A stretch of 64,000 nt of DNA, from the IMG/VR virus record IMGVR_UViG_3300036766_001530. One strand, given 5' to 3'. Positions 1-64,000 of the stretch are shown here, piece by piece. The position numbers were made by a program, and so were the translations under genes. The notes below the pieces were generated by a model. The model did not search any database, had not been told where the DNA came from, and was given only the letters and a program-made list of their open reading frames with translations. Numbering within the stretch: position 1 is the first letter of the stretch; every line of letters starts with the position of its first letter. Origin of the DNA: an uncultured virus (IMG/VR IMGVR_UViG_3300036766_001530) (taxonomy: Duplodnaviria > Heunggongvirae > Uroviricota > Caudoviricetes).

Positions 1-589
1 CCTTGCTACTGAAGGGACCTCCGAGCGACGCGGCGTGAAGAGTCCCGGCGATCTGATCTCGCTTGTACGCCCTGATCTCGTCGAGCTTCTTGGCGATGAC
101 CTTCGGATCTGCGAGGTCTCGGACCCGGAGAGGCTCGGGAGCGTCGCTCGCAAGCGAGTCGGCCACGGTCTCGCCGACCCCCGCCCCGCAGCTTCCGTGG
201 CGACCGTCGCCACGGCACAGCTCGCGCAGGCGGTTGGCTGCCTGGTGGTACATCGTCGTCACGAGCGCCCGCTCGTCGACGAGGAGCAGCCCCCAGGGGT
301 TCGCGACCCCGACCGCTTCGAGGGCCAGGGCCTCCTCGGCCATTGCGAGTGGATGCACGACCATGAACCGGGAGAGGTACGTCCGGGCGCCCGCGAACGT
401 CCCGGAGCCCCACTGGGAGAAGATGTGCGCCCGACCGTCGGGGGCGACCACGCGGTGCCCGGCCTGGCTGCCGCCGTTGTCGCGGACGACGAGCTTCGCC
501 TGGTGCTCGCGCACGAGGTAGTCGGCGACGCTACCCTTGCCTTCGTCACCGAAGCAGAGGCCCCGCACGATGTAAGCTCGGCGGTTCAT
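1..589 (-). CDS. Adenylosuccinate synthetase-like protein, N-terminal part (runs off window start)
   Basis: Not in the ORF track; manual translation from ATG at 589: MNRRAYIVRGLCFGDEGKGSVADYL...VVRDNGGSQAGHRVV...HIFSQWGSG, carrying the GDEGKG P-loop and GGxxAGH motifs of the PurA family. Confidence 0.85.
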   Translation of the reverse strand, partial: MNRRAYIVRGLCFGDEGKGSVADYLVREHQAKLVVRDNGGSQAGHRVVAPDGRAHIFSQWGSGTFAGARTYLSRFMVVHPLAMAEEALALEAVGVANPWGLLLVDERALVTTMYHQAANRLRELCRGDGRHGSCGAGVGETVADSLASDAPEPLRVRDLADPKVIAKKLDEIRAYKRDQIAGTLHAASLGGPFSSK

Positions 590-1647
590 CGGACCATTCC
601 TGCCGCGACTGTAGCTTCGATCTGAACATCCACCTGAAACCCCGAAAATATGAGATCGACGGGCAATGGGATGGAATCCACGCCAGGAAAGAGATCGTCG
701 GCAACGAACATCAGATGTTCCCTGTGACCACCGTAGCTCGTGACGAAGAAGAGGCGAAGGGACTCCTCGAACATTCGAGCAAAATCGGACTTGGCAAGGG
801 TTCCTTGATTCGGAAGTTGCCGTCGCAAGCCCCTTTTCAATCTATCGCGGAAGGACACCTCGTCCAACGAGTGTACGAGAGGCACTGACGCCGTCGTAGC
901 GATGGTAATGGAATTGCCTTTCAGAAAGGCCGTGAAAACGACGACGGGGCGGTATTTGTGTTGAGCTTCTTCGGCCTTCCGCTCGGCTTCTCTCTCGGCA
1001 GCTTCGGCAGCCTTGGCGTTCTCCTCGGCTTTCCTTCGAGCCTCTTCTTTCTCGACCAATGTGACGGAATGCAGAGCCCCAACCGAGGGATCGGCTTGTC
1101 TAAGAATTCGGCGAAGCCTCCTGAGAGCCTTCCGCTCCGTCATCGCGATCGCTTCTCGCGAACGATCGAATCGCTCGGCCAACTCCCCGAGCGTCGCCGA
1201 AGGACCATCCAGCCCAAATCTCTCCCTGACAACGATCCACTCTCTTTCGGAAAGCGTCTCCTTCGTGACTGCCCCGTTGACGACCATGGCCACCTCGTCG
1301 TCACGCACCGGAGGCAGAGACGCCCTGAGCGTGGACTCTGACACGAGCAGGCGACCGAGATCCTCCATGTCGATCTTTCGCGTGGCACTCGGAACCTTGA
1401 TTCCGATGACGTGCGGAGGCCAGAGGACCTCCGGTTCGACGTCGAAATACTCAGCCAATTTCAGAGCCGTGCTGCGCCACTCACCAGTTGGGCCAACCGG
1501 ACTTTCTCGCAGGTTCTCCAGCCTGGCGTAGCGCATGAGGCTGATGCCCAGGACCATCGCCATCTCGGCCTGGTTGTAGCCAAGCCGAGTTCGCCGCTCG
1601 CGGAGCCGGTTGTTCCGGACCCGTATCTCTATTTCCAGCTCTTTCAC
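586..1647 (-). CDS. XRE-type HTH plus sigma-70 region 4-like domain protein
   Basis: RLRERRTRLGYNQAEMAMVLGISLMRYARLEN (XRE HTH) and LSEREWIVVRERFGLDGPSATLGELAERFDRSREAIAMTERKALRRLR (sigma region 4); GTG start at 1647 with AAAGGAG upstream. Confidence 0.75.
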   Translation of the reverse strand: MKELEIEIRVRNNRLRERRTRLGYNQAEMAMVLGISLMRYARLENLRESPVGPTGEWRSTALKLAEYFDVEPEVLWPPHVIGIKVPSATRKIDMEDLGRLLVSESTLRASLPPVRDDEVAMVVNGAVTKETLSEREWIVVRERFGLDGPSATLGELAERFDRSREAIAMTERKALRRLRRILRQADPSVGALHSVTLVEKEEARRKAEENAKAAEAAEREAERKAEEAQHKYRPVVVFTAFLKGNSITIATTASVPLVHSLDEVSFRDRLKRGLRRQLPNQGTLAKSDFARMFEESLRLFFVTSYGGHREHLMFVADDLFPGVDSIPLPVDLIFSGFQVDVQIEATVAAGMVR

Positions 1648-1911
1648 GGCTGAAAACGGACTCCTTTCATGCGTCACCCTTGAGTTTGGCCAGGAAGCCT
1701 TCGAGACCCTTGATGGTCTGAGCCATCTCTTCGCGGGTCTGAGCCCAAGTGTAGGTGCCGCCACCATCGGGGCAATTGGGTCCCACGCCTTCGTTTCCGT
1801 CGAGACCTCTGCCTGAACCGTCCTTGATGACGTGCTTGCCTGGCGAAAGGCCACAGCGGGCACAACGGTTGTCCCGCGTGCGTTCAAGTTGAGTGATGCG
1901 ATCGGCTTCTT

Positions 1912-2190
1912 TCACCCGACCGCCCCTCCGCTCGGCTTTCGCAGCCCAAAGTAGAGCAGCACCGCCCAGCTCAAAGCCTCGACGCTGTAGTTGACGGTGA
2001 TGACCCAGTCGAAGCCGTGCGCGAGGTGGAGGTACCCGTACATCGCGAACGTCCCGGCGAGGATGGCGAGCGAGATGCTGACCGGCGTCCCGAGATGCTT
2101 GCGGGCCCGGAATGTCCGGATCGCCTGCGGCACGGCCGCGTAGGCGAAGCAGAAGCCTCCAAGGAGACCGAGGAGCTTGACCACGATCAC
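1912..2190 (-). CDS. Small PQ-loop/SemiSWEET-like membrane protein
   Basis: Three hydrophobic segments with AAVPQAIRTFR PQ motif; start approximate. Confidence 0.55.
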   Translation of the reverse strand: MIVVKLLGLLGGFCFAYAAVPQAIRTFRARKHLGTPVSISLAILAGTFAMYGYLHLAHGFDWVITVNYSVEALSWAVLLYFGLRKPSGGAVG

Positions 2191-2684
2191 GCCTCCTTCA
2201 CGAACCAGACGACTCCGGAGACGACGACGATGATGAGGAAGATCCAGCACAGCAGGGCGTAGATCAGGTTCGCCGGATAGATGGTGATGCCCGCAGGAAT
2301 CGTGACGTGATCGCCACCTTGCCCGTGGTCGAGCAGCGTCTCGCGAAGCTTGATGAGCATGTTGCTGCGTTCGAGGGGAGTCACCTCGGCCGGCAGCTTC
2401 TTCAGCTCTTCGAGCGAGGTGTGCAGATTCGTGTACCAGAACCCGATGTCCTCGTCCGGCGTCCGGTACAAGATCGAGGTGTACCCATCCTTGAGGTCGT
2501 GCTTCTCGATGTAGTCGAGCGCCTTCACCAACTCCTTCTCGGCGATCTCGATGGTGTTGGCGTCACCGGCTCGCTTGAGGTAGCCGGAGCAGTTCCGATC
2601 GAACTGGATGCCGTTGGCGCAACGGAAGCCTCCGACGGTGAGGAGGGCGAGTAAGGAGACGATGCAGATCAGCCGATGGAGCAT
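2187..2684 (-). CDS. Hypothetical membrane protein
   Basis: 165 aa ORF with N- and C-terminal hydrophobic helices and high-GC3 codon usage. Confidence 0.7.
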   Translation of the reverse strand: MLHRLICIVSLLALLTVGGFRCANGIQFDRNCSGYLKRAGDANTIEIAEKELVKALDYIEKHDLKDGYTSILYRTPDEDIGFWYTNLHTSLEELKKLPAEVTPLERSNMLIKLRETLLDHGQGGDHVTIPAGITIYPANLIYALLCWIFLIIVVVSGVVWFVKEA

Positions 2685-3103
2685 GATGGGGACCCTTTCA
2701 GTCTGTTGTGGTGTAGACGACTACGATGGTGTGGCAGAGGCGAATGTCGGTGCTCGTCATGCCGTTGCTCGGACGATCGCTTCCTGGGCCCATGCGAACA
2801 GGGCCGGTCGACATCTCGACCCCGACGATCTCGCGCTTGCCTCCCCCTTCGGGCTCGTTGGCCCACTTGTTCATCGACTGTTCGATCTCGGGCAGGCTCG
2901 TGCCGGTGAAGAACTTGAACTTCGTCATGAGGGTCTCCTCGGCTCGGGAGTCTTGGACCAGTTGATCTCGAACGAGAGCGCGTGCTTCGGCAAGCCTCGC
3001 CAGAGCGCGAACCGCACTGACCCAAGCTGGAGCTTGTTCGGAGCCGGCCGGTAGAAGCCGAAGCTCCGCGGGTTGAGCGTCAGCTCGACGTCGACGACCA
3101 CGG

Positions 3104-3685
3104 CTACCAGCCCGCCTTCCGAGTGATGTGCGGCCACGCATCGACGAGAGCCATATCGATCGCCTGCCGGGTGTAGGTCTTCCGGGTGATCTGTCCCTTG
3201 GTCAGGATGCCGACGAGTCCTTCCTCGTGCCCGACGCGGTCCTTCTGCGTCAGGCCAGCGAATTTCGTGGCCGCGTCGAGGTCGAGGCCCTCGCTCACGC
3301 CCCTTCGGACGGCGACTGGCACCACCCACGCGCCAGAGAGTCCCAGTGACCAGTGACCGTTGACCACGATGGCACAGGCACAGACGTCCAGCTCGTAGTC
3401 GAAGTACGAGCCGGCCTTCACCTGCATGAGCCCCGATTCGATCCCGACGAAGACGTGGCCGTCCCAGAACCCGTGCTTGTCGCCGGCCGCACGGGCTCGG
3501 TTGTGGGCTCCGAGCACCGTCTCTTCAAGCGTGCGCGGCTGCTCCGAGACTCCCGAGTTGGCTCCGAATCCGGAGACCTCCAGGTCCAAGAGCGCCGTGT
3601 CCTTGCCGAACAGTTCTCGCGCGGTCACCGACTCTACGACCGCGCCGATCTTGATGGGGTTGAGAGATCCGACGATGTACTTCAT
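3104..3685 (-). CDS. yjjX: Non-canonical purine NTP phosphatase (ITPase/XTPase, YjjX/DUF84 family)
   Basis: MKYIVGSLNPIKIGAV, SGVSEQP...EETVLGAHNRA, VGIESG, GLVGILTKGQITRK motifs. Confidence 0.85.
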   Translation of the reverse strand: MKYIVGSLNPIKIGAVVESVTARELFGKDTALLDLEVSGFGANSGVSEQPRTLEETVLGAHNRARAAGDKHGFWDGHVFVGIESGLMQVKAGSYFDYELDVCACAIVVNGHWSLGLSGAWVVPVAVRRGVSEGLDLDAATKFAGLTQKDRVGHEEGLVGILTKGQITRKTYTRQAIDMALVDAWPHITRKAGW

Positions 3686-5738
3686 CTGGTTTCCCCGGGC
3701 TTCGAGCCATCGAACTTCGCGTAGGCGAGAACCGCGGCTTTGATCGCCTTGGTGAGCATCTTCTCCTCGCTGCGCTTCTCCTTGGCCTGCCTCTGGCGGA
3801 TGCCTTCGTTGCAGTAGGCCTCGTGCGCCATCCCGAGAACGAGGAGTGGCACGGCCGGGCGGCCATTGGGTTGAAGAGCAACCACGATGCGAAGCGGAGG
3901 GGCTTTCGTCATGACTTCTTTCCAACCTTCACGTACCCCGTGACCTTGAAATCGGCCGTACGCGCGTCCTGCGGCGCGTGGGGCCACGGCTTGAACGCAT
4001 GCACGACCACGAACGGCTCTGCGTTCTGCCGCTTGTCGTTGACCAGATCGATCTGGTAGTCCCATTTCCGGCGATCTGTGTACTCGAAGAGCGTCAGAAC
4101 CATCCCTTGCCGAGGAAGCTTCACGCCCGGCTTGCGCGCTTCCCGCAGGCCCCGGGCCAGAAGCCGCCGCATGATCGGCGTGCGTAGTGTCCGCGTCTCG
4201 CTCACGGTTCACCGAGCTTCCGATCAGGGCGCAGAATCTCGAACACCTGGCGCAACATCGGTCCGATGCCCATCTTGCTGCCGTTGTCGTGAAGCATGAC
4301 GGGCATGGACTTCGGAGTCGTCTTGCTCCCGTCGGTCAGATCCGCCACCTTCGCCAGGGCAGCTCGCAAGAGGCGCGCCTCCGAAGCCAACCGATCGTAG
4401 TCCGACTTGAATGCCGTCCACGAGAAGCGATCTTCCATCGCGGCCAATTCGACCTCGACCACGAGATTCAGCGTCTTGGCCATCAGACCTTGGACCTTGC
4501 CGCTGGGTTGTCGATGGGTTGGTGGCAGCGGCAGCAGACGAGCCGGATCTGACCGGACTCGTCGCGCGCCGGCACGACGTACATGTGCTCGCAGGGCAGG
4601 AACGCCGCGCCAACGACCATCAAGATCGCGATCGCCCCCACGACGATGAATCCGACGACGATCACCGGCGTCTGACCTTCCGCTTCGGTGGCGTCAGGAG
4701 CAGCTTGAACGCGGCCTCCAACGCGGACTTGCCCGTGGCCTCGACCACGACTGGATGACCGAGGCTCGCGACCACCTTGCCTTCCCTCTCCTGACTCAGC
4801 GTCCAGACTCCCTTGCTGAGCGCGTGCTCGGCCGCGTGGTAGCGCATGACGGCGGCCGGATCTGTCGGCACGATCATCGGAACCCCGCCAGAGGTGTCGA
4901 GATTCATCGCCTTCCGGATGAGATCCGGCCAGAGAGTTCCGTCGCTCGGCATGAAGTTGCAGACGTCGCCGCCGTTCCAGAACGGCCCGAGCAGGTGCGC
5001 AAGATCCCTGCGCGTCTCGGGCGGCAGCTTCGAGTAGGCGAGGAGCGACATCTGTTTCCGACCCTCGATCGTTCCGATCTCCTCCGGCGTGATCGTCACC
5101 GTCATGGCATCACCCTCACAGTGCAGCCGGCGAAGTACCACCCGCACCCGACCGCGCCGCGCACCTTCTTCCCACTCGGACCGATCGCTGTGAAGCCGGT
5201 GCAGGTGTAGTCGTGGCACGCGCCGAACTCGTAGCCGCCGATCTTGATGTCGGTGAAGCCTGACGCTTCCAACGTCGAGCGGGCGTCTGTCTCGTTGGTG
5301 CAACCCTTCGAGAGGCTGGCCACTGCGAAGATGATGACGATGATGAAGACTATCGCCAGGCTCTTGAAGGTCTCGTCGTCGTGAGTGCTCATAGCGGAAC
5401 TTCGTCGTTCAGTTTGAGCGTTGACGTGAGATACGCGACGAGGCACGCCAGGTGGAAGGCCGTCTTGCCCACCGCCTTGCGCGAGATCATGCCGGCCGGC
5501 ACCTCGCTCGACTCCGCGTGGGGCCCCGACGTCGGATCGGGGGTCGACTCGGGAAAGTTGTCGCCGACGATGCCAGCACCGGTCGGCTTCCCGTCCTTGT
5601 CGAGTTGGGCTCCGTAGATGTTGCCTTCGATGATGACGCCCGAGCGCGGGTCGGTGATCGGCTTCGAGCAGTGCAGGCAGATCGGACAGACGAGAACCTT
5701 CATTCCACCCATCCCATCAAAGTCGTGGCGAATCAGGT

Positions 5739-6290
5739 TCAGCATGTCGAGCAGCTCCACACACCGCAGCTCATGTTGCAGACGCACTTGAGCGTGCAGG
5801 TCCCTTCCTTGCCGGGGAGATTGCAGACCGAGCACGCCGTCTCCTCCGTCGAGTTGCACGCCGTGCCGCAGCAGACGCCGTTGACGCAGAACCCCGAGGA
5901 GCACTCGGGGCCCACCCCACACGAGACGCCGAGCCCCGAAAGCGGCTTCTCCGGCATTCCAGCATCGATCGGCGGCTCCGGACCCACCTCCGGCATCAGC
6001 TCGGGCGCAGGCTCCGTGGACGCCTCGGGCGCCATCTCGATCGCCTGCTCCATGGCCACCTCGGGCGCCACCTCGACCGCCGGCTCCATCCCGGGCTCGA
6101 CCGGCCGGTCGGCGAGAACCAGATCGCCTGGTGCCGCATCTGACCCGGGCTCCCGGCCGGCGTCCTGGGAGACATCGACGCCTCCATCGGACGCGAGCCC
6201 GTCGGGACCCGAGGGGCGCGGAACCGTGCTGAGGTCGTAGTAGCAGCCCGAGAAGAGCGCCAGGGCGACCGGCAGAAGGGGCGTACGCAT
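5739..6290 (-). CDS. Lipoprotein with acidic/Pro linker and Cys-rich C-terminal repeat
   Basis: MRTPLLPVALALFSGC lipobox; CGVGPECSSGFCVNGVCCGTAC Cys-rich motif; ATG lies 6 nt after a -10 box. Confidence 0.75.
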   Translation of the reverse strand: MRTPLLPVALALFSGCYYDLSTVPRPSGPDGLASDGGVDVSQDAGREPGSDAAPGDLVLADRPVEPGMEPAVEVAPEVAMEQAIEMAPEASTEPAPELMPEVGPEPPIDAGMPEKPLSGLGVSCGVGPECSSGFCVNGVCCGTACNSTEETACSVCNLPGKEGTCTLKCVCNMSCGVWSCSTC

Positions 6291-6296
6291 GTCCGG

Positions 6297-6328
6297 AGCA
6301 TACACGGATGTTTTGTGTACGTCAAACA
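6297..6328 (-). promoter_or_regulatory. Class I promoter copy 1 (TTGACG-17-TATGCT), leaderless
   Basis: TGTTTGACGTAC shared by six loci; 17 nt spacer; ATG 6 nt after -10. Confidence 0.8.
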
Positions 6329-6663
6329 GTGAGTCGCGGAGCGACGAACTCCGGCTCCGGTCCGGGCTGGCGACCAAGTTTCTCATCGGAAGAGCGGTCC
6401 CGTGACGAGGAGAACGAGTATCAACCCAAGAACGACGCCACCGAGGATGAAGGAAAGGAGTCTGATCGTGGCGATCTTCGAGGCGAGTCGCTCGATCAAC
6501 CACCTCCTGGAATCCAGGCGCTCCAGGATCTCAGCCCAGAGCGACAGGATGTCGTTCTTCGCCTCGGGGTGAGTGGCGACGAGAGCCTGCGTGTAGATGT
6601 TGAACAGGCGAGCGTCGTCGAAGTCGGCCCACGAGTCGCCATTCCCGGGCTGGTTCTTGGCTA

Positions 6664-6951
6664 TCATCGCCACGTCTCCGAGTGATCGTCGCGTTCGTTG
6701 GTGAAGTGTCCGGCGAGTGGGTACGCGGAGTATGGAACGCCATCGAGACGCTCGACCAGAGGATGCGGCGACAAGGGAAGAGCCGGGTTGATGCCCAGGC
6801 CGGTCGGCCAGAAGACGGTGAGACCGGCCTTGCTCTCACGAAGCTCCACGACCGAGTTGACGATCGCTGCGATGGGGCAGAGGCGATCCGGATCATCCCT
6901 GGTCGGAATGAGGACCCAGTAGCGCACCGACATGCCGATGTCGACGCCCAT
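6664..6951 (-). CDS. Hypothetical protein, tandem paralog A
   Basis: Shares SVRxW...PIxAIVNSV...KAGLTVFWP...ERxDGVP...HFT with the adjacent ORF. Confidence 0.7.
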   Translation of the reverse strand: MGVDIGMSVRYWVLIPTRDDPDRLCPIAAIVNSVVELRESKAGLTVFWPTGLGINPALPLSPHPLVERLDGVPYSAYPLAGHFTNERDDHSETWR

Positions 6952-7223
6952 TACCGGGACGCCTCCGGGTACTCTTCAGACGGATAGGTGAAGTGCCTGT
7001 CGACAGGATGGTCGGAGGCGGGCACTCCGTCGATGCGCTCCGTAGCCGCGTGAACGAACTCGTAGTCCGATGGCCAGAAGACGGTGAGGCCGGCCTTGAC
7101 CAAACCCGACGTGGTCTGGACCGAGTTGACGATCGCGACGATCGGCCTGATCCGGGCCGGATCTTCCGCAGTCGGAGCCGGAATCCAGAAGCGGACGGAA
7201 TCCCCGAGGGCAACCCGCATCAT
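6951..7223 (-). CDS. Hypothetical protein, tandem paralog B
   Basis: MMRVALGDSVRFW...KAGLTVFWPS; paralog of 6664-6951. Confidence 0.7.
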   Translation of the reverse strand: MMRVALGDSVRFWIPAPTAEDPARIRPIVAIVNSVQTTSGLVKAGLTVFWPSDYEFVHAATERIDGVPASDHPVDRHFTYPSEEYPEASR

Positions 7224-8334
7224 GGTCACCCTCCTCGCCCTGGGTATCCGGCACACCCGACCGGAAGCGGCTTGCGAGCGAGCCGCGCTCGGTAGAGCAG
7301 CATCCAGCGACCCTTCGGCACGTCGCGCACGTAGCGCCTGAAGTCGCGGGCGCGGACGTGGCGACACGGCTTCATGACGTCGACGAGTATCAGGCCCGAC
7401 GGTGGGTAGTCGTAGTAGCCGACCCAGCCGCAGCCCGGCGACGCGCACTGGACGTAGGCTCGCCTGTAGCCCTTGCCCACCTTCGGCAACTTCACCTTCG
7501 GTAGCGTCGCGTCGAGGAGTTCGAGTTCGACGATCTTGTAGAAGCCGATCGCTTCGAGAAGTCGACGCAGTTCTGGCCATGCCAGATTGACGGCCGCCCT
7601 CCGGAATGCCTCGTAGGCCGGGCCGGCTGCGAGATTGAGAGCAGAGTTCAAGATCCCTCTCTCCCGGCGCCGGAGACTCCTTTCGATGTTGTGGAGCTTG
7701 CGCATCACTTCTTCCCGAGCGTGAGGTTCGTGATCTGGAGGAGCACGGCTTCCGACCTCCGCAGGCGTGCGTTGTCGGCCTTGAGCGTCACGATCTCGAC
7801 GCGAAGGATCTCGATTTCGTTCGCGGCCGAGTCGCGGTACGGGGACGTGAGATCGTGCTTGGCCTCGGCGATGTGCGTCGCGATGTTCTGCTTGCACTCG
7901 GCAAAGGCCTCTGAAAGCGGGCCGAGCCCGGCATCCAGCCTGGCCTTCTTGATCTTGGCGAGGTCGCGGCGCATTTGCCGCTCCTCCCCGAGCCGGAAGC
8001 ACTGGTAGCAGAACCCCAAACCGATGAGCACTTGTGTAATGAGGAGGATCATTCGCTCTCGATGACCTCGGGGTAGTCCTTCTTGTGCTGCTTCGCTCTC
8101 TTCTCCATCTCGGGTTCGAGCTTCTCGACCATCTCCTTCGCGAGCTTCTGCATGGCGATCGCCTCATCGTGCTTCCCAGCCTCGAAGAGTGCGGTCGCCT
8201 TCGTCCTGAGGAAACCGGCTGCCGCGTCGAGTCCGGGCGAGTGACCTTCGAGATAGCTCTGCGTCCGGATGTGGTCGTACGAGTACCGGACGTTGGCCTC
8301 GTCGGTCAGGATGGTGTCGCGGCTCATATTGCCA

Positions 8335-8374
8335 CGATGCAGAATACATCAATTCGCATATCAGCCAACCTTTC
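8335..8374 (-). promoter_or_regulatory. Class II promoter copy 1 (GAAAGG-TTGGCT-16-TATTCT-GCATCG)
   Basis: Near-identical 40-mer at 17356-17395; lies just upstream of the ORF starting at 8327. Confidence 0.65.
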
Positions 8375-11300
8375 TTCGTCCTTCGTCGTCGCTTTGGCAG
8401 CCGGGGCCGCAGACGATCCGGTGAAGACGCATGCCTTCCGGACACCGAATCGGAGCGGTATCCGGCCTCTCCCCCGGAGGACTGCACGTCGGACAGGCGT
8501 TGACGTGCCTCGCGTACGCAACTCCAGGAGGGAGGTCGGCGCCAGCCTCGGGAAGATTGGCGTCGGTCTCGATCGCCCCCACGACGCCCCCGCACCGCAG
8601 GCACACGCCAACCTGACCATGAGCATCCGCGCCGCAGCGAAGACACTTGCCCGAGGTGCGCAGGCTCATGGTGAGCCGCGAAGCGGCGAACTCCGCTCCG
8701 TCCTTCCGGAACGAGGGTCCATGGCTAAGTACCCTTCCCTCTCCTGAGTGGGTACCAGGTAGCCGACGCCTGACTCGCCGCCAGCTCGGCGACGTGTCCC
8801 CTGACGAAGAGAACCAGCGCCCCCTCTTCGCCTCGGCCCATGACCGGGCACTTGCACCTCGGGCAACCGAACGGGAAGAGATCGATCGCCCTCGCCAGGA
8901 AGCTGCCGCACCGGCTGCACTCGACGAGCACCGGCGCTTCGCCCCCGTCTCCCGAGAACTGCCGGACGATGGCCGCTGGTCCGTCTATGAGCAGGTGGTC
9001 ACCGAGATCCCGGCACTGCTCGGGCGTCATCTTGACGCTCGCCGACAATCGCGATCCTGGAACAAGGACCGTGAGGCTTGTGTAGAGGGTCTTGATGAAC
9101 GGCTCGCCCTTCGACCGATCGCCCTCGTCGAATCCGGCCGAGGCGGTCTCGACGGCTCCTTCCTTCATCTGGAAGATCACTCGACGATCTCCAGTTCCTC
9201 GGGCATGTAAGCGTAGCGAAGATTGCTCGGCTGCCATCGCACGTCGACCTCGGGGCCGATCTTGCCGTGATCGAGCATGTCGCCGTCGTTGTGGTAGTCG
9301 ATGAAGCCCTGCACGATGCCGACGCAGTTGCCGAACTCGATGATGTGCCCGACGCTGCTGACCCGCATCCGGGTCTTGAACTCGACCGTCATGCGCACCT
9401 TGTCCCCCTTCCTCAGGGGCGACGGGGGTACCGGGCGCAACTGCTTCACGAGGAGCCGGATGCCGTCCGGATCGTCCTTCGCGAGACAGAAGTGGTAGCC
9501 CGGGAAGGTGACTTCGAGAGCGTTGGAGGCCGCCACCATGGCCGTCTGGAGACCGTGCTCATTCGTTCGCCTGGCCGCGTCGCTCACGATGAGCGCGACG
9601 GTCTCCATCGTATCGAGTGAATGATCCTGCGAGCCCTCCATCTTGAGCTTGGGAGGATCGCGAAGAATCTCGACCACCGAGCGCGACGGAGGCCCCTCAC
9701 TGACGATCACGATCCCTTTCTTGTCCCGGTTGCTCACCGCGAAATGCGAAGCGGCGAACTCCGCTCCGTCCCTATTGGTCCGAGAATCAGCTTCGTCTGG
9801 GCGATGAGGTTGCGTGTCTCCTGTTCGGATCTGCGGCGCCCGAGCGCCGCCGACACCCGTCGCCGGACGGCCGGAGACCAGCGCGGGTAGCCGAATGGCC
9901 CCTGGATGTCGTCGGGCGTCTTCGGTAGCCAGGTGGGAGCGCGACGAGCCATCAGAGCCACGCCCTGGCCGAGCCGTCTTCCTCGACGAGCTGATCTTCC
10001 ACGATGGGCGTCCCGTGGCTCGGAGGCGTCTTGTCTGGGTCGTAACCCTCACAGGCCAGGTGAACCACGGTCCGGACCTCGCCGCCGCCGGCACCATGGA
10101 AGCCGGGCCAGTGGATCGAACGCCCGACCATGGCGGTGAGAATCGGCTTCCGCGTCGTCTTGCACCACCACTTGCCGTCGGAGTCTCGCTCGCCATGAGA
10201 CTTCAGCCACTCGATCTCGGACTTGATGTACGGGTATGGCATCAGCGAACTTCCCTCCTCATCGGAGCAACCGATCGATGATCTTGCCGAACTGCCGGCG
10301 CTGCCACGCCACGGCCGCCTTGTCGTTGATGTCGGAGTGGATGTACTCGCCGAACGCCTTGATGATCCGGGCGCACACCTTGAGGTCGGCGCGCTCCTTC
10401 TCCGTCAGGCGCAGCTCATCGAGCGAGAGCTTGAGGAGCGTGTCGACCGCCCCGGTTCCCTCGGCGGAGAGCGCCTCGATTTCCTTGACGTCAGCCACCG
10501 GCTTCCTCCCTGGAAACGGGCTTCCCGCACAGCCCGTCGATGATGAGCCGCGAAACGGCGAACTCTGCTCCGCTCCGCTCGGCTCCGTTCCGACCTGTCA
10601 TGTACGGCATCGGCTACTTCTCCTTCCGTTCCATGAGACCGGCGTCGATGAGGAGACGACGAATCGAGGCCCAGACGAAGACACCCAGGACGATGAGAGG
10701 CCAACCGAGCGGGCGAACGATGTAGAGAAGTCTCCGCGGCAGCCCCCTTTCGTTTTCGGGCACCGTCGACCAGGTCTCGATCGAGACGAGCCCGGCCATG
10801 AGCAGTCCGAGAAAGTAGAGCAGGGCTGCCAGCCCGCGCCAGAAGGCAACCGGATCGCGAACCGGATTCATCAGGCTGCCTTCTTCCGTCGACGCTCGTC
10901 CGCGATCTCTTCGATATGAGTGCGCGGCCGTTGCGGCCGTCCGGGGCCTCTGGCTTTTCGGACCTTCCTTCGGATCGGAAGCAGCGTCACCACCCTGACC
11001 CGGAGCCACTCGCCATCGTCTTCGTGGAACTCGACGTCGTGAGCCTTGGCCGCCCACTGGCCGTCCACGCGGTCGTTGGCCTGGTACTTCTTCATCGGAC
11101 CCTCGCGACGATCAGAAATGTAGTGCGTCAGGATGTGCCCGCACTTGGCGCAGGCGAGAGCGTAGAGGCGAGTGGTGGGCTTCATGATCTTCATCAGTTC
11201 AACCATGCTTATCCGGTTGACGCACTCGCTCTGGAACTCACGCTGCGGCGCAACCGCGCTGCCAAAAGAACGGCAGTCAACGTACCCGTAGCGCTGCCGA

Positions 11301-11582
11301 CGAATGCAGCGAGGCTATAGGCGAGATGATTGATGGGCGAAACCGCGAAACACACGACACCGAGCACGATGCTAACGAGCAGTCCTGCGCCAGCAATCGT
11401 ACGTGTCGTAAATCTCGGCGCCCAGCGTTCAATGGATGTCATCGTCATCACCTCATCGGGTTTTGAATGAGTGTCCTGGTGTGTCAACCGGATAGTCATG
11501 AGTTCAACCTCGACGGTGAGCCGCGGAGCGGCGAACTCCGAGTCCGATCTGGACTCAGAGCCGCCGCCCCACCCCCATTGAG

Positions 11583-12641
11583 CTAGAGCCTCTCCGACTT
11601 GCCGGCCGTGGCCGGCTTCGGCAGGCCTCCCGAGACCGAGCCCTTCTTGAGCGCCCCGCCGCCCGCCGACATGTACGGGATGAGCGCGGTCTTGGCCGCG
11701 TCGGCCGCGTGGACGTCCGAGCCGGTCTTGATGAGATCGCGGTAGGCGACATCGAGATCGCCGCTCTCGTTGGTGCCGATGGTGAGCCCGATCAGCTCGC
11801 ACACCGGCAGCTCCGGCACGCCGTCGACGCCGTTGTCGTCCTTCGGCTTGAGCGTGAGCATCCGCTCGCCGAGCAGCTTCTTCCAGGTCGCCTTGATCTC
11901 CTCGACGACGTCCGGCGAGTAGCTCTGGATGTCGCAGAAGATGAAGAACACCTCGAACTTCTCCTGGCACTCCTTGATGATGTCGGCGATCGGGATGTCG
12001 CCCTGGAGCTTCTCGTCGGAGCCGAGGACGGCCTGGACGTCGGCCTTGCTGACGAAGTCGTACGGCGACTCGTCGCCGACCAGGAAGAGGTAGCCCTTCT
12101 TGCCGCGCTTCTCCAGGCAGTCCATCGCCATGTGGCGCGCCGCGAAGTAGAGCGCCAGCTCGTAGCTCTCGCGATGGCCGCCACCGCCGCCGCCCTCCAG
12201 GTGGATCGACGTCAGGTGCTCGTCCATCTCCATCCCGCTCTCGAACTCGCCGACCTGGAGCGGCGAGTGGTCACCCGCACGGCGATCGCCGATCGCGCCG
12301 AAGAAGACCTGCGGATCGGGGATGTAGTTGTGCGTCGTCAGGTGCCGCATCAGGCCCCCGAGACCCACCTTGTCGTTCATCGCGAACTTCTTGGGCACGC
12401 CGCCCATCGAGCCGGTCACGTCGAAGAAGACCGCGACCGCGTTCGAGTTCGGGTGCTCCTTCGAGTCGCGAGCGACGCGCATCTTCACACCGTTCGGATC
12501 GTTGGGGTTCGCCTTGACGTTCTTCGGATCGAGCTTGACGTCGATCGCCTTCGCCTTGAAGACATCCTTCGCGTTCATCGACGCTCGAACCGTGCCGTAG
12601 AGCTTGTCGGCTGCGTCCCTGCTGTAGCTGCTCGTTCCCAT
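11583..12641 (-). CDS. von Willebrand factor A (vWA) domain protein
   Basis: MIDAS motif FFDVTGSM, AIGD, GGGGG..ESYELA, LFLVGDE. Confidence 0.85.
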   Translation of the reverse strand: MGTSSYSRDAADKLYGTVRASMNAKDVFKAKAIDVKLDPKNVKANPNDPNGVKMRVARDSKEHPNSNAVAVFFDVTGSMGGVPKKFAMNDKVGLGGLMRHLTTHNYIPDPQVFFGAIGDRRAGDHSPLQVGEFESGMEMDEHLTSIHLEGGGGGGHRESYELALYFAARHMAMDCLEKRGKKGYLFLVGDESPYDFVSKADVQAVLGSDEKLQGDIPIADIIKECQEKFEVFFIFCDIQSYSPDVVEEIKATWKKLLGERMLTLKPKDDNGVDGVPELPVCELIGLTIGTNESGDLDVAYRDLIKTGSDVHAADAAKTALIPYMSAGGGALKKGSVSGGLPKPATAGKSERL

Positions 12642-12904
12642 GGGTCACTTCTCCTCGTGGTTGGTTTCTCAGACGGCGCCGGCACTCGCCGGAGCTGGAT
12701 TCGGTCAGGGCTTGAGGACCTCGAACAACTTTTCTCTCAGCTCTCGCCGAGCCTTCTCGTAGGCCATCCAGTCGTTGGAATCTGTCTCGATCGGCCGAAC
12801 CTCCTGCACTCTCTTGATCATCAAGATCGCATGGCGGATGCTCTCGGCATCGTCTTCACGGATGTCGGCGTCGAGCATCACCGTGAAGCCCTTGAGACGA
12901 GTCG

Positions 12905-14197
12905 TCATGGCGCGTCTCCTGGGTCCACGAAGATCCGGGGCGGCGCGGGATTCGATGGTGGTGGTGGTGGTGGTGGATTGGGAGGTGCCGCGACCTCGCC
13001 GGGCATCGCGAATGGTCGGAAGCTCGGCGGTCCGTAGAGCTTCTGGAGCAACACGTCATACTGCTTGTAGACCTCCAGCGCCGAGGCGTACCTCCGGTGC
13101 GGGTTCATGATGAGGCAGCTCTCGATGAGGTGGGCGATCGGCCGAGGCACGCTGTCCGGCAGCGTCTCCATCTCGATGTCGCCACCGTGCAGGTAGATGG
13201 CGATCTTGGCAGCCATATAGACGTCGGTGGCCGGCGTCGCTGGCAGCTTCTTGCGCACCTCCGGCGCGTAGAAGCTCTCGAACCACGGCACCATGGCACG
13301 CAGCGGCGACCCGGCCGGCACCGAGTAGCTCCAGTCGAGGAGCTTGCCGCCGTGATCGACCGGGCGGACGAGCAGGTGGTCGGGCAGGACAGCGCCATGC
13401 ACGATGCCCTGCTGGCCGACCCAGGCCAGCACTTCGAGCAGGCGCCGCCACATCCAGGCCGCGTCGCGTGGTTCGAGGCCCGAGGGGAAGGCCCGCAGGA
13501 CCTCGGTTGCGGTGTGGGTCTCGACGTGACGGCGGACCACGACCGCCGGCCGGCGTACTCCACCGACGTCGATGTCGGCCGCTTCGATGAAGCGCGGCAG
13601 GTACCTCCGGAAGTGCTCGTGGCCCTCGAAGGTCGAGACGGCGAGCTGGCGCAGGATCTTGACCTCGTTGGAAACGAGATCCCGGTCCATGGGGCTCCGG
13701 GCGATCTTGATGACGACCGGGCGGTTCGGCTTGCCGTCCGCGTCCGGCAGCATCGCCCGCGCCGAGTAGACGTCGCTGATGTCCCCCGCGGCAAGCACCG
13801 TCACCTCGTCGTAGATGTTGCGGCCGAGCTTGATGACGACATTCGCGGCGACGTGCCGCTGGCCGTAGGTGCCGGCGGCAATCTTGGCCTCCGCCTGCGA
13901 GCGCAACTCGGTGAGGCAGGCCATCGCGTCGGCCTCCTCCTTGCCGTTGCCGAGGACGTCGGGATGGAGCTTCATCGCCAGGCCCTTGAAGACGACACCG
14001 AGAGCCACCTCGGGAGCCGTTATGGCGCGATCTCCCCCGAGATTGCCGAAGACGTCTTCGGGGCAACGGGCCTCGTAGGCTGCCCTGATACCAGCTTCGA
14101 TCGTGGCCAGTGTGAGCCGCGGAGCGGCGAACTCTGGTCCGGGTCCGGGTCCGGACTTCGTATTCTTGCCCGAACTTTTCTTCTTCGAGGGAGCCAT
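12905..14197 (-). CDS. Ser/Thr protein kinase-like protein with N-terminal J-domain-like region
   Basis: LAMKLHPDV (HPD), VVIKIA, IVHGAVLPDHLLV, LLDWSY, YAPEV, TDVY; hairpin repeat in frame near the N-terminus (PEFAAPRLT). Confidence 0.85.
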   Translation of the reverse strand: MAPSKKKSSGKNTKSGPGPGPEFAAPRLTLATIEAGIRAAYEARCPEDVFGNLGGDRAITAPEVALGVVFKGLAMKLHPDVLGNGKEEADAMACLTELRSQAEAKIAAGTYGQRHVAANVVIKLGRNIYDEVTVLAAGDISDVYSARAMLPDADGKPNRPVVIKIARSPMDRDLVSNEVKILRQLAVSTFEGHEHFRRYLPRFIEAADIDVGGVRRPAVVVRRHVETHTATEVLRAFPSGLEPRDAAWMWRRLLEVLAWVGQQGIVHGAVLPDHLLVRPVDHGGKLLDWSYSVPAGSPLRAMVPWFESFYAPEVRKKLPATPATDVYMAAKIAIYLHGGDIEMETLPDSVPRPIAHLIESCLIMNPHRRYASALEVYKQYDVLLQKLYGPPSFRPFAMPGEVAAPPNPPPPPPPSNPAPPRIFVDPGDAP

Positions 14198-17100
14198 CAG
14201 GGAAGCCTCATCAGCCGCAGGTTGGCGGCGGCCATCTCTGGGTTGCCGGCCTCGATCGCCTTGAGCGCCTGGGTCAGGTGATCCTTGTTCTTCCCCTCCT
14301 CGTACGTGTCGATACGGCGTGGATTGTCGGTGTCCATCTTGCGAGCGAACCTCACATGGTTCATCGCAACATCGACGACGTTCTGCTTCACTCGGTCAGA
14401 TTCTTCCACGACGTGCAGTTCGAGCGCGTTCTCCATGAGCTGAACGTAGTTCGAGTAGAGGAGCAGGACGTACGACCGATCGAAGCCGGAAGCCGCGCCG
14501 CCGCTTTCGAGCGTCCGTCGGATCTCGTCGATGGCCTTGCTCATCACTTTCCACCTTTCCGCCCGCGCAGAGTGCGCGACTGTGAGCCGCGAAGCGGCGA
14601 ACTCCGCTCTGATCCTGTCCGGACCTTCCCGGTTCGCAGCGTTCGCGATCTCATCCAGCGCTTGTAGGCAACCATCGCGCGGGCGTAAGCCTCGGAGGTT
14701 GCGTGCAGGTTGTGTTGCGCCGTGATGAACTTCTCGTCGGTGAATCCCTTGCTTGCGGTGCGCCGGCCGAAACCGTAGGTCTGCGCCGCGATGAGCAGGG
14801 CCGCCCGAGAGTCAGCGAGGTTCGTGAGGATCGTGGCCATCGACTTCGGCTTCATGTCGGCTCCATCTTGTGATCTACTGACTTGTGATCGAGCCCGAGC
14901 ACGCACGACGGACTTTCGCAGGCTATCCGAAGGCCATCGGTCACCTCGGCGATAACGATGGAACCGCCTTGCCCCCTGACCGCCGCCATGAGCTGGTCGC
15001 TCTTGTCGAGCCAGACCGCGACGATCGTGCCGCGCCGCGTGTGCGTGCGGGAGTGTCTTCCGGCACCGCGGGTGACGAGATGGACTCGCTCGCCGACGAG
15101 ACCCGTAGCAAGCGCGCTCATGGAGCCGACGCTCCCTTGAGATACTTGAGCTTCGCGATCTCGGCCCGAGCCGCGTCGAGCGCCGTCCAGGCCGCACCGA
15201 GCGAGTTGAGGACCTTGAACACGTCGTCTCGGTAGAATTTCAGCGCCCCGTACTTGGTCGCTGTCTCTCGAAGCAGCTTCGCGCACTCGCGATCGGCTTT
15301 CTCGGAGACCTCCGCGCCAGCGAGCGACCGGCGCTCCTGTTCGTCGCGCTCGATTCGCAGGGCTATCAGTTCCTCGATAGCTCCGGCGAGCTTCCCGGTG
15401 ATGTCGTCGCGGTGCTCTGGAGTACCTCGCAGCAGATTGGCCCGGACGTACGACAGAGCTGCGCTTAGCTCGAACAAGGTCGAGTGCATAGGAGCGCTCA
15501 CTTCTTCGAGCCCTTCCGCTTCTGCTTCGCGTCGTAGTGGGCAACCGTCTTCTGGAGGCGACAGATCGTGAAGGTGAGCGTCGTCGCGTGTATCGCGATC
15601 GTCTCCGCATCGACGAGGTCGTACCCGCGGCGCTTCGCACGCAAGCCGATCTCCTCCATCGTCTTCTGGACGAGCTTCGCGAAGCTGGCCCCTTCCTTGG
15701 TCCACTGGCCGGACTCCGAGGTCCAGAGCCGAGTCGGCTTCTTCATGGCGAAACCGCCTTCCCGGTGATGGCCCGAAACAGCTCTTCGTCGCCCGAGTCG
15801 GTGGAGGCCCACGACGGCCATGGACTGCGCAGCAGATCCTCGCCGTAGAGCTGAGACTTCGATCGAGCCCAGGACCTCGCGGCGCGTACGATCTTCGCTT
15901 CCGCTTGGTGCTTGGCCTTGCTCGTCATCCTCCGCCTCATGTCGCACTTCGCGATTGGAATTCGCTTCTGGCGATGTCGAAGATTGCCTGGTAGCCGACA
16001 GGGTCGGCCTTTGGCCAGGACGTACCGAAACTGATGCGCTGAGGCTCGCGGCCGATGAACGTCGCAGCCTGGACGTCGGCCAAAACGACATCACCGCAAG
16101 GACGCTCGCTGACGACGACGGCGACCAGGTGAGGATCTCCGCTACGGCTTCCGTGAAGCCAGAAGTCGCCAGCCCATGATCGCGCTCTGTGACGAACCTG
16201 GGGCCTACTCATCCCGATCACCCTCCTCACCAGCCTCGTACGCGATGCAGTCGCACTCGGTGCAGGCAGTCGATCCAGGGTACTTCGGATCGTGACCATG
16301 CTCCTCGACCGCGTGACCGCAGACGCAGGATTCCATCCCGCTCGCGGCCGGTGGCGGAGCTGGCACGCTGGAGGCGTCGAACCTCCCGTAGAGGCCGCTT
16401 GTGACGACCTTCCTGGGACGAGCGTGCGCATGCTTCATCGCGGCCGTCGCAGCCTCGGCCGTTCCCGTCGGGCGAGCAAGCTCGGGCAAGAAGTCCGGGC
16501 TGTCGAGAAGCACCTTCTTCACCTTCTCCGCGCTCCCGGACCGAACGGCCTTCGCCACGTCCCGGCCGAGCTTCCCCGTCGGCTTCCATCCTGCCAATCC
16601 AGAGGACCGGCGTTGCTTGGAGACGACCTTCTTGGTCATAGAGGCCAGCCCTTGGAAGGGAGGTGTTGCAGCTTTCTCTCCGCAGCCTTCCCAGCGTTGA
16701 ATTCGCTCGACGCCTCTTGCATCAGCTCCAGTGGCATCTCGTCCCACTTGGCAAAGCCGTACTTGCTCGCCATGTCGTCCTTGTAGTCGGCGAAACTTGT
16801 CTCCGGATTTGCCTGGCACTCCGCACCCCAGTAGTGGGCGGCGTGCTTCGCCTTGTCGCGATCGATCACGGGCTTCCTGGTCGGCTTCTTGGTCGGCTTC
16901 TTGACCGACTTCCTGATGGACGTCTTCGTCATCGTCCAGACTCTTCGCTCGAACGAACGCTCATCACCCCGCCGCACACGCCACAGGTTCCCCGAACTGG
17001 AACATCCCGGGTGCCGCAGCGCTGACACTGAGAGTGATCGGAGCCATCGACCTCGACGCTCTTCCCGAGAATAGCGAGAACGGTGTCGACCACGTCATAG

Positions 17101-17355
17101 GCCGTCACCCCGCCCTTGAGGCGCTTGTCGATCACGGCCTGGGCGCAACGCTCGCGGAACGCTGAGGTGATCTCGATCGGTGCGACCGGCCGAACGGCGG
17201 CGTAGGCGATCATCGCCCCAGACATGCGGACGCATTCGCCACATCGACACACGTACGACAGGTGCCCGTGAAGGATCTTGTTCGCCATCGTCACGGCCGT
17301 CAGATCCGTTTCGCCAGGCCCTTTGATCACGGTGGACATGAAGCTCCGAGACAGT

Positions 17356-17395
17356 CGATGCAGAATACATCACTTCGCATCATCGTCAACCTTTC
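17356..17395 (-). promoter_or_regulatory. Class II promoter copy 2 (GAAAGG-TTGACG-16-TATTCT-GCATCG)
   Basis: Repeat of 8335-8374; upstream of the ORF starting at 17339. Confidence 0.65.
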
Positions 17396-17941
17396 TCGAC
17401 ACGGCCACGCGGCCGAAGATGATCGTGAGCCCGGCGATCTTCTTCGGTGAGAAGTGCATCTCCGATCACGCAGAAGTCCAGGCGCGCCGCGAGGCCGATG
17501 TCCGTCGCTGCGTGGGCGCATGTGCCACACGTCTCGGTGTGAGCGTCGAACGCTCGGAGGTCCTTTACTCCCTTCATGACGGCACCTGAGCCCCTTCGAC
17601 CCGACTCAGGCGATCGAGTTCCTCGTCCATCGTGAGCGAGGTCTTCCCGGTTCGAGTCCATTGGTCCACGCTTCGGATCTCGGACGCCTTCATCTTGTAG
17701 TACGCGACGACAAAACCGATCGTCGTTCCCTCGTAAACGAAGGACATCGCGAAGAGAAGTCCGTCCTTGCACGCGACGGCTGCCGGCAATACGGCGCGAG
17801 GGCTCCAGGAACATGCGGAGTCCCCGGACGCCATCTGGATGACGTGCTCGACCTCCGAGCGAGAGATCGTCACACCCCACGGCGGGTTCGATCCGAGCAC
17901 CGGGAACTTCACCACCTCGGGGACGCCGCTGATCGATGCCA

Positions 17942-18139
17942 TCAGGCGACTCCCGCCTCTCCGAAAACGGCTCGACGCACGTAGGCCGACACGGAGAGGT
18001 TCTCGGCCCGCGCGAGCTGGCGGAGCTTTGCCCGCTCTTCGAGCGTGAGGCGGATGGCGACGATCGGTGATCCGCGCACATAACGCGGCTTCTTCGTGGT
18101 GAGCCGCGAAGCGGCGAACTCCGCTCTGGGTCTGACCAT
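17942..18139 (-). CDS. Small ribbon-helix-helix (MobC/CopG-like) DNA-binding protein
   Basis: IVAIRLTLEERAKLRQLARAENLSVSAYVRRAV; contains an in-frame repeat. Confidence 0.65.
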   Translation of the reverse strand: MVRPRAEFAASRLTTKKPRYVRGSPIVAIRLTLEERAKLRQLARAENLSVSAYVRRAVFGEAGVA

Positions 18140-18840
18140 CACGCAACTTCTTTCCTCAGCGACGCCACGAACCCCGCGTTCCAGGCATTTCGGCACGCGG
18201 CGAGGAAACCAGTGCAGGGCGGCTTCCGATAGGGGTTGTCGAGATCCGAGGCGTCCGCCCGATGGGCGGCGACGCCCTTGACGAAGACGCTCCGCAGGCT
18301 CGGGCTGCGCGGATAGGCTTTCGTCGCAGCTTCTTCGACCGTCGGCTTGCCGGGCGTCTCGGGTGGCGACGGGTAGAGCGTCGTCTTGAGGAAGCGCAAA
18401 AGCCCATCGTGTTCCTCTGGCCAACCGGCCCAGTATCCCGAGCCGCCGACCGCGGTTGGGTCCCACCCGAGCAGATGGATGCGGTTGAGATCGACCATCT
18501 TGTCCTTGCTGGTTGGCAGCCATTTGCCGATGAGGAGCGCCGGCACCGGCGGCTGCCAGTTCGAGAACTGCTTGGCCGCGTTCGCCCGGGCCTCCTCGAT
18601 CGAGATGATGGGCGACGTCGGCCGCACGTCGCTCTCCGTGAACCAGAGGCAAACGCCAGTGGGGAAGACCGTGAGCCGCGAAGCGGCGAACTCCGGGCCC
18701 CCTCCGGTCCGGGCGAAATTGGTAACCTGATGAGCGAAGAGCGAAACCGCCGCGTAGCCGGCGTTCTGCCAGTGCAGGGCCGCGAGGGCCTCGTCCGGCG
18801 TGAGCCGCGAAGCGGCGAACTCCGCTCCGGTCCGGCTCAT
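18139..18840 (-). CDS. Hypothetical protein with two in-frame repeat insertions
   Basis: GAEFAASRLT and PEFAASRLT in one open frame; C-terminal NPY...AWNAGF motif. Confidence 0.55.
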   Translation of the reverse strand: MSRTGAEFAASRLTPDEALAALHWQNAGYAAVSLFAHQVTNFARTGGGPEFAASRLTVFPTGVCLWFTESDVRPTSPIISIEEARANAAKQFSNWQPPVPALLIGKWLPTSKDKMVDLNRIHLLGWDPTAVGGSGYWAGWPEEHDGLLRFLKTTLYPSPPETPGKPTVEEAATKAYPRSPSLRSVFVKGVAAHRADASDLDNPYRKPPCTGFLAACRNAWNAGFVASLRKEVA

Positions 18841-19084
18841 CGCTCCGCCTCGGCGCCCCAGACGATGGCGCAGTAGGACAGGCTCTTCCGGCTCGCCCTC
18901 GCGATGTCCCGAAGCGACTGCCGCTCCGACTCGGCGAGCGCGTGCCACCACGCTTTCCACTCGTCCATCGAGAGTCCCCGGTATCGAGGATCTCGCGCCT
19001 CCTCACCAGGCCTCGGCGTCGGGTGATACCGCTTGCGCCCGGACGACGAATCGGAAGAGGGAGCGGAATTTGCTGCTTCGAGGC

Positions 19085-19783
19085 TCATATCTCGAAGCTC
19101 CAGCCCTTCTTCTTCAACGCCCCGTATCGAACAGCGTCGAACTCGTAGACGGTCGCCGGCCGCCCCTGGTCGCCCGGACCTCGCTCCGACTCGCCCACAC
19201 GCCGCAGGATGCCCATCGAGAGCATCCGCTTGGCGAAATTGCGATCGTCGAGCGACTTACCGAGGACTGCCTCGTAGAGGTTCCGGAGCTGCGGCATGGT
19301 GAACTGCTCGGGCAGCATCGAGAACCCGATGGGCTCGTAGCGGATCTTGGCTCGCAGCCGGAGAGCAGCCCGATCGAGCACGCTGGCGTCGCGAGCGCGC
19401 ATGCCTTCCGACCCGCGGTGCCACTCAGATCCCACGGCCGGATCTTTGTCGCCCCGGCTCGCCAGAGCGAGGTAGGCGACGCGAACGATCCCGTCCTTGT
19501 CTGGGTCGAACGTGTAGAGCTGCTCCAGGTGGAGATCGCGAAGCCCGGCCCGCTCCCGGAGAATCCGAGCCGCCACCTTCTCCAGCGACTCTCCGACTCC
19601 GACCGCGCCGCTCGGCAGAAACCACCTCGCCCTTTCGGATGTCTCGTCACGCAGGACCAGGACTTCGAGACCCGGCGGAGACTTCTCGAAGTCGATACTG
19701 AACACGACGCACTGAACGCGAATGGTGAGCCGCGAAGCGGCGAACTCTGCTCTGTTCCGGGGCTTGAACTGGGTCATGGTCAT
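19085..19783 (-). CDS. nrtR: NrtR-family Nudix-related transcriptional regulator
   Basis: WFLPSGAVGVGESLEKVAARILRERAGL (degenerate Nudix box), LEQLYTF, C-terminal wHTH LPEQFTMPQLRNLYEAVLGKSLDDRNFAKR...GRPATVY. Confidence 0.85.
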   Translation of the reverse strand: MTMTQFKPRNRAEFAASRLTIRVQCVVFSIDFEKSPPGLEVLVLRDETSERARWFLPSGAVGVGESLEKVAARILRERAGLRDLHLEQLYTFDPDKDGIVRVAYLALASRGDKDPAVGSEWHRGSEGMRARDASVLDRAALRLRAKIRYEPIGFSMLPEQFTMPQLRNLYEAVLGKSLDDRNFAKRMLSMGILRRVGESERGPGDQGRPATVYEFDAVRYGALKKKGWSFEI

Positions 19784-21326
19784 CGCTTCTCCAGCGTTTG
19801 GAATCTGCCGTAGACATCGAAAGTGAACCTGATGCGGTTCGATGGGATCGTGATCTGAGCACCAACGACCGTGCCCACCTCGGGCAGGGTCGTCAGAGTG
19901 GAAAGGTAGGAAACGCTCCGCCGGGCAAGCATCCTGGTGATGAACTCCATGTCCGAGCGCGAGGGATTGCGCTCGGCGAGGCCCCCCTTCGGCATGATGG
20001 TGAGCCGCGAAGCGGCGAACTCCGCTCCGGTCTGGGGCTGCTTCCGACCCATCTCAGGCCGCCTTCCTCTTCAGCTTCGACGCCGGAACGAAGTTCGACA
20101 TCTTCGGCCGCTTGCACGTGAGACACGGTCCCTGGTAGCCCTGTTCGCGACCGTCGATGGCGTGCTCGCAGTCGGCGCAGAGGCCGAGCGCAGCAATCTC
20201 ATCGGGCACGATTCCGGCAAGACGGAAAGCGGCCTCCGTCGCAGATGGATCGAGCTTGACCATGCTCGTGTGGCTCCACTTCCCTTTCCAGAGGCCGGGA
20301 TAACCTCCCTGGTCAGGCCAACGCAGAGCGCGCAACGCCTTCCCCAGGGCTTCGAGATCGGCCTTGCTGACGAGCGCGAAGTCCTCCGGAGGTTTCGTCG
20401 CGACCGCCGTCGTCTTCCGGCTACCGCCGAGGATCTTGTCACTGACGATCTCGGTGCGCACGCGGGCCAGGCTCTTCTTGCTCATGGTCGAACGACTCCT
20501 TCCGGAAGTGAATGGCAATGGCAGCAGGTCTCGATGCTCGTCGGAGCCTTACCGCAGCTCGGGCAGGAGCGACAGTCCATCTCGAACTCGGCGAGCTTGG
20601 TCAGATCCGTCGGCTCCACAACCCGGGCCGCGTAGAAGCGCCCAGTCGAGATCGGGGTACCGGCCGGCGTGAGGATGTGAAGAATGGGATGAACGCCTCC
20701 CTGAGGCGTGCCCGAGAAGCCGGCGACGCGGCCGTAGACGACGCCGGAGATCCGGGGCAAGAGGACCTTGACCGGATCGCCGATGGCGAGCGGTGCCATC
20801 ATCTCGCGCGTGACGTCGAGCGCGCTCATGAGGCCTCCACCCGCCGAGGACGAGCGCCAACGTCGTATTGCCCGTGCGACGATGGCTCCACCTTCTCGAT
20901 CTTGCTGAACGTGTCGACGAACTTGCCTTCGTCGTTGCACCTGAAGCTCCGTCCCTTCTGACGGATCTCGACCTGCGTCACAGCATCCGCAGCCGAGTAG
21001 GCCAGAACGTCGACCTCGAACGATTCCGTGACGCTCGCGACCTGGTTGGAGAACGTCACCCTGTAGGGACGCGCCTTGTCTTCGGTCATGGGTTTCCCCT
21101 CGATGCGCAGTCGTCGTCGTGCCAGCCATCGCGCCCACGGCACTCCGGACACCGCCGAGGCACGAATGCGACGGCGAGAGCGAAGATGCAGAGGGCTGCG
21201 ATGGCGAGGACTGTCATGACGGTTTGATCTGGTTTTTGGTTCCTTGAACGGAGGAAGGAAGCGGACCTCAGAATCGTCCGGACCGGACCGGGACCGGACC
21301 CGGACCGGAGTTCGTCGCTCCGCGAC

Positions 21327-21671
21327 TCACTTGGCGTACCCCACGGCGAGCTGCTCTCCTGGCTTGCCCGGGTACTTGGAACGCATCTCCTCCTCGGCCG
21401 CCTTGGGAGCCATCTTGTGCTTGGCGACCATGTGGCCGATGTAGAGGTCCTTCCACGGCGGCCGGCAGTCGCCGACGGTCGCCTCGATGCTGGCGACGAG
21501 CTTCCCCTTGCAGATGGCCCCCTCCTTGAGCTGGTTGTAGACGGCCGTCTCGCGTGCCTGGAGGTCAGCCTCGACCTTCTTGAGCGCGGCCTTCGCGTCG
21601 GCGAGCGCGGCTCGCTTCCGAAGGATGCCTTCGAGTTCGGACTGCTTGATGATGGTCTGCTTCTCGCTCAT
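21327..21671 (-). CDS. Hypothetical coiled-coil protein; stop codon supplied by a minus-strand repeat
   Basis: 114 aa ORF with strong GC3 bias; TGA at 21327-21329 is the GTGAG of the repeat. Confidence 0.65.
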   Translation of the reverse strand: MSEKQTIIKQSELEGILRKRAALADAKAALKKVEADLQARETAVYNQLKEGAICKGKLVASIEATVGDCRPPWKDLYIGHMVAKHKMAPKAAEEEMRSKYPGKPGEQLAVGYAK

Positions 21672-21723
21672 GGGTTCCTGCTTTCTCCCGGCCGGTTAGG
21701 GTGTGGCCGATGAGGTTCTTGTA

Positions 21724-22200
21724 TCAACCGCCTCTGACATCGTCTGGCATCCGCGCCTTCTTCATTCGTTCCCGGGCCTCGTGGAGCCACTTGTCGGCGG
21801 CCTCCGAGGCATGCACCTGCCAGTACGCGGAGTTGGGTTCCTTGACGAGGTGAGCTGTTCCGGCCCACCAGACCATGAGGCCATCGAGCACCAGGGCGTC
21901 GACGTCGATCGTGATCTTGGGAGGATTCCTGTACGGAGGATTGAACGGCAACGGAACGGAACGGGCCCCCGGCGATGGCGGCGGCATCGTCACCCTCGCC
22001 TTATCGCAAAGCCGCTTGGCGTCGATGAGACTGGTACCGGGCCTGCGCTCCCGGTAGGCCTTGATGGCATAGATGATGTTGCCGCCTCGCAGGAGCGCCA
22101 GCTCGGCTGCGTTCAGAGGTGAGTCGCGAAGCGACGAACTCCGCTCCGATCCGGACCCCCTTGGAGTCGATGAGGACTTCTTGCTGTCGCGCTTCGCCAT
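21724..22200 (-). CDS. Protein with ribosomal L7/L12 C-terminal-like motif
   Basis: IIYAIKAYRERRPGTSLIDAKRLCD matches the AIKxxR...LxxAKxxxD pattern. Confidence 0.5.
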   Translation of the reverse strand: MAKRDSKKSSSTPRGSGSERSSSLRDSPLNAAELALLRGGNIIYAIKAYRERRPGTSLIDAKRLCDKARVTMPPPSPGARSVPLPFNPPYRNPPKITIDVDALVLDGLMVWWAGTAHLVKEPNSAYWQVHASEAADKWLHEARERMKKARMPDDVRGG

Positions 22201-23653
22201 CAGGCCGCCCCCGCCTTCTTCAAGATCGCCGCCGACACGCGGCCCCGCTTGAACGGCTCGACGTCTTCGAGGACCAGGCAGAGGTCAACCGCGAACTCGC
22301 GAATCAGGAGCGGCTTGACGTAGTCGAGCGCGAGCGCCATCTCCTCCCGCTTCCGATCTTGGTGGCGCCAATCGCCCTCGAAGACACGGCCGGCCCGGCA
22401 CATGCCTTCGATGAGCTTCTGGCGCTCTTCGGCAGCCGTCAGTTCACGCGCCATGGCGAGCCTCCAGGTGTTCCTTCCTCATCTTGCGGCGACCGGCAGC
22501 CGTCCGGGCGTGATCGGAAACCCTCGACCCCTCCTCGACCCGCTCGAAGATTCCGAACTCCGCAGCCGTCTTGAGCCTTTGCTTTCCCAGCAGCCGTCAC
22601 GATCGCGTAGCCCCACCGGATGTGAGGGCCAAAGGCGCTGTAGGTCCGCTCGCGCGTGAGCCGGACGAGCTTCAGCTTCACCAGGCGAAGCAGATTGCGG
22701 TTCCACGAGCTGAGACCCCCACGGCAGTTGAGGCGTATGCCAGGAGGATAGAAGGCAAGTGCTCGCGCGAGGAGCGCGAGACGCCGGGCCTGCCCTCTGT
22801 GCTTGTCCTGGCTCATGACGTTCCGAGATTTCTCGCAGCCCGATCACCCACCGGATCTTCCTCGACGAGCTGTCGATTGTGGTTGTCGTCCGTCCACCAC
22901 GCGACGACTTCACGCACCGGATCGCCCTCGCTGCCCGAGCCCCGGACGAAGGTGATCTTGGTGACCGTCACCCGCTCGACTCGTCGAATCTCGTTCCGGA
23001 CGTTGCTGGCCATGGCTCAGTCCCTCCCCATCTTGACGTGGACCTTGACCGGGCTCGCCTCGGGCTCGCTGATGGTGAGTCGACTGAGCCGCGGGTGCGT
23101 CTTGTAGCCGTTCGCTTCCACGAACATCTCCAGCGCTTCGAGGCTTTGACCGCGGACCACGATCTCTTCCGAGCCGCCGTAGAGCATGACGAACGCGACC
23201 TGCATGAATTCGGGTGGTCGGAAGCTCGCGTCGAGTCGGAAGGGATGCTCCTTGACGAGGGCCTCGTCTTCGGGCACCCGGTCACGGTTCCCCGTGACGA
23301 AGATGAGCTTGAGCCCAGGGATGGGATCGGGAGCCGCCACTGCCGCCCCGGCGCTCATGGTGAGCCGCGGAGCGGCGAACTCCCCTCCCCTCCCCTCCGA
23401 ATCGTCAACCGCCTCCCTGGCGCTCATGCTGCGTGTCTCGCGAAGCGGATATTCTTGGTCTTGGAAGCCTCCCGAGCGCACGATGCCGGCGACTCGCAGC
23501 GCCCCTCGGCGATGGCTTCGAGCACCGAGAGGTGTAGATCGTCTTCGAGGCTGTGGGCCTTCTCGTCATCGCCGTCGTGCGCGGCCTTCGACACCTTCAG
23601 CACGTCGTGCTGGACGGTGACAACCGTGACCTTCTTCCCTGCGCCGACGCGGC

Positions 23654-24991
23654 TCATCGGCGCACCTTCGCCTTCTCTTTGCTCGGGATGTACGGGATGA
23701 CCTCGGCGTGGAATGAGCACCGACCGTCCACGACAGCGTCGAGCACCATCCCGGCCTGCATGACGTGGAGGTAGGCCGTCTCGGCCGGTCCCAGCTTCGA
23801 CAACACGACCAGGATGCCGTCGCCGAAGTTGATCCTCGCGTCCTTGGCGACGGTGCCGTCGATTGTCGTCGACTTTCCAGAGACGAGCTTCTTGAACCGG
23901 ATCGCCCCGACAGCACCCTGGGTGTCGGCCCGCATGTCGTGAACCGGGTTCCACCAGGCGGCCGGATCGTCGTTGCCCGGGTAGTGCTCGTCGAGCCAGG
24001 CGCAGCAGGCCATCCGCTGCTCCTTCTGGAGCCGCTCGCGCAGGTCCCAGGCCGCTCGGTGGTCTTCCGGCTTGGGCTTCTTGTACTCTCCGTGCTCGTC
24101 TTCGGTCGGATCGTCGACCGGCGTCGACCGGAACACGATCTCGGGCTTCCCCGAGATCATGTCGACGACGACGGGAGCGATCTTGCCGGGCAGGCAGCGC
24201 TTGTGCGTGGCCTGGTCGTACTCGTCCTCGACCATGAAGCGCCGGTCGGGGTACATGTTCGCCTTCCGGTCGTAGAAGGCGGCCTTGTAGAAGATCGTCC
24301 CGCGCTTCCGGTTCCCGGCATCGTAGATGCCCATGCCGCGGGGGTCGGAGCCGGCCGAGTCCTTCTTCCAGCCGGCCGGCAGCGTCGACTCGCGGAAGAG
24401 ATCGTCCGTCTTCCCCCCGAACGTGATCCCCATGCGGGCCCAGGCCGGATCTTCGCTGCCCTCGATCGGAAGCTGCGTGCTCGCGGCGACGGCCGTGGCC
24501 GCAGGACGATGGGCCAAGATCGCCGCCGCCTCCGCGCTCTTCTTCATGATGTCGGTCGAGCTGTCGCCGCTCTGTCCCACGGGCGGCGCCTCCAGCATGG
24601 TTCCGCCGAGCCCAAGATCCAGGGCCGCTTTCCGCCACCGCTCGCGCTCTTCGTAGCCGAGTAGATCCACGAGCGCCGACCGATACGACGTCCCGGTGCC
24701 GGCGCCGATGTTCACGCGGAGGCTTCGGCCGCCGCGGTGACCGGTCACCCAATGCTCACTGAAGGGCAGGTCGCGGTCCTTCGCGTACTCGATGATGCGG
24801 GCCTTCGTCCAACCCTTGACGTCATTGGGCGCGATCCGAACACCGGCGACAGCGTGCAGCTCTGCCCGCGGAGCCCAGGTCACCCCCGCATGACGGATGA
24901 GCTTGACGCCGCGGTAGGCGAGCACGCCGACGATGTTCACGTGCTCGGAACCACTGCCGTTGGGCACGCGAGCATAGCCGCGCTTTGCCAT
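23654..24991 (-). CDS. Large hypothetical phage protein
   Basis: Long ORF with strong GC3 bias; start uncertain (a repeat lies at 24990). Confidence 0.6.
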   Translation of the reverse strand: MAKRGYARVPNGSGSEHVNIVGVLAYRGVKLIRHAGVTWAPRAELHAVAGVRIAPNDVKGWTKARIIEYAKDRDLPFSEHWVTGHRGGRSLRVNIGAGTGTSYRSALVDLLGYEERERWRKAALDLGLGGTMLEAPPVGQSGDSSTDIMKKSAEAAAILAHRPAATAVAASTQLPIEGSEDPAWARMGITFGGKTDDLFRESTLPAGWKKDSAGSDPRGMGIYDAGNRKRGTIFYKAAFYDRKANMYPDRRFMVEDEYDQATHKRCLPGKIAPVVVDMISGKPEIVFRSTPVDDPTEDEHGEYKKPKPEDHRAAWDLRERLQKEQRMACCAWLDEHYPGNDDPAAWWNPVHDMRADTQGAVGAIRFKKLVSGKSTTIDGTVAKDARINFGDGILVVLSKLGPAETAYLHVMQAGMVLDAVVDGRCSFHAEVIPYIPSKEKAKVRR

Positions 24992-25047
24992 GAGCCGCGA
25001 AGCGGCGAATTCTGGGTCAGGTCTGCTCCGGACCTTTCGCTTGATCG

Positions 25048-25260
25048 TCATGGCAGGAACGCCTCGCCCATGCCCTCGCGCCCGCAGACGCGGCAACGGG
25101 TATCGACGCCCGGCCGCGCGACCTCGTCGCCCGGTTCGAGAGCGTGGTCAGCCAGGATCTCGACATTGTCCTCGGCGCCGCAGGAAGGACACCGGTACTG
25201 GGGGAGGGACTTCCTCGGCTTCGACTTCGGGGCTCCTACGGGGGTCGTCGTTGTCATCAT
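25048..25260 (-). CDS. Small Zn-ribbon protein (leaderless)
   Basis: CPSC...CRVC; ATG 6 nt after -10. Confidence 0.65.
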   Translation of the reverse strand: MMTTTTPVGAPKSKPRKSLPQYRCPSCGAEDNVEILADHALEPGDEVARPGVDTRCRVCGREGMGEAFLP

Positions 25261-25266
25261 GGGGTG

Positions 25267-25298
25267 AGCCTATCAGAGTGTTTTAGGTACGTCAAACA
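25267..25298 (-). promoter_or_regulatory. Class I promoter copy 2 (TTGACG-17-TAGGCT), leaderless
   Basis: TGTTTGACGTAC motif, extended -10 TG. Confidence 0.8.
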
Positions 25299-25336
25299 GA
25301 AAATGGTGAGCCGCGGAGCGGCGAACTCCGCTCCGG

Positions 25337-26086
25337 TCAGAGTCCCTTCCTGCGAGCGGCGCCGCTCTGCTTCTTCGTCATCGGAATCGGTCCCTGGTCC
25401 TTGATCCAGAGTTCGAGGTCTGCGACGGTAAACTCACCGTAGTTGTTGAGGTGCTGGCCTTCCGGATTGAGCCAGAACACCACCTCCTTCTTGGAGCTGT
25501 CCTTCCACCGCGGCGAAAGCGCGAACCAGCGCTTTCCAGCCGCCTTCAGCTTCTCCGCGATCTGAGTCTTCTCCGCCTCCTTGCGAAGAGCGGCCCCGTC
25601 GGTGTCGACTTCCATCATCCGCGTCGTCAGAGACCCCGGCATGCGCGAGACGATGGTGAGCATGAGTCCCGAATTCTTGAAGACGCCGCCGCCTCCGAGC
25701 CAGATGGCAACATCCTTCTTCACGAAGGCTTCCCAGAGAGCTTCGAGGTAGTCGAAGCCGATGCCAGGGACGGGATTTCCCTTCGGCACACGGACTCCAA
25801 AGCTGGCCTCGTCCCAGGCCGAGCCGAACTTTGCTCCGTGGCGAGGAGTCAACTCGCCGCGAACGTGAGGGCTCGCGCCCACTTCCTCGGAGGATTCCGG
25901 CCAGTGGGCGCATACGATCGCCGGATCGCCGTCCACCTTGAGCTGGTAGAGGTACTTCGGCAGCGTCGTGATCGTCCGCCGCTCGATACCGAAGACGTCG
26001 TCCCCCGGTAAACCGAACGCACTGCGCAGACCCTTGATGCCCCACTCGTGCTCGGCGCAGTGATCGGCTCCGAGGTTTACGCCCAT
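25337..26086 (-). CDS. Hypothetical protein
   Basis: 249 aa ORF with typical codon usage; the true start may be further upstream. Confidence 0.65.
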   Translation of the reverse strand: MGVNLGADHCAEHEWGIKGLRSAFGLPGDDVFGIERRTITTLPKYLYQLKVDGDPAIVCAHWPESSEEVGASPHVRGELTPRHGAKFGSAWDEASFGVRVPKGNPVPGIGFDYLEALWEAFVKKDVAIWLGGGGVFKNSGLMLTIVSRMPGSLTTRMMEVDTDGAALRKEAEKTQIAEKLKAAGKRWFALSPRWKDSSKKEVVFWLNPEGQHLNNYGEFTVADLELWIKDQGPIPMTKKQSGAARRKGL

Positions 26087-27054
26087 GAACGGGGTCGTCC
26101 TGGAACTGTGGGCCTCCCTCGTCCGTCATGAGCCAGGCGTTGTCGTATCCGCTACGCATGTGTTCCCCCCGTTCCGGATCTCTTGGGAGCCTCGTCACCC
26201 AAATCGAAGACGTGGAGCACGATCCCGCGGTCGGCCACGATAATCGTGCCCACGAAAGTGGCGAAGCCCGGGACGCTGGACTCGGCGCCCGTTGCGACCA
26301 CGGCGAACCAGTGCTTCGTCACCGGAGCCTTCGGATCGGCAATCACCCAGACGGACATCGAGTCGCCGATGACTCCGACGGAGATCGGCTTCGACTTCCA
26401 GGGCATCTCGATGGCGAACTTCGGCTCCCAGCCGACGCCAGATCGGGTCCGTCCGATCTCCAGTGGGAACTTCCAGACCACGTTGGCCATCAGATGAGTT
26501 GCTCCGTCGTCATCGCGCAGGACCATGCTGGCAGTCATTCGCTCCACCGACGCTCAAGGAAAGCGTCCCGAGATCCTTCGACTCCCAGTAGAAATCGACG
26601 TCCCAGCACGTCCAGGACTCGTGCAGGGACCGATCGCCAAATGCCTCCATGAACTTCTTGGCCGCGTCACGAGCAACGGCCTCGGTAGACGCATCCCCCT
26701 TCTCGAACGGAAAGATCGCGATGGGCCGACCCTTGAAAGGGCCACCACTGATCGGCAGGAACCGGACCGCCACGCCGTGCAGCGTCCGCCGATGCCGGCA
26801 TTCGTCCCGGTGGACCGCCGGCCCCGCCTTCTGACGGCACCCATCCGAGCAGGTGAAGCACCCGCAGTCGGCGCACACCTTGACGTCGGCCACGAGCCGG
26901 AAGACATCCTTGCCCACCACCTCCCGACCTGGCTCGATATAGAAGGACCCAGTCCCGGCATGCCCGAGAATCTTCCCCATGGTCTTGCCGCAGACTCGGC
27001 AGGAGTCGTCGTCGCGGACGACGTCCCAGCCCGGTGAAACCCAGTTGACCTGTC

Positions 27055-27342
27055 TCATGAGTCGCTCTCCTTTTGCCCCGGAACCGACTTCAGCCTCGGC
27101 ACGCACACGTGCGAGTCATTGCAGAACTGGCACACCGTGATCTTCTCGGTGTGCATCCCGCAGAGCCTTCTCGCTTCGATCTCGGTCTTCCGGCCGAGGT
27201 TCTTCACGTATCGCATCTTGCCGGTCCGGATGAACGCAGCCAGCTCGGCGAGGCTCTTCACCTTCTCGTAATCGAGGATGTTCGCGAGCCGCGTCGTCAC
27301 CAGGACATCCTGGTCACCAAGGGTGATCCGAATCAGCTTCAC
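27055..27342 (-). CDS. RNA polymerase alpha-CTD-like small protein
   Basis: VTTRLANILDYEKVKSLAELAAFIRTGKMRYVKNLGRKTEIE resembles the alpha-CTD HhH pattern (R..N.L...I....L......L....NLG.KS..E). Confidence 0.6.
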   Translation of the reverse strand: MKLIRITLGDQDVLVTTRLANILDYEKVKSLAELAAFIRTGKMRYVKNLGRKTEIEARRLCGMHTEKITVCQFCNDSHVCVPRLKSVPGQKESDS

Positions 27343-27884
27343 GCTCCGACTCCTCCCCGCTCGAAATACCGAGCTTCGAGCTTGCTGCCCATGGCTGTGA
27401 GCGAGGCGATCCCTGCGCGAAGCTGCGTCACCAGATCCTTCTCGCCGCAGGCTTCCAGGATCTCGGTGAGCATGTCCATGCTCTCGACCGTCGAAGCGAT
27501 GGTCCGCGAGACCAACCGGAAGGACTCGGGAGCGCACTCGTTGTCGGAAAGACCGACGGTGGTGCTGGCGAGGATCTTGGGCACGCTGTCGAGGACCCTC
27601 CGGGCCGTCGCCTTCAGGATCTCCAGGCGCCGCTGGCGAGCTTCGAGGTCGTCGTTCAACTGGCCGCTCGTGAGTTGCTTCTCACCCACCGGTGACCTCC
27701 CTGTTCTTGCGACCGCTGCCATGGCACGTTCGGCACATGACGCCGGTCTCGGAAACGAAACCGGTGCCCGAGCACCAGATGCAGCGATCTTCGAGGGCGA
27801 TCTCAGCCAGACGACTCTCGGCGGTGAGCCGCGAAGCGGCGAACTCCGCTCCGCTCCTGGCCTTCTCCAACTTGGTGAGGCCCA

Positions 27885-28757
27885 TCACTTCGCCTTGCTC
27901 GTCCGCTGCGGGTAGACGGCGTCGCCGGTGACCTCACAGGAGAAGAGCTTGCGGGCGCAGTCGCGACCGACCCAGAGCGAGACCGGCTTGCCGCTCGTGG
28001 TCGCCACGATGGGCACCCAGTTGAACCCGTCCTTGATCGCGTGACCGCAGGCGTGGCACTGCGAGTTGTGATCGGTGCCGGCGGCGAAGCGGGACTGGCC
28101 GTGCCTCGTACCCTCGGGCCAGACGATGTGACCGACCGCGACGCGCTGGCCGTTGATGATCTGCCACGTCCACTTGATGGGAGGTGACGAGATCGTCCGC
28201 ATGTCGATGCCCATCGCCTGGTTGAGGTTGGCGACCACGGTCGGCGAGAGCGTCCCCATCACCACCACCGGTTTCGGGCGCGTCGAGTCGAGCAGCTCGA
28301 CGAGCCGAGCAATCTCGGAGAACCCAGACGCCCATTCGAGAGCCGTGCCGAGCGCGGCCTTTTCTTCGTTGCTCTGGGTGTACGGCACGAGCCGGTTGAT
28401 GAGATCGAAGACGGCGTCGGCCTTCGCGAACTGGCCGAACTCCATCGCGTGGACGATTCCCCAACCCGAGACTTCGGGGTGCGACCGCGTCCGATCTTCG
28501 CTGATCCCCACGATGAGAGCGCGGTTCTCTCGGACGTACTTGATGGCGACCGTCTGCTTGTTGAGCGCGGCCTTGACCTTGCGTGACGCCCCCTTCGGCC
28601 AGTAGCCGTCGCTCTCGGCCTGGGCGAGCGTGGGCAGGACGTACGAGCGGAGGATGGCGAGGGCCTTGCCCGAAAACCACTTCTCGATGGGTGAGCCGCG
28701 AAGCGGCGAACTCCGCTCCGGCTCCGGGCTCCGGTTCTTCCGAAGGGTCAAAAACAT
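27885..28757 (-). CDS. Hypothetical protein with C-terminal Cys motifs
   Basis: CHACGHAIK...VGRDCA; in-frame repeat near the N-terminus; start approximate. Confidence 0.6.
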   Translation of the reverse strand: MFLTLRKNRSPEPERSSPLRGSPIEKWFSGKALAILRSYVLPTLAQAESDGYWPKGASRKVKAALNKQTVAIKYVRENRALIVGISEDRTRSHPEVSGWGIVHAMEFGQFAKADAVFDLINRLVPYTQSNEEKAALGTALEWASGFSEIARLVELLDSTRPKPVVVMGTLSPTVVANLNQAMGIDMRTISSPPIKWTWQIINGQRVAVGHIVWPEGTRHGQSRFAAGTDHNSQCHACGHAIKDGFNWVPIVATTSGKPVSLWVGRDCARKLFSCEVTGDAVYPQRTSKAK

Positions 28758-29411
28758 CACTCCACCCCCAGGCGCGCTCGCATGGACTTCGCCTCGAACC
28801 GAGCCCGCATCGCCGGGCTGCACGTGTCGCACGGATGGGGCTCGTTGTGGCTGAAGTGCCAGAAAGCGTGCCCGTGGTCATCCTCGGGAAGGCCTGCGAA
28901 GACCTCCCCGAGCTTGACGAGATCCACGGGCTTGATGGTGAGCACGACCTTGTGCTGGCCCTTGCCGTGCGGCACGAAGAACTCGAACGCCAGCGTGCTG
29001 TCGCCGAGGTGGAAGTGGGGCTCGACATCCGTCTTCCACGCACGGTCGGATCTCTCCAAGCTGAAGCGGCGGCTGGTGCTCGCGCTCATGACTTCCTCAG
29101 ATCGTCCGGGGAGAGGAGCCTGGTCATGATCCGGAAGATGCGCCGGCAGGCCGTCTTGATCGGAGCGTAGATGGCGCGGTCGGCCTCCGCCCGCTCCATC
29201 CGGATGACGGTCTTGCAGGCGGACGCCACCGCCGCGATCGCTGCCGGATCGCTGCTCGAAAAGACCATGGCTCGGTGGTCGGCCGGGTTGGTGGAGCGCA
29301 GAGCCAGATCCGGGCCGTTGTACGAGCCCTCGGCCACCGGAGCCGCGGCACGCTCCAGGGACACCAGCTCCCGGTGTAGTTCGGACCACACCGGGCCGCT
29401 GATTCGGATCT

Positions 29412-30236
29412 TCACCGGCTGACCCTCGCCAGCTCCGGGAACTTCTCCGCCACCTCGCCGTTCGAGGCGGCGCCGATGATCCAGCGGAGCAGAAGCTTCT
29501 CGCGGGCGTTGAAGGCGTCTTCCTTCTCGACCAGGAGCCGCTTCAGCACCGCCCGGCCGACGCCCTTCTTCTTGCCTCCGACCTTACCGCCGCGCCGCTC
29601 GACCGCCTCGTCGACGTGGGTGCCGTTCGAGGTCATCTCGGCCAGAGCCTCGACCTGCTTGTCGCGCGGCAGCTCGACCAGCTTCATGATCGCGTCGGTC
29701 ATCGTGACACGGCCCGACTCGACGGCGTCCTGCACCTCGCGGGCGCAGTCGAGGAGCGCGAGGTGGTTGTCGACCGTCTTGGTGGTCTTCCACCCGAAGA
29801 GGACCGCGACCTGCTTCTTGTCGTGGCCCAGGCCCTCCATGAGGGCGTGGACCTTCTTGGCGCGCTCGACCGGACCGTCCTTGAGGTCCATCTCGTTCGA
29901 GATCGCGAGGACCGAGAGCGCGTGAACATCGTCGCCCTTGACGATGACGACCGGTGCCATGATCGCGACCAAGCCCTCGGCCCGGCGCCGCTTGTTCGCC
30001 TCGACGGCGGCCTTCGTGCGCTGGCAGCCGTCGATCAGCTCGAAGCTAGGGCCGTTCTTGCGTACGGCCGCCGGCTTGTTCGGCAGCCAGCCCTTGGCGA
30101 GCATGCTCTGCACGATCTCCTCCGAGACGGGAGCAGCAGCCCGCTTGCCGTGGAGCTTCTCCTCGATGACGAGGATCTCGGGAGCGACGAGGAACGACGT
30201 GCCGCGCTTGGCGCCTTCGATTGCGATCTTGGCCAT
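29412..30236 (-). CDS. ParB/RepB/Spo0J-family protein
   Basis: SMLAKGWL..PAAVRK...FELIDGCQRTKAA, ISNE, HTH KKQVAVLFG...VDNHLALL; RBS AAAGGA. Confidence 0.8.
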   Translation of the reverse strand: MAKIAIEGAKRGTSFLVAPEILVIEEKLHGKRAAAPVSEEIVQSMLAKGWLPNKPAAVRKNGPSFELIDGCQRTKAAVEANKRRRAEGLVAIMAPVVIVKGDDVHALSVLAISNEMDLKDGPVERAKKVHALMEGLGHDKKQVAVLFGWKTTKTVDNHLALLDCAREVQDAVESGRVTMTDAIMKLVELPRDKQVEALAEMTSNGTHVDEAVERRGGKVGGKKKGVGRAVLKRLLVEKEDAFNAREKLLLRWIIGAASNGEVAEKFPELARVSR

Positions 30237-30305
30237 GGTAGAGGTCCTTTGCTGTGAGGTGAGCCGCGAAGCGGCGAACTCTCGTTCCGCTCCGTTCTGT
30301 CCCTC

Positions 30306-30337
30306 ACCCTACCAAGCTGTATCCTGTACGTCAAACA
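30306..30337 (-). promoter_or_regulatory. Class I promoter copy 3 (TTGACG-17-TAGGGT)
   Basis: TGTTTGACGTAC motif upstream of the ParB-like gene. Confidence 0.75.
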
Positions 30338-32875
30338 TTATTTATCGTCCTTCTTCTGGCTGCCGTAGCTGGCGCCGTACCGCAGGCTCCAGGAATCGGA
30401 AGCTGCTTCCTCGGGCATGTCGATCGCCGGCCTCTCCCAGTCGGGGCTGTCCGCGTCGAACCGGTTTCGGCTGACGGTCGCCGAGCTGGTAGCTCCCGGT
30501 ACGATCTCGGGCACGTGGAGGCCAGGCACGGCTGCGCGCACAGCCTCCTTGTGCTCGCGGTGCCACCGCTTGCGAGCGGCTCGATTCTGGAGCACTGGCG
30601 ATTTTTCTCCACATGAACAAGTCGTGAAGCCCTCGCCGTTCGCCACTCCTGGATACTGAGCCGCTCCCTCGAAGGGCAGCTCATGGCCGGGTAGTCGATT
30701 CGTCTTCTTGGCTGACTTCATGAGAGATCGCCTCCCGTCTTCCGCTCGTACTCATCGAAGCGAGCGATCGCCTCCGCCACCGTCAGCGGATCGCCATCCT
30801 CGGTGCAGCAAGCCGCCAGCTCGGCAAAGGCTCTCGGATCGTCGACGCGCAGGAGCTTGCCGAGCGCGAGATCCTGCTTCCACCGCTCGCGGCGTCGCTC
30901 TCGGGCAATCGCCTCCAGGTCGGAGGACTCTGGGAGTTTCTGCTCCATCTTCACTCGCCCATCGCTTTCTGACAACGCTTCGAGCAGTAGCCCGAGACGG
31001 TCGCCGTTGTCTCGCGATCGTCATAGATTCCATCGCATTGCAGGCACGCCCACTTCCCTGCGATGCGCTTCTCGCGGCGCTTGGGGGCCGTGAGTCGCGA
31101 AGCGACGAACTCCGCTCCGGTTCGGGTCGACTTCGTCATCGGCCGTGTCTCGCGGACAGGTGAACGCAGAGAACCAGGCAGCCGAAGCCGAACGCCAACC
31201 AGCCAATGATCTTCGGCCACCGGTGGCTCCGCCAGCCGCGCCTGGGCGAGAGATCCACCCCAACCATGCAGGAGCCGAAGGCCACCACTCCCAAGATCGC
31301 CGTGACGATGGTCAGCATTGTGCTCACTTCTCCAGCCTCCGACTCCCAGCCTTCTTGGGCGATCTGCGCTTCACCGGCTTGCACGAGGTGCAAGTCCGAT
31401 GACCACACTTCGAGCACTCGAACTGCCGTGTGTTACGGAAGCACTTGCAGCACTTGACGGTCAGGAAATCACTGAAGGACATGGGAGGTCTCTTTTTCGG
31501 CTCACCGGCAGTCGGTATCGCCACGTTCGCCTTGCAGTCGTGAACGATGAGGACCACGCCCGGATCGCTGGTGAAATAGAACTTGAGATACTTGAGACCT
31601 GGGTTCCGGATCTCAGCCCTGCCGCCTTGCCATTGCGAAGGCACGGAAAGAGCCACGACATCCTTCGGACCAAGACCGATCGCTCCGTGCTCCGTGGGCT
31701 CGTCCCCGAGCACCAGCTTCATCTTGCCAGAGCCTTCGATGACTTTGAACGTCGCTTCGAGAATGAGGCGCTCCTCTTTGAAGATCGTGAGGTCCGCGAG
31801 TATCTCGACCGCGAACATGTCTTCGCCTTCGATCTCGATAGGCATCAGTCGCCGTACCCCGAGACGCCCGTGAGGTTCCCGGCGTCATCGAACGTGAACA
31901 CGCCACCCTTCCAGTCGGTCGGGGCCACCACGATCTCGTTCGGGGAGATTGTGAATGGCGCCACGGCGAATTCCGAGTGAGCCATTTCCAGATCGCGCTG
32001 ACCGGCAGCACCATCGGCGAACTTGAGCTTCGCCCGCGCCAGCATCGCGACGATGGTCTCGCGATCGGTCACTCGACGCCCCGAATCGCGATGGAGAGGC
32101 ACGAGATCATAACGACCGGCATCCCCGTCAGGAAGACCTTGAAGATCCGGATCACCTCGCCCTTGGCTCCCTTCCCTCTGGCCGGGTTCGGGAACGGGGC
32201 CGAGAGCACGTCGACGATCCGGGTACGGGGCTTCTTTGCCACGCTGCGCCGCCGCTTTTCGACGGACTCGCCGAGGATCGTCCTGTCACCGACCACCGAG
32301 GTTCCCGTCTCCGACATCTTCTCGCCCATGACAAGGGCGATCTCGCCACTGCCCTCCACGACGATGAAGCTGAGGCGGGCCTGGAGCCTCGGGGCTCCCT
32401 TCGGCCAGACCTTCCCATCCCGACCATGCCGGAAGATCCCGACGTCGGCGCTCTGCTGGCTGATGAGGTGGTTGAACCCGGTCACCGAAGCAGCCCGCTC
32501 GTCGTCAAAGCTGATCGCCTCGCCCTGGAACCCTGACGCCGGCTTCTTCACAGGCTGAGTTCCCTTTCGCAGGTCGGGCAAGCGATGTCCTTCTTCGCTG
32601 GTGGATGGGTGTGAATCCACATCGGGAGCACGTCAGATCCGGCGGAGCTGATCTGCCAGTCGTCGCCCTTCTCATCGTTGCCTCTGTAGACCCTCATTCC
32701 GCTCGGTAGCTCTTCGAGCGAAACGAGATGAACGACAGCCACTTCGCCGTCCGGCTTCTCCGACCACGAGTAGACCGTGCAAGGCAGCGGCAAGATCGGC
32801 GACCGCGGTGAAGGCTGCCGGCGCTGAAAGAGACGCTTGGCTGTCGACAAGGGGTTCATCTGAGATGGTTACGCC

Positions 32876-32907
32876 ACAGTATGCCGTTGTTTCCTGTACG
32901 TCAAACA
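32876..32907 (-). promoter_or_regulatory. Class I promoter copy 4 (TTGACG-17-TACTGT)
   Basis: TGTTTGACGTAC motif. Confidence 0.75.
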
Positions 32908-33239
32908 AAAAGAGTGAGCCGCGAAGCGGCGAACTCCGCTCCGTTCCGATCCGAGACAAAAACCCCATCGTCTCCGAGACAAAAACCCCATCGTCCAAAC
33001 CCACTTACGCTTTCATCGCCAGGACCCGTTCCTTGATGAGCCCCAGCCGATGAAGGCGCGCCTTCTCCGGGTCTTTCGGAGGCCTGCCGCCCTTCTTGCG
33101 CGAGAGGCCGATGCAGACGTGATCTGTCATGCAGTCGAGGCAGCGCCCCTCGGCCTCGCACCGTTCGCAGGGCGGCTCGACTTCATCGGGGTCGAGTTCC
33201 CGCGAACATCTCGTACAGACAGGCATCGGGTCTCCTCCT

Positions 33240-33923
33240 TCAGCTCTCCAGAATCTTCTCTGCCAGCTCGGGCGCGCAGGCGTCACGCACCGCCTGACGC
33301 CACACGGCCGTCTTCGCCTTCGACATGATCCGGTCGCGGCCGTGAGCCGCGAAGCGGCGAACTCCGCTCCGGTCCGCTCTGGTCTGCTCTGGTCTCTTTC
33401 CCATCGTGGTCAGCTCGCCAGAATCTTCTCGGCCAGCTCGGGCGCGCAGGCGTCGCGCACGGCCTGACGCCACACAGCCGTCTTCGCCTTCGACATGATT
33501 CGATCGCGGCCGGCGCCGGCCTTGCCGACGACGCCCTCGAAAGTGGGTCCCTCGAACTCGCCAGCGAGGACCCGCAGCATCCGCATCGAGCAAGTCCACG
33601 CGCATGCCAGGGCCCTTCACGTCCAGCCCCGCGAGACTTCCGGGGCCCCAGTATTCGACGAAGACCACCAGCTCGCGCCAGCGGTGGTCGGTCGCGATCT
33701 TGGCGAGCGGCTCGGCGAGCGTCGAGTGGAAGAGGGCGATCGCCGGTCCGTACTCGGGCTCGCTCGCATCGAACATCAGCTCGCGCGTGCCAAAGCGCTC
33801 CCATCCGCGCTTCTTCGACCAGAAGGCCCTCACGTGCCGGCCGTCGAGCTTGTCGAAGAGGTATGCCGTGAACGCCCGGAAGGACTGGCCGGCGGCGAGC
33901 GGGATCTGAGGGTAGCCGATCAT
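33240..33923 (-). pseudogene. Ligase-like nucleotidyltransferase (RNA ligase-like), frameshifted, with duplicated 3' end
   Basis: Motif I DKLDG in the main frame; FEGVVGK and MSKAKT (motif IV/V-like) lie in a different frame after ~33580; the last 101 bp are present twice. Confidence 0.6.
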
Positions 33924-34468
33924 CGCTCAAACCGAACGCGATCGAGCATCCGCTGATCGCGCTTCCACTGTCTCCGGTTCAACCTGATCTCGTAGCTGAG
34001 CAGTTGTGCCGCCCTGTCATCCTTCGCTTCTCGCAGGGCGTCGCGCCACTCCTCCTGATCGCCACCGATGGCGCAGAGATACGTCTCCGATCTGACGGGT
34101 CGAGCACCAGGCAAGGGTCCCATCAGAGCCTCGACCCTGGAACCAGCCGCGGGTGGCTTGCCCATCTCGATCGTCCCGCCGCAGAAGACGGCCTCGGGCC
34201 TCGGCTTCATGCCGATGAACTTGAGCGCTGAGGTATCGACCAGGACGATCGGAATGCTGGCAATCTCGGCCAGCACGGCGGCTGCCACCCGGTGGGACCC
34301 TGTCCAGGCCTTGTAGCGTGTCCGGCTGAGCTGCTCGGCAAGCAGGGGCCTGCCTCGCCAGCCCCGACGTCTCATATCGACGGCCAGCTCGGCCACGTAA
34401 TGGGGAAAGGTGATCTCGTGTGGAGGAACGACGTTCCCGGGCGCGGCGTCTGTGTCGGGATAGATCAT
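33920..34468 (-). CDS. ParB/Srx-like N-terminal domain protein
   Basis: GWRGRPLL...YKAWTGSHRVAAA...IPIVLV. Confidence 0.6.
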   Translation of the reverse strand: MIYPDTDAAPGNVVPPHEITFPHYVAELAVDMRRRGWRGRPLLAEQLSRTRYKAWTGSHRVAAAVLAEIASIPIVLVDTSALKFIGMKPRPEAVFCGGTIEMGKPPAAGSRVEALMGPLPGARPVRSETYLCAIGGDQEEWRDALREAKDDRAAQLLSYEIRLNRRQWKRDQRMLDRVRFER

Positions 34469-37400
34469 CGACGAGTTCAGTGGGGTCAGTTGATCTGCGT
34501 GTGCTCGCGGATGGGCCAGCTACAGTGGATGCAGTCGTCGAGGCAGAGCGAGATCGCCGGAAGCCCGGTCGGGAATGCGACGTCGAGCTGGGCCGCAACC
34601 TTCGTGAGCATCTTCCGTCGCGCTGGCGCGAGGCTGCCGAGCGACATCGCCGAGTCGCACGGCGGCAGGCCATGGTCGCGCTCCTTGTCGTCCGTGTAGA
34701 TGACGAGCCCACCGAGCGTGCGCGTTTTCATGGCTTCTCCGGCAACAGCCGCTCGGGAGGCAATGAACCGAGGCAAGCTCCCTTCCCTCCACAGCACACG
34801 CAGCCGCCATCCCCGCAGTGGCACCAGCGACTCGCCCGCACCTGCCTCCGGAACGGGAAGACGGCCGGATCGCCGGGACCGTCCGAATCGGCCCAGGTCA
34901 GCCCGTCGAACGACACCCGCCACTTGTGATCGGGCTTGAGTGGCCGACCCGAGGCCCGAGCCTTCGGCAGCTTCGGGGCCCAGGGCCGCCGGCCGGCGTT
35001 CTGGCGGAGCTGGTTCACCTCGCGCTTGAGATGCTCGAAGGGTGAGTCGCGGAGCGACGAACTCCGCTCCGGGCTCCGGGCTCCGGACTCCGGCTTCATC
35101 TCCGGCTTGCGCTTGAACCCATCGAGGTGTCGCCGAAGGATTCCGAGCACGTCGTTCAGCGACAAGTTGATGGTTCGTTCGATAGCCCGGAGCATTTCCT
35201 CATGCTCGGGAGTTTCACTCCCTGTTCGAGGGACACTTTTTCGTCGTCGCTTCGAGACCATGGTCATTCACCCTTCGGATCGGAGCGGAGTTCGCCGCTT
35301 CGCGGCTCACTATGACCGAACGCTCTGACACAGCCGACCGCGCCGCAGTGCCCGGCGCAACAGTTCTTGTCGGCCTCCTCGACGCGATCTGCCGGCACCT
35401 CTTCGAGCGTCATCGGACCGTTCGCCTTACCAATGCCGTACCACCAACCGAGAATCCGGTACTCGCCGCCCCACATCTCGGGGTATCGAAGCGACTCCAG
35501 CTTTCCGATCGCATCAGTGTCCCGACGCCGGAGCGGCTGCCCAGGCTTCCAGGTGGGCCTAGAATGCACCGGAAGTCTCCGTCTGACAGCTCGAACAGGG
35601 TGAGCCGCGAAGCGGCGAGTGAGCCGCGAAGCGGCGAACTCTGACTCCGCTCTTTTCCGGTCCGGAATTCATGACTTCATCCCCTTGAGAATGGCTTGCG
35701 CAGCGGAAGCAACGTAGACGATCAACTCCCTCTTCGCTTCTTCGAGTTCCTTGCTCGACGCTGGCCGGCGTGAGACGAATGGCAGCGACTCGATGAGCCA
35801 GACGTCAGGTTCGTAGTCCCGGTGCCGAGTGACAGTGAGATCGACGGAACCGACCGTCGCCTGCCACGTGCGAGGTTTGCAGCCGGCGGCCCACTCGCCA
35901 CGCGAATACGAGGTGACGTCTTCCCAGATTACGGCCACGACTCAGGCTCCTTTCGTCATGATGGTCAAGATCGCCCGGGCCTGCTCTTCGGTGACCGCGA
36001 GGCCCTCGAAGCAGAGGCCACCGTGGTCGGTACCACAGACGGCAAGAGTCGAGAACTCTCCGAGCGCGAAGTCTCCGAGCGCGAACTCCTGGTTGAGCGA
36101 TCGTGCGAGCGACTCCGAAGCGGTCCGCCGGCTCTGCTTGGCGTCCCGCTCGTCCTGGCGTGCCTTCTCGTGGCCGAACCGCTCCAGGATGAAGCCAACC
36201 AGCCGCTCGACGTCGTGACCTTCCTTCCTCTCGGGGAACTGCTTGGTGTCGCCCACGTTGCCGACGATCTTGACCCGCACCTTACCGCTCGCGTGAGAGT
36301 GCCAGGTGCCTCCGGTGCGCTCGATGGTGGTCCCGACGTGCAGGAAGACGCCGTCGATCTCGCTGATCTCCAGGGCGTCTCTGAACGAGCTGACCTTGCC
36401 CACCTCGACCTTGTGTCCCTTGTCGCGAAGCGACTTCGCGATGTCGGTGATAAGAACCCTCGCCTTCTTCTCGGCCGACTCCCGAGCCTGCCGGCGGCGA
36501 TCTTCACCGAGGAGGGTCATCGCTTGAGACCGTCGACGCGCTTGCGATTCGACTCTTCGTGGAGCCGCTCCACGACGCGCTTGGCGAGCACATCGACGAG
36601 AGAAGGGGTGTTCTCGGGGGCGAAGAAGTCCGAGTCGACCGGCACGAGGGTGAGTTCGCCGCGCCGACCGTACTCGTAGATCGGAGCCTTCTCGTGTTCG
36701 CCGAGTCGGTAGATCCCCTTGCTGGCCCCGCTGTGCGAGAGATAGTCGGCGAGAGCCATGCCGACGTCCGCCCCGAGGCACGTCATGCAGTCGGAGTTGC
36801 TCGGATCGAAAACCAGATCCAGCGTGAGCTGACCGTCGTCCCGCCACTCGTCGGGCAAGGCCAGTTCGATGTGAATGAGTCGCTGGACCGTGAAGCTGAC
36901 TGTGATCATCTTCGCGTTCGGGATCATGGTGTCACTCCATTCTTGGCGAGCCGCTCGGCCACCGTTTCGATTGGCATGTTCTTCACACACGTCCAGCCCT
37001 TGCGGCAGCTCCGGCAGATTCCGGTCCGCCACCCCTCCTCGTCGAAGATCGGCACGTCGCACGCCCGCTCGACCGTCTCCTCGCGATCTACCGTGGTCTC
37101 ACCGGTGCCGAACTTCAGCGTGCCGTGGGTGATGACCATCTTCCGCATGAGCGTGCAGGAGCCGAAGTGCTTGGGTTTCGCAGCCATCGCCATGGTCAGG
37201 CCCCGACCGAAGCGCGAGAGATCAGCTTTCCCTCGACCAGCCCATGCTCCGACTTGACGATGTTATAGCCGTGGCGCGTGAGGCTGACGCTCTTCGTCCA
37301 CCGGTTCACCTCGGCGAGCTTGAGGGAGGCCAGCTCCTCGAAGCCCACGAGGCCGTCAGGTGAGATCGATCCGTGCGGCGCCGCCAGCCGATCGAAGAGC

Positions 37401-37944
37401 GCCCGGGCCTCCGCCGACATGGCCGGCGTCTCCTGCGCGACCGTGCGGGACTTCACCTCGTGCTCGCGGACGTTGCCGACCGGCAGGACGCGCGTCTCGT
37501 AGCGGCCGTTCTGGGTCTCGTGGATGGCGGCCTTCGCCGCGAGATCCGACCGGCTCGACCAGGACACCGCGCTCCAGTCACGCAGCACTCGCGTCCGATG
37601 CTCGACCGCCTGCGCGTCGTGTGACGCTGCGACCTTGAGCTGCTCCACCCGCCACTCCTCGAAGGTGGTCGACTTCAGCTCGTAGTCAGGCTCCCACTTC
37701 CGCATGCGCTCGACGTGCTCGCGGTGGCTGGCCTCACTCGCCTCGTAGCGGGCCCGGTTCGTGGCCAGCACGCGGTAGTCGGCCGCCTGCTTCTCGTGGT
37801 TGGCGACGCTCTCCGTGCGCGACTGCTCGGTCTCGCGGGCGATGACCACGTGGCTGTAGCGCCGGCCGGTGCTCTCGCGCTTGGCCGTCTTGCCGTTCGG
37901 AAGTTCGACCGTGTGGATGATCTTGATCTTCATGGTCATCCCTC

Positions 37945-38553
37945 CTAGAGCCCGTAGCTTGCGGCCAGGCGGTCACCGATGTTCGCGCCATCCTCGGCAT
38001 CGTAGTCGCGCACAGCCTTGCGGACCGCGGCGGCGAGGTTGGTGATACCGTCGAGCGTGCTGTGCTCGACCCGCATGAACGCCTCGATGTGGCGCGGCGC
38101 GACGCCGATGCGTCCCATACGAGCCAGCTCTTCGCGGATGGCCTGCTGGTAGTGCGGGAGATCCGACTTCGACCGCGGGGCCGTCGCGTACGGAACGAAG
38201 TCGTCGGACGCGGCCGTTGACGACGGCACCAGCTTGAACTTCTTGAGCTGATCTGTGTCGAGAGTCGCCGACTGACCGCTCGACCACCGGATTGTGACAC
38301 TCTCGCCCGTCTTGCCGGTCACGCGAATGCCGAGATCGCCGTAGCCGCTGAGTAGATCGCCGACCTTGATGCTGTCGAGGAAGGCGTTGCGGGCGGCGCT
38401 CTGGGTCGACTGCTCGGCCGCCCACGCCTTCATGTGCGGGCGCTTGCCGCATCGTGTGCAGTCGACGAGGTGCTCCTGCATCGTCATGGATAGCCGAACG
38501 CCTCGGGCGCCGCAGTCCGGCGCCCCCTCGCTCTCGTAGTGTGTTGTGCTCAT
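37945..38553 (-). CDS. Hypothetical protein (leaderless)
   Basis: ATG 7 nt after the -10 of a class I promoter; strong GC3 bias. Confidence 0.7.
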   Translation of the reverse strand: MSTTHYESEGAPDCGARGVRLSMTMQEHLVDCTRCGKRPHMKAWAAEQSTQSAARNAFLDSIKVGDLLSGYGDLGIRVTGKTGESVTIRWSSGQSATLDTDQLKKFKLVPSSTAASDDFVPYATAPRSKSDLPHYQQAIREELARMGRIGVAPRHIEAFMRVEHSTLDGITNLAAAVRKAVRDYDAEDGANIGDRLAASYGL

Positions 38554-38560
38554 GGAGAAC

Positions 38561-38592
38561 AGACTACTCCGATGGTTTATGTACGTCAAACA
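38561..38592 (-). promoter_or_regulatory. Class I promoter copy 5 (TTGACG-17-TAGTCT), leaderless
   Basis: TGTTTGACGTAC motif; spacer nearly identical to copy 6. Confidence 0.8.
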
Positions 38593-40092
38593 TAAAATAA
38601 AGAATCTGGAGCGTAGCCCTCCTTACACTTTCTCGAAGATGCGCCGCTTGAAGAACCTGAAGCCTGGCCCGGCCGCTCGGTGGGGCCCCGAGGCGACGAC
38701 GGAGGTCACTCGGCCGTTGCACCGGGTGGTCGCAGCGTGGTCAGCCTCGACAATCGCGAGACGCGAGCTTCTCTCGTCGGAAGTCAGACTATCCCAGTCC
38801 GGCTCCTGCACGAGACCGGACATCCGGCAGGAAAGGCACTCCCAGTCGACGCTCCACAGTGAGCCGCGAAGCGACATCGTCAGGCCGCTCGCCGAACCGT
38901 CCGACCGCGACGCGGCACCATCGCTATCTTCCGACCGCTCCACCACCATGACCAGAGGCCAGCCTTCTTCATCGCGATCTGAGCGGCCTGCTTGTTGACC
39001 GCCTCGACGCTGAAGATCGGATCGGGACCGTCCGCGCCCGTCCTGGCGAACTCGTGGAGCGGACGCCACTTCTTGTGATGCTTCCTTCGGTACGCCATCA
39101 GACTCCTCCTTTGGGTTGCGGGGATGGAACTACCGGATTGCGCTTCCTGTGCTTCGGGCAGCGGACGAGATCCGTCTTGCTGTCGATCGTCCAGCCTCGC
39201 TTCTTCGCCTGCCGGATGCAGTCGGACTTCGAGCGGCCGGCCAGTTCCAGCATCGGGCACTCCGAGCCAATCTCCGACACCGTCGTTTTGCCGTCGCAGT
39301 AGAAGTGCATCGAGTAGGCGCCGACGGTTCCCATCTACGACTTTCTCGCCTTCCCGTACTCGTTCGGATCGAGTACGAGACCGTACTCCTTCGCCTTCAC
39401 CTGAAGGGGAAATCGAAGGTGGTAGTTGTCGCACTCAGCCCAGAGCTTGCGCAGGCGCTCGTGAATGGCCTCGACCGGCTCCTCGACCGGCTCGACGCTG
39501 TAGCGGTACTTCCGCACCCGGACGACACCGTTGAACGTGGATGGCTTGTTGTGCGGGTGGTGCAACAATCGGAACGACCAGCCCGGCTCCATGAAGGACT
39601 CGAACGACTGACTCTCGGCCGGACCGGGCGGCTTCCTCGTGTTGATGCGCTTCTTACCCACGGGTCTCCCCGTCCAGCTCGCGCTCGCGCCGACGCGCTT
39701 CCAGGCTCGCTCCGAGGGCCTTCTGGTACTCGGCAGCGCTCGTCGCCTTCACCAGCATCGAAATCGCCGGCACGCCGAGCTGCTTCTCCCAGCGGATGGC
39801 CTCGTTCGCGAGCAAGTGCCTATCGGTGAACCAGGTAGCATTGTGAGCCACCTCGATCTCCTTCGACCAGGGCACGTAGCCAAGCGACTCGGCGATCTTG
39901 GCCCCCTTTTCGTCGAGCGGCTCGGTCTGCACCGAGCACCCCCTCGCACCGCGAGCGTATTCGACCTTGCCGGCGCGCAGCGCGCCCTCGATGCCCCCGC
40001 GAGCGAGCACGTTCCGACCGGCCCAGGGATACTCGGCGGTGAGCCGCGAAGCGGCGAACTCCGAGTCCGTTCCGGCCGGATCTGGTTTGAAT

Positions 40093-41955
40093 TCAGTCCT
40101 CTCCACGACGATCATCCTTCTCCGCAGCAATCAGCTCCCTCACCGTCTGGTTCGTCGCGAGCGCAGGTGCCGCGCCGCCTTCGAGGCTCGCGTTGACGGT
40201 GAGCCGCGGAGCGGAGAACTCCGATTCCGTTCCGGGATACGCCGACCGGGCATTCATCTCTGTGACCACCGGCGGAGCGTCCGGGCTCCGCACCTCGACA
40301 CCGATTGGACCGCGGCTCGGGTCGGAGTTCGTCGAGATGACACCAACGACCCTGCCTGCTGTCACCTCGTTCCGGGTCTGCCACGCTCGCGTACTCGCGC
40401 GGCTCGCGTGACGCTCGCGCCTGCGCCCGTACGGACTCCGACAGGGCTCGCCGACCGCGGCTCCGCACTTCGGCTCGGGGCATGCAACCAGACGGGCCTC
40501 GGCTTCAGCCCGCTCTTCCTGCTCTTGCCACTCGGCGGCCGGCGTACCAGCGACAGGAGTCTCCTTCTTCGCCCGCGGCTTGCGCGCCGCCTTGACCGGC
40601 TCCGGGTCGGAGGCCTTGCCGACGATGTCGCAGCGGGAGAGTCCGGTCTGCTTCTCACCCTTCCACTCGTCATGCTTCTTGACCGTGGCCTTCACCCGGT
40701 AGGTCTCACCGATTTCGATGTCACAAGAACCCGTCGCGAACCACTTACCGACGAGCCCCTCGACCGTCCGGAAGGTGACGAGGGTGGAGGGCCCGAACCG
40801 ACCTTCCATCCCGCGCACACCAATCACTGTCAAGACGAAGACCTCGCGCTTGCCGATCTCGCCGAAGTGGGCTATCGACGCCGGTAGCTGCTTCTTCTCT
40901 TCCTGCCAGCCGAGCCACCGGGTGTGGGCCGGCAGCAAGCTCGCCGCAATCCCGGTGCAACGAACGTGGAGCACGTCAGAGCCCTGGCCGCAGATGAGCT
41001 TGAGGTTGTACTCGTAGTCGCTGCTGTCGCGTGGAGTGAGCGTGTGCTCGGCGTAATCGAGGGCGGCTTTCGCCCGAGCAGTGTCCTTCTCGCTCGGTCG
41101 GGGCAATTTCTCGATGTCCGTACGACTCAAGCCACGGGGTGGGAACATCGCGTGCCACGCCTCGTCAGCCGTCGCCATCTTGCCATCATCGGACTCGTAG
41201 GCAGCCTTGCGCGATACCCAGCCTGACGATCTGATGCACGCGGCCACGTACGAGAGGTAGGAGACCATGTCGACGTACGACATCTTGCCGCCGCCGCCCC
41301 CGCCCATCTCGTTCTCTGACTCCTCGCAGACCGAAGCCGCCGTGAAGAGGTACTCGGCGTAGCTCGCGACCTGGTGCGGATCGCGATGACCGAGGAAGTC
41401 GGCAAGGCAGTTGCGGCCGACCTGCTTGTGATCGCCGCTGGCGTCGTTCTGGACCACGAAGGTGTCCTTCCGGCGCCGGTTGGTCTTGCAGTGCTCGCAC
41501 TCGGACGCCACCTTGCGGTACTCGATCGGCATCACGTGCCCGGGCACCGTCCGGATCACGTTGCCGTCGACCCCGTCGAGGTGCTGGAGCACCCCGACGA
41601 AGGTCCAGCCTGCGAGCTTCGGCGAGGTGCCGGTGAGCGTGATCTTGTGCCAGCGGATGACACGGCCGGTGAGGCGGCCGTCTTCGTCCCGGTACTTCTC
41701 GACCTCGATCTCGCCCGTCTCGGAAAGGGCGATCTCGAAGGGTGAGCCGCGAAGCGGCGAACTCCGCTCCCCCTCCGGTCCCCCTCCGGCTCCGGAATCA
41801 ACTTCCATCTCGCCGAGCTTCTTCGCGCGCTTCGCGAGCTTCTCGATGCGCTCGCGCAGGCGGGGCAGGTTCTCCTCGGGCACGCGGTAGGTCTTGGAGA
41901 CGGTGAGCCGCGAAGCGGCGAACTCCGGTCCGGGGTCCTGGCCGTTGTCTTCCAT
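40093..41955 (-). CDS. Large phage protein with Zn-binding motifs and probable C-terminal OB fold; three in-frame repeats
   Basis: CEHCKTNRRRK, QVGRNCL, IGETYRVKATVKKHDEWKGEKQT; repeats at 41903, 41742 and 40199 do not break the frame. Confidence 0.75.
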   Translation of the reverse strand: MEDNGQDPGPEFAASRLTVSKTYRVPEENLPRLRERIEKLAKRAKKLGEMEVDSGAGGGPEGERSSPLRGSPFEIALSETGEIEVEKYRDEDGRLTGRVIRWHKITLTGTSPKLAGWTFVGVLQHLDGVDGNVIRTVPGHVMPIEYRKVASECEHCKTNRRRKDTFVVQNDASGDHKQVGRNCLADFLGHRDPHQVASYAEYLFTAASVCEESENEMGGGGGGKMSYVDMVSYLSYVAACIRSSGWVSRKAAYESDDGKMATADEAWHAMFPPRGLSRTDIEKLPRPSEKDTARAKAALDYAEHTLTPRDSSDYEYNLKLICGQGSDVLHVRCTGIAASLLPAHTRWLGWQEEKKQLPASIAHFGEIGKREVFVLTVIGVRGMEGRFGPSTLVTFRTVEGLVGKWFATGSCDIEIGETYRVKATVKKHDEWKGEKQTGLSRCDIVGKASDPEPVKAARKPRAKKETPVAGTPAAEWQEQEERAEAEARLVACPEPKCGAAVGEPCRSPYGRRRERHASRASTRAWQTRNEVTAGRVVGVISTNSDPSRGPIGVEVRSPDAPPVVTEMNARSAYPGTESEFSAPRLTVNASLEGGAAPALATNQTVRELIAAEKDDRRGED

Positions 41956-41962
41956 GCCGATC

Positions 41963-41994
41963 AGACTACTCCGATGTTTCCTGTACGTCAAACA
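41963..41994 (-). promoter_or_regulatory. Class I promoter copy 6 (TTGACG-17-TAGTCT), leaderless
   Basis: TGTTTGACGTAC motif; ATG 7 nt after -10. Confidence 0.8.
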
Positions 41995-42086
41995 TAAAAG
42001 AGCACCACACGAAGCGTAAGGAACCTTACATTTTCACGACAGTCCGCCAAAGTCTCAAAGCCCCAAAGTCATGGTAGCCTTGTCCT

Positions 42087-42692
42087 GTGAGTCTGGTTGT
42101 CGCCAAGCAGATCGAGAGCGCCGGAAGAGGTGAAGATCGCATCACCGTCGTGCAGAGGGCTCCGAACCGGACGATCATCGTCGTGGCCGATGGTGCAGGT
42201 GGGACCGCGGGTGGCGCGGAGGCGGCCGATGCTGTCTGTCGAGAAGCTCCAAAAGATCGCCTTCCGGGCGATCTGTGGTCCGACCAACTCGCGATGGTAG
42301 ATCGGAAACTCGGCGAGCATCCGGCCGGTGAATCAACGGCCATCGTGGTGGACATACACGATGGATTCGTCTCGGGAGCCAGCGTCGGAGATTCCATCGC
42401 GTGGATCGTAAGCAAGGACGGAAAGATCGATGACCTCACCTGCAACCAGGTGAGAAAGCCACTTCTCGGCCATGGCGAAGCTTGCCCGACAGACTTCGGT
42501 CCGGTAGCCCTTTCAGGGCGACTTCTCCTCGCTACCGACGGTCTCTGGAAGTACCTCGACCGGAGCCGAATCGCTGCTCTGTGTTCAAGAGGTTCTGCCT
42601 CGGAGGCTGCCGAGTCTCTCGTGGCTGGTGTGAGACTCCGCTCGGGAGCGTTGCAAGACGACGTGGCGATCGTCGTCTGCGAACTGCGATGA
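42087..42692 (+). CDS. PP2C-family protein phosphatase
   Basis: GEDR, VVADGAGG, SVGDS, LLLATDGLW, QDDVAIV; GTG start 6 nt after TGG-TAGCCT -10. Confidence 0.88.
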   Translation: MSLVVAKQIESAGRGEDRITVVQRAPNRTIIVVADGAGGTAGGAEAADAVCREAPKDRLPGDLWSDQLAMVDRKLGEHPAGESTAIVVDIHDGFVSGASVGDSIAWIVSKDGKIDDLTCNQVRKPLLGHGEACPTDFGPVALSGRLLLATDGLWKYLDRSRIAALCSRGSASEAAESLVAGVRLRSGALQDDVAIVVCELR

Positions 42693-42976
42693 AGAAGAAG
42701 CCAGAGAGCTTCTACATTCAAGACGGAGTGAGACGAGCCGTTGCTTCCAGGGAAGCCGGACGCCGAACGATCCCGGCGATCATCTACCAGGAAGGTCGGA
42801 AGCCAAAGGGTCAGAGCGTCAAGCTGTCGCAACTTCACTCACCGAAACACAAGTTACCGGTCGATGACCGATTCTTTCGGATCACTCCGCCAATTTCGAT
42901 ACCGATCCAGATTGAACTTCTTGGCCTTCCCGGCCAGCTTCCAACAGTGCCCCTCGCGAAGGTCAAAACCACCTAG
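42689..42976 (+). CDS. Small ParB/Srx-like protein
   Basis: YIQDGVRRAVASREAGRRTIPAII; translationally coupled to the PP2C gene. Confidence 0.5.
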   Translation: MKKKPESFYIQDGVRRAVASREAGRRTIPAIIYQEGRKPKGQSVKLSQLHSPKHKLPVDDRFFRITPPISIPIQIELLGLPGQLPTVPLAKVKTT

Positions 42977-44331
42977 TTCACAACGCCACGCCTGGCGAAT
43001 CGTCGTCAGAGCCCCTGACCCGGCCGGTCACTTCAATCTCCCAGCGACCGACCATCATCTCGTACGACATCGGATCGACTTCGTAGCCGAGCCGTCGCGC
43101 CATCTTCGCGACCGAATCGGGGTTCGGCACATGATCCACGAAGTAGGAACCGATATCGGGGGTGTCGTCGGGAAACGGCACCTCCTCGATCCGACCTCCC
43201 GGATGGACGAGATGAATCCCGTACCACTTCACGTAGTTCTCGACCGTGACGATCGTCGTCGTCGTCGGCAACGGCGGTCCCTGGTAGACCAGCGGCAGGC
43301 TGCGGTCGCTAAGCCTCATCAGGCCGCCGCCATCTTCTGGCCGATCCAGGTTCCGATGATGAGCCTTGTCGTTGGCGTCGGTCCACGATCTTCCATCGTC
43401 CCGACGATCTGCATCGCCGATGGCTCCGGGCACTCCGGGTTCGCGCAGGTCAGATGACCATCCGAAAGTACGGTAAACGCGCCGGTCGTAGACTCGCACG
43501 CTTGGCACTTGATTCCGCTTCGCTCTCCGAAATTCATGGTCACCCTCCACCAAATGAACACCCATCAAGGCATCCTCCCTTGCCACCACAGGCCGGACAG
43601 GCCATGGCTTCAGGAGCAATGGCCGGGGGCCTGCCTACCTGGCGCCGCAGATCGCCTGCCGGTATCCCGTTGCGGCTCTCGGCGTCGAGCTTCGCTTCCT
43701 CGACCGTCAGGATGCGGTTGATGGTTGCCGAGGGAAACGTCTTCTTCACCCGCGCAATCGCGCAAGCCAGCTCGGGCCCGCCGAGGTTCGCCTCGGCCGC
43801 CGCGTCGAGCGCGTCGAACTCGGCGTAGGAGAAAGCGATCTCGCCGGCTTTCTGGCGAGCAACGGCCACCGCCTCGGGGCAGATGAACGCCTCGCCGATG
43901 CCGGGCAGGTCGGCGGCGAAGGTTGGTGGGCGATCGCTCACGAGAACCACGTCCCCACCGAGTCCAGCTCCCAGATAGCAGCGGCTTTCTTCGCGATCTC
44001 AGCGAACTCGGCTCCGGTGTACTCCCGGCCGCACTCGTCGATGACGATCGGCTCCCGCCACTTGTCGAGACACGTCCGCATAACGGTGAGTCGCGAAGCG
44101 ACGAACTCCGGTTCCGCTCCGCTCCGGAACGATCTCATAGCGCGTTCCTGGCAATTCCAAAGTAGTCGCGCAGCCGGTCGGCGAGACCCTTGGCCATCTT
44201 GAGATCGAGGTTGAACTTCTGCCTCACGATGTTGATGAAGTGCATCGTGTTGCTGCCGTTTTCGAGGAGCCCCAGCTCGTCGGAAGTGAGCTGCGGCAGG
44301 TAGAGGTTGAGGACCTGCTCGTCGGTCGTGG

Positions 44332-44805
44332 TCACGGGGTGATCGCTATCTCCGGAATGCTCCGGAAGAGTTTTCCTCCTGACCCGTGGACGAAGTGGAA
44401 GACCTGGAGATTTACGGGGAGGTTCGACAGATCCCCCACGTTCCGGAAGTCGGTCCGAAGGCCATAGACCTTCAAGCCTCGACCAGCGCCGTAGCCCATC
44501 TCGGATGCCGTCCCATCATCGACCTGCGGACCATCGCAGACCCCGAAGACCATGGCGCTCTCGCGAATCGCCCTCGCATTCGCTTCTCCGATGTGTCCGG
44601 CCAGTCCCACAGCAGCCAGATCCTTGCGATCGGCGTTCTTCTCCGACTTGACCGCCTCAAACCCGATCGTCCAGTCCTGTTCCCACGGGTCCCAGACGAG
44701 AAGTCGGAGAGCACGGAGACGCTTCTTGATGCGTTCGAGGTAGTCCTTGTTCTCGACGGAGAACCCGAGTGGACTGGCCAGATAGATGCGACGACGCGAT
44801 GTCAC
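44332..44805 (-). CDS. Nucleoside 2-deoxyribosyltransferase / nucleotide N-hydrolase family protein
   Basis: IYLASPLGFS, NARAI...DGPQVDDGTASEMGYG, GLRTDFR. Confidence 0.85.
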   Translation of the reverse strand: MTSRRRIYLASPLGFSVENKDYLERIKKRLRALRLLVWDPWEQDWTIGFEAVKSEKNADRKDLAAVGLAGHIGEANARAIRESAMVFGVCDGPQVDDGTASEMGYGAGRGLKVYGLRTDFRNVGDLSNLPVNLQVFHFVHGSGGKLFRSIPEIAITP

Positions 44806-47290
44806 GGCCCCTCCGTCGGGTGAGTCGCGGAGCGACGAACTCCGTCTCCGTTCTGCTCCGGATCACTCATGGCAGCTTCATGACCGGAATCCCAGTTGCC
44901 CGTGAGCCATGCTCGTGGCAGTAGAAACGCACGCGCGTGCTCTTGAACCTGACTCGGACCTTCGCGTTCTCCGGACAGTCATCGTCGTCGCAGCCGATCA
45001 TGTCGGCGGCGTCGTTCGGTTGGTTGAACCGAGAGACGCTTTCGTGCTCGGCGGCCGACTCGGCGAGCGCCAGCGCGAGCCGGCGCGCGACGATGTACTT
45101 GCCGAGCGCCGAGATCGTCATGGACTGGTTCTCCGTGTAGGCGCCGCTCAGCGTCCAGACCTTCTCCTCAAACTTGGCCGGCGACTCGAAGACCTCCACC
45201 CGGGACTGGAGGTTGTCGTCGATGGCAATTCGGATCTCACTGGTGATGGAAATGATCATGGTGAGTCGCGGAGCGGCGAACTCCGCTCCGGTCTGGTCCG
45301 GCCTCCGTATGACTTTTTCATCTTCTCTCCTTGAGTGAAAACCGGGCTACCTGCGCCTACCCGGGTGCGGCATCCCCTGCGCATAGGGTCTCGACGACGA
45401 ATCGTCGAACAGCCGGGTCATCGGGAGGCAGACCCTCCAGATGACCTGGGTGTTCCACGACCTTGAGCGCCGTCCGGTCTCTCAACGGTTCTCCGCGGTT
45501 CGGATCTGGGAGGCTGTCTCCCCATGGTGTGCTTCGATCGGAAGGATACCTCGCGTACTGCATGTAGTAGTTCCTGACCTCGTGCCCGCGGCCGGTGCGG
45601 CACCAGACCGGCTGACGGCAACCGCTGCCGTTCATCCACCCGATGAGGACGACGTCGCCCGACAGGAAGTGCTGGCTACGATGTCGAATGATGCCGAGGC
45701 CGCACCTGACGCCGAGCCCCTCACCCTTCTCCACGTCCGACCAGCCGTCGTGCTTGAACAGCTCGACCGTTCGGGTCCAGCGGCCGGTGGCCCCCAGTGG
45801 TCGACCCTTGCGTCGGATCTTGGCGGTGAGCCGCGAAGCGGCGAACTCCGTTCCGGTCCGGCTGAAAGCCCTCTGCTTGAGCCGCGTGATGCGCCTGAGC
45901 ATGGACGGCAGATCCGTCATCGTCCCTCCAAGTGCGAGCGCGACCTGGGTGATGACGTAACCGCCGTTCTTGTTCTCGCGGCGCAGGCGTTCGATCTCGC
46001 GGACGTCGAAGGACGCCTCCTTACCCCACCGATCGAGACTCAGGGGCGCCGGCTTCACCGAAGCGAAGGCTTGCAGTGCGGCGACGAAGTAGGCGTCGAC
46101 CTTGTCGGCGTGGCAGTGGACCTCCTGAAGCTTGAGCGCCGGCCCCCACGAGCCCGAGATGATCGCGTGGCCGGTGCCGTCGCGGTGCGCGAGCCGGAAG
46201 GCGCCGCCCTCCTCCAGCTCGACCGAGAGGGCCTCGCCCCGGAACGTGAAGTCGAGCTTCAGCATTCGGCAATCTCGGTGAGCGCGTGGAATGGGTTGAA
46301 CGTCTTTGTCGAGACGTGAAAGCGTCGACCCTTGCTGGGGGCGATCTTGCGACCATCCGGATCTACGACCTTCATCCTCTCCGGCAACGGAGCGAGGCGA
46401 GCATCGGCCTTGAGGATTCCGATCTCCCCCGGCTGGACTTCGAGCGTGGTGGCGTCGATGAGTTTCACGGTGGCGCAGGCCCATCCCCGATTCCAGGGCT
46501 GCACGAGATCCGACGCGCGCCGTTCGCGATCTGCTTCGTCTCGTCGAAGGAAGTGCATTCCATCACAGGGACTTCATGTGAGTTTTTCGTTCGGCCTTCC
46601 TGAGACGGGCCTCTTGTTCGGCCGCCGCCGAGCGTGTGTAGCGGTCGATGAAGTTGCACAGGTCCCAGGGCACCTTGCTGTCGAGAAAAATTGGAGTGAG
46701 AGCCTCGTCGATGCGCTTGAGCAGCGACAGGCCCTTCCTGGTGATGCCGCAATCGAAGGCAATCTGCTGGAGCCGCGTGCGAGTCATCACCATCTAGCCC
46801 TTGACGCGAGCCACGTTGGCCAAGATGGGAAAGTCGCCATCCTTCTTGATCTGGGAGGTCTCTTCCGGGCTGAGGCTGCGCAGAGCCACGTTCAGATCGA
46901 AAATCTCATTCGGTGCCACGACAATCTTTCCGATCTGGTCGATGTCCGGAGAGTGGCAGATGAGTCGAAGCCCGATCTTCTCCAACATCTCCTTGCGTCG
47001 TGGAGACGAGGACGCGAGGACGAGATCCGGCGCCGGCATCGTGACGATGCCGGCGCGCTCGGGCGGCGACTTCTCAACCAGCGCCGCCAGCTCGGCGTCT
47101 CGCGGGACTTCTTCATCCATCTCGGTCTGGTGAAGGCCCGCCCGGGCCCGAAGGTGCGATCCGATGGAAGGGTGCCCTTCCTCGGCTGCGTCTCGCAACA
47201 GCTTGTCCGTCTCCTCGTGCGAGTCCGGAACCTTCGGGAGGACGAACCCCTTGTTCCTCTCGACGAGGATGCCGTCGCAACGGATCTTCT

Positions 47291-48247
47291 CTACTGTCGA
47301 CACTCGATCCCTACAATCTTGGCAAGATCCTCGTGAGACTCCATCACGGCACTGATTGAAGCGTCGTCACGAGCCAGGCCCCATCGTGAATCACCAATGA
47401 CCACCATGGCATGTACCGGCCCGTGCTGTTCAATGAAGGCTCGAAACTTTGCCCTGAAGATTGCGTCTTTAGCATTGAATGGATTTTTGATCTCGATCCA
47501 AACACCGCCAACGCGAAAATCCGGGCGGTACGTCGTACGGACGCCTCCCGCAAGAATGTCGAACACGGCCGGTTCATAGCTGTACTCCACCCCGCGCAGA
47601 TGCAACCAGCGGGCGAAGATGTACTCGTAGTGGCTGCGAACATAGTGACCAATGTCCTTGCGAAAACCTCCGTTGCCGGATCCGGCACGAGGACTCAGAG
47701 TGATGGTACCCAAGCTAAATCCGGCTCGCCTTGACTTCGACACCTTCCTACGAGAACTCTCGCTCAAGCGTCGGCCGAGTGCTGCTTGCCGATGTTTTTC
47801 GATCGTTGTAATGGACTGCTTTCGACCGGTGGCTGAGAGACGCGATCTCTCGCGGAGTCTTTTCGCCAGGTCGGGAGGATAGATGTCTTCGAGAGTTTTG
47901 CCTTTGTTACTCTTGCTGCGCCGCAATATAGCAGCCACTTGTCGAACTCTCGACCTCGGCCTCTCCCGAAGAGTCTTCTGGATCGAGGCTACCCGAGCCC
48001 TACGAGTTTCTTGCGACTGAACATACGGAGGAGATGTCAACGAAAACCTGCGGATCAACCTTCTTATGGTCTTGATCGTAACGCCAACCTTTACCGCAAT
48101 CTCCTCCTTTGAAAAGGTCAACAGCAGAACACGCAACTGTTCCTTCGATACAACCGGCTCGACCGTCGAAGGCTTGTGCCAGGTTCTCCCGCGAGAAGGA
48201 ATCGAGCCGCACCCACACAGACACAAAGAAGCGTTAACCCTTGACAC
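47291..48247 (-). CDS. Free-standing homing endonuclease-like protein (NUMOD3-like repeats + PD-(D/E)XK domain)
   Basis: CLCGCG, basic repeats (LGRRLSESSRRKVSKS), VRSHYE...YSYEP...YRPDF...WIEIK; visibly lower GC; overlaps the rtcB stop. Confidence 0.75.
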   Translation of the reverse strand: MSRVNASLCLCGCGSIPSRGRTWHKPSTVEPVVSKEQLRVLLLTFSKEEIAVKVGVTIKTIRRLIRRFSLTSPPYVQSQETRRARVASIQKTLRERPRSRVRQVAAILRRSKSNKGKTLEDIYPPDLAKRLRERSRLSATGRKQSITTIEKHRQAALGRRLSESSRRKVSKSRRAGFSLGTITLSPRAGSGNGGFRKDIGHYVRSHYEYIFARWLHLRGVEYSYEPAVFDILAGGVRTTYRPDFRVGGVWIEIKNPFNAKDAIFRAKFRAFIEQHGPVHAMVVIGDSRWGLARDDASISAVMESHEDLAKIVGIECRQ

Positions 48248-49463
48248 AAATCACCTGTTTCAGAGTATGCAAAACCTCCACAAGGTCGTCCTGCGCGAGC
48301 ATGATCGAGTCGATGTCTTTGTAAGCTCCCGGTGTCTCGTCCAGAACCGAATCATCCTTCCGGCACTCAACCCCCTCGGTGGCCTTCACGTGATCTTCGA
48401 CCGTGAAGCGCCGCCGGGCTTCGCCTCGCGACATCCGGCGGCCAGCGCCGTGCGAGCAGCTCATGAAGCTCTCGGGGTTCCCCTTGCCTCGGACGATGTA
48501 GCTCTTCGTACCCATCGAGCCCGGGATGATGCCGAGGTCGCCCGTGCGGGCGCGCACCGCGCCCTTACGTGTCACGATCACGTTCTGACCAAAGTGGTGC
48601 TCACGCTCGACGTAGTTGTGATGACACTGAATCGCCTCCTCCTTGAGCGAGAACGGCGGCAGCCGCGTCTGCTTGAGCGAGCGCACGACGGAATCGAGCA
48701 TGATCTCTCGGTTCGTCTTCGCGAAGTTCTGCGCCCAGGAGACCGCCTCGACGTAGTCGTCGAAGTGCTCGGTGCCTTCCGGCAGGTAGGCGAGATCCGC
48801 GTCCGGCAGGTTGATGAAGAAGCGGCTCATGTCCTCCTTCGCCAGCTCGATGAAGTAGGAACCGATCTTGTTCCCGACCCCGCGCGAGCCCGAGTGCAGC
48901 ATGATCCACACGTCGTTCGCTTCGTCGAGGCACAGCTCGATGAAGTGATTGCCCGTGCCGAGCGTGCCGAGATGAGCGGTCGTCCGGGGTCCGTGCTTGC
49001 CGGCGAGCTTCGGGTGCTTGCCGATGATGCGGCCGAGCCCGCCTTGCAGGCCCATCCAGGCCACCTCGACCTCGGTCGGGACCTTGTCGCCCCAGGCCCC
49101 GCGATCGTTGTCACCGCCGTTGTCGGTACGGCCGTGTGGCACCGCCTTCTCGATCGAGTCCCGAACGTGCTTGAGATCGTCGGGCAGGTCACTAGCATTT
49201 AGCGATGTACGAACTGCTACCATCCCACACCCGATGTCAACTCCCACCGCGGCTGGGATGATGGCCCCGAGCGTTGGGACCACGGAGCCAACGGTGGCGC
49301 CGATTCCCAAATGCACGTCAGCCATGGCTGCCACGTGGTGGAAAATGAAGGGCAGACTCGCGATGTTCTTGAGCTGCTGCTGCGCCTGCTCCTCGAAGTG
49401 GACGCCGTCGACCCAGGCCTTGATGGGCACACCCTTGTCCGGATGGAGCACGGTGACGCTCAT
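48234..49463 (-). CDS. rtcB: RNA 3'-phosphate/5'-OH ligase RtcB
   Basis: MADVHLGIGATVG, GVDIGCGM, GTLGTGNHFIE, LHSGSRG, CHHNY, RKGA, PGSMG, SCSHGAGR, DETPGAYK. Confidence 0.97.
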   Translation of the reverse strand: MSVTVLHPDKGVPIKAWVDGVHFEEQAQQQLKNIASLPFIFHHVAAMADVHLGIGATVGSVVPTLGAIIPAAVGVDIGCGMVAVRTSLNASDLPDDLKHVRDSIEKAVPHGRTDNGGDNDRGAWGDKVPTEVEVAWMGLQGGLGRIIGKHPKLAGKHGPRTTAHLGTLGTGNHFIELCLDEANDVWIMLHSGSRGVGNKIGSYFIELAKEDMSRFFINLPDADLAYLPEGTEHFDDYVEAVSWAQNFAKTNREIMLDSVVRSLKQTRLPPFSLKEEAIQCHHNYVEREHHFGQNVIVTRKGAVRARTGDLGIIPGSMGTKSYIVRGKGNPESFMSCSHGAGRRMSRGEARRRFTVEDHVKATEGVECRKDDSVLDETPGAYKDIDSIMLAQDDLVEVLHTLKQVICVKG

Positions 49464-50392
49464 GTTGCCCTCGATACGATGAGTCTCACGATCTCTGCGA
49501 CCCTCATCGGCGGGAGCATGCTGCCAGACTTCCGCGGCGAGCCGCCGATGAGATCGCTACCTCCCCAGGACTCGCCCTCGGGCAGCGACGGCTCGGCTGC
49601 GTTGAGAGCATCGAAAATCTCGGACAGTGGGAACGGCACGAACGGCGACATCTTCCCAATCGAGTAGCGGAATCGATCAGTGGGAGCAACGGCGGCGAAC
49701 GAGACGAATGCTCGCAGGCCATCGGCGAAGAGCGCGCCGCGAGCGTCCGCGCCGATCTCCTTCACAACCCCCCAGAAGCCGTGCCGGGAGACGATCTCAT
49801 GACGCGAGTCGAGTTCGGCAACGTCGCCCTCGCCCACGGCGTACTCGCTGATCCTCCCCACGACCGAGTCGATGACGTTGCCCATCGCGGCCTCGTCCAT
49901 GTTGCCGACGTCGCCGCGCTTCGAGGTGAAGGGTCGGAAGATCCAGGCGAGCTGCCGCATGAGCAGCGAGTCCGGCAGGAATGGGTAGGAGCCTCCGGTC
50001 GCGTCGAGCACGTCGAGCGCGAAGACCAGGCGGCTGATGAGCGGCTCGCTCCGGACTCCTTCGATGCGCTCATGGTTGCGGAGGAGCCAGATCGCCAGAC
50101 ACACGTCCTGGTCGCAGTCGTTGACGTGAGTCTCGATCGGCTTGCCGAAGAACTGGAAGAAGCCCTGCTTGATGGCCATGAAGACCTGGGCAGCCGTCGA
50201 CCGGGTCGCGAGGCGGTCGACTTCCTCGTGGTGATTGAAGTTGATGGCCATGTTCTGGAAGAAGCGCGGGCCGCCGCGGACGTAGCCATCGAGCGCGACG
50301 ATCCCACCGCGGGCGGTCCTCGTCCTCTCCAGAAACTCGTTCCAGGACACGACCTCCCTCGGGTGAACCACGTACGACACGTCGCGACTCAT
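49460..50392 (-). CDS. Possible DHH-like phosphoesterase
   Basis: ALDG, NFNHH, NDCDQD, C-terminal WGG..LIGGSPR; coupled to rtcB. Confidence 0.45.
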   Translation of the reverse strand: MSRDVSYVVHPREVVSWNEFLERTRTARGGIVALDGYVRGGPRFFQNMAINFNHHEEVDRLATRSTAAQVFMAIKQGFFQFFGKPIETHVNDCDQDVCLAIWLLRNHERIEGVRSEPLISRLVFALDVLDATGGSYPFLPDSLLMRQLAWIFRPFTSKRGDVGNMDEAAMGNVIDSVVGRISEYAVGEGDVAELDSRHEIVSRHGFWGVVKEIGADARGALFADGLRAFVSFAAVAPTDRFRYSIGKMSPFVPFPLSEIFDALNAAEPSLPEGESWGGSDLIGGSPRKSGSMLPPMRVAEIVRLIVSRAT

Positions 50393-51599
50393 GGGTCAGT
50401 TCGACCCGTAAAAGGTGACTCTCGGATCTTGAAGCTCCTCCGCGAACTCGACGAGCTGGCTTGTCCACTTCTTGTAGTAGTCGAGCGTGTTGTGCCCCGC
50501 GAGGTGAAAGCACTCGCGCTTGAAGTGCTCCATCGGGATCGCGAGCCGCTCGTGTTCGTTCTCGCGGTGCCAGACTTCGCCGGCAATCGGCTCGGCGCCA
50601 CCGAAAGCCCAGGCCGGCGTCGCATCGCTCGGCATCTGATCGCGGTACGGCTCGACGAACTGTCGGTAGGCTCCGAAGTCGAAGAAGTAGTAGCCGCGTT
50701 CGAGCTTCTCGACCTCGGACGAGTACGCCTTGACGACGTCGAGGAAGAGCTGGCGATCGATCTGAGGAGCCTTGTCGTAGCACCAGCGGTTGATGACGAA
50801 CCAGAGCAGACTCGCTGGGTGGGCCGTCTTCGGATACTTCTCCTCTTCGCTCGCCACCTCGTCGTGAGCCTTAGCTCGCTCGACGAGCACGTCCAGGATC
50901 TTCGCAGGCAGCTTGGCGTTGTCTTCGATCCACTGGCAGAGCCCGTAGGGATTCCGCAGCCAGTTCATGCGGTGACTTTCGCCTTTGGCGGTTTCGAGAT
51001 GGATGTCGAGGCTCATGATGAAATCCAGGCTACCAGAAAAGTGATGCGATGTGATGGAAAAAGCATCACCCCTCCCTGGCCGGAGCCAGGGAGGGACCTT
51101 GGTCTGGCTCCTGCCCTACGCCGCCTTGAGCTTCGTCGCCAGAGCAACCGCCTGGCGCAAGCCGTTCTTCGCTCGCTCGACCTTGACCTTCTTCTTGTCG
51201 CCGGCCGAGAGCGAACGGAGATTCCCGATATAGCGCCCCTGAAGGACGTTCTGGGCATGCTGCTTCGCCGAGCGGAGCGTGGTGATCCTCGCCGCCGCCT
51301 TGTTGTGGCCGTTGCCCTTCGGAGCCTCGGGGCCGAAAGCCTGCCGCAAGGCAGCCTCCGCCATCCGACGAGCCTCCGACTGGATGGCCGTCTCGATCTC
51401 GATCGCGAACTTCTGGACGATCTCTGATCTGGTCTGTGTGGGGGACGTCTGCATGATGACTCTGACCTTTCTCCGCATAAGTGCGGTGAGGCCAGACTAC
51501 CATGGTGTGAACTAATAGCTACAGTGAGCCGCGAAGGTGAGCCGCGAAGCGGCGAGTGAGCCGCGGAGCGGCGAACTCCGCTCTGGTCCGGACTCCCGG

Positions 51600-52112
51600 C
51601 TAAGACCACTCGGCGACATCACCTGTTTCATTCCGCAAAGTGAGCCGATTCTCCCCAGCGACCTTCCTTGCAAAGGCCATCGCTTTCTCCCTCGAAGGTC
51701 GGCGCGCGATGACGGCGCCCGGCTCATCGCCAGTCGCCACGAACCAGGTCGTCACCGTCCGTCTCGGCTCGCGATGCGAGTAGACGAGCACCCGGTCGGC
51801 TCCGATCTTCGGATCGCGAGAGACCATCGCCGGCACGTGCGTGTACCCGAACTCGACCGAGACGTTGATCCGGTGGATGCCGTCAGAGATGACCCACTCG
51901 CCGTTCCGTTTCAGGTGGAGTCTCACGGGAGGCAGTGGCGTCCGGGCACGCATCGCCTCACGGAGCTGCACAGCTCGCGCTTCGTTCCAGATGCCGGGGG
52001 CTCGCACACCCACGATCGGAACCAGCTCGAACTTCGTCCCGGCCGGCGCGATGCGCTTCTCGGTCTCGACCGCCGACTTCGAGACCCGGTAGTGCAAGGA
52101 GCGAAGCTTCAC
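51600..52112 (-). CDS. ParB/Srx-like domain protein
   Basis: LPPVRL...WVISDGIHRI....GYTHVPA. Confidence 0.6.
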   Translation of the reverse strand: MKLRSLHYRVSKSAVETEKRIAPAGTKFELVPIVGVRAPGIWNEARAVQLREAMRARTPLPPVRLHLKRNGEWVISDGIHRINVSVEFGYTHVPAMVSRDPKIGADRVLVYSHREPRRTVTTWFVATGDEPGAVIARRPSREKAMAFARKVAGENRLTLRNETGDVAEWS

Positions 52113-52900
52113 GTCACACGGCTACCTTTTGCGGGACACGATGGTGTGTACCCAAATCGCCGGGGGCTTCGCGTCCTTCTGAATCGAGTAGTCGATCCGA
52201 TAAGCTCGCAACCACCGATCTTCAACGGACGCTATCGCAGCGTATCTGTCTTCCGCGACGAGGATGCGTGATGTCGGATTGCGAGCCACCGCCCGCATCT
52301 CGCTCTCGACCTTTTCTCGATGCGGGAGATTCCTGATGGCCCAGAGCTGCATCGTCGCCACGTGAGAAAGCGAGACGATGAACGGCGCGGACGGCAGAGG
52401 AAGACCTCAGCCTCGTCGTGAAGGAGACTTCTCAGCCGGCCCTCTGCGAAGTCCCACGTCATCAAGATTGTAGAGAGGTTCGAGACCGGCTCGCGCCCTC
52501 TTCACGAACTCGGCATGACGCGCGTCCTCTTCCCTCGTCGGAAGATCGCTGAGTCGGAGAGACGAAGATCGGGCCCCGGGAGAACCGTTCTGGCCAAGCT
52601 TCGTCAGCATAGACATGAACTGGAGGATACCACATTTTCCTGATCGCCGAGGCATTCACGCCGCCTGCTCAGCCTCGTCGACCATCACCCGCTTGTGGCA
52701 GTGCCCGAGCACGATCTCGATGACCCCTTCCCTGATCTTGTGCCGATGCTCCTTGTCGTTCGATGTCCAGCCGTCGCCGTAGCAGTCGACGATCGCGATG
52801 TGACCGTGATCTTCGGCGAGCGCAACCGGACCATCGACCGCCGCCGGGATCGGGCGCGAGAGCGAGTAGAGCGTCTTGCCAGTCTTCTGTCCGTAGATCG

Positions 52901-53614
52901 TCAAGGAGTCACCGTCTCTCCACGCTCGTAGAGCTGCCGGAGCATCTCAGCATCCTCCGGCTCCGTCGGCAAGCCGTACCGGCCATAGCGTTCGATCTTG
53001 GGTCCCTTGTGAGCCCACCTGTCGTCGCGCACGCGCACGAGGCGCGAGCCCTCGGCGATCTTCCGGACGACCCACTCCTTCGCCACCGGGCCGAGCCTGA
53101 CCGCCCACGCCCAGCCGAACTGGCCGTGACGACTCCGGAGCGAGCTGATGAGGATGAGGTACTCACGAGTCGAGGGCGTCTTCACATGGCTCTGATCGGA
53201 AGTCCTCGTGACGAAGCCCTCTCCCATGACCGCGTTGATACGAGCAGCCCCTTCGAGGAACCGATGACCATGACCCTCCGGCCGGATGCCGAGCTTGAGC
53301 AGGGCAAAGTCGCTCGCGGTCTGAGTCGTGTCGTTGCGGTGGTGAACCATCTCGTGGGCCACGACTCGTTCGAGCGTCCGATCGTCATCCAGGATGGCGC
53401 GCTGGATTTCGATCAGCGTTGTCTCGGGCTGCCACGGCCTCCAGATAGTACGGCCAAGCCAGCCGTACCCGAGGTGATCTCGGAGCGCGACCGCCGGCCG
53501 GGGTCCCGTGACGCCCAGGATGCCCATGTACTTGTCGATGTAGTGCAGGATGCGGGCGTCGATTGCACTGGCCTGGCGCATCGCTCGGTCAAAGGCCACG
53601 TCAAGGGAGCGCAT
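52901..53614 (-). CDS. SprT-like zinc metalloprotease
   Basis: VVAHEMVH ... GHGHRF...RIN. Confidence 0.8.
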   Translation of the reverse strand: MRSLDVAFDRAMRQASAIDARILHYIDKYMGILGVTGPRPAVALRDHLGYGWLGRTIWRPWQPETTLIEIQRAILDDDRTLERVVAHEMVHHRNDTTQTASDFALLKLGIRPEGHGHRFLEGAARINAVMGEGFVTRTSDQSHVKTPSTREYLILISSLRSRHGQFGWAWAVRLGPVAKEWVVRKIAEGSRLVRVRDDRWAHKGPKIERYGRYGLPTEPEDAEMLRQLYERGETVTP

Positions 53615-53723
53615 TCCACTCACCACTTGCTTGAGAATCTACCACCGTCTCGGTCCGGATCAGAACCTCAAGTGCAGTGAGCCGCGAAGCGGCGAACTCC
53701 GCTCCGCTCCGCCTCCGGTCCGA

Positions 53724-53945
53724 TCAGAATCTCAAGTGCAAGGTCAGAACCGTTCCCTCAGAGACGTCGGCATCGAGCGGCCTCCCCAGCTCCAGCGCCA
53801 CCCCTTCTCTCCGCAGCTCCACCCCCTCCGGCAACTCGCCATCATCCGGGCTCCGAAGCATGCGCCCGATGACGTCCCGTGGCGTATCGCCTGGATGAAG
53901 CTCCAGATCCACTTCAAGTCCCTCGTGAAGCACGGTAATTTTCAT
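53724..53945 (-). CDS. Small ubiquitin-like (beta-grasp) protein
   Basis: MKITV...DLELHPGDTPRDVI...ELRREGVALE...VSEGTVLTLHLRF follows ubiquitin/YukD spacing. Confidence 0.45.
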   Translation of the reverse strand: MKITVLHEGLEVDLELHPGDTPRDVIGRMLRSPDDGELPEGVELRREGVALELGRPLDADVSEGTVLTLHLRF

Positions 53946-53977
53946 CGTCCGCAATTCGATGGTAATCTGTCCCGGCC

Positions 53978-54553
53978 ATGAGCGAAAGCGTGAGTCGCGA
54001 AGCGACGAACTCCGGTCCGGAATCCGGGCTTCTTCCGACTAGACGCGGCTTCCTCGGTGGTCTCCTGGCTCTCGCCGCCGCCGTCGCCCTCCCGTTCAAG
54101 AAGATCGCCGAGCGGCCGATCGAGACCATCCGCCGCATCCGGACGTCCGACTACGTCCGCTCTGGACGTCAGTACGTGCTCGGCTTCGAGCACGTCGAGG
54201 TCGAGCCGGGCGAGACGATCGAGCTGACGGTGCGCCCCCACCTCAACTTCGCTCCCGATCGACTCATCGTTCCGAGCTACCTGGCCGAGAACTTCACGAT
54301 CCTGGACATCATCATCGATCGCGAAAAGCAGTTCACCTCGACAGCCGAAGTACCCGCTTGCATCTTCGCCGAAAACGGCTTCGTCCCTGTCCTCTTCATG
54401 CGCCCGTGCCCGGCCGGCAACCCGATCACCATCAAGGTCAGAAACATCAGCCGGCAGCCGGCGGCCTTCGTCGCCGCGATGGCGGGTGAGTGCCTTGAGC
54501 CCGCGAATCACGAGGGTCCGACCCGCCCCGGGATGACGCCGGCCTACGTGTGA
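53978..54553 (+). CDS. Tat-signal-bearing protein
   Basis: TRRGFLGGLLALAAAVA twin-arginine motif; repeat in frame at the N-terminus and a repeat-derived TGA stop. Confidence 0.6.
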   Translation: MSESVSREATNSGPESGLLPTRRGFLGGLLALAAAVALPFKKIAERPIETIRRIRTSDYVRSGRQYVLGFEHVEVEPGETIELTVRPHLNFAPDRLIVPSYLAENFTILDIIIDREKQFTSTAEVPACIFAENGFVPVLFMRPCPAGNPITIKVRNISRQPAAFVAAMAGECLEPANHEGPTRPGMTPAYV

Positions 54554-54662
54554 GCGTGAGCTGCGAAGCAGCGAACTCCGCTCCGGCTCCGGGCTTCTTC
54601 CGGCCTCTGAAACTTTTTCCTTGACAGCTTCGTAGCCGCGGTTCACCGTGAATATGCTTTCA

Positions 54663-54845
54663 ATGACTTCTCTCGTCATACGCGAACGGCAAGCCTGGCA
54701 AGGAGCGTATCGCTCCTCAGCCGGGCATTCGTGCGTCCGCGTAGATCGCACGAGCGCACTGGGTACATTGGTCTCCATGAGGAAAGACCTTCGACCCTTC
54801 GCCCTCATCGAGACCAAGCAGAACCCGCGGAGGGAGCCTTCGTAG
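54663..54845 (+). CDS. Putative leader peptide of the tRNA array
   Basis: 60-codon ORF rich in otherwise rare codons (ATA, AGG, CGA, CAA, TCA, GTA, ACA, TTG); stop lies inside an antiterminator arm; start could be 54654. Confidence 0.6.
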   Translation: MTSLVIRERQAWQGAYRSSAGHSCVRVDRTSALGTLVSMRKDLRPFALIETKQNPRREPS

Positions 54846-54878
54846 AGAACCCAGACCCAGATCAGGTTCTACGAAGGC
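54836..54878 (+). promoter_or_regulatory. Antiterminator hairpin
   Basis: GCCTTCGTAG(AG)AACC 54836-54851 pairs with GGTTCTACGAAGGC 54865-54878, overlapping the terminator 5' arm. Confidence 0.7.
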
Positions 54879-54900
54879 CGCCCGGGAGGGTGGCCTTTTT
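54874..54900 (+). terminator. Intrinsic terminator upstream of the tRNA array
   Basis: AAGGCCGCCC-GGGA-GGGTGGCCTT stem followed by a T tract. Confidence 0.8.
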
Positions 54901-54970
54901 GCGTTTCTGGACACGAGCACGAAAGGAGGTTCCGACAACATGGACGCCAGCGACTATCGCTCCCACCTTC

Positions 54971-55060
54971 CGGTGGGTGCATCCGAGCGGCAAAGGGGCG
55001 TGGCTGTAAACCACGCGGTCCTCGCGACCTTCGTGGGTTCGAGTCCCACCCCACCGACCA
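54971..55060 (+). tRNA. trnY: tRNA-Tyr(GTA)
   Basis: Cloverleaf, loop CT-GTA-AA, long variable arm, GTTCGAGTCC, CCA. Confidence 0.9.
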
Positions 55061-55094
55061 TGGAAAGAAAACCCGGCGGCTCGCCACACGACGA

Positions 55095-55170
55095 GCCGTC
55101 AGCGCCCGACTGGACGGGCACCGGCCTTTTAAGCCGGCCTGAGGGAGTTCAAGTCTCCCTGACGGCACCA
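55095..55170 (+). tRNA. trnK: tRNA-Lys(TTT)
   Basis: CCGGC-CTTTTAA-GCCGG, CCA end. Confidence 0.85.
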
Positions 55171-55199
55171 GATTTCCCGTACTGCTTCGACGAGATCCC

Positions 55200-55272
55200 G
55201 GATCGGTAGCCAAGCTGGAAAGGCACCTGACTCTTAATCAGGCAACCGAGAGTTCGACCCTCTCCCGATCCA
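55200..55272 (+). tRNA. trnK: tRNA-Lys(CTT)
   Basis: CCTGA-CTCTTAA-TCAGG. Confidence 0.88.
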
Positions 55273-55296
55273 CCGAAAATGAAAGGAGGAACGACG

Positions 55297-55470
55297 ATGC
55301 CGAAGGCGAGAACATTCATCGACGACCGGAACACGATCGAGGTCGACGTGGTCGTCGGCCCCAGCTCGACGGGGCTCTGCAAGGTCGCCTACGGATCGCG
55401 CATCCTCGTCCGGCACAAGGATCGCCTCGAACCGCTCAACGAGGAGGCTCGCAGGATGCTCGGCAAGTAG
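55297..55470 (+). CDS. Small hypothetical protein within the tRNA array
   Basis: AAAGGAGG RBS, strong GC3 bias. Confidence 0.65.
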   Translation: MPKARTFIDDRNTIEVDVVVGPSSTGLCKVAYGSRILVRHKDRLEPLNEEARRMLGK

Positions 55471-55480
55471 CACGCAATGA

Positions 55481-55551
55481 TCCGGTCTCGTCCAACGGCA
55501 GGACACGCGCCTCTGGAGCGCGTTATCGGAGTTCGAGTCTCTGGACCGGAA
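55481..55551 (+). tRNA. trnQ: tRNA-Gln(CTG)
   Basis: CGCGC-CTCTGGA-GCGCG. Confidence 0.88.
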
Positions 55552-55655
55552 CGAAAAGAGAAAGGAGGAAGAACATGGTGACCGCAGCTCTCATCGTGAT
55601 CGCGTATCTCGCAGGCTACCAATCGGGCCGACTCCCCAGTCGTCGGCGCTGATTT

Positions 55656-55726
55656 TCGGGGATCGGTCAACGGCAGGCCAGCAGGCTTTGACCCTGTGAA
55701 TCTGGGTTCGAGTCCCAGTCCCCGAA
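55656..55726 (+). tRNA. trnQ: tRNA-Gln(TTG)
   Basis: GCAGG-CTTTGAC-CCTGT. Confidence 0.88.
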
Positions 55727-55895
55727 CTACACGAAGGGTCGCTCCCTCGTCGGATCTCTGACAAGTTAATAGGAAACGTCGTCGCGGTCGGACCCGCGCG
55801 CACGCGCACACCCGTGCGCGTCCAGCGTGGGAAGCCAGCCGACCGCAAATCACGTCCCCGGGCCCGCCTCATGAGGGTTGGTGCCGGGGACAACT

Positions 55896-55969
55896 GCCCC
55901 GTGTAGCTCACCTGGTAGAGCAATCGCCTGAAGAGCGATGGGTAGCCGGTTCAACTCCGGCCCGGGGCG
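55896..55969 (+). tRNA. trnF: tRNA-Phe(GAA)
   Basis: ATCGC-CTGAAGA-GCGAT. Confidence 0.88.
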
Positions 55970-56046
55970 CTCAAGTATCTGCGTGTAGCGCAGCGGACCG
56001 GTCGCCGGAGGCGAGCGGAATCCCCTCAGGTCCGGAAAGATCACAT

Positions 56047-56124
56047 CAGCGTGTAGCTCAGCCTGGCCAGAGCACTCGCCTCGGACGCGAGAGGCCGTTC
56101 GTTCAAATCGAACCACGCTGACCA
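56047..56124 (+). tRNA. trnP: tRNA-Pro(CGG)
   Basis: CTCGC-CTCGGAC-GCGAG, CCA. Confidence 0.9.
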
Positions 56125-56130
56125 AAGCAT

Positions 56131-56203
56131 GGGGGCGTAGCTCAGTGGTTAGAGCAGTCGGTCGATAACCGACAGGCCGCAAGTTCGAGTCTTGCCGCCC
56201 CTA
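56131..56203 (+). tRNA. trnI: tRNA-Ile(GAT), C33
   Basis: GTCGG-TCGATAA-CCGAC. Confidence 0.88.
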
Positions 56204-56353
56204 CTCCAGCGACACGAGCGTCTGCTCGTCGGGCCTACCAACCGATCGCGCCAGGGTGGGTAACTCCCCCGACTTGAGGCGCCGGCCGGGTCGAGCGATC
56301 GGGAACTGACCAGCAACGGTGGATGAGCCACGCTCGCGTCGCACTTTCCCCAG

Positions 56354-56593
56354 CTATCTGATCGCTAGCATCCCGGTCACGAACTCCTCGACTGTAATCT
56401 GGTGCAGGCTGCCCGAGGCAAACTCGATGTTCGCCTGCTTCTCCGAGAACGAGACCTTCAACCCGGCGCCCTGGGCGATGACGAGGGCCATCGCGATCCG
56501 GAGAGCTTCTCGAAGCTCAAGCGCGGAGCGGAGATCGGCTTCGAGAGCGAGCTGAAGGGTCCGCCGGAGCGAACCTTCGAGTTCCTTCGTCAT
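56354..56593 (-). CDS. Small hypothetical protein antisense to the tRNA array
   Basis: 79 aa ORF MTKELEGSLRR... filling the gap between tRNAs. Confidence 0.5.
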   Translation of the reverse strand: MTKELEGSLRRTLQLALEADLRSALELREALRIAMALVIAQGAGLKVSFSEKQANIEFASGSLHQITVEEFVTGMLAIR

Positions 56594-56640
56594 GCCAGGG
56601 TAGACGCTCCGAGATCGCTTCTTCTGACAGCAGTTTTTCT

Positions 56641-56715
56641 GGTGGCCGTAGCCAAGGGGTAAGGCAGCGGGTTGTGGCCCCGCCATCGTGGGTTCGATTC
56701 CCATCGGTCACCCCA
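56641..56715 (+). tRNA. trnH: tRNA-His(GTG)
   Basis: G-1, GCGGG-TTGTGGC-CCCGC, CCA. Confidence 0.92.
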
Positions 56716-56722
56716 CCATCAT

Positions 56723-56799
56723 CAGGGCGTAGCGCAGTCTGGTAGCGCGCTCGCTTTGGAAGCGAGAGGCCGCTGGTTCAAGTCCAGCCGCCCTGACCA
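56723..56799 (+). tRNA. trnP: tRNA-Pro(TGG)
   Basis: CTCGC-TTTGGAA-GCGAG, CCA. Confidence 0.92.
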
Positions 56800-56808
56800 C
56801 GAACGAGA

Positions 56809-56881
56809 GGGGCCGTAGCTCAACTGGGAGAGCGCTTCGTCGGCAACGAAGAGGCAGCCGGTTCGACTCCGGTCGGCTCCA
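56809..56881 (+). tRNA. trnA: tRNA-Ala(GGC), C33
   Basis: CTTCG-TCGGCAA-CGAAG; G3:U70 pair. Confidence 0.9.
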
Positions 56882-56888
56882 CGAACAT

Positions 56889-56960
56889 AGGCGGCGCGCA
56901 GGGCGCAGGCCGGTCTCCAAAACCAGCCATCGGAGAGTTCGAGTCTCTCGCCGCCTGCCA
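56889..56960 (+). tRNA. trnW: tRNA-Trp(CCA), shortened D arm
   Basis: Loop CTCCAAA, acceptor AGGCGGC/GCCGCCT, CCA. Confidence 0.75.
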
Positions 56961-57019
56961 TCTGGAAGGGCGTGAGCCGCGAAGCGGCGAACTCCGGTCC
57001 GAGTCCGATTCACATCCTC

Positions 57020-57103
57020 GGAAGGGTGGGGTAACGGTAGCCCTCCGGTCCCGAAAACCGGCCAGCCTAAACCGCTGTGCGAGTTCGATTCTCGCCCCTT
57101 CCT
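57020..57103 (+). tRNA. trnS: tRNA-Ser(CGA), C33
   Basis: CCGGT-CCCGAAA-ACCGG, long variable arm. Confidence 0.85.
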
Positions 57104-57118
57104 CAAGGTCTTCTTCTC

Positions 57119-57205
57119 GGAGAGGAGACGAATGTCGGTTAGTCGTAGCGGTTTGCTAAACCGCCGAGCCGCAAGGCTCCGAGGGTCCGACTCCCTCCCT
57201 CTCCT
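57119..57205 (+). tRNA. trnS: tRNA-Ser(GCT)
   Basis: GCGGT-TTGCTAA-ACCGC, long variable arm. Confidence 0.82.
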
Positions 57206-57220
57206 CCGTCAGATCAACCC

Positions 57221-57295
57221 GGCTCGGTAGCCAAGAGGCAAGGCAATCGCCTGCAAAGCGATCATCGTCGAGTTCAAATCTCACCCGAGCCTCCA
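57221..57295 (+). tRNA. trnC: tRNA-Cys(GCA)
   Basis: ATCGC-CTGCAAA-GCGAT, U73, CCA. Confidence 0.88.
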
Positions 57296-57514
57296 CGCGA
57301 GGAGCCAGTCATGAAGTGCATGGTCTGCAAGGGCCCGTTCCACCCGGCGAGCGGGCACGCCTGGTCCGAGGAAGCCGTCGTGTGCGGACCCTGCATCCGC
57401 CACTTCTACGAGTGGGTGCGCGGGCAGACTCACCCGAGACACCTGTGGAACGGCTCGAACTTCTATGTCGCAGCGGCAACGAGCATCCGAGCCCCGTCGT
57501 CAAAGTCTGATCGT

Positions 57515-57586
57515 GTGGATGTAGCTCAGCGGTAGAGCGCGGCCTTGCCAAGGCCGAGGTCGTGGGTCCGATCCCCATCATCCACT
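57515..57586 (+). tRNA. trnG: tRNA-Gly(GCC)
   Basis: CGGCC-TTGCCAA-GGCCG. Confidence 0.9.
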
Positions 57587-57599
57587 CCGACTCGCAAGT

Positions 57600-57629
57600 G
57601 CGGACGTGGCCGAGTGGTAAGGCGCCACC
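57600..57629 (+). pseudogene. 5' fragment of a tRNA truncated by the hairpin repeat
   Basis: GCGGACGTGGCCGAGTGGTAAGGCGCCACC (acceptor 5' strand + D arm) runs directly into GTGAG at 57630. Confidence 0.75.
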
Positions 57630-57690
57630 GTGAGTCGCGGAGCGACGAACTCCGCTCCGGCTCCGGCTCCGGCTCCGGTAGAATACAGGC

Positions 57691-57981
57691 ATGGATCTCG
57701 ACAAGCTCCGGACCGAGTGGCCGAAAGCGATCTACGTCGTCGTCACCGAGACTCCCGATGGTCAGCAGAATGTGCTCGCCCATGGCCGGTCGGTGTCCAT
57801 GCTCAGGGTCTCGATGCTGAAGAGCAACGAGGAGCGCAAGTGGAAGATCGTCCAGCTCCGGCAGCTTCCGACGGCTCTCGCGCGCAGGCGCGGGCGCATC
57901 AAGACCCTGGCCGAGATGCGGGCCGAGAACGATGCCGAAGAGCGCAACCGAATCGCCGCCCTCGCGAAACAGGACAAGTAG
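57691..57981 (+). CDS. Hypothetical protein (leaderless)
   Basis: TAGAAT 6 nt before ATG; strong GC3 bias. Confidence 0.7.
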   Translation: MDLDKLRTEWPKAIYVVVTETPDGQQNVLAHGRSVSMLRVSMLKSNEERKWKIVQLRQLPTALARRRGRIKTLAEMRAENDAEERNRIAALAKQDK

Positions 57982-57984
57982 CAC

Positions 57985-58056
57985 GCGCCGGTAGCTCAGC
58001 GGTAGAGCGCCAGGTTTCCACCCTGGATGTCGGGAGTTCGATCCTCCTCCGGTGCT
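57985..58056 (+). tRNA. trnG: tRNA-Gly(TCC)
   Basis: CCAGG-TTTCCAC-CCTGG. Confidence 0.88.
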
Positions 58057-58066
58057 CAAGCGACAC

Positions 58067-58138
58067 GCCCAAGTAGCTCAGCGGCAGAGCAGCGCTTTCG
58101 TAAAGCGCAGGTCGTCGGTTCAATCCCGACCTTGGGCT
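58067..58138 (+). tRNA. trnT: tRNA-Thr(CGT)
   Basis: GCGCT-TTCGTAA-AGCGC. Confidence 0.9.
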
Positions 58139-58139
58139 C

Positions 58140-58218
58140 TGCGGGGAGGGTGGACATAGTTCCCGAGCGGGCCTCATAAGCCTGCCCACGCCGGGTGCAA
58201 CGCCGGCCTCCGCTACCA
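58140..58218 (+). tRNA. trnM: tRNA-Met(CAT), initiator-like, atypical D and T arms
   Basis: CGGGC-CTCATAA-GCCTG, 1:72 mismatch, ACCA end. Confidence 0.65.
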
Positions 58219-58337
58219 TTCCTAGAAGACCGATCGGAGCGCGTGAGCCTCCTCGCCTCGCCCAGGTTCCCTTGATCAGAGGTTGGTCCTGGGTAGGGCG
58301 GGCTTCCACCCACTCCGCGCTCCGTCGGTCGAGTACG

Positions 58338-58607
58338 TCAGCTCCAACCTTCGAGCACCACGAACTCGTGGAAGCCACATCCCGGGTGCGGGCAGACGAC
58401 GGACGGCGAAGGCCGGCCGGAATCGTCGATTCGATGTTTCGCCAGCGGTGAGCCGCGGAGCGGCGAACTCCGCTCCGACTCCGAGTCCGAAGAGATGCGA
58501 TGGTTCGCAAGCGAGAACGGTCGATCACACGCAGGACAGACGCAGATCGCCGTCTTCACCATCCGAGGCTTGGTCGCACCGGGGTCCCAGACCGGCTCGA
58601 CGGACAT
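58338..58607 (-). CDS. Small Cys/His protein with an in-frame repeat insertion
   Basis: CPAC...LANHRI-[repeat]-LAKHRIDDSGRPSPSVVCPHPGCGFHEFVVLEGW; start uncertain. Confidence 0.6.
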   Translation of the reverse strand: MSVEPVWDPGATKPRMVKTAICVCPACDRPFSLANHRISSDSESERSSPLRGSPLAKHRIDDSGRPSPSVVCPHPGCGFHEFVVLEGWS

Positions 58608-58729
58608 CGACCAGGTGCCCGGGGCCGTCCGCACGCGCAAGATACTCGGCACCCTGCGAAACACGTTTCTCCGAACGTGAGCCGCGAAGCGGCGAACTCC
58701 TCTCCGGTCCGGTCCGGCCCGATCGAATT

Positions 58730-58802
58730 GCTGGCGTAGCTCAACTGGTAGAGCAGCCGATCTGTACTCGGCAGGTTGTGGGTTCGATGCCTGTCGCCAG
58801 CT
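58730..58802 (+). tRNA. trnT: tRNA-Thr(TGT), C33
   Basis: GCCGA-TCTGTAC-TCGGC. Confidence 0.88.
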
Positions 58803-58835
58803 CCGATTCCCGTAGATGAAGACCTCGGCCACCAT

Positions 58836-58925
58836 TCCAGGATAGCTCAACTGGCAGAGCGCCCGCCCGTTAAGCGGGATGCCCGAAAGGGGTTTCTGGG
58901 GGTTCGAGCCCCTCTCCTGGAGCCA
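58836..58925 (+). tRNA. trnN: tRNA-Asn(GTT), C33, long variable arm
   Basis: CCCGC-CCGTTAA-GCGGG, TCCAGGA/TCCTGGA acceptor, G73 CCA. Confidence 0.85.
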
Positions 58926-59540
58926 GCTCCACGGCGTAACCCATCCCGGCCGCGTTCGTGTATCATCCCACGCGGTGCCCGAGCACGACCACACGATCTC
59001 CTGTCTCGAAGAAGTCGAGGGCCAGCTCGTGTGCAAGGTCGACGCCCTCCGGAGGCCCATGACCGAATCCGAAGCCGACGCCCGAGCGAAGTCGCTCTGG
59101 GGCAACCGCGGCTTCGCCATCGAGATCGTCCCGGGCGTCTTCCGGGTCGGCTTCCATCGCCAGGGCAACCTCAGTGGCCGGCTCTCGACCACCAAGGGTG
59201 AGGGGACGAGCTTCGAGGAGGCCTTCGGCAGCTCGGGTGCTGAGGGCACCGAGAAGCTCCGCAAGGCCGGCGCCAAGGTCACGGTCGAGCAAGCTGAGGT
59301 CCTCCGCCGGCTCAGCACGGGAGCAGGCCGGCTCATCAGGATACACGGCGGCTTCTGGACGACTCCGGAGATGCCGATGAAACCCGACCGCAAGGAGAAG
59401 GTCCCGCAGTGGTGGACCAGCGTCCAGACCGTCCGCGCGATGGAGCGCAAGGGTTGGCTCGATCGTGCCAACAGGCTCCCCGAGGAGTGGAAGGACGATC
59501 GCGTGCTCACCGAAGCTGGCAGAGAACTTCTCGGGCGATC

Positions 59541-60329
59541 ATGAGTGTCGACGTCCATAAGTACGTCGAGGCCAAGATTGGCGTGTGGATCAAGCGTCAG
59601 CTCTACGCCGCGAACCCGAGGCTCGGCACCTGTTGGAAGATCGTCCTGCGGCACATGAAGCCGGACGGCAGCGTCAGCGCCGATGTCCACACGTATCTGC
59701 TCGAAAGCGATCCAGCCCAGCTTCAGCCCGCCGATCTGGAGATCATCCTCGGCGAGATCGCCAACGCAGCCATCGCCCACGTCAACGTGCTTGCCGGCGT
59801 CCAGCGCTACGCCCTCTTCTCGTACTTCTCCCAGATCGACACTTCCCCGTCGTGCTTCCCCTTCCTGATCCAGAGCGAGAACCCGGCCCCGTACGAGCCG
59901 TCGTCGCGGATGATTCCTCCGGAGCCAACTCGCGAGTACGAGTCCTACCTCATTCTCCATCACACCCAGATCGGCGAGACATGCAGCCCGCTCTATGAAG
60001 TCGGCCACCTCCTGCCCGGAAATCGGTACTTCATAGAAGCAATCGCGGGCACGTACGTGGAAGCCCAGGTTCACGCTTTCTACGTCAGGCTCCAGTGGAT
60101 GCTAATCAGATTCCCGATGTGGGCGAGGAAAGGTCCCGAGTGGGAGCACTCGATCGAAAATCTCCGGCGATATGCAGTAAAGCACCTGCGACTGACTCCC
60201 GCTCGGGAGATCGCCAAGCACCCAGCGCTCGTCACCGATCTCGTTACCCTGTTCGGACGATCGAAAAACAAGGCCATCCGCAAGAAGCTGGCCACCATCC
60301 GGAAGATGAGCCGTCGAAGCGGCGAGTGA
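59541..60329 (+). CDS. Hypothetical protein ending in a nested repeat cluster
   Basis: MSVDVHKYVEAK...; stop TGA derives from the repeat at 60326. Confidence 0.6.
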   Translation: MSVDVHKYVEAKIGVWIKRQLYAANPRLGTCWKIVLRHMKPDGSVSADVHTYLLESDPAQLQPADLEIILGEIANAAIAHVNVLAGVQRYALFSYFSQIDTSPSCFPFLIQSENPAPYEPSSRMIPPEPTREYESYLILHHTQIGETCSPLYEVGHLLPGNRYFIEAIAGTYVEAQVHAFYVRLQWMLIRFPMWARKGPEWEHSIENLRRYAVKHLRLTPAREIAKHPALVTDLVTLFGRSKNKAIRKKLATIRKMSRRSGE

Positions 60330-60473
60330 GCCGCGAAGGTGAGCCGCGAAGGTGAGCCGCGAAGCGGCGAACTCCGGCTCCGGCTCCGGCTCCGTTTCAG
60401 TCTGTCCCTGTCGTCTAGCGTGAGCCGCGAAGCGGCGAACTCCGACTCCGGCTTCTGCTCCGATTCAATCTCT

Positions 60474-60548
60474 GTCCCTGTCGTCTAGCTGGCCCAGGAC
60501 GCTGCCCCCTCAAGGCAGAAACGTAGGGTCCGAATCCCTCCAGGGACG
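60474..60548 (+). tRNA. trnE: tRNA-Glu(CTC), C33
   Basis: CTGCC-CCCTCAA-GGCAG. Confidence 0.85.
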
Positions 60549-60602
60549 CCCAGCTCCCGTCGTCTACGTGAGCCGCGAAGCGGCGAACTCCGCTCCGATC
60601 AC

Positions 60603-60675
60603 GCTCCCATCGTCTACTGGCTAGGACCCGCGCCCTTCAAGCGCGAGAAGAGCGGATCGAAACCGCCTGGGAGCA
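60603..60675 (+). tRNA. trnE: tRNA-Glu(TTC), C33
   Basis: CGCGC-CCTTCAA-GCGCG. Confidence 0.85.
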
Positions 60676-60681
60676 CCTCAT

Positions 60682-60754
60682 GCGCTCGTAGCTCAGTGGA
60701 CAGAGCAGCGGCCTTCTAAGCCGCGGGTCGCTGGTTCGATCCCAGCCGAGCGCA
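60682..60754 (+). tRNA. trnR: tRNA-Arg(TCT)
   Basis: GCGGC-CTTCTAA-GCCGC. Confidence 0.92.
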
Positions 60755-60834
60755 CTTCGCCTTTTCCTTCCGGCCTTGTAGGAAGGTTGTGACCACCGAT
60801 CGCGCATGCCTCCCCGCCTTGTAGGGAGGGCCAA

Positions 60835-60913
60835 GCCCCCGTCGTCTAACTGGATAGGACACCTGGCTACGAACCAGGAGATTTTGCAGGTTCAACTCCT
60901 GCCGGGGGCACCA
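60835..60913 (+). tRNA. trnR: tRNA-Arg(ACG)
   Basis: CCTGG-CTACGAA-CCAGG, CCA. Confidence 0.9.
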
Positions 60914-60914
60914 A

Positions 60915-60987
60915 GCCAGCGTAGCTCAGAGGCCAGAGCGGCCGGTTCATATCCGGCGGGTCATCGGTCCGAATCCGATCGCTGGTA
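60915..60987 (+). tRNA. tRNA with CAT anticodon (elongator Met or Ile2)
   Basis: GCCGG-TTCATAT-CCGGC. Confidence 0.8.
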
Positions 60988-61060
60988 CGAAGAACGGGGT
61001 GTAGCGCAGAGTGAGTCGCGAAGCGACGAACTCCGGTCCGGAGGTCCGGACGCTAATATA

Positions 61061-61134
61061 CGGGGTGTAGCGCAGTCAGGCAGCGCGCGTGTTCGGGGAA
61101 CACGAGGTCGCGGGTTCGAGTCCCGCCACTCCGA
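61061..61134 (+). tRNA. trnP: tRNA-Pro(GGG), C33
   Basis: CGTGT-TCGGGGA-ACACG; flanked by repeats on both sides. Confidence 0.88.
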
Positions 61135-61188
61135 CGTGAGCCGCGAAGGTGAGTCGCAAAGCGACGAACTCCGCTCCGGTCCGATCGT

Positions 61189-61278
61189 GGAGAGATGCCC
61201 GAGTGGTAAGGGGCCTGGTTGGAAGCCAGAAGCCGACCGGAGACGGTCGCGCGAGTTCGACTCTCGCTCTCTCCTCCA
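61189..61278 (+). tRNA. trnS: tRNA-Ser(GGA)
   Basis: Loop TTGGAAG, long variable arm, CCA. Confidence 0.88.
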
Positions 61279-61477
61279 AGTAGAATAGCGGGGACCGCCG
61301 ACCCTGGTTCCCCAAGACGAGCCCGAGTCGGAGATGGTCTCTGGCCCCGGGATCGACTTCTTTCCCAGGATCGGCGGTCGCTTAGCGAGTGGTGAACCGC
61401 TCCAGTCCAAGCAACAGCCAGCACCATGTCAGACACGGTGCTTGACAAAATGTAATACGTCTGATATTCGAGAGGCG

Positions 61478-61771
61478 ATGCCTACCGTCAGCCGCTTCCT
61501 GGGCCTCACGATCGCCATATTCGCGGGAGATCACGGCGTCCCACACATCCACGCCAGGCGCGGAAGCTACGGACGCCGGGGACGTGGTGGTGCTGGAATG
61601 CGGATGGGCGTCTTCGACATGCGCACTGGAACGATGATGGAAGGCGATCTGGATGCCGTGGACTCTGCTCGTGTCACAGCTTGGGTTTCGATCAGACAGA
61701 AGGAGTTGATGGAAGATGCGCAGCTCGTCATCGAAGGAAAGAAAGTCAAGAAGATCGATCCGCTTCGTTGA
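61478..61771 (+). CDS. DUF4160-family protein (putative toxin of a DUF4160/DUF2442 pair)
   Basis: MPTVSRFLGLTIAIFAGDHGVPHIHA...W...RQKELME...KIDPL. Confidence 0.85.
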   Translation: MPTVSRFLGLTIAIFAGDHGVPHIHARRGSYGRRGRGGAGMRMGVFDMRTGTMMEGDLDAVDSARVTAWVSIRQKELMEDAQLVIEGKKVKKIDPLR

Positions 61772-62042
61772 GGTCAAGGATGTGCGAGCCGTCGGAGAAT
61801 ACCGGCTCGAACTCCTCCTCACGGACGGATCGCTCATCGAGCGCGATCTGAGCCAGTTCGTTGCGAAGCATGCCGTCGGACTTCGTTCGCGGCTCAGAGA
61901 TCCGAAGTTCTTTCGCCGGGCTCGGCCGGGCCTCGGCACCGTCGTCTGGTCAAGAGACGTCGACATCTGCCCCCACATGCTCATCTGGCAAAAATTCCCG
62001 ACGCCAACCAGGGGGCGTCCGCGAAAATTCGCTGTTGTTTAG
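61716..62042 (+). CDS. DUF2442-family protein (putative antitoxin); start uncertain
   Basis: VKDVRAVGEYRLELLLTDG...DL...LRDPKFF...GTVVW..DVDICP. Confidence 0.8.
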   Translation: MRSSSSKERKSRRSIRFVEVKDVRAVGEYRLELLLTDGSLIERDLSQFVAKHAVGLRSRLRDPKFFRRARPGLGTVVWSRDVDICPHMLIWQKFPTPTRGRPRKFAVV

Positions 62043-62053
62043 GCGGAACCAAG

Positions 62054-62287
62054 ATGCGCATCACAAGAGATGATCTCCAACCCAAGAAGTCCAAGACGGT
62101 TACGATTCGAGTTCAAGCATCCGTCCTGAAGAAGCTCAAGTCAGAAGCTCGTTCCCTCGGAATAGGCCACACGAGCTTGGCTCGGGTGATTCTGGAAAAG
62201 TGGGTGGATGGGTTGGCTGCAAGCCGCCCCCTCAACTCTTCACGCGCGTCGTCTAGCGGCCAAGGCCCCTCGTCGACAACGAGGTGA
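62054..62287 (+). CDS. CopG/RHH-type antitoxin-like protein
   Basis: KSKTVTIRVQASVLKKLKSEARSLGIGHTSLARVIL; 3' end overlaps tRNA-Val. Confidence 0.7.
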   Translation: MRITRDDLQPKKSKTVTIRVQASVLKKLKSEARSLGIGHTSLARVILEKWVDGLAASRPLNSSRASSSGQGPSSTTR

Positions 62288-62314
62288 TCGGCAGTTCGAG
62301 TCTGCCCGCGCGTA
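62242..62314 (+). tRNA. trnV: tRNA-Val(GAC), C33
   Basis: CCTCG-TCGACAA-CGAGG; ACGCGCG/CGCGCGT acceptor. Confidence 0.85.
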
Positions 62315-62320
62315 CTCCGA

Positions 62321-62367
62321 TCTCGTGTAGCTCAACCGGTGCAGAGCATCGTCCCCAAAGACGAAGG
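62321..62367 (+). pseudogene. 5' two-thirds of a tRNA truncated by the hairpin repeat
   Basis: GTAGCTCAACCGGTGCAGAGC D arm and TCGTC/GACGA stem, then GTGAG at 62368 in place of the T arm. Confidence 0.7.
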
Positions 62368-62408
62368 GTGAGTCGCGGAGCGACGAACTCCGCTCCGGTC
62401 CGGATCAA

Positions 62409-62481
62409 ACGAGCGTAGCTCAGCGGCTAGAGCGTCCGCCCCACACGCGGAAAGTCGAGGGTTCAAGTCCCTCCGCTCGTA
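62409..62481 (+). tRNA. trnV: tRNA-Val(CAC), C33
   Basis: TCCGC-CCCACAC-GCGGA. Confidence 0.88.
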
Positions 62482-63588
62482 CTAGCCCCGCAGCGCCTTC
62501 CGCGCCGCCATGCGAGCGCCCATCGTGTCACCGGCCTGGTAGCGAGACAGTCCCTCACGACCTTGATCGGTGATCGTGACCTTCACCAGCCTCGGCTGCC
62601 GCTCGCCCCCGAAGCTCGGCTCGTTCAGGAAGTCCCACGTCGCCATGTTCCGACCCTTGAGATCGCAAGCCGTGTAGTAGGTCGACATGTCCACGTCCTG
62701 GTAGACGTGCTCGCCACCTTTGTTGACGAGATCCGCGAGCAGCTCGGCCTGCTTCTTCGAGACCGGCTTCGGTGGTGGGAGAGGCTTCGCCGGCTTCGCT
62801 CCTCGACGAGCCGTGGGTGGAGGAGGTGGAAGACCCTGGGAGGAAGCGAGCTGACGCCGCACGTAGTCGAAGTAGCTCGGCTTGGTCGCACCACGAATCG
62901 TCGTGAACATCATCATGGGCCGCTGATGTTCGAGCCAGGCGAGGAGTGTTGCTCCGGGGCGATTGGCCCCAGCGGGCGCCGGCAACGATCGCAAGAGCTT
63001 CTGCGTCGCCTCCGAGTAGTACCAGGCTCGGCCCTCTGCCACCTGCGAGACCTGCGGCTCGGGTAGACGGCCGAGCTTCTCTGGCGAGTAGATCCAGGTT
63101 GCGGTGCGACCACCAAGCACCTTGATGTCACTCTCCAGGCCGGAAATCTGAGTCTTGGTCGCGTGTTTCTTCGTCTCGACCGCCGCTTCCCAGCTCTGGC
63201 AGTAGCCGCTGCCGTACTCGCCCTTCCAGCCCGGGCTGATCGCGATGCTCTTGGTCGGCCGCTTCCCTCCCCACTCCCTCTTTCGAGTCGGATCGGCAAC
63301 GTCGATGTAGAGGGACGTCACACGACCTGCGTTCAGATCCGCGAGGTACTGCCGCTCATTCACGAGCCAGGCTTCGAGCTTGCCCTTCCAGTGCTTCGTG
63401 AACTCGCACGACAGCTCGAACGGTAGGTGCCCTTCTCCAGCGCAACGCCCGACCGTCTCGCCCGTCCCAGGTCGCCGATACCCGTGCAGGACCAGCACCG
63501 GATCTTTCGAGCGAGCTTTCGGCTTGACGATTTGCTGTCGGAGGCAGGCCTGACAGGTGCCCTGGAACCGCTTGTCATCGTCGCTCAT
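62482..63588 (-). CDS. Hypothetical protein (leaderless) inserted antisense in the tRNA array
   Basis: GTCQAC...LHGY...GRCAG; TGG-TAGCGT 6 nt before ATG. Confidence 0.7.
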   Translation of the reverse strand: MSDDDKRFQGTCQACLRQQIVKPKARSKDPVLVLHGYRRPGTGETVGRCAGEGHLPFELSCEFTKHWKGKLEAWLVNERQYLADLNAGRVTSLYIDVADPTRKREWGGKRPTKSIAISPGWKGEYGSGYCQSWEAAVETKKHATKTQISGLESDIKVLGGRTATWIYSPEKLGRLPEPQVSQVAEGRAWYYSEATQKLLRSLPAPAGANRPGATLLAWLEHQRPMMMFTTIRGATKPSYFDYVRRQLASSQGLPPPPPTARRGAKPAKPLPPPKPVSKKQAELLADLVNKGGEHVYQDVDMSTYYTACDLKGRNMATWDFLNEPSFGGERQPRLVKVTITDQGREGLSRYQAGDTMGARMAARKALRG

Positions 63589-63628
63589 GGGCACACGCTA
63601 CCAGAAGTAGAGCCTTGCATCACCACTT

Positions 63629-63708
63629 GGAGCCGTAGGGGAGCCAGGCCGTCCCCGCTGGTCTGTCACACCAGAGATCGCTGGGTTCAAATCCCGCCGG
63701 CTCCGCCA
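63629..63708 (+). tRNA. trnD: tRNA-Asp(GTC)
   Basis: CTGGT-CTGTCAC-ACCAG, GCCA end. Confidence 0.88.
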
Positions 63709-64000
63709 TCGTCAGTCCACTGCCGCCGTCTCGGAGGCCAAGAGTTGGTAGCCTTCCGGGTGCGAAAGCATGAGTCGCGGAGCGACGAATTCCGCTCCGG
63801 TCCGGTCCGATTCATTCCACCGCCGCCGTCTCAGGAACGAGAAGCTGATAGCCCTCCGGGTGCGAGAGAAGCTCGGGGAACATCTCGGCCAGTCGCAGGC
63901 TCTCACAACGACGAAGCGTCTCTGGCGATCCACCGATCTCGACTTCGTAGGCTTCGCAGTCGTCCGAGCAGGTGCAGGTCCCCGACACGATGCGGACGGC

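What the first reader, a model, noticed from the sequence alone, without database searches (positions are those of the whole stretch)
6329..63810. Strand-polarised ~30 nt hairpin element at about 51 loci: candidate undescribed DNA insertion/joining system
Seen: GTGA-GCCGC-GAA-GCGGC-GAACTCCG plus a variable tail recurs roughly every 1.2 kb. The 5' boundary is exact (GTGAG, occasionally ATGAG) with no fixed target sequence before it; the 3' end is ragged. 48 of 51 copies are on the + strand, both where genes are on - (1-54 kb) and where they are on + (tRNA array), so polarity follows the DNA strand, not transcription. Known analogues: REP elements (tetramer + hairpin, spread by RAYT HUH transposases) and Rickettsia palindromic elements (in-frame coding insertions). 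I know of neither with this combination of strand polarity, slippage tail and allele joining. Inference: a short defined ssDNA is made in trans (by a primase-polymerase, a reverse transcriptase or an HUH nickase), primes or invades via its 3' TCCG end, and is ligated at its fixed 5' end to an arbitrary upstream 3' end, for example on the lagging strand. No obvious mobilising enzyme is in this window.
Basis: partly seen in the sequence, partly recalled or inferred. Interest (0 to 1): 0.95.

Follow-up and report, generated by a model that had tools for sequence, protein, structure and literature searches.

The report
Strand-polarised mini-hairpin insertion element in phage
An uncultivated large phage carries about fifty near-identical copies of a tiny DNA hairpin module, almost all on one strand, that have recently been inserted into gene junctions and even into reading frames, pointing to an undescribed way of copying short DNA into a genome.

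Summary
The window is part of a novel large phage with 30 tRNAs, RtcB and a RecT-like gene. It holds 55 element 5' ends: 53 on the + strand, at 47 loci, and 2 on the - strand.

The core is a 21-nt extended hairpin: G1:C21, T2:A20, tandem G.A, a 5-bp stem and a GAA or GGA triloop. Compensatory changes support three of its pairs. The "exact 5' boundary" is the foot of this hairpin. TCCG and a variable run of YTCCG units follow; the commonest total length is 35-36 nt.

Polarity ignores transcription: 35 loci lie among - strand genes and 12 among + strand tRNAs and genes. All 5 sites that could be compared are empty in the nearest relatives (60-87% amino-acid identity). One contig from another sediment run also skips one site. 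At least 20 copies are read in frame. Seven copies have imperfect flank duplications of 15-45 nt, and four replace 12-30 nt.

Seven or eight copies keep only the 5' part, cut at position 13, 17 or 19, and nearly all are followed at once by a fresh start. Only one copy keeps only the 3' part.

Best reading: a new miniature insertion element copied in by a polymerase that starts at the hairpin foot on the nascent + strand. The enzyme is unknown and no candidate was recognised in the window.

The parts
6329..6364 (+). element copy (GTCGC/GGA variant), abuts promoter-like motif
8671..8700 (+). element copy, intergenic; on the - strand CTCAC-C-ATG of the next gene; short uORF runs through it
9739..9775 (+). 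degenerate copy that keeps only the 3' part
10543..10577 (+). element copy (ATGAG variant), intergenic
11516..11551 (+). element copy
14112..14153 (+). element copy, in frame at N-terminus of kinase-like gene
14582..14621 (+). element copy, in frame near C-terminus of upstream gene
18099..18134 (+). element copy at gene junction
18671..18710 (+). element copy, internal in frame; empty in relative P0122
18800..18834 (+). element copy, N-terminal in frame; empty in relative P0122
19045..19088 (-). degenerate copy on the - strand
19725..19759 (+). element copy, N-terminal in frame (NrtR-like gene)
20000..20034 (+). element copy, N-terminal in frame
21279..21330 (-). element copy on the - strand; its TGA is the stop of gene 21330-21671
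22119..22153 (+). element copy, N-terminal in frame
23360..23399 (+). element copy flanked by 21-nt imperfect duplication that includes the start codon
24990..25030 (+). element copy (ATGAG with compensating GAATTC)
25306..25335 (+). element copy, intergenic, next to promoter-like motif
27824..27859 (+). element copy at gene junction
28691..28733 (+). element copy, N-terminal in frame
30259..30299 (+). element copy in 5' UTR of ParB-like gene, downstream of promoter-like motif
31090..31119 (+). element copy, N-terminal in frame
32914..32953 (+). element copy, intergenic, next to promoter-like motif
33342..33391 (+). element copy; a contig of run X2 replaces 33227-33409 by 11 nt
35042..35092 (+). 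element copy, in frame
35276..35310 (-). element copy on the - strand, in C-terminal codons of gene 35267-35569
35600..35665 (+). composite: 19-nt 5' fragment followed by a full copy
38859..38875 (+). solitary copy cut after position 17
40039..40074 (+). element copy just after the stop of the RecT-like gene, N-terminal in frame in the next gene
40199..40234 (+). element copy in frame in the C-terminal part of the RecT-like gene
41742..41812 (+). element copy plus about 15 nt of filler, internal in frame in the RecT-like gene; empty in 7 of 7 homologs and in a contig of run X2
41903..41932 (+). element copy, N-terminal in frame in the RecT-like gene; absent from P0003
44086..44126 (+). element copy, N-terminal in frame
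44820..44860 (+). element copy, intergenic
45261..45307 (+). element copy with T.G intermediate in the stem; intergenic, uORF through it
45826..45860 (+). element copy, internal in frame; empty in relative P0125
51524..51590 (+). composite: 13-nt fragment, 19-nt fragment (both GAA loop), then a full GGA-loop copy
53677..53722 (+). element copy flanked by about 32-nt imperfect duplication
53990..54026 (+). element copy
54556..54591 (+). element copy with GCTGC/GCAGC stem (double change)
56972..57007 (+). element copy between tRNA-Trp and tRNA-Ser
57630..57677 (+). element copy joined to a 28-nt 5' fragment of a class II tRNA; followed by TAGAAT and a + strand ORF
58448..58489 (+). element copy flanked by 20-nt imperfect duplication
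58677..58721 (+). element copy upstream of tRNA-Thr
60306..60394 (+). composite: degenerate 20-nt fragment, two 13-nt fragments, then a full copy
60420..60462 (+). element copy; 25-45 nt duplication that includes the first 16 nt of tRNA-Glu
60568..60597 (+). element copy; 15-nt duplication of the 5' end of the second tRNA-Glu
61011..61049 (+). element copy; perfect 16-nt duplication of the 5' end of tRNA-Pro
61136..61183 (+). composite: 13-nt GCCGC-type fragment, then a full GTCGC-type copy, directly after tRNA-Pro
62368..62402 (+). element copy between two tRNA-Val genes
63770..63809 (+). element copy (ATGAG with compensating GAATTC); about 44-nt imperfect duplication

Best explanation
SHOWN.
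The element is a lineage-specific miniature insertion element of a large uncultivated phage.
- Its core is a 21-nt single-strand hairpin that only the + strand can form well. The hairpin has a C-GAA-G or C-GGA-G mini-hairpin on a 5-bp stem, extended by two G.A pairs and two Watson-Crick pairs.
- The core is followed by TCCG and a short run of YTCCG units, like a microsatellite.
- Copies sit at sites that are empty in relatives. They either duplicate 15-45 nt of the flank or replace 12-30 nt.
- They survive mainly at gene junctions and in the first codons of genes, where they are read in frame as linker-like peptides.

INFERRED.
New copies are made by a polymerase, not by cut-and-paste.
1. A nascent + strand 3' end, preferably ending A-N-G, leaves its template.
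2. It copies a - sense template of the element, starting exactly at the hairpin foot.
3. It often falls off when its own product snaps into the mini-hairpin (after position 13) or into the finished hairpin (after position 17 or 19), and then starts again.
4. It slips on the YTCCG units and sometimes adds a few A/T-rich letters.
5. It returns to the original template up to 45 nt behind or up to 30 nt ahead of where it left.

Because only one nascent strand is used, the process would be tied to replication, which would give the 53:2 polarity. The templates are several (existing copies or their - sense transcripts), not one master. The enzyme could be a reverse transcriptase, a primase-polymerase or the replicase itself. 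It is not identified.

The confidence given is for the whole statement, including the inferred mechanism. For the shown part alone I would put it at about 0.9.
For: Reality and number of copies.

Structure: 97.3% of cells are paired, and 3 of 7 pairs (1:21, 6:16, 7:15) show changes on both sides. 0 of 500 shuffles reach the covariation score (run on alignment A2 of 48 cores).

Only the + strand gives GNA triloops and G.A pairs (read directly from the sequence). d(GCGAAGC) is an extraordinarily stable DNA mini-hairpin (PMC13037366, abstract and section 14).

Insertion: 5 of 5 comparable sites are empty in relatives.
- 7 of 7 homologs lack 41742, and the closest homolog (P0003) lacks 41903.
- P0122 lacks 18800 and 18671.
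- P0125 lacks 45826.
- One contig of run X2 joins 41741 to 41813 with CT between.

Polarity does not follow transcription.

Flank duplications end at the boundary in 7 of 49 copies, above the controls.

Direction of synthesis:
- 7-8 copies keep only the 5' part, against 1 that keeps only the 3' part.
- The cut points are fixed: after position 13 four times and after position 19 three times.
- Composites mix variants.

Primer preference: A-N-G in 19 of 55 flanks against a 5.7% background. GAAG, the end of the 13-nt fragment, fits this preference.

Several sources: four stem-loop variants.

Selection after insertion:
- In 22 of 34 copies the stop codon of the upstream - strand gene lies 25-95 nt beyond the element start, against 15% of random positions (p = 1e-10).
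- Reading frames used are EFAASRLT 14, RSSPLRGS 6 and GVRRFAAH 0.

Not an assembly artefact: conserved protein blocks continue on both sides of 41742, 18671 and 45826.
Against: - No polymerase, reverse transcriptase, HUH enzyme or primase-polymerase was recognised among the window's ORFs. About 55 kb of the 118,938-bp contig were not available.
- The direction of replication is unknown. GC skew is negative throughout and never switches, so the link to replication rests on polarity alone.
- Why copying should begin exactly at the hairpin foot is not explained by any demonstrated template end.
- Flank duplications differ by 0-18% while several cores beside them are perfect. That requires gene conversion, selection on the core, or duplications that were imperfect from the start.
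- 42 of 49 copies show no detectable duplication.
- The empty-site joint in run X2 rests on one low-depth Logan contig (depth 4.8), laid at 80% likeness.
- A cleaving and joining enzyme with two secondary cut sites could also give the truncated forms.
Confidence: 0.45

Rival explanations
1. A REP-like or IS200/IS605-like miniature element moved as single-stranded DNA by a tyrosine HUH transposase (RAYT or TnpA) encoded elsewhere in the phage or in the host. The enzyme recognises the + strand hairpin and cuts 4 nt before the stem, at the hairpin foot. It joins the fixed 5' end to a 3' end exposed on the lagging-strand template, which would give the polarity.
For: - The layout is a tetranucleotide directly 5' of a short GC-rich palindrome, as in GTAG-tagged REPs, which RAYT cleaves in single-stranded form (PMC3733652, passages).
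- The boundary is exact and there is a weak flank preference.
- The strand bias is strong. An orientation bias tied to the lagging strand is recalled for IS608 and ISDra2; this comes from no call.
- Secondary joints at fixed positions 13 and 19 could be extra cut sites.
Against: - No Y1 transposase was found in the window.
- No host-like REP family with this sequence occurs in one genome each of 185,579 species.
- HUH Y1 elements make no target duplication and use a fixed target tetranucleotide (recalled). Here duplications of 15-45 nt or replacements of 12-30 nt occur.
- There is only one hairpin end, and no inverted pairs.
- The tail length varies.
- The archaeal genome with the look-alike family has no Y1_Tnp or TnpB match.
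Confidence: 0.18
2. The hairpin is first of all a working single-strand DNA initiation signal. It would serve a phage primase (lagging-strand priming) or an N4-type virion RNA polymerase, which binds the + strand hairpin and starts synthesis leftwards at the boundary. Copies would have spread secondarily by recombination.
For: - N4 virion RNA polymerase promoters are 5-bp stems with 3-nt GAA or GGA loops (PMC13037366 section 14). These are the two loops found here.
- If, as I recall and no call shows, the central loop base lies at -11, the N4 P1 template oligonucleotide has 4 nt between the hairpin foot and +1 (PMC13434306 methods passage), the same spacing as GTGA here.
- Mini-hairpins also sit in the G4 complementary-strand origin and in ssiA, which is used by RepB' primase.
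- One-strand polarity and a mean spacing of 1.25 kb resemble Okazaki spacing.
- Cores stay perfect beside diverged flanks, as expected if they are under selection.
Against: - Spacing is random, not regular: CV 0.88, gaps from 94 to 5698 nt, and no copy in the first 6.3 kb.
- The copies are recent insertions absent from close relatives, so no single site is needed.
- 12 loci would fire antisense into tRNA genes.
- The first transcribed template base would be G in 53% of copies. A start with C would be unusual (recalled).
- No RNA polymerase or primase gene was seen in the window.
- This reading does not itself explain the tail, the truncated restarts or the duplications.
Confidence: 0.12
3. One reading: a finished short single-stranded DNA (or an unremoved, pre-made primer) is made in trans. 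It anneals by its TCCG tail and is ligated by its fixed 5' end to whatever 3' end arrives, so it patches breaks or Okazaki junctions.
For: - The 5' end is exact, the upstream sequence is arbitrary and the polarity is one-sided.
- Duplications of variable length would follow from strand displacement before ligation.
- Replacement of 12-30 nt at 4 of 5 compared sites looks like patch repair.
Against: - Four variants, including a compensated stem change in 12-13 copies, need several sources.
- 5' fragments cut at fixed internal positions and followed by fresh starts of other variants are hard to obtain from finished oligonucleotides.
- No ligase, reverse transcriptase or primase-polymerase was seen in the window.
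Confidence: 0.12
4. An RNA-level cassette for the - strand genes. The repeated GGAG of the tail would act as a ribosome-binding site, brought near the start codon by the hairpin, or the hairpin would be a processing or stabilising site. Copies would spread by recombination between them, like the promoter-stem-loop cassettes of T4-type phages.
For: - On the - strand the order is stop codon, (CGGAG)n, hairpin, CTCAC, then a start codon within 0-5 nt in about 6 copies (8671, 23360, 45261, 24990, 20000, 44086).
- Two short uORFs run through the element and end on the ATGA of the next gene.
- Copies are enriched at gene junctions.
- Mobile regulatory cassettes are known in T4-type phages (PMC2839356, abstract).
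Against: - The same orientation is kept among + strand tRNAs and genes, where the RNA would be the opposite strand.
- On the - strand the G.A pairs become pyrimidine mismatches and the loop becomes TTC or TCC (read directly from the sequence).
- Most copies have no start codon next to them, and at least 20 are read through in frame.
- Folding energies are not better than those of shuffles (z from -0.7 to -1.9).
Confidence: 0.05
5. An artefact of assembly or library construction, such as chimeric joins at a short repeat or a linker.
For: The window comes from a metagenome assembly. Logan contigs of the likely source run break at the elements.
Against: - Breaks of k=31 contigs at 35-nt repeats are expected.
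- Both flanks of 41742, 18671 and 45826 continue one conserved protein in frame.
- Copies vary in tail and stem with compensation.
- The frames used are biased.
Confidence: 0.01

Closest known systems
REP elements (GTAG-tagged repetitive extragenic palindromes) and their RAYT transposases
   Same: A short GC-rich palindrome with a conserved tetranucleotide directly at its 5' side. Many copies are present, mostly between genes that run the same way, and some lie inside genes. REPs are thought to move as single-stranded DNA (PMC3733652, passages).
   Different: - The tag is GTGA, not GTAG, and it is part of the helix.
- The copies are single units in one orientation (53:2), not inverted pairs.
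- The element has a microsatellite tail.
- Insertion comes with flank duplications or replacements.
- At least 20 copies are read in frame.
- The element lives in a phage, and no RAYT was seen in the window.
Rickettsia palindromic elements (RPE)
   Same: Palindromic repeats inserted in frame into genes that stay functional (PMC3733652, background passage).
   Different: RPEs are 100-150 bp long (recalled) and CGTC-tagged. They have no reported strand polarity, tail or truncated restarts, and they live in a bacterial genome rather than a phage.
Non-LTR retrotransposition of SINE/LINE type (target-primed reverse transcription)
   Same: One exact end, a simple-repeat tail of variable length at the other end, target duplications or small deletions of variable length, extra A/T-rich letters at the junction, and several source variants. 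The LINE/SINE features are recalled; the features of this element come.
   Different: - Truncation here removes the 3' part, not the 5' part.
- The element is about 35 nt long.
- No reverse transcriptase was seen.
- No such element is known to me in a phage or a bacterium.
Single-strand DNA mini-hairpin initiation signals (N4 virion RNA polymerase promoters, G4 complementary-strand origin, ssiA/RepB')
   Same: A 5-bp stem with a GAA or GGA triloop on one DNA strand. If, as I recall, the central loop base of the N4 P1 promoter lies at -11, there are 4 nt between the hairpin foot and the start point.
   Different: Those signals are few and fixed, and they lie at origins or before early genes. 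Here about 50 recent insertions occur, many inside reading frames and antisense to tRNA genes.
Promoter-early stem-loop (PeSL) cassettes of T4-type phages
   Same: Short repeated cassettes at gene junctions of a large phage that go along with gene shuffling (PMC2839356, abstract).
   Different: PeSLs are a sigma-70 promoter plus a terminator, lie between genes only, and act through recombination between copies. Here there is no promoter, copies sit in frame inside genes, and new sites are created.

Membership tests
REP / RAYT system | 20-40 nt imperfect palindrome in many copies | tested here: met
   The core is a 21-nt extended hairpin, with 55 element 5' ends in the window.
REP / RAYT system | Conserved GTAG (or CGTC) tetranucleotide at one end | tested here: not met
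   The tag is GTGA in 46 of 49 copies and ATGA in 3.
REP / RAYT system | Extragenic position, with many units as inverted pairs | tested here: not met
   Orientation is 53:2, there are no inverted pairs, and at least 20 copies are read in frame.
REP / RAYT system | A cognate RAYT (Y1 HUH) gene flanked by the repeats | tested here: inconclusive
   None was found among 82 ORFs of the window or the 68 scanned with NCBIfam. The remaining 55 kb or so of the contig and the host genome could not be read.
IS200/IS605-derived miniature elements | Insertion 3' of a fixed tetra- or pentanucleotide, without target duplication | tested here: not met
   There is only a weak A-N-G preference (19 of 55). Duplications of 15-45 nt occur in 7 copies, and replacements occur at 4 of 5 compared sites.
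IS200/IS605-derived miniature elements | Orientation bias tied to the direction of replication | tested here: inconclusive
   The bias is strong (53:2). GC skew shows no switch within the window, so no flip could be tested.
Rickettsia palindromic elements | In-frame insertion into functional genes | tested here: met
   Conserved protein blocks lie on both sides of 41742, 18671 and 45826.
Rickettsia palindromic elements | Length of 100-150 bp with a CGTC tag | tested here: not met
   Length is 21-52 nt, or 71 nt with filler. The tag is GTGA.
Target-primed retroelement (SINE-like) | Target duplications of variable length and a simple-repeat 3' tail | tested here: met
   Duplications occur in 7 of 49 copies. 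The tail holds roughly 1-6 YTCCG units.
Target-primed retroelement (SINE-like) | Frequent 5' truncation | tested here: not met
   One copy keeps only the 3' part, against 7-8 that keep only the 5' part.
Target-primed retroelement (SINE-like) | A reverse transcriptase and an RNA intermediate | not testable with these tools
   No RT was found in the window. No RNA run holds the sequence.
N4-type hairpin promoter | Template-strand hairpin with a 5-bp stem and a GAA or GGA loop | tested here: met
   compared with PMC13037366 section 14.
N4-type hairpin promoter | A cognate virion RNA polymerase, and a few promoters placed before early genes | tested here: not met
   No RNA polymerase was found in the window. 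About 50 copies exist, many inside reading frames or antisense to tRNAs.
PeSL cassettes | A sigma-70 promoter joined to a terminator stem-loop, found between genes only | tested here: not met
   The element has no promoter hexamers and no T run. Copies lie inside reading frames.

The most novel reading that the evidence does not exclude
A phage-borne, SINE-like copy-in element. A dedicated polymerase (a reverse transcriptase or a primase-polymerase) would use free nascent DNA 3' ends at the replication fork as primers. It would copy a roughly 35-nt hairpin template from its very end and hand the strand back. This would write a removable, frame-tolerant patch into the genome. It would be a new class of replication-coupled, template-jumping mobile DNA in prokaryotic viruses. 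It might be used by the phage to overwrite short stretches of 12-30 nt, for example sites targeted by host defence, or to place slippage-prone pentamer runs just after start codons.
Probability: 0.3. Interest if true: 0.92.

Novelty: new variant of a known kind. Interest (0 to 1): 0.8.

Why it matters
Small palindromic repeats (REP, RPE, MITE) are common in bacteria, but how most of them move is still unsettled. They are almost unknown as active elements in phages.

This element offers unusually clear footprints in only 64 kb:
- one exact end at a hairpin foot;
- aborted and restarted copies at fixed positions;
- a slipping tail;
- duplications or replacements of the target;
- empty sites in close relatives;
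- a 53:2 strand bias that ignores transcription.

Together these footprints make the mechanism directly testable. If a polymerase-based copy-in is confirmed, it would add a new way for short DNA to be written into genomes. It would also provide a natural, frame-tolerant 35-nt insertion tag. The element further shows that phage proteins tolerate, and perhaps use, linker-like insertions at their N-termini.

Tried and rejected
- **Close relatives in public collections.** Megablast of 10 kb against 50,697 phage records found no match. The exact 23-mer has 0 hits in IMG/VR and 0 in one genome each of 185,579 species. A 21-mer scan of JGI metagenomes gave 5 single hits: four look like chance, and one (L006) is a small tandem family. 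A degenerate 22-mer gave 2 genome hits and 0 viral hits. A structural pattern scan of IMG/VR gave 32 loci, only 2 with complementary stems, and both of those are single copies.
- **Relatives found through proteins.** IMG/VR gave only a 27% relative (L007), and nothing when queried with P0003.
- **Whole genome.** None is held, so a polarity flip and a master copy could not be tested.
- **Known RNA families.** Rfam returned nothing but tRNAs and, in the archaeal locus L012, RNase P.
- **Mobilising enzyme.** Pfam, PHROGs, NCBIfam and two Atlas look-ups gave no polymerase, RT, HUH enzyme, primase or ligase other than RtcB.
- **Expression.** No RNA holder is listed for the stretch.
- **Reads.** Only Logan contigs could be laid, not raw reads, so tail-length variation within the sample could not be seen. 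Parts without cover say nothing.
- **Thermodynamic folding.** The nearest-neighbour DNA model does not favour the mini-hairpin and gives z-scores from -0.7 to -1.9. I therefore rely on covariation and on the published stability of d(GCGAAGC) instead.
- **Regular spacing.** Rejected as a sign of a periodic function (CV 0.88).
- **Earlier notes of this scan.** Nothing was found.
- **Papers.** Two papers found by the motif search (PMC4939782, PMC5349666; passages) hold the heptamer only by chance (a cohesive end and terminators). Searches for a described phage element of this kind found none. Subscription journals are not covered.

Full report
**What the window is.**
The 64-kb window has 62-65% G+C and a negative GC skew throughout. 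It carries 30 tRNA genes on the + strand between 54,971 and 63,708.

GC3 frame analysis places most protein genes on the - strand up to about 54 kb. The genes include:
- RtcB (48234-49463);
- a RecT-like annealing protein (40093-41991);
- a ParB-like protein, a kinase, a PP2C phosphatase and an NrtR-like Nudix regulator;
- an adenylosuccinate-synthetase fragment and several nucleotide-metabolism genes.

The closest named relative of the RecT-like protein is Tunturiibacter phage Tunturi_5, at 34% identity. Megablast against 50,697 phage records finds nothing. The window is therefore part of a novel large phage. Its own contig is 118,938 bp long, and no whole genome is held.

**The observation.**
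The 15-mer core occurs 45 times at up to 2 mismatches, against 1.09 expected. A strict structural search gives 49 copies, 47 on + and 2 on -. With truncated head-to-tail forms there are 55 element 5' ends, 53 on + and 2 on -, at 47 + loci with a mean spacing of 1,249 nt.

35 loci lie among - strand genes, and 12 lie among the + strand tRNAs and small + strand ORFs.

**Anatomy.**
Aligned without gaps, positions 1-25 are 95% identical. They form an extended hairpin:
- G1:C21 and T2:A20;
- two G.A oppositions (G3/A19 and A4/G18);
- a 5-bp stem (G5-C9 with G13-C17);
- a GAA (34 copies) or GGA (15 copies) triloop.

Counting pairs on 48 copies, 97.3% of cells pair and 3 of 7 pairs change on both sides. 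C6:G16 becomes T:A in 12-13 copies, with one T.G intermediate at 45261. C7:G15 becomes T:A once. G1:C21 becomes A:T in 2 of the 3 ATGAG copies. No shuffle out of 500 reaches the covariation score, and slid controls fall to 25-56% paired.

The "exact 5' boundary" is thus the foot of a hairpin. Only the + strand gives the C-GAA-G or C-GGA-G mini-hairpin and the purine-purine pairs. On the - strand these become TTC or TCC loops and pyrimidine mismatches. d(GCGAAGC) is known as an extraordinarily stable DNA mini-hairpin (PMC13037366, abstract and section 14). The nearest-neighbour model does not capture this stability.

After C21 come TCCG and a run of YTCCG-like units of 5-6 nt. The total length is 21-52 nt, most often 35-36 nt (GTGAG...TCCGCTCCGGTCCG). 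The first tail unit is complementary to the loop plus the 3' arm, so an alternative hairpin is possible, 7-8 bp long in GGA copies (and direct reading).

Upstream, the flank is A-N-G in 19 of 55 cases (background 5.7%) and cGAAG(G) in 7 of 55 (background 0.7%).

**They are insertions.**
In the RecT-like protein, 7 of 7 homologs, including the closest (P0003, 60% identity), lack the 23 residues encoded at 41742. P0003 also lacks the N-terminal copy at 41903. Conserved blocks continue in frame on both sides.

A Logan contig of another sediment run (X2), which holds a relative about 90-94% identical in DNA, joins 41741 to 41813 with CT between. It therefore skips exactly this copy plus about 15 further letters.

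A protein 86% identical to the product of 18142-18840 lacks both of that gene's copies. At the N-terminus, NPKMVSS stands in place of SRTGAEFAASRLTP. Internally, DAYPDVQ stands in place of TNFARTGGGPEFAASRLT. A protein 85-87% identical to the product of 45360-46484 lacks the copy at 45826, with KRII in place of TGTEFAASRLT.

So 5 of 5 comparable sites are empty in the nearest relatives. At 4 of them, 12-30 nt of the original sequence were replaced.

In 7 of 49 copies, the 15-45 nt that end 0-1 nt before GTGAG recur right after the tail. They are 0-18% different and score above the random-flank controls. Four of these duplications contain the first 7-16 nt of a tRNA gene that is regenerated intact downstream, and one contains a start codon. 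Between the tail and the duplicate lie 0-15 extra, A/T-rich letters.

**Where copies survive.**
In 22 of 34 copies below 54.3 kb, the stop codon of the upstream - strand gene lies 25-95 nt beyond the element start. The figure for random positions is 15% (p = 1e-10).

By frame and GC3 analysis of the 35 copies analysed below 54.3 kb:
- about 15 sit in frame in the first codons of a gene, whose start codon usually overlaps the preceding stop;
- 3 are internal;
- 2 are near a C-terminus;
- about 10 are intergenic or in 5' leaders;
- the rest are ambiguous.

No - strand frame of the core holds a stop codon. The frames used are EFAASRLT 14, RSSPLRGS 6 and GVRRFAAH 0, which points to selection on the protein. 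Spacing is random rather than regular (CV 0.88).

**Footprints of the mechanism.**
Copies that keep only the 5' part number 7-8 on the + strand. They are cut after position 13 (four times), after position 19 (three times, plus one degenerate copy) or after position 17 (once). All but one are followed immediately by a new GTGAG. Only one copy keeps only the 3' part.

Composites mix variants. At 51524-51590, two GAA fragments precede a GGA copy. At 61136-61183, a GCCGC fragment precedes a GTCGC copy. They are therefore not simple tandem duplications.

Position 13 is the G that closes the triloop. Position 19 completes the stem and both G.A pairs. The end of the 13-nt fragment, GAAG, fits the preferred A-N-G flank.

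I infer that the + strand is the strand being made. Synthesis starts at G1 from whatever 3' end is at hand, and the product tends to peel off when it snaps into its own hairpin. A new round then starts from that end. The tail varies by slippage, and the return to the original template is imprecise, from 45 nt behind to 30 nt ahead.

Four stem-loop variants, at counts of about 29, 8, 6 and 7, require several templates.

The one-strand polarity would follow if only one nascent strand supplies the primers. This is inference, because the direction of replication is unknown.

**Rivals.**
- *HUH (RAYT or TnpA-like) enzyme.* This is the closest known way to move hairpin-tagged repeats as single-stranded DNA (PMC3733652, passages). 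Such elements make no variable duplications, and none of the enzymes was seen. No host-like family exists in 185,579 species genomes.
- *Working initiation signal.* The geometry matches N4 virion RNA polymerase promoters strikingly: a 5-bp stem, GAA or GGA loops, and 4 nt to the start if the central loop base lies at -11, which I recall and no call shows. It also resembles primase signals. Against this, the copies are recent, randomly spaced, often inside reading frames, and antisense to tRNAs.
It explains the variants and the aborted restarts less well.
- *RNA-level ribosome-binding cassette.* It fits about six copies but not the + strand gene region.
- *Assembly artefact.* It is excluded by the protein continuity across copies.

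**Elsewhere.**
The same architecture recurs in two other places.
- The architecture [AG]TGAG, a 5-6-bp stem, a GAA loop, the return stem and then (C)GAAYTC recurs 13 or more times in a roughly 1-Mb genome labelled a Woesearchaeota archaeon (G001). There it forms the centre of palindromes of about 45-50 nt with compensating outer stems (z = -5.3 and -5.8). That genome has no Y1_Tnp or TnpB match.
- One metagenome contig (L006) carries three tandem GTGAG-hairpin units followed by a phage-like copy.

Whether these share descent or only the same stable motif is open. IMG/VR holds no further multi-copy family, and Rfam holds no matching family.

**Verdict.**
The finding is real and unusual. I file it as a new variant of the small palindromic repeat kind. 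It is closest to REP and RPE in form, and closest to target-primed copying in its footprints. Its mechanism is unproven. Literature searches found no described phage element of this kind, but subscription journals were not covered.

Noticed in passing
window 6317-6327, 25287-25297, 30326-30336, 32896-32906, 38581-38591, 41983-41993 (all - strand): The motif GTTTGACGTAC occurs 6 times, always on the - strand (0.33 expected). It looks like the -35 part of a phage promoter (TTGACG). Five of the six lie within about 80 nt of a hairpin element, three of them directly after its CTCAC end.
   Followed up: partly
window 2-589 (-), 3107-3925 (-), 44335-44805 (-), 46797-47303 (-): An adenylosuccinate-synthetase (PurA/PurZ-like) fragment, an inosine/xanthosine triphosphatase (DUF84), a nucleoside 2-deoxyribosyltransferase and a Maf-like piece. 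This gene set hints at unusual nucleotide or base metabolism in the phage.
   Followed up: no
window 57601-57630 (+): A 5' fragment of about 28-30 nt of a class II tRNA is cut off by an element. No tRNA-Leu is called among the 30 tRNAs of the array. One tRNA gene seems to have been destroyed by an insertion.
   Followed up: partly
window 61334-62039 (+): A pair of DUF4160/DhiT-like toxin and DUF2442 genes sits inside the tRNA array.
   Followed up: no
window 49463-50392 (-): The gene next to RtcB has a confident Atlas model (pTM 0.81). Its nearest named folds are DHH/DHHA1 phosphoesterases and DUF6687. It may be a partner of RtcB in RNA repair.
   Followed up: no
tails of the elements, e.g. 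14112, 18099, 19725, 33342: Many tail units differ by C to T in a CCGG context (TCCGG becomes TCTGG). This would fit deamination of a methylated cytosine, but it was not tested.
   Followed up: no
N-terminal copies, e.g. 14112, 28691, 35042, 57630: Runs of 5- or 6-nt units lie just after start codons. Gain or loss of a 5-nt unit would shift the frame, so these genes could switch on and off by slippage. This is an idea only.
   Followed up: no
L009-L023 (genome handle G001): A low-GC genome labelled as a Woesearchaeota archaeon holds 13 or more palindromes of about 45-50 nt. They have the same core layout as the phage element, often 10-25 nt after TATA-like boxes, and lie in either orientation relative to the next gene.
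   Followed up: partly
L006 positions about 470-600 (- strand reading): Three tandem 24-nt units, each a GTGAG-hairpin, are followed by one unit identical to the phage core over 24 nt, on a 1.4-kb metagenome contig.
   Followed up: no
window 23657-25096 (-): The protein collection and the Atlas hold this protein starting at the ATG directly after the element, not at the upstream ATG. Gene callers therefore disagree on whether N-terminal copies are translated.
   Followed up: no

Follow-up and report, generated by a model that had tools for sequence, protein, structure and literature searches.

The window analysed here comprises 64,000 nucleotides of a 118.9-kb contig from a large, GC-rich phage that has 30 tRNA genes. 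Its genes lie nearly all on the minus strand from 586 to 53638, and beyond 53763 the 30 tRNAs and 10 ORFs occupy the plus strand. Scattered through both parts is a repeat of 35-70 bases with a very stable mini-hairpin at its head, whose layout over 51 copies in the window is [G/A]TGA + 5-bp stem + GNA loop + GAACTCCG + (NTCCG)n. The 28-nt cores are near-identical across copies. At its 5' end the element is exact ([A-N-G] GTGA), whereas at its 3' end it runs into a microsatellite tail with a variable number of 5-7-nt NTCCG units; the information content (50 copies) falls at -4 and fades beyond +35.

A 25-mer search allowing up to 3 mismatches finds 47 copies (45 plus, 2 minus; 0 expected), and the copy at 63770, two truncated copies of 19 nt and the copy at 38859 bring the aligned hairpins to 51. 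Exact searches recover all three stem versions described in an earlier note on this DNA: GCCGC-GNA-GCGGC 33 times (32 plus, 1 minus) against 0.14 expected from shuffles, GTCGC-GNA-GCGAC 13 times (12 plus, 1 minus) against 0.02, and GCTGC-GAA-GCAGC once, at 54560. The GTCGC-type match at 36422 lacks both the GTGA head and the GAAC tail and is likely to be a palindrome that arose by chance, leaving 12 copies with the GTCGC/GCGAC stem. These correspond to the 12 positions given earlier, which mark the G of GTGA; the one placed at 21301 is a real copy, but lies on the minus strand at 21303-21330. The loop had been described as GAA or GGA, which holds for 34 and 15 of 50 copies, respectively, and one copy has AAA. 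Copy spacing is irregular (19 to 5711 nt), and the first 6.3 kb of the window are free of the element.

Location of the copies

Copies outside or at the edges of genes, those in the tRNA block and the partial copies come first (stems are given by the 5' arm or both arms, followed by the loop):

6329..6356 (+): GTCGC/GCGAC, GGA; between upstream minus-strand gene stop and sigma70-like promoter TTGACG-17-TATGCT
8671..8698 (+): GCCGC, GAA; adjoins ATG (+1) of minus-strand ORF; read through by a short upstream ORF that stops within ATGA
10543..10570 (+): degenerate, ATGA head, closing pair broken (GAA-A); between two minus-strand ORFs
11516..11543 (+): GCCGC, GGA; intergenic, 16 nt ahead of minus-strand ORF ATG
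21303..21330 (-): inverted, GTCGC, GGA; just past stop of gene 21327-21671 (-)
23360..23387 (+): GCCGC, GGA; flanked by 21-nt imperfect direct repeat (18/21) that takes in the gene's ATG
25306..25333 (+): GCCGC, GGA; between upstream gene's stop and sigma70-like promoter
30259..30286 (+): GCCGC, GAA; 5' leader, between promoter and ATG of ParB-HTH gene 29412-30236 (-)
32914..32941 (+): GCCGC, GAA; between upstream gene and sigma70-like promoter
33342..33369 (+): GCCGC, GAA; close to gene start, placement ambiguous
35600..35618 (+): partial, 19 nt (head, hairpin and GA), fused to the next copy
35619..35646 (+): GCCGC, GAA; intergenic
38859..38875 (+): head and hairpin only, no tail; C.A mismatch at pair 2
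40039..40066 (+): GCCGC, GAA; between RecT-like gene stop and next gene's start
44820..44847 (+): GTCGC, GGA; 14 nt ahead of GTG start of nucleoside 2-deoxyribosyltransferase-like gene
45261..45288 (+): mixed arms GTCGC/GCGGC (T.G), GGA; adjoins ATG (+1) of gene 44867-45259 (-); read through by a short ORF that has a GGAG of its own
51524..51536 (+): partial, 13 nt (GTGA to loop and one G), in tandem with 51537..51555
51537..51555 (+): partial, 19 nt, tandem
51556..51583 (+): GCCGC, GGA; intergenic
53677..53704 (+): GCCGC, GAA; divergent intergenic region, flanked by 32-nt imperfect direct repeat
54556..54583 (+): GCTGC/GCAGC, GAA; 3 nt past stop of gene 53978-54553 (+)
56972..56999 (+): GCCGC, GAA; between tRNA-Trp and tRNA-Ser
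57630..57657 (+): GTCGC, GGA; adjoins 30-nt 5' tRNA fragment, followed by TAGAAT and ORF 57691-57981
58448..58475 (+): GCCGC, GGA; flanking 20-nt imperfect direct repeat (17/20)
58677..58704 (+): GCCGC, GAA; directly ahead of tRNA-Thr
60306..60325 (+): partial, degenerate, ATGA head, one base inserted in stem
60326..60351 (+): partial, two 13-nt units in tandem
60352..60379 (+): GCCGC, GAA; first unit of a ~68-nt tandem duplication that ends within the first 16 nt of tRNA-Glu
60420..60447 (+): GCCGC, GAA; flank is a 19-nt exact (31-nt imperfect) repeat, tRNA-Glu 5' end
60568..60595 (+): GCCGC, GAA; flank is a 15-nt repeat (1 mismatch), second tRNA-Glu 5' end
61011..61038 (+): GTCGC, GAA; flank is a 16-nt exact repeat, tRNA-Pro 5' end
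61136..61148 (+): partial, 13 nt, tandem
61149..61176 (+): GTCGC, AAA; ahead of tRNA-Ser
62368..62395 (+): GTCGC, GGA; between two tRNA-Val genes
63770..63797 (+): ATGA head, GTCGC, GGA; after tRNA-Asp, flanked by 26-nt imperfect direct repeat

Other copies are associated with reading frames:

14112..14139 (+): GCCGC, GGA; about 20 codons into kinase-like gene 12905-14197 (-), which has no start codon after it; read EFAAPRLT
14582..14609 (+): GCCGC, GAA; last codons of upstream minus-strand gene, stop 35 nt beyond
18099..18126 (+): GCCGC, GAA; first codons of NikA-like RHH ORF 17942-18124 (-)
18671..18698 (+): GCCGC, GAA; in frame, internal to gene 18139-18960 (-)
18800..18827 (+): GCCGC, GAA; first codons of gene 18139-18960 (-)
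19725..19752 (+): GCCGC, GAA; first codons of NUDIX/NrtR-like gene 19085-19783 (-)
20000..20027 (+): GCCGC, GAA; in-frame ATGs 24 nt before and 4 nt after
22119..22146 (+): GTCGC, GAA; first codons of gene 21724-22200 (-), frame ERSSSLRDSP
24990..25017 (+): ATGA head, GCCGC, GAA; complement gives in-frame ATG to gene 23654-25096 (-)
27824..27851 (+): GCCGC, GAA; first codons of minus-strand ORF, start coupled as TGATG
28691..28718 (+): GCCGC, GAA; first codons of gene 27885-28832 (-), frame ERSSPLRGSP
31090..31117 (+): GTCGC, GAA; first codons of minus-strand ORF, read EFVASRLT
35042..35069 (+): GTCGC, GGA; in frame within ORF 34728-35267 (-)
35283..35310 (-): inverted, GCCGC, GAA; last codons of ORF 35264-35569 (-), open sense frame
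40199..40226 (+): degenerate, outer pair broken; in frame EFSAPRLT, C-terminal extension of RecT-like gene
41742..41769 (+): GCCGC, GAA; core of 23-aa in-frame insertion in RecT-like gene
41903..41930 (+): GCCGC, GAA; first codons of RecT-like gene
44086..44113 (+): GTCGC, GAA; in-frame ATGs 24 nt before and 4 nt after
45826..45853 (+): GCCGC, GAA; in frame, internal to gene 45357-46265 (-)
53990..54017 (+): GTCGC, GAA; codons 5-16 of plus-strand gene 53978-54553, sense, read VSREATNSGPES

At least 20 copies are in frame within ORFs, mostly in the first codons; nine have the sole available start codon upstream, and another five lie in the interior of ORFs. The frames of the ORF-embedded copies are unequally used (13:7:1, p = 0.006), which implies that these copies are translated.

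Strand specificity and conservation of the hairpin

The element is strand-specific. Plus-strand copies account for 49 of the 51 (binomial p ~1e-12), with 13/13 in the plus-transcribed tRNA/gene block and 35/37 where genes run minus, and the GNA loop is present on the plus strand only. The element in sense orientation has a stop codon in just one frame, and its complement is stop-free in all frames; since a sense stop in one frame permits a bias of at most ~1.5:1, the strand bias goes beyond stop avoidance. Because the copies keep to the plus strand in both gene-direction blocks, a role in the sense of the transcript is unlikely. The earlier note had proposed recognition as folded single-stranded DNA of the plus strand. 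The strand count and the plus-only GNA loop favour this proposal; no binding protein, nick site or single-stranded intermediate was seen in the window analysis. The GC skew of the plus strand is negative throughout the window, unlike a classical lagging-strand template, which counts against copying as single-stranded DNA.

Covariation across all aligned copies bears out the claim of a folded hairpin, as both variable stem pairs change in a compensatory manner. In the 51-row alignment (49 distinct rows), 98.8% of cells are paired; among the distinct rows, pair 2 is C-G in 35, T-A in 12, T-G in one and unpaired in one, and pair 3 is C-G in 48 and T-A in one. Both sides change in 13 cells, a level reached by 0/500 shuffles, although these 13 represent only two independent events, each amplified afterwards. 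Single-arm changes occur in four copies (10543, 40199, 45261 with T.G and 38859 with C.A), all singletons. Double changes prevail by copies (13 versus 4) and single changes by events (4 versus 2). The inner GC-GNA-GC is invariant apart from two degenerate copies. Conservation of the small hairpin through compensatory change is supported, on only two independent double changes. With the DNA parameters of ViennaRNA, the small hairpin is not the top-ranked fold for the GCCGC type. A larger alternative palindrome is unsupported (73.7% paired, matched by 483/500 shuffles).

The copies are recent insertions

Orthologues of 60-86% identity lack five of the copies at the corresponding place, so these five are insertions; the comparison was between proteins, and an empty site was not observed as DNA. 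In the RecT-like gene, copy 41742 makes up a clean 23-aa insertion, and 7/7 homologues lack it. At copy 41903, the RecT-like gene has 9 more residues than the 60%-identical P0003. The orthologue P0123 (85% identical) lacks copy 45826, for a net gain of 7 aa in the phage, and P0124 (86% identical) lacks copy 18671, for a net gain of 11 aa; at the site of copy 18800, P0124 reads MNPKMVSS against MSRTGAEFAASRLTP in the phage. The net gains of 7 to 11 aa are smaller than the element, so in some cases target bases were replaced, or else the flanks diverged. These absences, together with the T-A variant common to 12 dispersed copies, support the earlier proposal that several subfamilies have been amplifying.

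Significant flank repeats of 15-33 nt ending at GTGA accompany only 7/48 copies, vary in length and are equally readable as tandem duplications. In addition, identical partial copies of 13 and 19 nt recur in tandem at five loci. The flank-repeat pattern matches no known transposition chemistry cleanly. IS200/IS605-type single-stranded DNA transposons have hairpins at both ends and a fixed target tetranucleotide and leave no target or flank duplication, unlike the phage element.

Apart from the phage, a single JGI metagenome contig (L001, bacterial) contains the exact 24-nt pattern, even though two of the orthologues originate from JGI, and the pattern was not found in the IMG/VR contigs or species genomes searched. 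The near-identical cores and the near-absence of this pattern elsewhere indicate recent, lineage-specific spread.

Related elements in bacteria

The 19-nt head and hairpin, by comparison, are also found in families of repeats in Acidobacteriota and in Planctomycetota, with 53 copies in one Acidobacteriaceae MAG (0 for a control pattern) and inverted doublets in Planctomycetota. The nearest phage relative has an acidobacterium as its host. Y1 transposase genes are common in the motif-carrying bacterial genomes, but the motif lies within 1.5 kb of one at only 1/12 loci inspected.

No Rfam family matches the phage element, even at E <= 10 across 18.5 kb holding 20 copies. Several of the bacterial loci found with the 19-mer, however, are matches to Acido-Lenti-1 (RF01687), a family of unknown function whose taxa agree with the likely host range of the phage. 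Its 3' hairpin (a 5-bp covarying stem with a UUC/UCC loop, C before and U after) is the reverse complement of the phage hairpin. The phage copies are without its first 8-bp hairpin and linker and give no model match, and a GTGA head is not a general feature of that family.

Possible mechanisms of spread

The reading that we favour, with moderate confidence, is of a short mobile DNA that is non-autonomous, has multiplied recently in the lineage of this phage and is copied at the level of single-stranded DNA. New copies would be made as single strands by a putative enzyme that recognises the GTGA head and the folded plus-strand hairpin and may nick at the junction immediately 5' of GTGA; recognition of the folded plus strand would explain a near-single-strand distribution regardless of gene direction. 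Copies would survive only where they leave genes unbroken, such as first codons, surface loops and tails of proteins, gene/promoter spacers and tRNA spacers. The stop-free complement would allow minus-strand genes to read through the element, and the slippery tail may restore the reading frame. No transposase, HUH nuclease, reverse transcriptase, integrase or phage RNA polymerase is found among the 114 ORFs scanned in this window of the contig. For a virus, about 50 copies in genes and at gene boundaries are an exceptionally large burden of DNA that appears to be selfish.

Several known mobile palindromes are comparable. The REP/GTAG repeats, served by RAYT (TnpA-REP, Y1 HUH), likewise have a short GC-rich hairpin, a conserved tetranucleotide at its 5' foot and a high copy number; they are recognised as single-stranded DNA in studied cases and occasionally lie within genes (PMC3733652). 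The Planctomycetota doublets add to this likeness. The phage element differs in its tag (GTGA/ATGA, not GTAG or the degenerate forms given in that source), its stem of only 5 bp, its single rather than dimeric units, its one-strand rule, its microsatellite tail and its phage host; in addition, ORFs contain over half of its copies in the gene-dense part, and a RAYT gene is not seen in the window. Rickettsia palindromic elements are selfish, in frame in unrelated protein genes and read through (PMC10969869). They are bacterial, of ~150 bp, with a conserved peptide in one frame, and strand specificity is not reported for them; the phage element, in contrast, is 35-70 nt long, read in at least two frames and found mostly in first codons. 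IS200/IS605 elements and their palindrome-associated derivatives show hairpin-dependent single-stranded transposition with a replication-fork orientation bias (PMC6006769).

Spread without a dedicated enzyme, through template switching or recombination at the stable hairpin during phage replication, is in our view unlikely. It would yield direct-orientation copies and local tandem duplications, and the copies might go on to assist gene shuffling as portable modules for boundaries or recombination, much like the promoter-stem-loop cassettes of T4-type phages. The tandem units of 13, 19, 35 and ~68 nt with a common junction fit this account, as do the retention of orientation expected of same-molecule copying, the location of most copies at gene boundaries and the RecT-like annealing protein encoded by the phage; the tail is the reverse complement of the GGA-form loop and 3' arm, which hints at fold-back copying. 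However, the junctions examined show no microhomology, and the copies are scattered across 57 kb with unrelated flanks. The head and hairpin are also multi-copy in unrelated bacterial genomes, which points to a shared recognition module and not to a replication accident of one phage.

The likeness to promoters of phage N4 that the earlier note had pointed out proves closer than claimed. The early promoters of the N4 virion RNA polymerase function as folded single-stranded DNA; a spacer of 4 nt separates the P2 template hairpin, GAAGC-GGA-GCTTC, from +1 (PMC13492108), the polymerase reads -8G, -10G and -11A/G (PMC4496689), and mini-hairpins are present at primase and N4 polymerase sites (PMC13037366). 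The phage hairpin equals P2 at every stem and loop position save -6/-7 and their partners, the sole variable positions among the phage copies, and the two share stem length, GRA (GGA/GAA) loop, GCGRAGC, -8G and the 4-nt spacer. The copies might be working N4-type initiation sites spread as mobile DNA, a reading to which we assign a low probability. The plus-strand hairpin, extruded or exposed, would be bound by a phage primase or single-subunit RNA polymerase, and RNA would start at the base immediately 5' of GTGA and run leftward. This RNA would be either a transcript or the primer for discontinuous DNA synthesis, much as at the mitochondrial light-strand origin and the G4/RSF1010 ssi signals. 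Leftward initiation is the sense direction of the minus-strand genes, an ATG lies within 4 nt of the predicted start in six copies, the predicted start is the junction where flank and tandem duplications join, and priming would account for a strand rule independent of transcription. A promoter role is nevertheless a misfit for the 20 or more copies within ORFs, including the nine with their sole start codon upstream and the five more that are internal, and initiation at thirteen copies would run antisense into tRNA genes and plus-strand genes. The base at the '+1' place of the template is C in 13/50 and G in 27/50, and N4 requires C. The irregular spacing and the copy-free first 6.3 kb also count against it, as does the dispensability of the examined copies, which are missing from relatives at 85-86% protein identity. 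N4 has three promoters ahead of early genes, as against more than 50 copies here, often within ORFs or against tRNA genes; and this phage has sigma70-type promoters and a sigma-like protein, with no T7/N4-like polymerase or primase in the window.

Least probable, and by our estimate very unlikely, is that the element acts as RNA, tuning translation or message stability or serving as an Acido-Lenti-1-like small RNA: the minus-strand message (CCGGA)n-GGAG-UUC-hairpin(UUC loop)-UCAC does flank start codons, just before or after them, in the sense of 35/37 copies in the minus-gene part, with GGAG 21 nt ahead of ATG in three copies (~8 nt once the hairpin is looped out, which would bring GGAG close to the start codon), the Acido-Lenti-1 hairpin modelled on the same strand with a UUC loop and the mixed-arm copy giving a G.U pair in RNA, but 13/13 copies in the plus-transcribed block are opposite in sense, positions relative to the start codon range from -60 to +60 nt with five copies deep in ORFs, Rfam gives no match, and the orthologues manage without the element.

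Copy number and structure of the hairpin repeat

About 3% of this phage DNA consists of one small repeat, with roughly one copy per 1.3 kb. The earlier note had described a repeated hairpin with three stem types, and pattern counts over the window confirm it: GCCGC-GNA-GCGGC occurs 33 times and GTCGC-GNA-GCGAC 13 times (0.14 and 0.02 expected by chance, respectively), and GCTGC-GAA-GCAGC occurs once. One of the 13 GTCGC matches, at 36422, is without the flanks of the element and is probably a chance palindrome. A 25-mer search at three mismatches gave 47 matches in the window and none in shuffled sequences. Alignment of the 51 hairpin-bearing copies (49 on the plus strand and 2 on the minus strand; each is named here by the coordinate of the first base of its head) yields the consensus A-N-G, GTGA, GCCGC-GAA-GCGGC, GAACTCCG, (NTCCG)n, the head being GTGA in 48 copies and ATGA in 3. 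Information content is raised at -3 (A in 31/50 copies) and -1 (G in 27/50), comes close to its maximum between GTGA and +24 and has faded by about +35. Among 50 copies, 34 have the loop GAA, 15 have GGA and one has AAA; the tail consists of a variable number of 5-, 6- or 7-nt units that often end near TCCGAT(T)C.

The folding of the element into a hairpin is supported by covariation. The 5-bp stem is paired in 98.8% of alignment cells, whereas slid controls pair at 15-60%, and none of 500 shuffles reaches the observed pairing or covariation. Stem pair 2 is C-G in 35 copies, T-A in 12, T.G in one and unpaired in one; stem pair 3 is C-G in 48 and T-A in one. The prediction that changes in both arms should outnumber changes in one holds when cells are counted, with 13 double-change cells, but these trace back to only two events, against one-arm changes in four singleton copies (10543, 40199, 45261 and 38859). 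One-arm changes that occur as singletons are expected if only hairpin-competent copies multiply, but independent events are few.

A larger palindrome, in which the loop and 3' arm pair with the tail, is possible and is favored by ViennaRNA for the GCCGC type; it was rejected as the conserved fold because covariation does not support it and every GTCGC copy disrupts it. The folding parameter set appears to give the GNA mini-hairpin no extra credit, and DNA folding energies do not separate the two strands. The tail CTCCGCTCCG (for example, at 27844-27858) reverse-complements CGGAGCGGAG, a sequence overlapping the hairpin in its GGA-loop form together with its 3' arm, so that the element is an imperfect larger palindrome around CGAACT. 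Since covariation gives no support to this palindrome, it may be a trace of the origin of the tail. Copies 53990-54045 and 54556-54610 have a common 15-nt extension after the tail, TCCGGGCTTCTTCCG. The extension recurs on a run X1 contig that is not part of the window, suggesting that a longer subfamily exists.

Genomic context of the repeat

The window is phage DNA with a G+C content of 63.6% and is part of a 118.9-kb source contig. Phage-typical genes in it include those for RtcB, a sigma-70-like protein, a ParB-HTH protein and a nucleoside deoxyribosyltransferase, among others. A codon-usage model trained on long ORFs assigns almost every gene from 586 to 53638 to the minus strand. For the region past 53763 it predicts ten plus-strand and three minus-strand ORFs, and the tRNA genes lie in this part as well:

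54971-63708, plus strand: 30 tRNA genes

As DNA, the window has no near relative in the phage collection or in IMG/VR, and the exact 25-mer has no match in IMG/VR. Protein-guided scans of IMG/VR gave one locus at 29% identity and nothing further on rescan, and the best named relative of the RecT-like gene (34% identity) is in the 309-kb Tunturiibacter phage Tunturi_5; such repeats occur neither in this phage nor in the 29%-identity locus. Contigs of one sediment metagenome run that cover the window break at repeats, and the listed joints (with sides of 20-51 letters) are at repeats; these contigs are uninformative on the presence or absence of individual copies. Amid the minus-strand gene block lies a PP2C/SpoIIE-like phosphatase ORF (42093-42692, plus strand), alongside which a kinase-like gene at 12905-14197 can be named.

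Evidence for recent insertion into genes

The RecT-like gene carries three copies of the repeat. In an alignment of the RecT-like protein with seven homologues, the best of them 60% identical, a clean 23-residue insertion, VDSGAGGGPEGERSSPLRGSPFE, falls exactly at copy 41742, and copy 41903 corresponds to nine extra residues. The third copy, the degenerate 40199, lies in a C-terminal extension that is missing in the homologues:

40093-40650: C-terminal extension of the RecT-like protein, about 140 residues, with phage zinc-finger domain PF24623, absent from the seven aligned homologues

Likewise, copy 45826 is missing from an 85%-identical orthologue of gene 45357-46265, and copies 18671 and 18800 are both missing from an 86%-identical orthologue of gene 18139-18960. 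Compared with orthologues at the protein level, five copies are frame-keeping insertions, although the net gains of +7 to +11 residues at some of them fall short of the element's length. The full 24-nt core motif is absent from all species genomes searched and is found on only one other JGI metagenome contig, which is bacterial. The orthologues of genes 45357-46265 and 18139-18960 themselves come from JGI contigs, and the expansion thus looks lineage-specific and recent.

The 5' junction of the element is exact, and significant direct repeats of the left flank are present in 7 of 48 copies. These flank repeats are 15-33 nt long, some of them diverged, and end at GTGA or 1 nt from it, with the second copy 32-73 nt downstream; the remaining 41 copies have no flank repeat above shuffle level. 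In three of the seven, the repeat is a copy of the 5'-terminal 15-19 nt of a tRNA gene (tRNA-Glu twice, tRNA-Pro once), with an intact tRNA left in place. Two readings fit the flank repeats equally, target duplication and tandem duplication of a GTGA...X unit; a uniform target-site duplication was rejected on account of the low frequency and variable length of the repeats. The units at 60352 and 60420 are alike over about 68 nt. Partial copies also occur, in a 13-nt form that runs through the loop and one G (51524, 60326, 60339 and 61136) and a 19-nt form (35600 and 51537), each running straight into the GTGA of the following copy. No microhomology was found at the partial-copy and flank-repeat joints examined.

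Placement relative to genes and reading frames

On the minus strand the element reads (CCGGA-like)n-GGAGTTC-GCCGC-TTC-GCGGC-TCAC and is stop-free in all frames; on the plus strand the sole stop is the TGA of GTGA. By our reading of frames for the 38 copies from 6329 to 53677, 20-22 are within ORFs. Nine copies occupy the first 5-25 codons of minus-strand genes with start codons only before the copy, four have in-frame start codons on either side, and two adjoin an ATG, where a short upstream ORF reads through and stops in ATGA. Five are internal to ORFs, two are in last codons, four are in a 5' leader or separate a stop codon from a sigma70-like promoter, and 12 are otherwise intergenic or unclear. 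The sigma70-like promoters form a family, TGTTTGACGTAC...-17-TAnnnT, with six members in the window against 1.2 expected; the hairpin repeat is directly upstream of three and just downstream of two:

6317-6326, minus strand: sigma70-like promoter
25287-25296, minus strand: sigma70-like promoter
30326-30335, minus strand: sigma70-like promoter
32896-32905, minus strand: sigma70-like promoter
38581-38590, minus strand: sigma70-like promoter
41983-41992, minus strand: sigma70-like promoter

Frame usage among ORF-embedded copies is 13:7:1 (p = 0.006), the commonest predicted reading being ..EFAA(S/P)RLT.., and this bias suggests that copies may be translated, with some frames better tolerated than others. 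A protein-level tag, with EFAASRLT as a targeting or cleavage signal, was rejected: the copies are read in two or more frames, and it is the nucleotide sequence that is conserved. In the plus-strand transcribed block, codons 5-16 of gene 53978-54553 contain copy 53990 in the sense direction, another copy follows the stop codon of the same gene, ten are in or beside tRNA-gene spacers, and one adjoins a 30-nt tRNA 5' fragment. This fragment (57601-57630) resembles the 5' half of a long-arm (Leu/Ser-type) tRNA and stops at the GTGA of copy 57630, with no 3' half nearby; tRNA-Leu is absent among the 30 tRNA genes found in the window.

Strand specificity

Of the 51 copies, 49 are on the plus strand, and this orientation prevails in the part with leftward genes (35 of 37 copies) as well as in the part with rightward tRNAs and genes (13 of 13). 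Neither inverted copy is linked to a plus-strand gene: one follows the stop of a minus-strand gene and the other lies in the last codons of a minus-strand gene. The strand rule is therefore not tied to transcript sense. Selection against stop codons was rejected as its source, since an inverted copy would still leave two of three frames open, and the rule must instead belong to the making or use of copies on DNA. GC skew is negative on the plus strand across the whole window and AT skew flips with gene direction; the skews do not identify the direction of replication.

The best explanation for the repeat is a non-autonomous, strand-specific insertion that has amplified recently and is tolerated within genes. 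We infer that folded single-stranded DNA on the plus strand, as the earlier note had proposed, is the recognized form; this reading accounts most economically for the strand rule and for a hairpin geometry like that of phage N4. The evidence points to stop-free complements, N-terminal placement and putative frame repair by the slippery tail as the means by which mass insertion is tolerated. Transposable DNA is described as rare in phages and MITEs as rare in viruses, where they are reported in 0.01% of sequences, and the rarity of phage insertion sequences has been linked to strong purifying selection (PMC11602168). The element thus offers a natural case for viral tolerance of mass insertion and for strand-specific mobility in a phage.

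Likeness to N4-type promoters

C-GNA-G mini-hairpins are described as unusually stable and are found at G4-type and RSF1010 primase signals and at N4 early promoters (PMC13037366). The N4 P2 template oligonucleotide is reported with +1C, a 4-nt spacer and then GAAGC-GGA-GCTTC (PMC13492108), and N4 vRNAP is reported to read -11A/G, -10G, -8G and +1C (PMC4496689). The element is like an N4 promoter in its template-strand hairpin, 5-bp stem (5-7 bp in N4-type promoters), 3-nt G-R-A loop and -8G. All stem and loop positions agree with P2 except -6/-7 and their partners, which are the only hairpin positions that vary in the phage copies. The 4-nt spacer is conserved as in P2, and the duplication junction falls at the predicted '+1'.

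Placement, the +1 base and copy number nevertheless argue against an N4-like promoter role. Unlike N4, with its +1C five bases 5' of the stem, the element has G in 27, C in 13, A in 8 and T in 2 of 50 copies at this position. Nor are the copies upstream of genes and pointing into them, as N4 promoters are: nine lie past the sole start codon, five lie inside ORFs, and 13 are directed against plus-strand tRNAs and genes. No single-subunit RNA polymerase was found among the 114 ORFs of the window.

Alternatively, the copies could be a dispersed array of N4-type single-stranded hairpin initiation signals and not merely tolerated parasites, an idea that combines an origin-like function and mobility in one reaction and that we consider unlikely. 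In this scheme, wherever the plus strand is exposed, the C-GNA-G mini-hairpin would be bound by a single-subunit polymerase or primase of phage or host origin, which would start synthesis at the GTGA junction. Discontinuous-strand priming (or antisense or early RNA) would then be seeded from about one site per gene, and the signal would spread by self-copying from the GTGA junction. A regular spacing, as for Okazaki-type sites, was rejected, gaps between copies ranging from 19 to 5711 nt.

Comparison with known repeat systems

Several known systems can be compared with the tolerated, strand-specific insertion that we favor. REPs are likewise short palindromic units of high copy number (51 hairpins in 64 kb here; 0 expected), and are described as carrying a GTAG-type tag at the hairpin foot and as sometimes intragenic (PMC3733652). 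The GTGA/ATGA head of the element is, however, outside the tag variants listed in that source (GTAG, GYAG/GYRG/GTRG/GTMG/GTGG), and, unlike the mainly extragenic REPs, over half of the 38 copies placed above are in ORFs, five of them confirmed against orthologues. No Y1_Tnp (RAYT) match is present among the 114 ORFs of the window. RAYT adjacency in motif-bearing bacterial genomes was also rejected, the motif being within 1.5 kb at only 1 of 12 Y1 loci.

Rickettsia palindromic elements (RPEs) provide a precedent for palindromic repeats read in frame (PMC10969869), and the phage element is like them in its apparent in-frame insertion into ORFs, as judged from the five copies compared with orthologues. 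An RPE, however, is about 150 bp and encodes one conserved peptide, whereas the phage element is 35-70 nt and uses at least two frames (13:7:1). Unlike IS200/IS605-type elements, which have subterminal hairpins at both ends and no flank duplication, the phage element has a hairpin at one end and flank repeats at some copies. An orientation bias tied to the replication fork is a trait of such elements; the phage element shows a bias of 49 of 51 copies, together with a uniformly negative GC skew on the plus strand. Unlike MITEs, the element has no terminal inverted repeats (only its 5' end is conserved, and neither end matches the other in inverted form) and no fixed-length target-site duplication. 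An intron (GTGAG as 5' splice site), a ribozyme (likeness to the hammerhead core CUGAUGA...GAAA) and a terminator were dismissed, since the tRNA 5' fragments are duplications beside intact tRNAs, the core is without required bases and no T-run follows the hairpin on either strand. Our literature search, mostly at title and abstract level, found no published description of such a repeat in a phage.

Related hairpins in bacteria

The 19-nt head plus hairpin is found at no fewer than 120 loci in species genomes, although by a rough estimate several dozen of these matches might be chance. It is clearly a repeat family within single genomes. In an Acidobacteriaceae MAG (G002), the 19-nt head with the GGA hairpin has 53 copies against 0 for the reversed control, within a conserved unit of about 90 nt (for example, loci L006, L011, L029 and L067) and on both strands (24 forward, 29 reverse). 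The same MAG has 21 Y1_Tnp matches, none of them, by coordinates, within 1 kb of any of the 53 copies. Planctomycetota carry REPIN-like inverted doublets of head and hairpin. This common head and hairpin may help to tie the uncultured phage to acidobacterial or planctomycete hosts.

Several of the 19-nt loci listed are matches to Acido-Lenti-1 (RF01687), a candidate RNA of Acidobacteria and Lentisphaerae (PMC2864571) that a 2026 preprint describes as abundant and of unknown function. Its 3' hairpin is the reverse complement of the phage hairpin. Against the Acido-Lenti-1 model (two hairpins and linker), the window as a whole gives no match at the gathering score, and 17500-36000 gives none at E <= 10; among known RNA families, only tRNAs score above gathering in the window, and nothing relevant appears at E <= 10 in 17500-36000. 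The element raises the question of what reads the C-GNA-G mini-hairpin common to N4 promoters, primase signals and Acido-Lenti-1, and finding the enzyme could give Acido-Lenti-1 a function and yield a compact hairpin-guided DNA tool.

At three bacterial loci, Acido-Lenti-1 matches form inverted pairs with a separation of 130-170 nt and the small hairpin on the outside (L048, 335-532; L085, 376-596; L090, 304-521), and the pair in L048 encloses a doublet of GTGAG hairpins. Paired in this manner, the matches look like MITE terminal inverted repeats rather than a free-standing small RNA. On a bacterial JGI metagenome contig (L001, 440-600), an OmpA-like gene is followed by three tandem 24-nt units, GTGAG-GCGC-GAA-GCGC-GAGCACCC, and then by one unit with the phage core and GAACTCCCC; 7-nt partial repeats ending in GAAG are also present.

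Follow-up and report, generated by a model that had tools for sequence, protein, structure and literature searches.

A hairpin element between two diverged copies of a gene end in an uncultured phage, and its recurrence at the edge of other duplications

Described systems and the repeated gene end

Several described systems share features with the locus considered here. Displaced effector remnants in Vibrio are said to offer a parallel for displaced remnants of resident genes; insertion with long target duplication was reportedly described by Nobusato and colleagues in 2000, and the PeSL of T4-type phages have reportedly been treated by Comeau and colleagues, in 2014, as mobile regulatory cassettes. 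REP elements with RAYT transposases are short GT-led palindromic multicopy repeats, commonly found in inverted pairs, and Rickettsia palindromic elements are translated in frame within genes; we know of no allele remnants anchored at an element's edge for either of them. The account of PeSL cited here describes units of about 100 bp that contain a sigma-70 promoter and a terminator, recombine cassette with cassette, are tied to indels between close relatives and are proposed to be preferred recombination sites that shuffle genes (PMC2839356, Arbiol et al. 2010). Long-target-duplication inserts are presented, in the material cited, as kilobase-sized restriction-modification units of bacteria with nearly identical repeats, which are variable and often overlap the 3' end of a gene (PMC2853133, Furuta et al. 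2010). Homology-facilitated illegitimate recombination, as outlined for bacterial transformation and conjugation, is anchored by homology on one side and illegitimate on the other, with arbitrary ends and microhomology, and may leave displaced resident remnants behind (PMC3240628).

Of particular interest for the element itself is the promoter of the phage N4 virion RNA polymerase (vRNAP). According to the source cited, what this polymerase recognises is a hairpin of the template strand, with three nucleotides in the loop and -11 at the loop's centre; the enzyme needs A or G at -11, G at -10, G at -8 and C at +1, and contacts the C at -9. A sheared pair joins -10G to -12A, a 3'G:C5' pair closes the loop, and double strand gives way to single strand between -5 and -4 (PMC4496689). 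The heptamer GCGAAGC is described elsewhere as a very stable 'mini-hairpin DNA' present at some phage priming or start sites (PMC13037366).

The window, by which we mean the whole 64,000-nt stretch of DNA analysed, comes from an uncultured virus of the Caudoviricetes (IMG/VR record IMGVR_UViG_3300036766_001530), has a GC content of 63.6% and carries its genes mostly on the minus strand. Within it, 33240-33342 and 33410-33512 form a direct repeat (93% identity, 170-nt spacing, blastn E 5e-36), each copy of which reads, on the minus strand, as the last 33 codons and TGA stop (33240-33242 and 33410-33412) of a ligase-like gene. An element with a hairpin lies between the two (Table 1), and its GTGAG begins at 33342, immediately past the last repeated base, 33341. 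Over the 102 nt compared (33240-33341 and 33410-33511) the copies differ at seven nucleotides, six of them silent and at third codon positions and one at a second position, the sole replacement, which gives GAG (Glu) in the distal copy versus GCG (Ala) in the gene copy. A sequence-only reading of this DNA had already reported the two copies around the element, the exact position of GTGAG and a tally of six synonymous differences and one Glu/Ala; alignment and a codon-level count bore out all three. Because a random substitution in this stretch would be silent with a probability of only 0.25-0.29, at least six silent differences in seven have P = 0.001-0.004. The differences extend to 8 nt from the element's edge at one border and to 5 nt from the stop codon at the other, and therefore whole blocks differ in ancestry. 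Downstream of the distal copy, which we also call the stranded copy, the next gene begins, with a ribosome site ahead of its ATG.

Table 1. Coordinates, in the window, of the repeated gene end, its neighbours and the other duplications that adjoin copies of the element
Feature	Position	Strand	Details
Distal (stranded) copy, last 33 codons and stop	33240-33341	-	translates to GRDRIMSKAKTAVWRQAVRDACAPELAEKILES and stop
Element between the copies, 68 nt	33342-33409	+	core and tail
Conserved core of this element	33342-33371	+	GTGAG-led; hairpin 33346-33358
Variable tail of this element, CTCCG/GTCCG-rich	33372-33409		minus-strand ATG at 33402-33404
Proximal copy, 3' end contiguous with ligase-like gene	33410-33511	-	stop 33410-33412
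Ligase-like gene (tentative label)	33410-33923	-	start 33923; family about 205 aa
54-codon ORF	33240-33404	-	begins at the tail's ATG; element and distal copy read in one frame
Small Cys-rich gene, 73 aa, downstream of distal copy	33005-33226	-
Next element copy, past the small Cys-rich gene	32914-32995	+	tail with exact 23-nt tandem repeat (32950-32995)
Second coding case	63712-63868	-	gene-end copy 63812-63868, element 63770-63811, stranded copy 63712-63768
21-nt duplicate with start codon around element 23360	23339-23428	-	copies 23408-23428 and 23339-23359
Duplicated 5' 16 nt of tRNA-Pro(ggg), either side of element 61011	60995-61075	+	fragment 60995-61010, intact gene from 61061
GTGAG-led tandem units	60326-60489	+	13-nt x3 (60326-60364), 68-nt x2 (60352-60489)

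Some familiar sources of such a duplicate were rejected. A chance repeat is one; another is the short target-site duplication of a transposon, since the duplicates around the elements are 16-102 nt long and 77-100% identical, and thus neither fixed nor identical. A third is a diversity-generating retroelement: the seven differences (C/T, G/A, C/T, G/C, T/C, A/C and A/C) are not confined to adenine, and a Pfam scan of 72 window ORFs found no reverse transcriptase.

The name 'ligase-like', taken over from the sequence-only reading, is kept here as a tentative label, because a sub-threshold RNA_ligase match (E 0.0013) came from one of the four family members scanned (P0007). Pfam and PHROGs gave no match for the window ORF, and a PDB sequence search gave no firm name; what we take to be KxDG, EGVVGK and KxK motifs can be picked out by eye. 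An exhaustive profile search found 397 relatives at E <= 0.001, mostly of about 205 aa, the top one (P0001) being 75% identical over the first 110 residues, and a word-index protein search with those N-terminal 110 residues returned no relatives. The window gene is without some 35-40 internal residues that are present in all aligned relatives, and its reading frame shifts near 33575-33600; for these reasons the main strain probably carries a pseudogene here. Across the family the 33 C-terminal residues that are duplicated are conserved, apart from variation at the Glu/Ala site. Members of the family are found in uncultured phages of 485-642 kb, in Xanthomonas phage XacN1 and in the Lak phages. 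The very large size of these carriers, together with the tRNA array of the window and its RtcB, Nudix and deoxyribosyltransferase genes (Pfam), suggests that the source is a large phage.

The hairpin element family

Read on the gene strand, the element consists of a variable GGA-rich tail, GGAGTTC, a 5-bp stem with a 3-nt loop, and TCAC. Its sharp conserved edge is CTCAC on that strand and GTGAG on the plus strand; conservation covers about 40 nt, fading gradually toward the tail and ending abruptly past CTCAC. The 30-nt core has 35 copies at up to three mismatches in the 64-kb window, where none is expected, and a looser pattern (hairpin+TCAY) has 49 sites, 47 of them in one orientation. This shared orientation, together with the lack of a Y1 (HUH) transposase in the 72 window ORFs scanned with Pfam, sets the element apart from REP/RAYT systems. 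The stem covaries, with two compensatory pairs (C-G to T-A) and 96.9% of cells paired, and the covariation score was reached by none of 500 shuffles; the folding energy is ordinary when compared with shuffles (z = -0.9 and -0.65), so that the case for the hairpin rests on the covariation. Rfam at gathering thresholds returned tRNAs only and no match for the element, no -35/-10 boxes are present within its conserved 40 nt or so, and Pfam identified no nickase, primase, RNA polymerase, transposase or integrase among the 72 ORFs.

Between 54971 and 63708 lie 30 tRNA genes, all on the plus strand, with about 11 element copies among them; these copies are oriented as elsewhere in the genome, which sets them against the tRNA genes. 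Only two copies are reversed, one of which (35281-35310) has the ATG of a plus-strand ORF of 110 codons one base beyond it, while the other (21301-21330) faces the 3' end of a minus-strand gene. The motif ACGATGGG opens three tails (33342, 32914 and 60568). A second repeated motif, TGTTTGACGTACAGGAAACA with a -10-like box after it, has the appearance of a sigma-70-type promoter, is found at 32870-32910, 25265-25300, 30318-30337, 38560-38596, 41962-41998 and 6296-6329, and comes directly after three element copies. Only a few copies (32914, 25306 and 6329) have a separate TTGACG-type motif behind them, and beyond the element at 32914 the gene strand has a T-run and a sigma-70-like promoter motif.

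In at least 18 genes the element is also predicted to form part of the reading frame. Under the criteria of >=40 codons and GC3 >=0.75 for the downstream ORF, 18 of 48 copies have an ATG 17-71 nt upstream that is in frame through the element into the downstream ORF, 13 of them encoding EFAASRLT and five SSPLRGSP; they are spread over 6329-45826 (examples being 19725, 14112, 41903 and 41742). In the case of the Nudix/NrtR-like protein (19088-19783), a 78%-identical relative shares the MTMT start and the residues past the element, with a different, shorter stretch where the element peptide stands, and more distant relatives have short N-termini. In four copies (8671, 23360, 45261 and the reversed 35281) an ATG lies one base past the edge.

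The element was sought beyond the window as well. Viral contigs gave no match to the ligase-like ORF or to the element pattern. A degenerate pattern run on metagenome and genome contigs gave five single hits (L001-L005) whose contigs do not otherwise resemble the window; by a rough estimate, chance alone would give about as many. Neither the 46%-identical relative (L006) nor a huge-phage locus (L007) has such an element. At 464-590 of L004, an unrelated metagenome contig of 1365 nt, an exact element-like core precedes a tandem run of three to four 24-nt units, each with a GCGC-TTC-GCGC hairpin and ending in CTCAC, reminiscent of the GTGAG-led units of the window.

Alleles, restarts and a proposed joining of genomes

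Population data were taken from the contigs of one public run, probably the source sample, and compared over 17001-37000; 99% of the sampled window words occur in this run. Contigs at the main depth (about 11) match the window without differences on both flanks of the site. A minor-strain contig (depth 3.9) joins 33226 to 33410 through 11 other letters, which on the gene strand give a stop codon, a ribosome site and a start codon with neither element nor duplicate, the small Cys-rich gene following the ligase-like stop directly. This contig has 10 SNPs on the side of the ligase-like gene and another 12 in the gene that follows. The site is thus represented by three alleles: that of the minor strain has eight differences from each copy, the copies differ from each other by seven, and nearly all of the changes are silent, making the alleles roughly equidistant. 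With the minor strain as outgroup, the changes assigned to the stranded copy are two silent, one replacement and one ambiguous silent, and because these are so few the outgroup result, taken alone, is compatible with neutral decay. The one comparison made between main and minor strain revealed no obvious switch of ancestry at the element. Contig joints between element copies in the run are repeat mis-placements and were excluded. Over the 58 positions of 23116-23173 the one contig available disagrees with the window 10 times, which suggests strain-level mosaicism in the assembly or in the population.

The layout seen at 33342 recurs at other copies. The 12 nt past the edge are found again within 250 nt upstream, with up to two mismatches allowed, in 14 of the 49 copies, 13 of which were judged real, as against 1-5 of 49 (mean 2.75) at eight control offsets; offset 0 and offset 1 both give 14, each set including one different doubtful match (18799 and 18098). 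Restart distances are 13-170 nt. The earlier suggestion that the element marks a junction is upheld to the extent that these 13 copies show a restart at base 0 or 1 past the edge; the other 36 have no flanking duplicate, the element usually sitting cleanly. In the second coding case, the copies (57 nt, 77% identical) have 13 differences, 10 at third positions, and three amino-acid changes. The duplicate with a start codon at 23360 has three differences and, as read by eye, two amino-acid changes, the duplicate at 61011 is identical at 16 of 16 positions (100%), and upstream flank duplicates of 20-26 nt occur at 58448 and 53677. Short restarts land within the element and give tandem units, and longer ones duplicate the upstream flank. 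In the 68-nt unit, present twice, the element is repeated together with its flank, and further GTGAG-led units are a 13-nt and a 19-nt unit at 51524-51574 and a 19-nt unit present twice at 35600-35637 (all from TRF). No microhomology is seen at the junctions, and post-element fragments, when compared with remote stretches of the window, matched nothing but promoter motifs and other elements. The recurrence of the same layout suggests that recombination between related phages favours the element's edge as a place of joining.

Only two cases, those at 33342 and 63770, are both coding and long enough for a test of silent bias. In a simulation of a duplication identical at birth, with the gene copy selected (omega 0.1) and the stranded copy neutral, amino-acid changes as few as those observed had P = 0.013 in the ligase case and P = 0.0027 in the second; a model in which selection acted on both copies fitted well (P 0.49 and 0.45). 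That the two copies are two working alleles, and not a fresh or decaying target duplication, is well supported. The sequence-only reading went further in saying that they had evolved as working genes in different genomes. This is partly supported, by the simulation, the empty site and the third allele, with neutral decay or a translated remnant still to be set against it. An in-frame ATG precedes both stranded copies (33240-33341 and 63712-63768), and for that reason the latter may be translated remnants under selection.

We put at about even the chance that the locus arose through an out-of-register join of two diverged, co-occurring homologous phage genomes, anchored at the edge of the hairpin element. 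One parent would have given the ligase-like gene through to its stop codon, plus the 68-nt element behind it; the other, with the 'empty' site in which the stop stands directly before the next gene, would have given everything from 101 nt ahead of its own stop. Because the second parent's part would start there, the resident allele's last 33 codons would be left stranded behind the element. We infer that the edge (5' of GTGAG on the plus strand) acts as a fixed strand end, 5' at GTGAG if placed on the plus strand or, what amounts to the same, 3' at CTCAC on its complement. Such an end might come from nicking, from a site of priming or initiation, or from a hairpin flap resistant to trimming. 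During replication-coupled recombination it would be joined by ligation to a co-infecting template, or be extended along it, from a point some variable distance back. Within one genome such a process would yield the 13-, 19- and 68-nt units led by GTGAG, and between filled and empty co-infecting genomes it would yield gene end, element and stranded resident end, in that order. The junctions have this form: one side is constantly a single base of the element and the other is arbitrary, a short way back, falling in the coding cases on the diverged homologue. In form this would be homology-facilitated illegitimate recombination, from whose described cases it differs in that one end here is a fixed base of the element and no microhomology is seen. 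Points against the join are the 36 copies without a flanking duplicate, the two replacements in three differences at 23360, the failure to see microhomology or, among the 72 ORFs scanned, any nickase, primase, RNA polymerase, transposase or integrase, and the fact that the gene copy belongs to a gene that is internally deleted in the main strain.

The layout may also be read as an insertion whose target duplication, long and of variable extent, began as two identical copies that diverged afterwards through strain exchange or shared selection, and the order target-insert-target in one genome against a single target in the empty one is that described for long-target-duplication inserts (PMC2853133). 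Here a 68-nt insert without transposase or integrase is flanked by 102-nt repeats (over 30 bp) that correspond to a single target in the minor strain, identities ranging from 100% at 61011 to 77% at 63770 are what differing ages would yield, and so few changes belong to the stranded copy alone that decay would still fit them. We nevertheless regard this account as unlikely, since the simulated pairing of a selected with a neutral copy gave the low probabilities quoted above, and the two copies are about as distant from each other (seven differences) as from another strain's allele (eight). Exchange with an empty-site donor would, by our reasoning, have to stop within 5-8 nt of the borders or else delete the element. 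The element is also unlike the described inserts in being a 68-nt phage hairpin with allele-like repeats (93% and 77%) and one border that is always the same base.

Homologous recombination by itself would suffice if the gene end and the element formed a cassette that spreads by a single homologous crossover, as a popped-out circle integrating in the Campbell manner or by copy-choice; each new genome would thereby regain the order target-element-target, with both copies hybrids of donor and recipient alleles. Two-allele repeats and the filled/empty polymorphism would both be accounted for, the 68-nt unit present twice at 60352-60489 is the tandem form that such a process would amplify, and cassette mini-circles are documented for the PeSL of T4-type phages (PMC2839356). 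Like PeSL as described there, the present element is a short conserved stem-loop scattered among small genes of unknown function in what would be a large phage; it differs in its length of 40-70 nt, in having no -35/-10 boxes, in its junctions of edge to mid-gene, in the stranded allele and in being read in frame. The one filled/empty polymorphism seen has such an edge-to-mid-gene junction, not the cassette-to-cassette junction of PeSL indels. The circle would be a mere 170 bp, and neither the origin of the first edge-to-gene junction nor the 13- and 19-nt GTGAG-led partial units would be explained, all of which makes a spreading cassette quite improbable.

That the assembler collapsed two strains and mis-joined them at the repeated element is very improbable: the sample does hold at least two strains with 7-10% silent divergence at the site, a 30-nt repeat core breaks k=31 contigs and the window disagrees with its single contig at the 10 positions in 23116-23173, but a mis-join requires a shared word of k-1 between edge and mid-gene and none exists, contigs at a depth of about 11 cover both flanks without differences, and the edge-anchored layout is found at 12 further copies.

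To return to the out-of-register join, the sequence-only reading had added that the element may drive mosaicism, which is plausible, and is put no higher because no relatives carrying the element were found. In its strongest form, the proposal would make the element an active generator of a fixed strand end (a start or nick site, or a hairpin flap proof against nucleases) that repeatedly seeds out-of-register joins between co-infecting genomes, displaces resident gene ends, spreads together with the replacement end and lodges in frame; this we offer as a tentative and somewhat doubtful extension.

Likeness to N4 hairpins and what the junctions may mean

The element has the plus-strand sequence N GTGA GCCGC G(A/G)A GCGGC, and its closest resemblance, a strong lead by analogy, is to the hairpin start signal of the N4 vRNAP, with agreement at every tested position but +1. 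As in N4, there are a 5-bp stem, a 3-nt G-R-A loop, C:G closure and 4 nt from stem to edge; among the 48 copies, -8G, -9C and -12A are invariant, -10G is present in 47, and -11 is A in 34 and G in 14. In N4 numbering the sharp edge falls between -1 and +1, and the element, whose core includes GCGAAGC, would direct synthesis along the direction of the protein genes. A search of the literature found nothing relevant on GCGAAGC repeats in phages.

There are differences from N4 as well. The template base at +1 is G in 25 copies, C in 13, A in eight and T in two. N4 has three early promoters, whereas the element has about 49 copies in the window, eleven of which, in the tRNA array, oppose the tRNA genes. 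No gene for a cognate polymerase is seen in the 64-kb window, which covers part of a contig listed at 118,938 nt, and the phage is not N4-like in size or content.

Mosaic joints of phages are rarely caught with the sequence of both parents still in place. The site described here retains both alleles, the intervening element and, within the same sample, a strain with the empty site. A joint that falls on one exact base of a hairpin, in 13 of 49 copies, makes for a testable proposal, namely that a fixed strand end seeds recombination between phages. The family also presents a regulatory-looking DNA element that would be tolerated in frame across many proteins, and its likeness to the N4 signal suggests that DNA-hairpin signals of the N4 type may serve on a large scale beyond the N4-like phages.

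What the first reader, a model, noticed from the sequence alone, without database searches (positions are those of the whole stretch)
54663..54900. Leader-peptide attenuator gating a 31-tRNA array: probable translation-stress sensor
Seen: a 60-codon ORF with atypical, diverse codons ends with TAG inside the 5' arm of a 14 bp hairpin (54836-54878) that is mutually exclusive with an intrinsic terminator (54874-54900), 70 nt before the first tRNA. Established logic (trp-type and whiB7 uORF attenuation): a ribosome reaching the stop blocks the antiterminator so the terminator forms; stalling allows read-through. Inference: the array is switched on when any of many host tRNAs is depleted or cleaved.
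Basis: partly seen in the sequence, partly recalled or inferred. Interest (0 to 1): 0.82.

Follow-up and report, generated by a model that had tools for sequence, protein, structure and literature searches.

The report
Codon-sampling switch before tRNA array
A tiny reading frame that uses all 20 amino acids and an unusually wide range of codons ends inside an RNA stop/go switch just ahead of 30 tRNA genes on a large phage- or plasmid-like element, so these spare tRNAs are probably made when ribosomes struggle to decode; the same layout sits before tRNA arrays on plasmids of cultured bacteria, where it can be tested.

Summary
Observation largely confirmed. The 60-codon ORF (54663-54845) uses all 20 amino acids, 45 codons and 40 of 45 decoding classes (composition null about 1e-4). 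It is the most codon-diverse frame in the 64-kb window; the other two frames on the same DNA are ordinary. Its stop lies in an antiterminator whose 3' arm takes the lower 6 nt of the terminator's 5' arm, 70 nt before 30 same-strand tRNA genes. Caveats: no Shine-Dalgarno, start site unresolved, thin energy margin, no full-length homologue. New here: the same design, with unrelated sequence, precedes tRNA arrays on plasmids of cultured Micrococcaceae and Burkholderiales; 8 of 10 such leaders keep all 20 amino acids and 2 keep 19, against 21 of 1486 control windows. Best reading: a whiB7-type ribosome-dependent transcription attenuator that senses broad decoding failure and switches on spare tRNAs (confidence 0.68; nothing tested at the bench). 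Ten paper searches found no account of this control for tRNA genes. This scan noted the same design before on other DNA (phages, one Pirellulaceae array). New variant of a known kind.

The parts
54621..54626 (+). Perfect sigma-70-type -35 hexamer (TTGACA) behind a T-rich tract; candidate promoter of the leader
   Evidence: Seen in sequence. The promoter scan did not call it because the -10 at 17 nt matches only 2 of 6. Function inferred.
54644..54658 (+). Two candidate -10 hexamers (54644-54649, 17 nt from the -35; 54653-54658, 26 nt from it), each 4 nt before an in-frame ATG. Transcription start unresolved; a leaderless or near-leaderless start is inferred.
   Evidence: Sequence. No SD-like pairing before 54648, 54654 or 54663 (-2.4 to +0.3 kcal/mol) against -7.6 to -11.6 before four of five other starts tested.
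54663..54845 (+). Leader ORF, 60 codons (63 from ATG 54654, 65 from GTG 54648): 20 amino acids, 45 codons, 40 of 45 decoding classes
   Evidence: No protein family or homologue.
54693..54726 (+). Hairpin 1 inside the ORF (role unknown: pause, insulation or stability)
   Evidence: (54690-54800 z -5.0)
54731..54759 (+). Hairpin 2 inside the ORF (weaker, interior not well defined)
54768..54817 (+). Hairpin 3 inside the ORF, ending just before the switch
   Evidence: -20.5 kcal/mol, z -4.6, 0 of 200 shuffles
54836..54878 (+). Antiterminator, 10 + 4 pairs; 5' arm holds the last codons and the stop of the ORF
   Evidence: An 11-nt perfect complement to the terminator's 5' arm arose in 2 of 5000 shuffles of the leader and in 0 of 18 look-alike terminators (best 9 nt).
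54873..54906 (+). Intrinsic terminator: stem 54873-54898 (8 pairs before the U tract, 11 with A-U and G-U extension), tail U5-GCG-UUU
   Evidence: No listed change at 54873-54912 in a roughly 90% identical relative (run X4, record 22). Between 54900 and 64000 the scan found only one weak + strand terminator-like site, at 61335.
54921..55209 (+). Strong SD plus ATG 54940; 89-codon frame running through the first two tRNA genes (role unknown)
   Evidence: -11.6 kcal/mol. A 2-nt insertion is listed within it in X4, so its length is probably not kept.
54971..63708 (+). tRNA array: 30 called genes for 19 amino acids (no Leu called), with small ORFs, tRNA fragments and repeat insertions; may run past the window end

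Best explanation
A ribosome-dependent transcription attenuator that samples general decoding health and gates a spare tRNA array. Step 1 (inferred): RNA polymerase starts near 54654-54665 and a ribosome loads on the leader ORF, probably at or near the 5' end. Step 2 (sequence shown, role inferred): codons 1-55 present every amino acid and 40 of 45 decoding classes, so shortage, cleavage or undercharging of almost any tRNA, or a ribosome inhibitor, slows the ribosome somewhere in this stretch. Step 3 (folding model): a ribosome that keeps pace and reaches codon 56 to the stop covers 54836-54855, so the antiterminator cannot form, the terminator folds and transcription ends near 54902. Step 4 (folding model plus kinetic inference): a ribosome stalled earlier lets the antiterminator form first; only a 5-pair stub of the terminator remains when polymerase crosses the U tract, so it reads on into the 9-kb array. 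The result is negative feedback: poor decoding makes more tRNA. The peptide itself is probably without function.
For: Frame-specific diversity: of 127,636 60-codon windows in six frames, all 30 with >=45 distinct triplets lie at this locus, in this frame or its mirror on the other strand; the two other + frames give 37 and 35. Decoding classes 40 of 45 on the + strand (P about 1e-4) against 35 in the mirror frame; even given 45 codons, 40 classes has P 0.016-0.018, and all 16 C/U-ending classes are present. Highest score of 1562 short ORFs in the window and 12 loci (z 3.5, next 2.35). Switch geometry. One relative keeps the terminator unchanged over 40 nt while the next 57 nt carry 8 substitutions and 4 indels; its listed changes in the antiterminator remove the bulge and leave, by my hand count, 13 pairs. 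Recurrence: five Micrococcaceae plasmid leaders with conserved SD-like motif, ATG, frame and stop-before-terminator position, peptides 36-88% identical, 20 amino acids in 4 of 5; five Burkholderiales plasmid leaders, 20 amino acids in 4 of 5; control 21 of 1486. Precedent: the whiB7 uORF of M. smegmatis has every amino acid but Cys and its codon content sets which starvation induces read-through (PMC10274678, passages). The Anabaena tRNA array is silent until translational stress (PMC8421152, passages; PMC10272220, abstract).
Against: No SD and no clean promoter-to-start spacing, so translation of this ORF is unproven. The energy margin is thin: antiterminator plus stub -27.1 against inner antiterminator plus full terminator -26.0 kcal/mol; at equilibrium the terminator base wins without a ribosome once 54895 is free (0.83-0.91). 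No homologue spanning the ORF was obtained, so frame conservation and covariation are untested for this leader. In X4 the one listed substitution in the switch (54870) breaks a pair and no compensating change is listed; the table is cut and the site lies near the contig end. Codon-class diversity above chance holds in the window, L091, L087 and L093 (z 2.5-3.8) but not in L094-L098 (z 0.8-1.8) or L100 (negative), so isoacceptor-level sensing is not general. Strong hairpins inside the ORF are not explained by the model. The all-20 design was not found at array starts in 15 phage loci or in the Bifidobacterium plasmid.
Confidence: 0.68

Rival explanations
1. It is a ribosome-coupled attenuator, but the working signal is general loss of translation or coupling (antibiotics, initiation block, host shut-off). 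Codon-specific stalls from tRNA loss matter little and the codon range is a by-product of many drug-specific stall contexts.
For: E. coli toiL responds to five antibiotic classes by stalls at different codons (PMC12121999, abstract). whiB7 and the Anabaena array both respond to ribosome antibiotics. The switch gives the same output for any ribosome absent from codons 56-61.
Against: Missing codons are mostly synonymous C/U partners, which fits sampling of tRNA species (P 0.016-0.018). Rare residues (W, C, H, Y, F, N) each occur once here and the full set is kept in diverged plasmid leaders.
Confidence: 0.14
2. The leader is an untranslated structured RNA. Read-through is set by a protein antiterminator, a modified polymerase or fixed folding kinetics, and the terminated 250-nt RNA may act by itself.
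For: The leader folds strongly (z -4.4) with three hairpins inside the ORF. No SD. An open 60-codon frame is common by chance (28%).
Against: An untranslated RNA gives no reason for triplet diversity in one frame only (45 against 37 and 35; such an excess occurs in 0.03% of windows). The tRNA-rich array, also structured, averages 34 and never reaches 45. No Rfam family. The stop codon falls inside the antiterminator arm.
Confidence: 0.12
3. An ordinary small protein gene with an ordinary terminator, or the back of a minus-strand gene; the array has its own promoter and the switch is a coincidence.
For: Minus-strand ORFs overlap the region (54717-54941 and 53942-54817). Small orphan genes are common in this element.
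Against: Codon use is unlike the element's genes (adaptation index 0.44 against 0.70; 4 of 104 gene windows as low). No promoter-like site between terminator and first tRNA. Among 18 look-alike terminators none had a complement of 10 nt or more or an upstream ORF above 38 codon types. Class coverage points to the + strand.
Confidence: 0.06

Closest known systems
whiB7/wblC uORF transcription attenuator of Actinobacteria (PMC10274678, passages read)
   Same: Long, compositionally broad uORF; efficient translation gives a Rho-independent terminator, stalling gives an antiterminator and read-through; responds to lack of many amino acids.
   Different: Output there is a transcription factor, here a tRNA array on a mobile element. 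The whiB7 uORF is alanine-enriched and lacks some residues; this one has all 20 and near-complete decoding-class coverage. No sequence comparison with whiB7 leaders was run.
Leader-peptide attenuators of amino-acid operons (E. coli trp, leu; described in passages of PMC10274678; further detail recalled)
   Same: Same ribosome-position logic and overlapping antiterminator/terminator.
   Different: Those leaders are short and rich in one or a few amino acids; this one has no run of control codons and maximises variety.
Long tRNA arrays (L-arrays); Anabaena PCC 7120 trn operon (PMC8421152 passages; PMC10272220 abstract)
   Same: Horizontally spread array of 26-43 tRNAs, silent until translational stress, co-regulated with rtcB and an endonuclease gene; here RtcB (48234-49463) and an endonuclease-like gene (47291-48247) lie 5-8 kb away on the other strand.
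   Different: Anabaena uses the repressor TrcR at the promoter; the words 'attenuat', 'leader' and 'terminat' do not occur in PMC8421152. Here control appears to act after initiation.
E. coli toiL uORF of topAI-yjhQ (PMC12121999, abstract and outline)
   Same: One uORF senses many translation stresses by stalls at different positions.
   Different: toiL acts on a ribosome-binding site and Rho-dependent termination of a protein gene, not on an intrinsic terminator before RNA genes.
T-box riboswitches (PMC2494555, passages)
   Same: Terminator/antiterminator switch that reports tRNA status.
   Different: T-boxes bind one uncharged tRNA directly. No T-box family match or motif here.
Phage tRNA supplementation against retron-Eco7 and PrrC (PMC11555353, passages)
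   Same: Gives the likely benefit: high expression of element-encoded tRNA offsets tRNA-destroying defences.
   Different: The passages read describe a strong promoter, with no sensing switch.

Membership tests
Ribosome-dependent transcription attenuator (trp/whiB7 type) | Short ORF in the leader upstream of an intrinsic terminator | tested here: met
   stop ends 27 nt before the terminator stem begins
Ribosome-dependent transcription attenuator (trp/whiB7 type) | Antiterminator that overlaps the terminator and is covered by a ribosome at the ORF end | tested here: met
   overlap is 6 nt and the margin about 1 kcal/mol, in folding models only
Ribosome-dependent transcription attenuator (trp/whiB7 type) | ORF under selection for sensing codons | tested here: met
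   Frame- and strand-specific diversity
Ribosome-dependent transcription attenuator (trp/whiB7 type) | Translation initiation signal (SD or leaderless start) | tested here: inconclusive
   No SD; leaderless start possible but the start site is unmapped
Ribosome-dependent transcription attenuator (trp/whiB7 type) | ORF and pairing conserved in homologues | tested here: inconclusive
   Only partial relatives for this leader; met in two analogous plasmid families that are not homologous to it
Ribosome-dependent transcription attenuator (trp/whiB7 type) | Read-through depends on ORF translation | not testable with these tools
   Needs reporter or RNA-end data
whiB7/wblC leader (as a family member) | Lies upstream of a whiB7/wblC gene | tested here: not met
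   Downstream are tRNA genes; the small array ORFs scanned had no WhiB family match
T-box riboswitch | Rfam T-box match and T-box motif in the antiterminator bulge | tested here: not met
   No match at gathering score or at E<=5; the recalled core motif with one mismatch does not occur in 54560-54970
Long tRNA array (L-array) | Long, non-periodic, same-strand tRNA cluster on a mobile element | tested here: met
   30 + strand tRNAs over 8.7 kb; neighbours are phage- or plasmid-type genes
TrcR-controlled trn operon | TrcR direct repeats over the -10 box and start site | not tested
   The motif was not searched; the described system is cyanobacterial

The most novel reading that the evidence does not exclude
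Mobile tRNA arrays across phyla, on phage-like elements and on megaplasmids of cultured Actinobacteria and Betaproteobacteria, have repeatedly evolved a 'genetic-code pangram' leader. This one goes further and tests nearly every tRNA isoacceptor class once, making it a general detector of host tRNA destruction (anticodon nucleases, toxins) that deploys a replacement tRNA set on demand. That would explain why such arrays look cryptic and would tie them to anti-defence.
Probability: 0.42. Interest if true: 0.86.

Novelty: new variant of a known kind. Interest (0 to 1): 0.7.

Why it matters
Why phages and plasmids carry large, often silent tRNA sets, and what turns them on, is an open question; the one worked-out case that I found (Anabaena) uses a repressor. 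A leader that converts any decoding failure into tRNA transcription would give a second, protein-free answer and would link these arrays to tRNA-targeting defences and antibiotics. The plasmid examples (Pseudarthrobacter chlorophenolicus A6 pACHL01, Variovorax sp. WDL1, Methylibium petroleiphilum PM1 RPME01, Polaromonas sp. P1-6) make the idea testable in cultured strains. The leader would also be a compact reporter of translation stress.

Tried and rejected
No whole genome is held for this window. Leader DNA found no homologue in viral contigs, phages (only the tRNA part matched), plasmids or earlier notes. The two neighbouring proteins found no related viral loci; one 79% identical protein exists without DNA context. 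The leader peptide had no homologue; the single hit is a 1229-residue tandem repeat, taken as chance. tRNA-based patterns found one unrelated phage with 3 tRNAs (L001), 45 Solirubrobacterales-type loci (6 of 45 checked, 1-2 tRNAs each) and nothing in metagenome or further viral scans. RtcB relatives gave 5 loci, 2 with small tRNA groups and no such leader. The repeat pattern found 5 single-copy metagenome loci, none with an array. No RNA holder was listed, which says nothing on expression. Small shares X5 and X6 were not used for habitat; uncovered parts prove nothing. The design scan covered 21 loci; 3 were dropped for having fewer than 3 tRNAs (L088, L090, L092); 33 array starts in the other 18 gave 2 clear cases (L087, L091). 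The terminator finder was too strict and missed the window's own terminator, so its blanks are weak; a relaxed look found a weak candidate in L099 with a roughly 80-codon, 20-amino-acid ORF (inconclusive, chance about 0.2) and none in L089, L053, L057, L084, L085. A family-wide genome search from L087 was not possible. T-box, known Rfam RNA and ordinary small gene were considered and rejected. Supplements of the papers were not read; array tables in those of PMC8421152 could bear on how common the design is.

Full report
Setting. The window is 64% G+C and evenly so. No genome is held for it. The contig that encodes the neighbouring protein is 118,938 bases long. Scans of 32 proteins against Pfam and 30 against PHROGs (overlapping sets) gave RtcB, ParB-like, kinase, endonuclease, phage zinc-finger and many unknown proteins, and no virion gene. 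I therefore call it a large phage- or plasmid-like element of unknown host. Pieces of it or of relatives lie in sediment metagenome runs X2, X3 and X4 besides the possible source run.

Observation. The ORF runs from ATG 54663 to TAG 54843-54845, 60 codons, with in-frame starts at 54654 and 54648. The hairpin 54836-54878 has 10 + 4 pairs and holds the stop in its 5' arm. The terminator stem is 54873-54898 with tail U5-GCG-UUU. The first of 30 ARAGORN tRNAs begins at 54971; all are on the + strand, up to 63708. The count of 31 needs an odd initiator-like gene at 58143-58219 that no tool called. No Rfam family other than tRNA reaches its threshold.

Is the ORF more than chance? Its openness is not: 28% of dinucleotide shuffles are stop-free. 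Its content is. Prompted by earlier scan notes on all-20-amino-acid leaders, I counted 20 amino acids and 45 codons. Random stop-free frames of equal composition reach 45 codons with P about 0.001 and both marks with P 0.0003; 0 of 5000 shuffles and 0 of 5381 windows of 24 likely genes do so; it is the only one of 62 ATG-led ORFs of 55-70 codons with 20 amino acids. Of 127,636 windows of 60 triplets, all 30 with 45 or more types are at this locus, in this frame or its mirror; the other two + frames give 37 and 35, an excess seen in 0.03% of 63,817 positions. Merging C- and U-ending codons into 45 decoding classes gives 40 on the + strand (P about 1e-4) and 35 in the mirror frame. Given 45 codons, 40 classes still has P 0.016-0.018. 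The structured tRNA region averages 34 and peaks at 44, so RNA structure alone does not explain it. I read this as selection on what the ribosome must decode, on the + strand.

The switch. An 11-nt perfect complement to the terminator's 5' arm arose in 2 of 5000 leader shuffles. Among 18 look-alike terminators from viral contigs the best was 9 nt, none had an upstream ORF above 38 codon types and none had tRNAs. The two structures share only 54873-54878. Antiterminator plus the top 5 terminator pairs gives -27.1 kcal/mol; the inner antiterminator plus the full terminator gives -26.0. With RNA free up to 54893, roughly what is available as polymerase crosses the U tract (hybrid length from general knowledge), the antiterminator pairs have probability 0.95-1.0; with 54826-54855 masked the terminator pair forms at 0.95. 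Against the model, once 54895 is free the terminator base wins at equilibrium even without a ribosome (0.83-0.91); read-through then needs the earlier-formed antiterminator to outlast the pause, which I could not simulate. A ribosome mask abolishes the antiterminator from codon 56-57 on, and all 20 amino acids and all 40 classes occur in codons 1-55. Between 54900 and 64000 only one weak + strand terminator-like site was found, so this is the main gate of the array.

Weakest link. There is no SD before any of the three starts (-2.4 to +0.3 kcal/mol), while four of five other starts tested give -7.6 to -11.6. A perfect -35 hexamer sits at 54621, but the -10 at 17 nt matches 2 of 6 and the better -10 lies 26 nt away; each is 4 nt before an in-frame ATG. 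A leaderless start is my inference.

Relatives. No full homologue was obtained. One 725-base contig of run X4 covers 54833-55552 with 46 other letters and 23 gap letters; 39 of the 46 are listed. None is listed at 54873-54912, while 54913-54969 has 8 substitutions and 4 indels. In the antiterminator, three single deletions and one insertion fall in the bulge and loop region and one substitution (54870) breaks a pair; by hand count 13 pairs remain. No change is listed at the stop codon, but the table is cut and the site is near the contig end. A contig of X3 covers 54530-54698 with 11 other letters and no gap. This is one informative relative, not a covariation test.

The design elsewhere. I scanned array starts in 21 fetched loci; 3 had fewer than 3 tRNAs and dropped out, leaving 33 starts in 18 loci. 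None of 15 phage loci showed the all-20 leader with terminator. Two of 3 plasmid arrays did: Paenarthrobacter YJN-5 (L087, 39 tRNAs in the locus) and Polaromonas P1-6 (L091, 19 tRNAs). These two were picked by the score, so they are leads; their homologues were then found by DNA similarity alone. Five Micrococcaceae leaders share an SD-like motif, the ATG, the frame and a stop 23-30 nt before a conserved terminator, with an overlapping antiterminator in each; ORFs are 50-52 codons, 36-88% identical, with 20, 20, 19, 20 and 20 amino acids. Five Burkholderiales leaders (L091, L097, L098, L101, L102) have 60-66 codons and 20, 20, 20, 19 and 20 amino acids. That is 8 of 10, against 21 of 1486 stop-free 50-codon control windows; members are related (two pairs are 88% identical) and the Burkholderiales ORFs are longer than the control windows (chance 0.05-0.10 each), so the count overstates independence. 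Two further plasmid arrays found through tRNA matches were partial or unclear: Burkholderia M701 (19 amino acids in 73 codons, terminator present, class diversity below chance) and Mycolicibacterium CBMA 213. Class diversity above chance holds only in the window, L087, L091 and L093. So the shared trait is amino-acid completeness; near-complete codon sampling is strongest here. The window's leader shows no peptide or DNA similarity to the nine of these leaders compared (12-25% identity, best blastn E 0.04 over 16 nt), and Rfam finds only tRNAs in 8 of these loci.

Mechanism. Shown by sequence and statistics: ORF content, switch geometry, position before the array, recurrence. Shown only in folding models: the ribosome-dependent choice. 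Inferred: translation, start site, kinetics, natural trigger. The model is negative feedback: smooth decoding ends transcription near 54902; a stall at any of 55 test codons lets it run into the array. Rivals are a sensor of general ribosome inhibition (0.14), an untranslated structured leader (0.12) and coincidence (0.06).

Comparison. It works like the whiB7 attenuator, whose M. smegmatis uORF holds every amino acid but Cys and whose codon content sets the inducing starvation (PMC10274678, passages), but it is not a whiB7 leader. The array is of the L-array kind, for which the Anabaena operon is induced by translational stress through a repressor (PMC8421152, passages; PMC10272220, abstract and outline). 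A survey of mycobacterial arrays does not mention promoters, leaders or attenuation (PMC5966550, word search and passages). toiL (PMC12121999, abstract and outline), T-boxes (PMC2494555, passages) and phage tRNA supplementation (PMC11555353, passages) are more distant. Ten searches (listings and abstract starts seen) showed no paper on leader-peptide attenuation of tRNA genes; the library lacks most subscription journals, and supplements were not read.

Within this scan the idea is not new: notes describe similar leaders before phage tRNAs and one Pirellulaceae array. They are unchecked and I do not count them as support; they gave me the all-20 test and the whiB7 paper, both checked here.

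Verdict.

Noticed in passing
whole window, e.g. 53990, 54556, 57630, 60352, 62368: A 25-nt repeat with a 4-pair stem and GRA triloop whose stem bases change in matched pairs: 46 copies at up to 2 mismatches, 44 on the + strand whatever the gene direction, 0 expected. It sits in frame inside genes (absent from the 79% identical P0002), follows or interrupts tRNA fragments (57600-57654, 60995-61035, 62320-62392) and is flanked by short duplications (60390-60495). It looks like a REP-type mobile DNA hairpin (label recalled and prompted by earlier notes). Single copies occur in 5 metagenome contigs; none in viral contigs.
   Followed up: partly
55784-55891: Two strong hairpins inside the array between tRNA-Gln and tRNA-Phe (-70.1 kcal/mol, z -4.8) with no Rfam match; candidate unknown small RNA.
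   Followed up: partly
58143-58219: tRNA-like gene with CAT anticodon and CCA end, not called by ARAGORN or Rfam; possible odd initiator tRNA.
   Followed up: partly
54921-55209: Strong SD and ATG right after the terminator; the frame runs through tRNA-Tyr and tRNA-Lys. It could protect the read-through RNA from Rho; untested.
   Followed up: no
54971-63708: No tRNA-Leu is called among the 30 genes, and two of the five decoding classes missing from the leader are Leu codons (CTA, TTA). The array may continue beyond the window.
   Followed up: no
46794-49463: RtcB tRNA ligase, an endonuclease-like gene and a Maf-like gene in one minus-strand run 5-8 kb upstream of the array.
   Followed up: no
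61442-62287: DUF4160, DUF2442 and CopG-like genes with their own TTGACA site inserted in the array.
   Followed up: no
L087, L093-L096 (terminator loop): The terminator loop of the five Micrococcaceae plasmid leaders is nearly invariant although it does not pair, which hints at a further binding partner.
   Followed up: no
L056:17030-17230 and L086:16230-16425: Both Lak phage arrays have a conserved 37-codon ORF (16 amino acids) and a terminator ending 24-26 nt before the first tRNA; possibly a related, narrower attenuator.
   Followed up: partly
L001:2658-2910: In another phage a good promoter is followed by tRNA-Asn, then a terminator-like hairpin in which a 61-codon ORF ends, then two more tRNAs; seen by eye only.
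   Followed up: no
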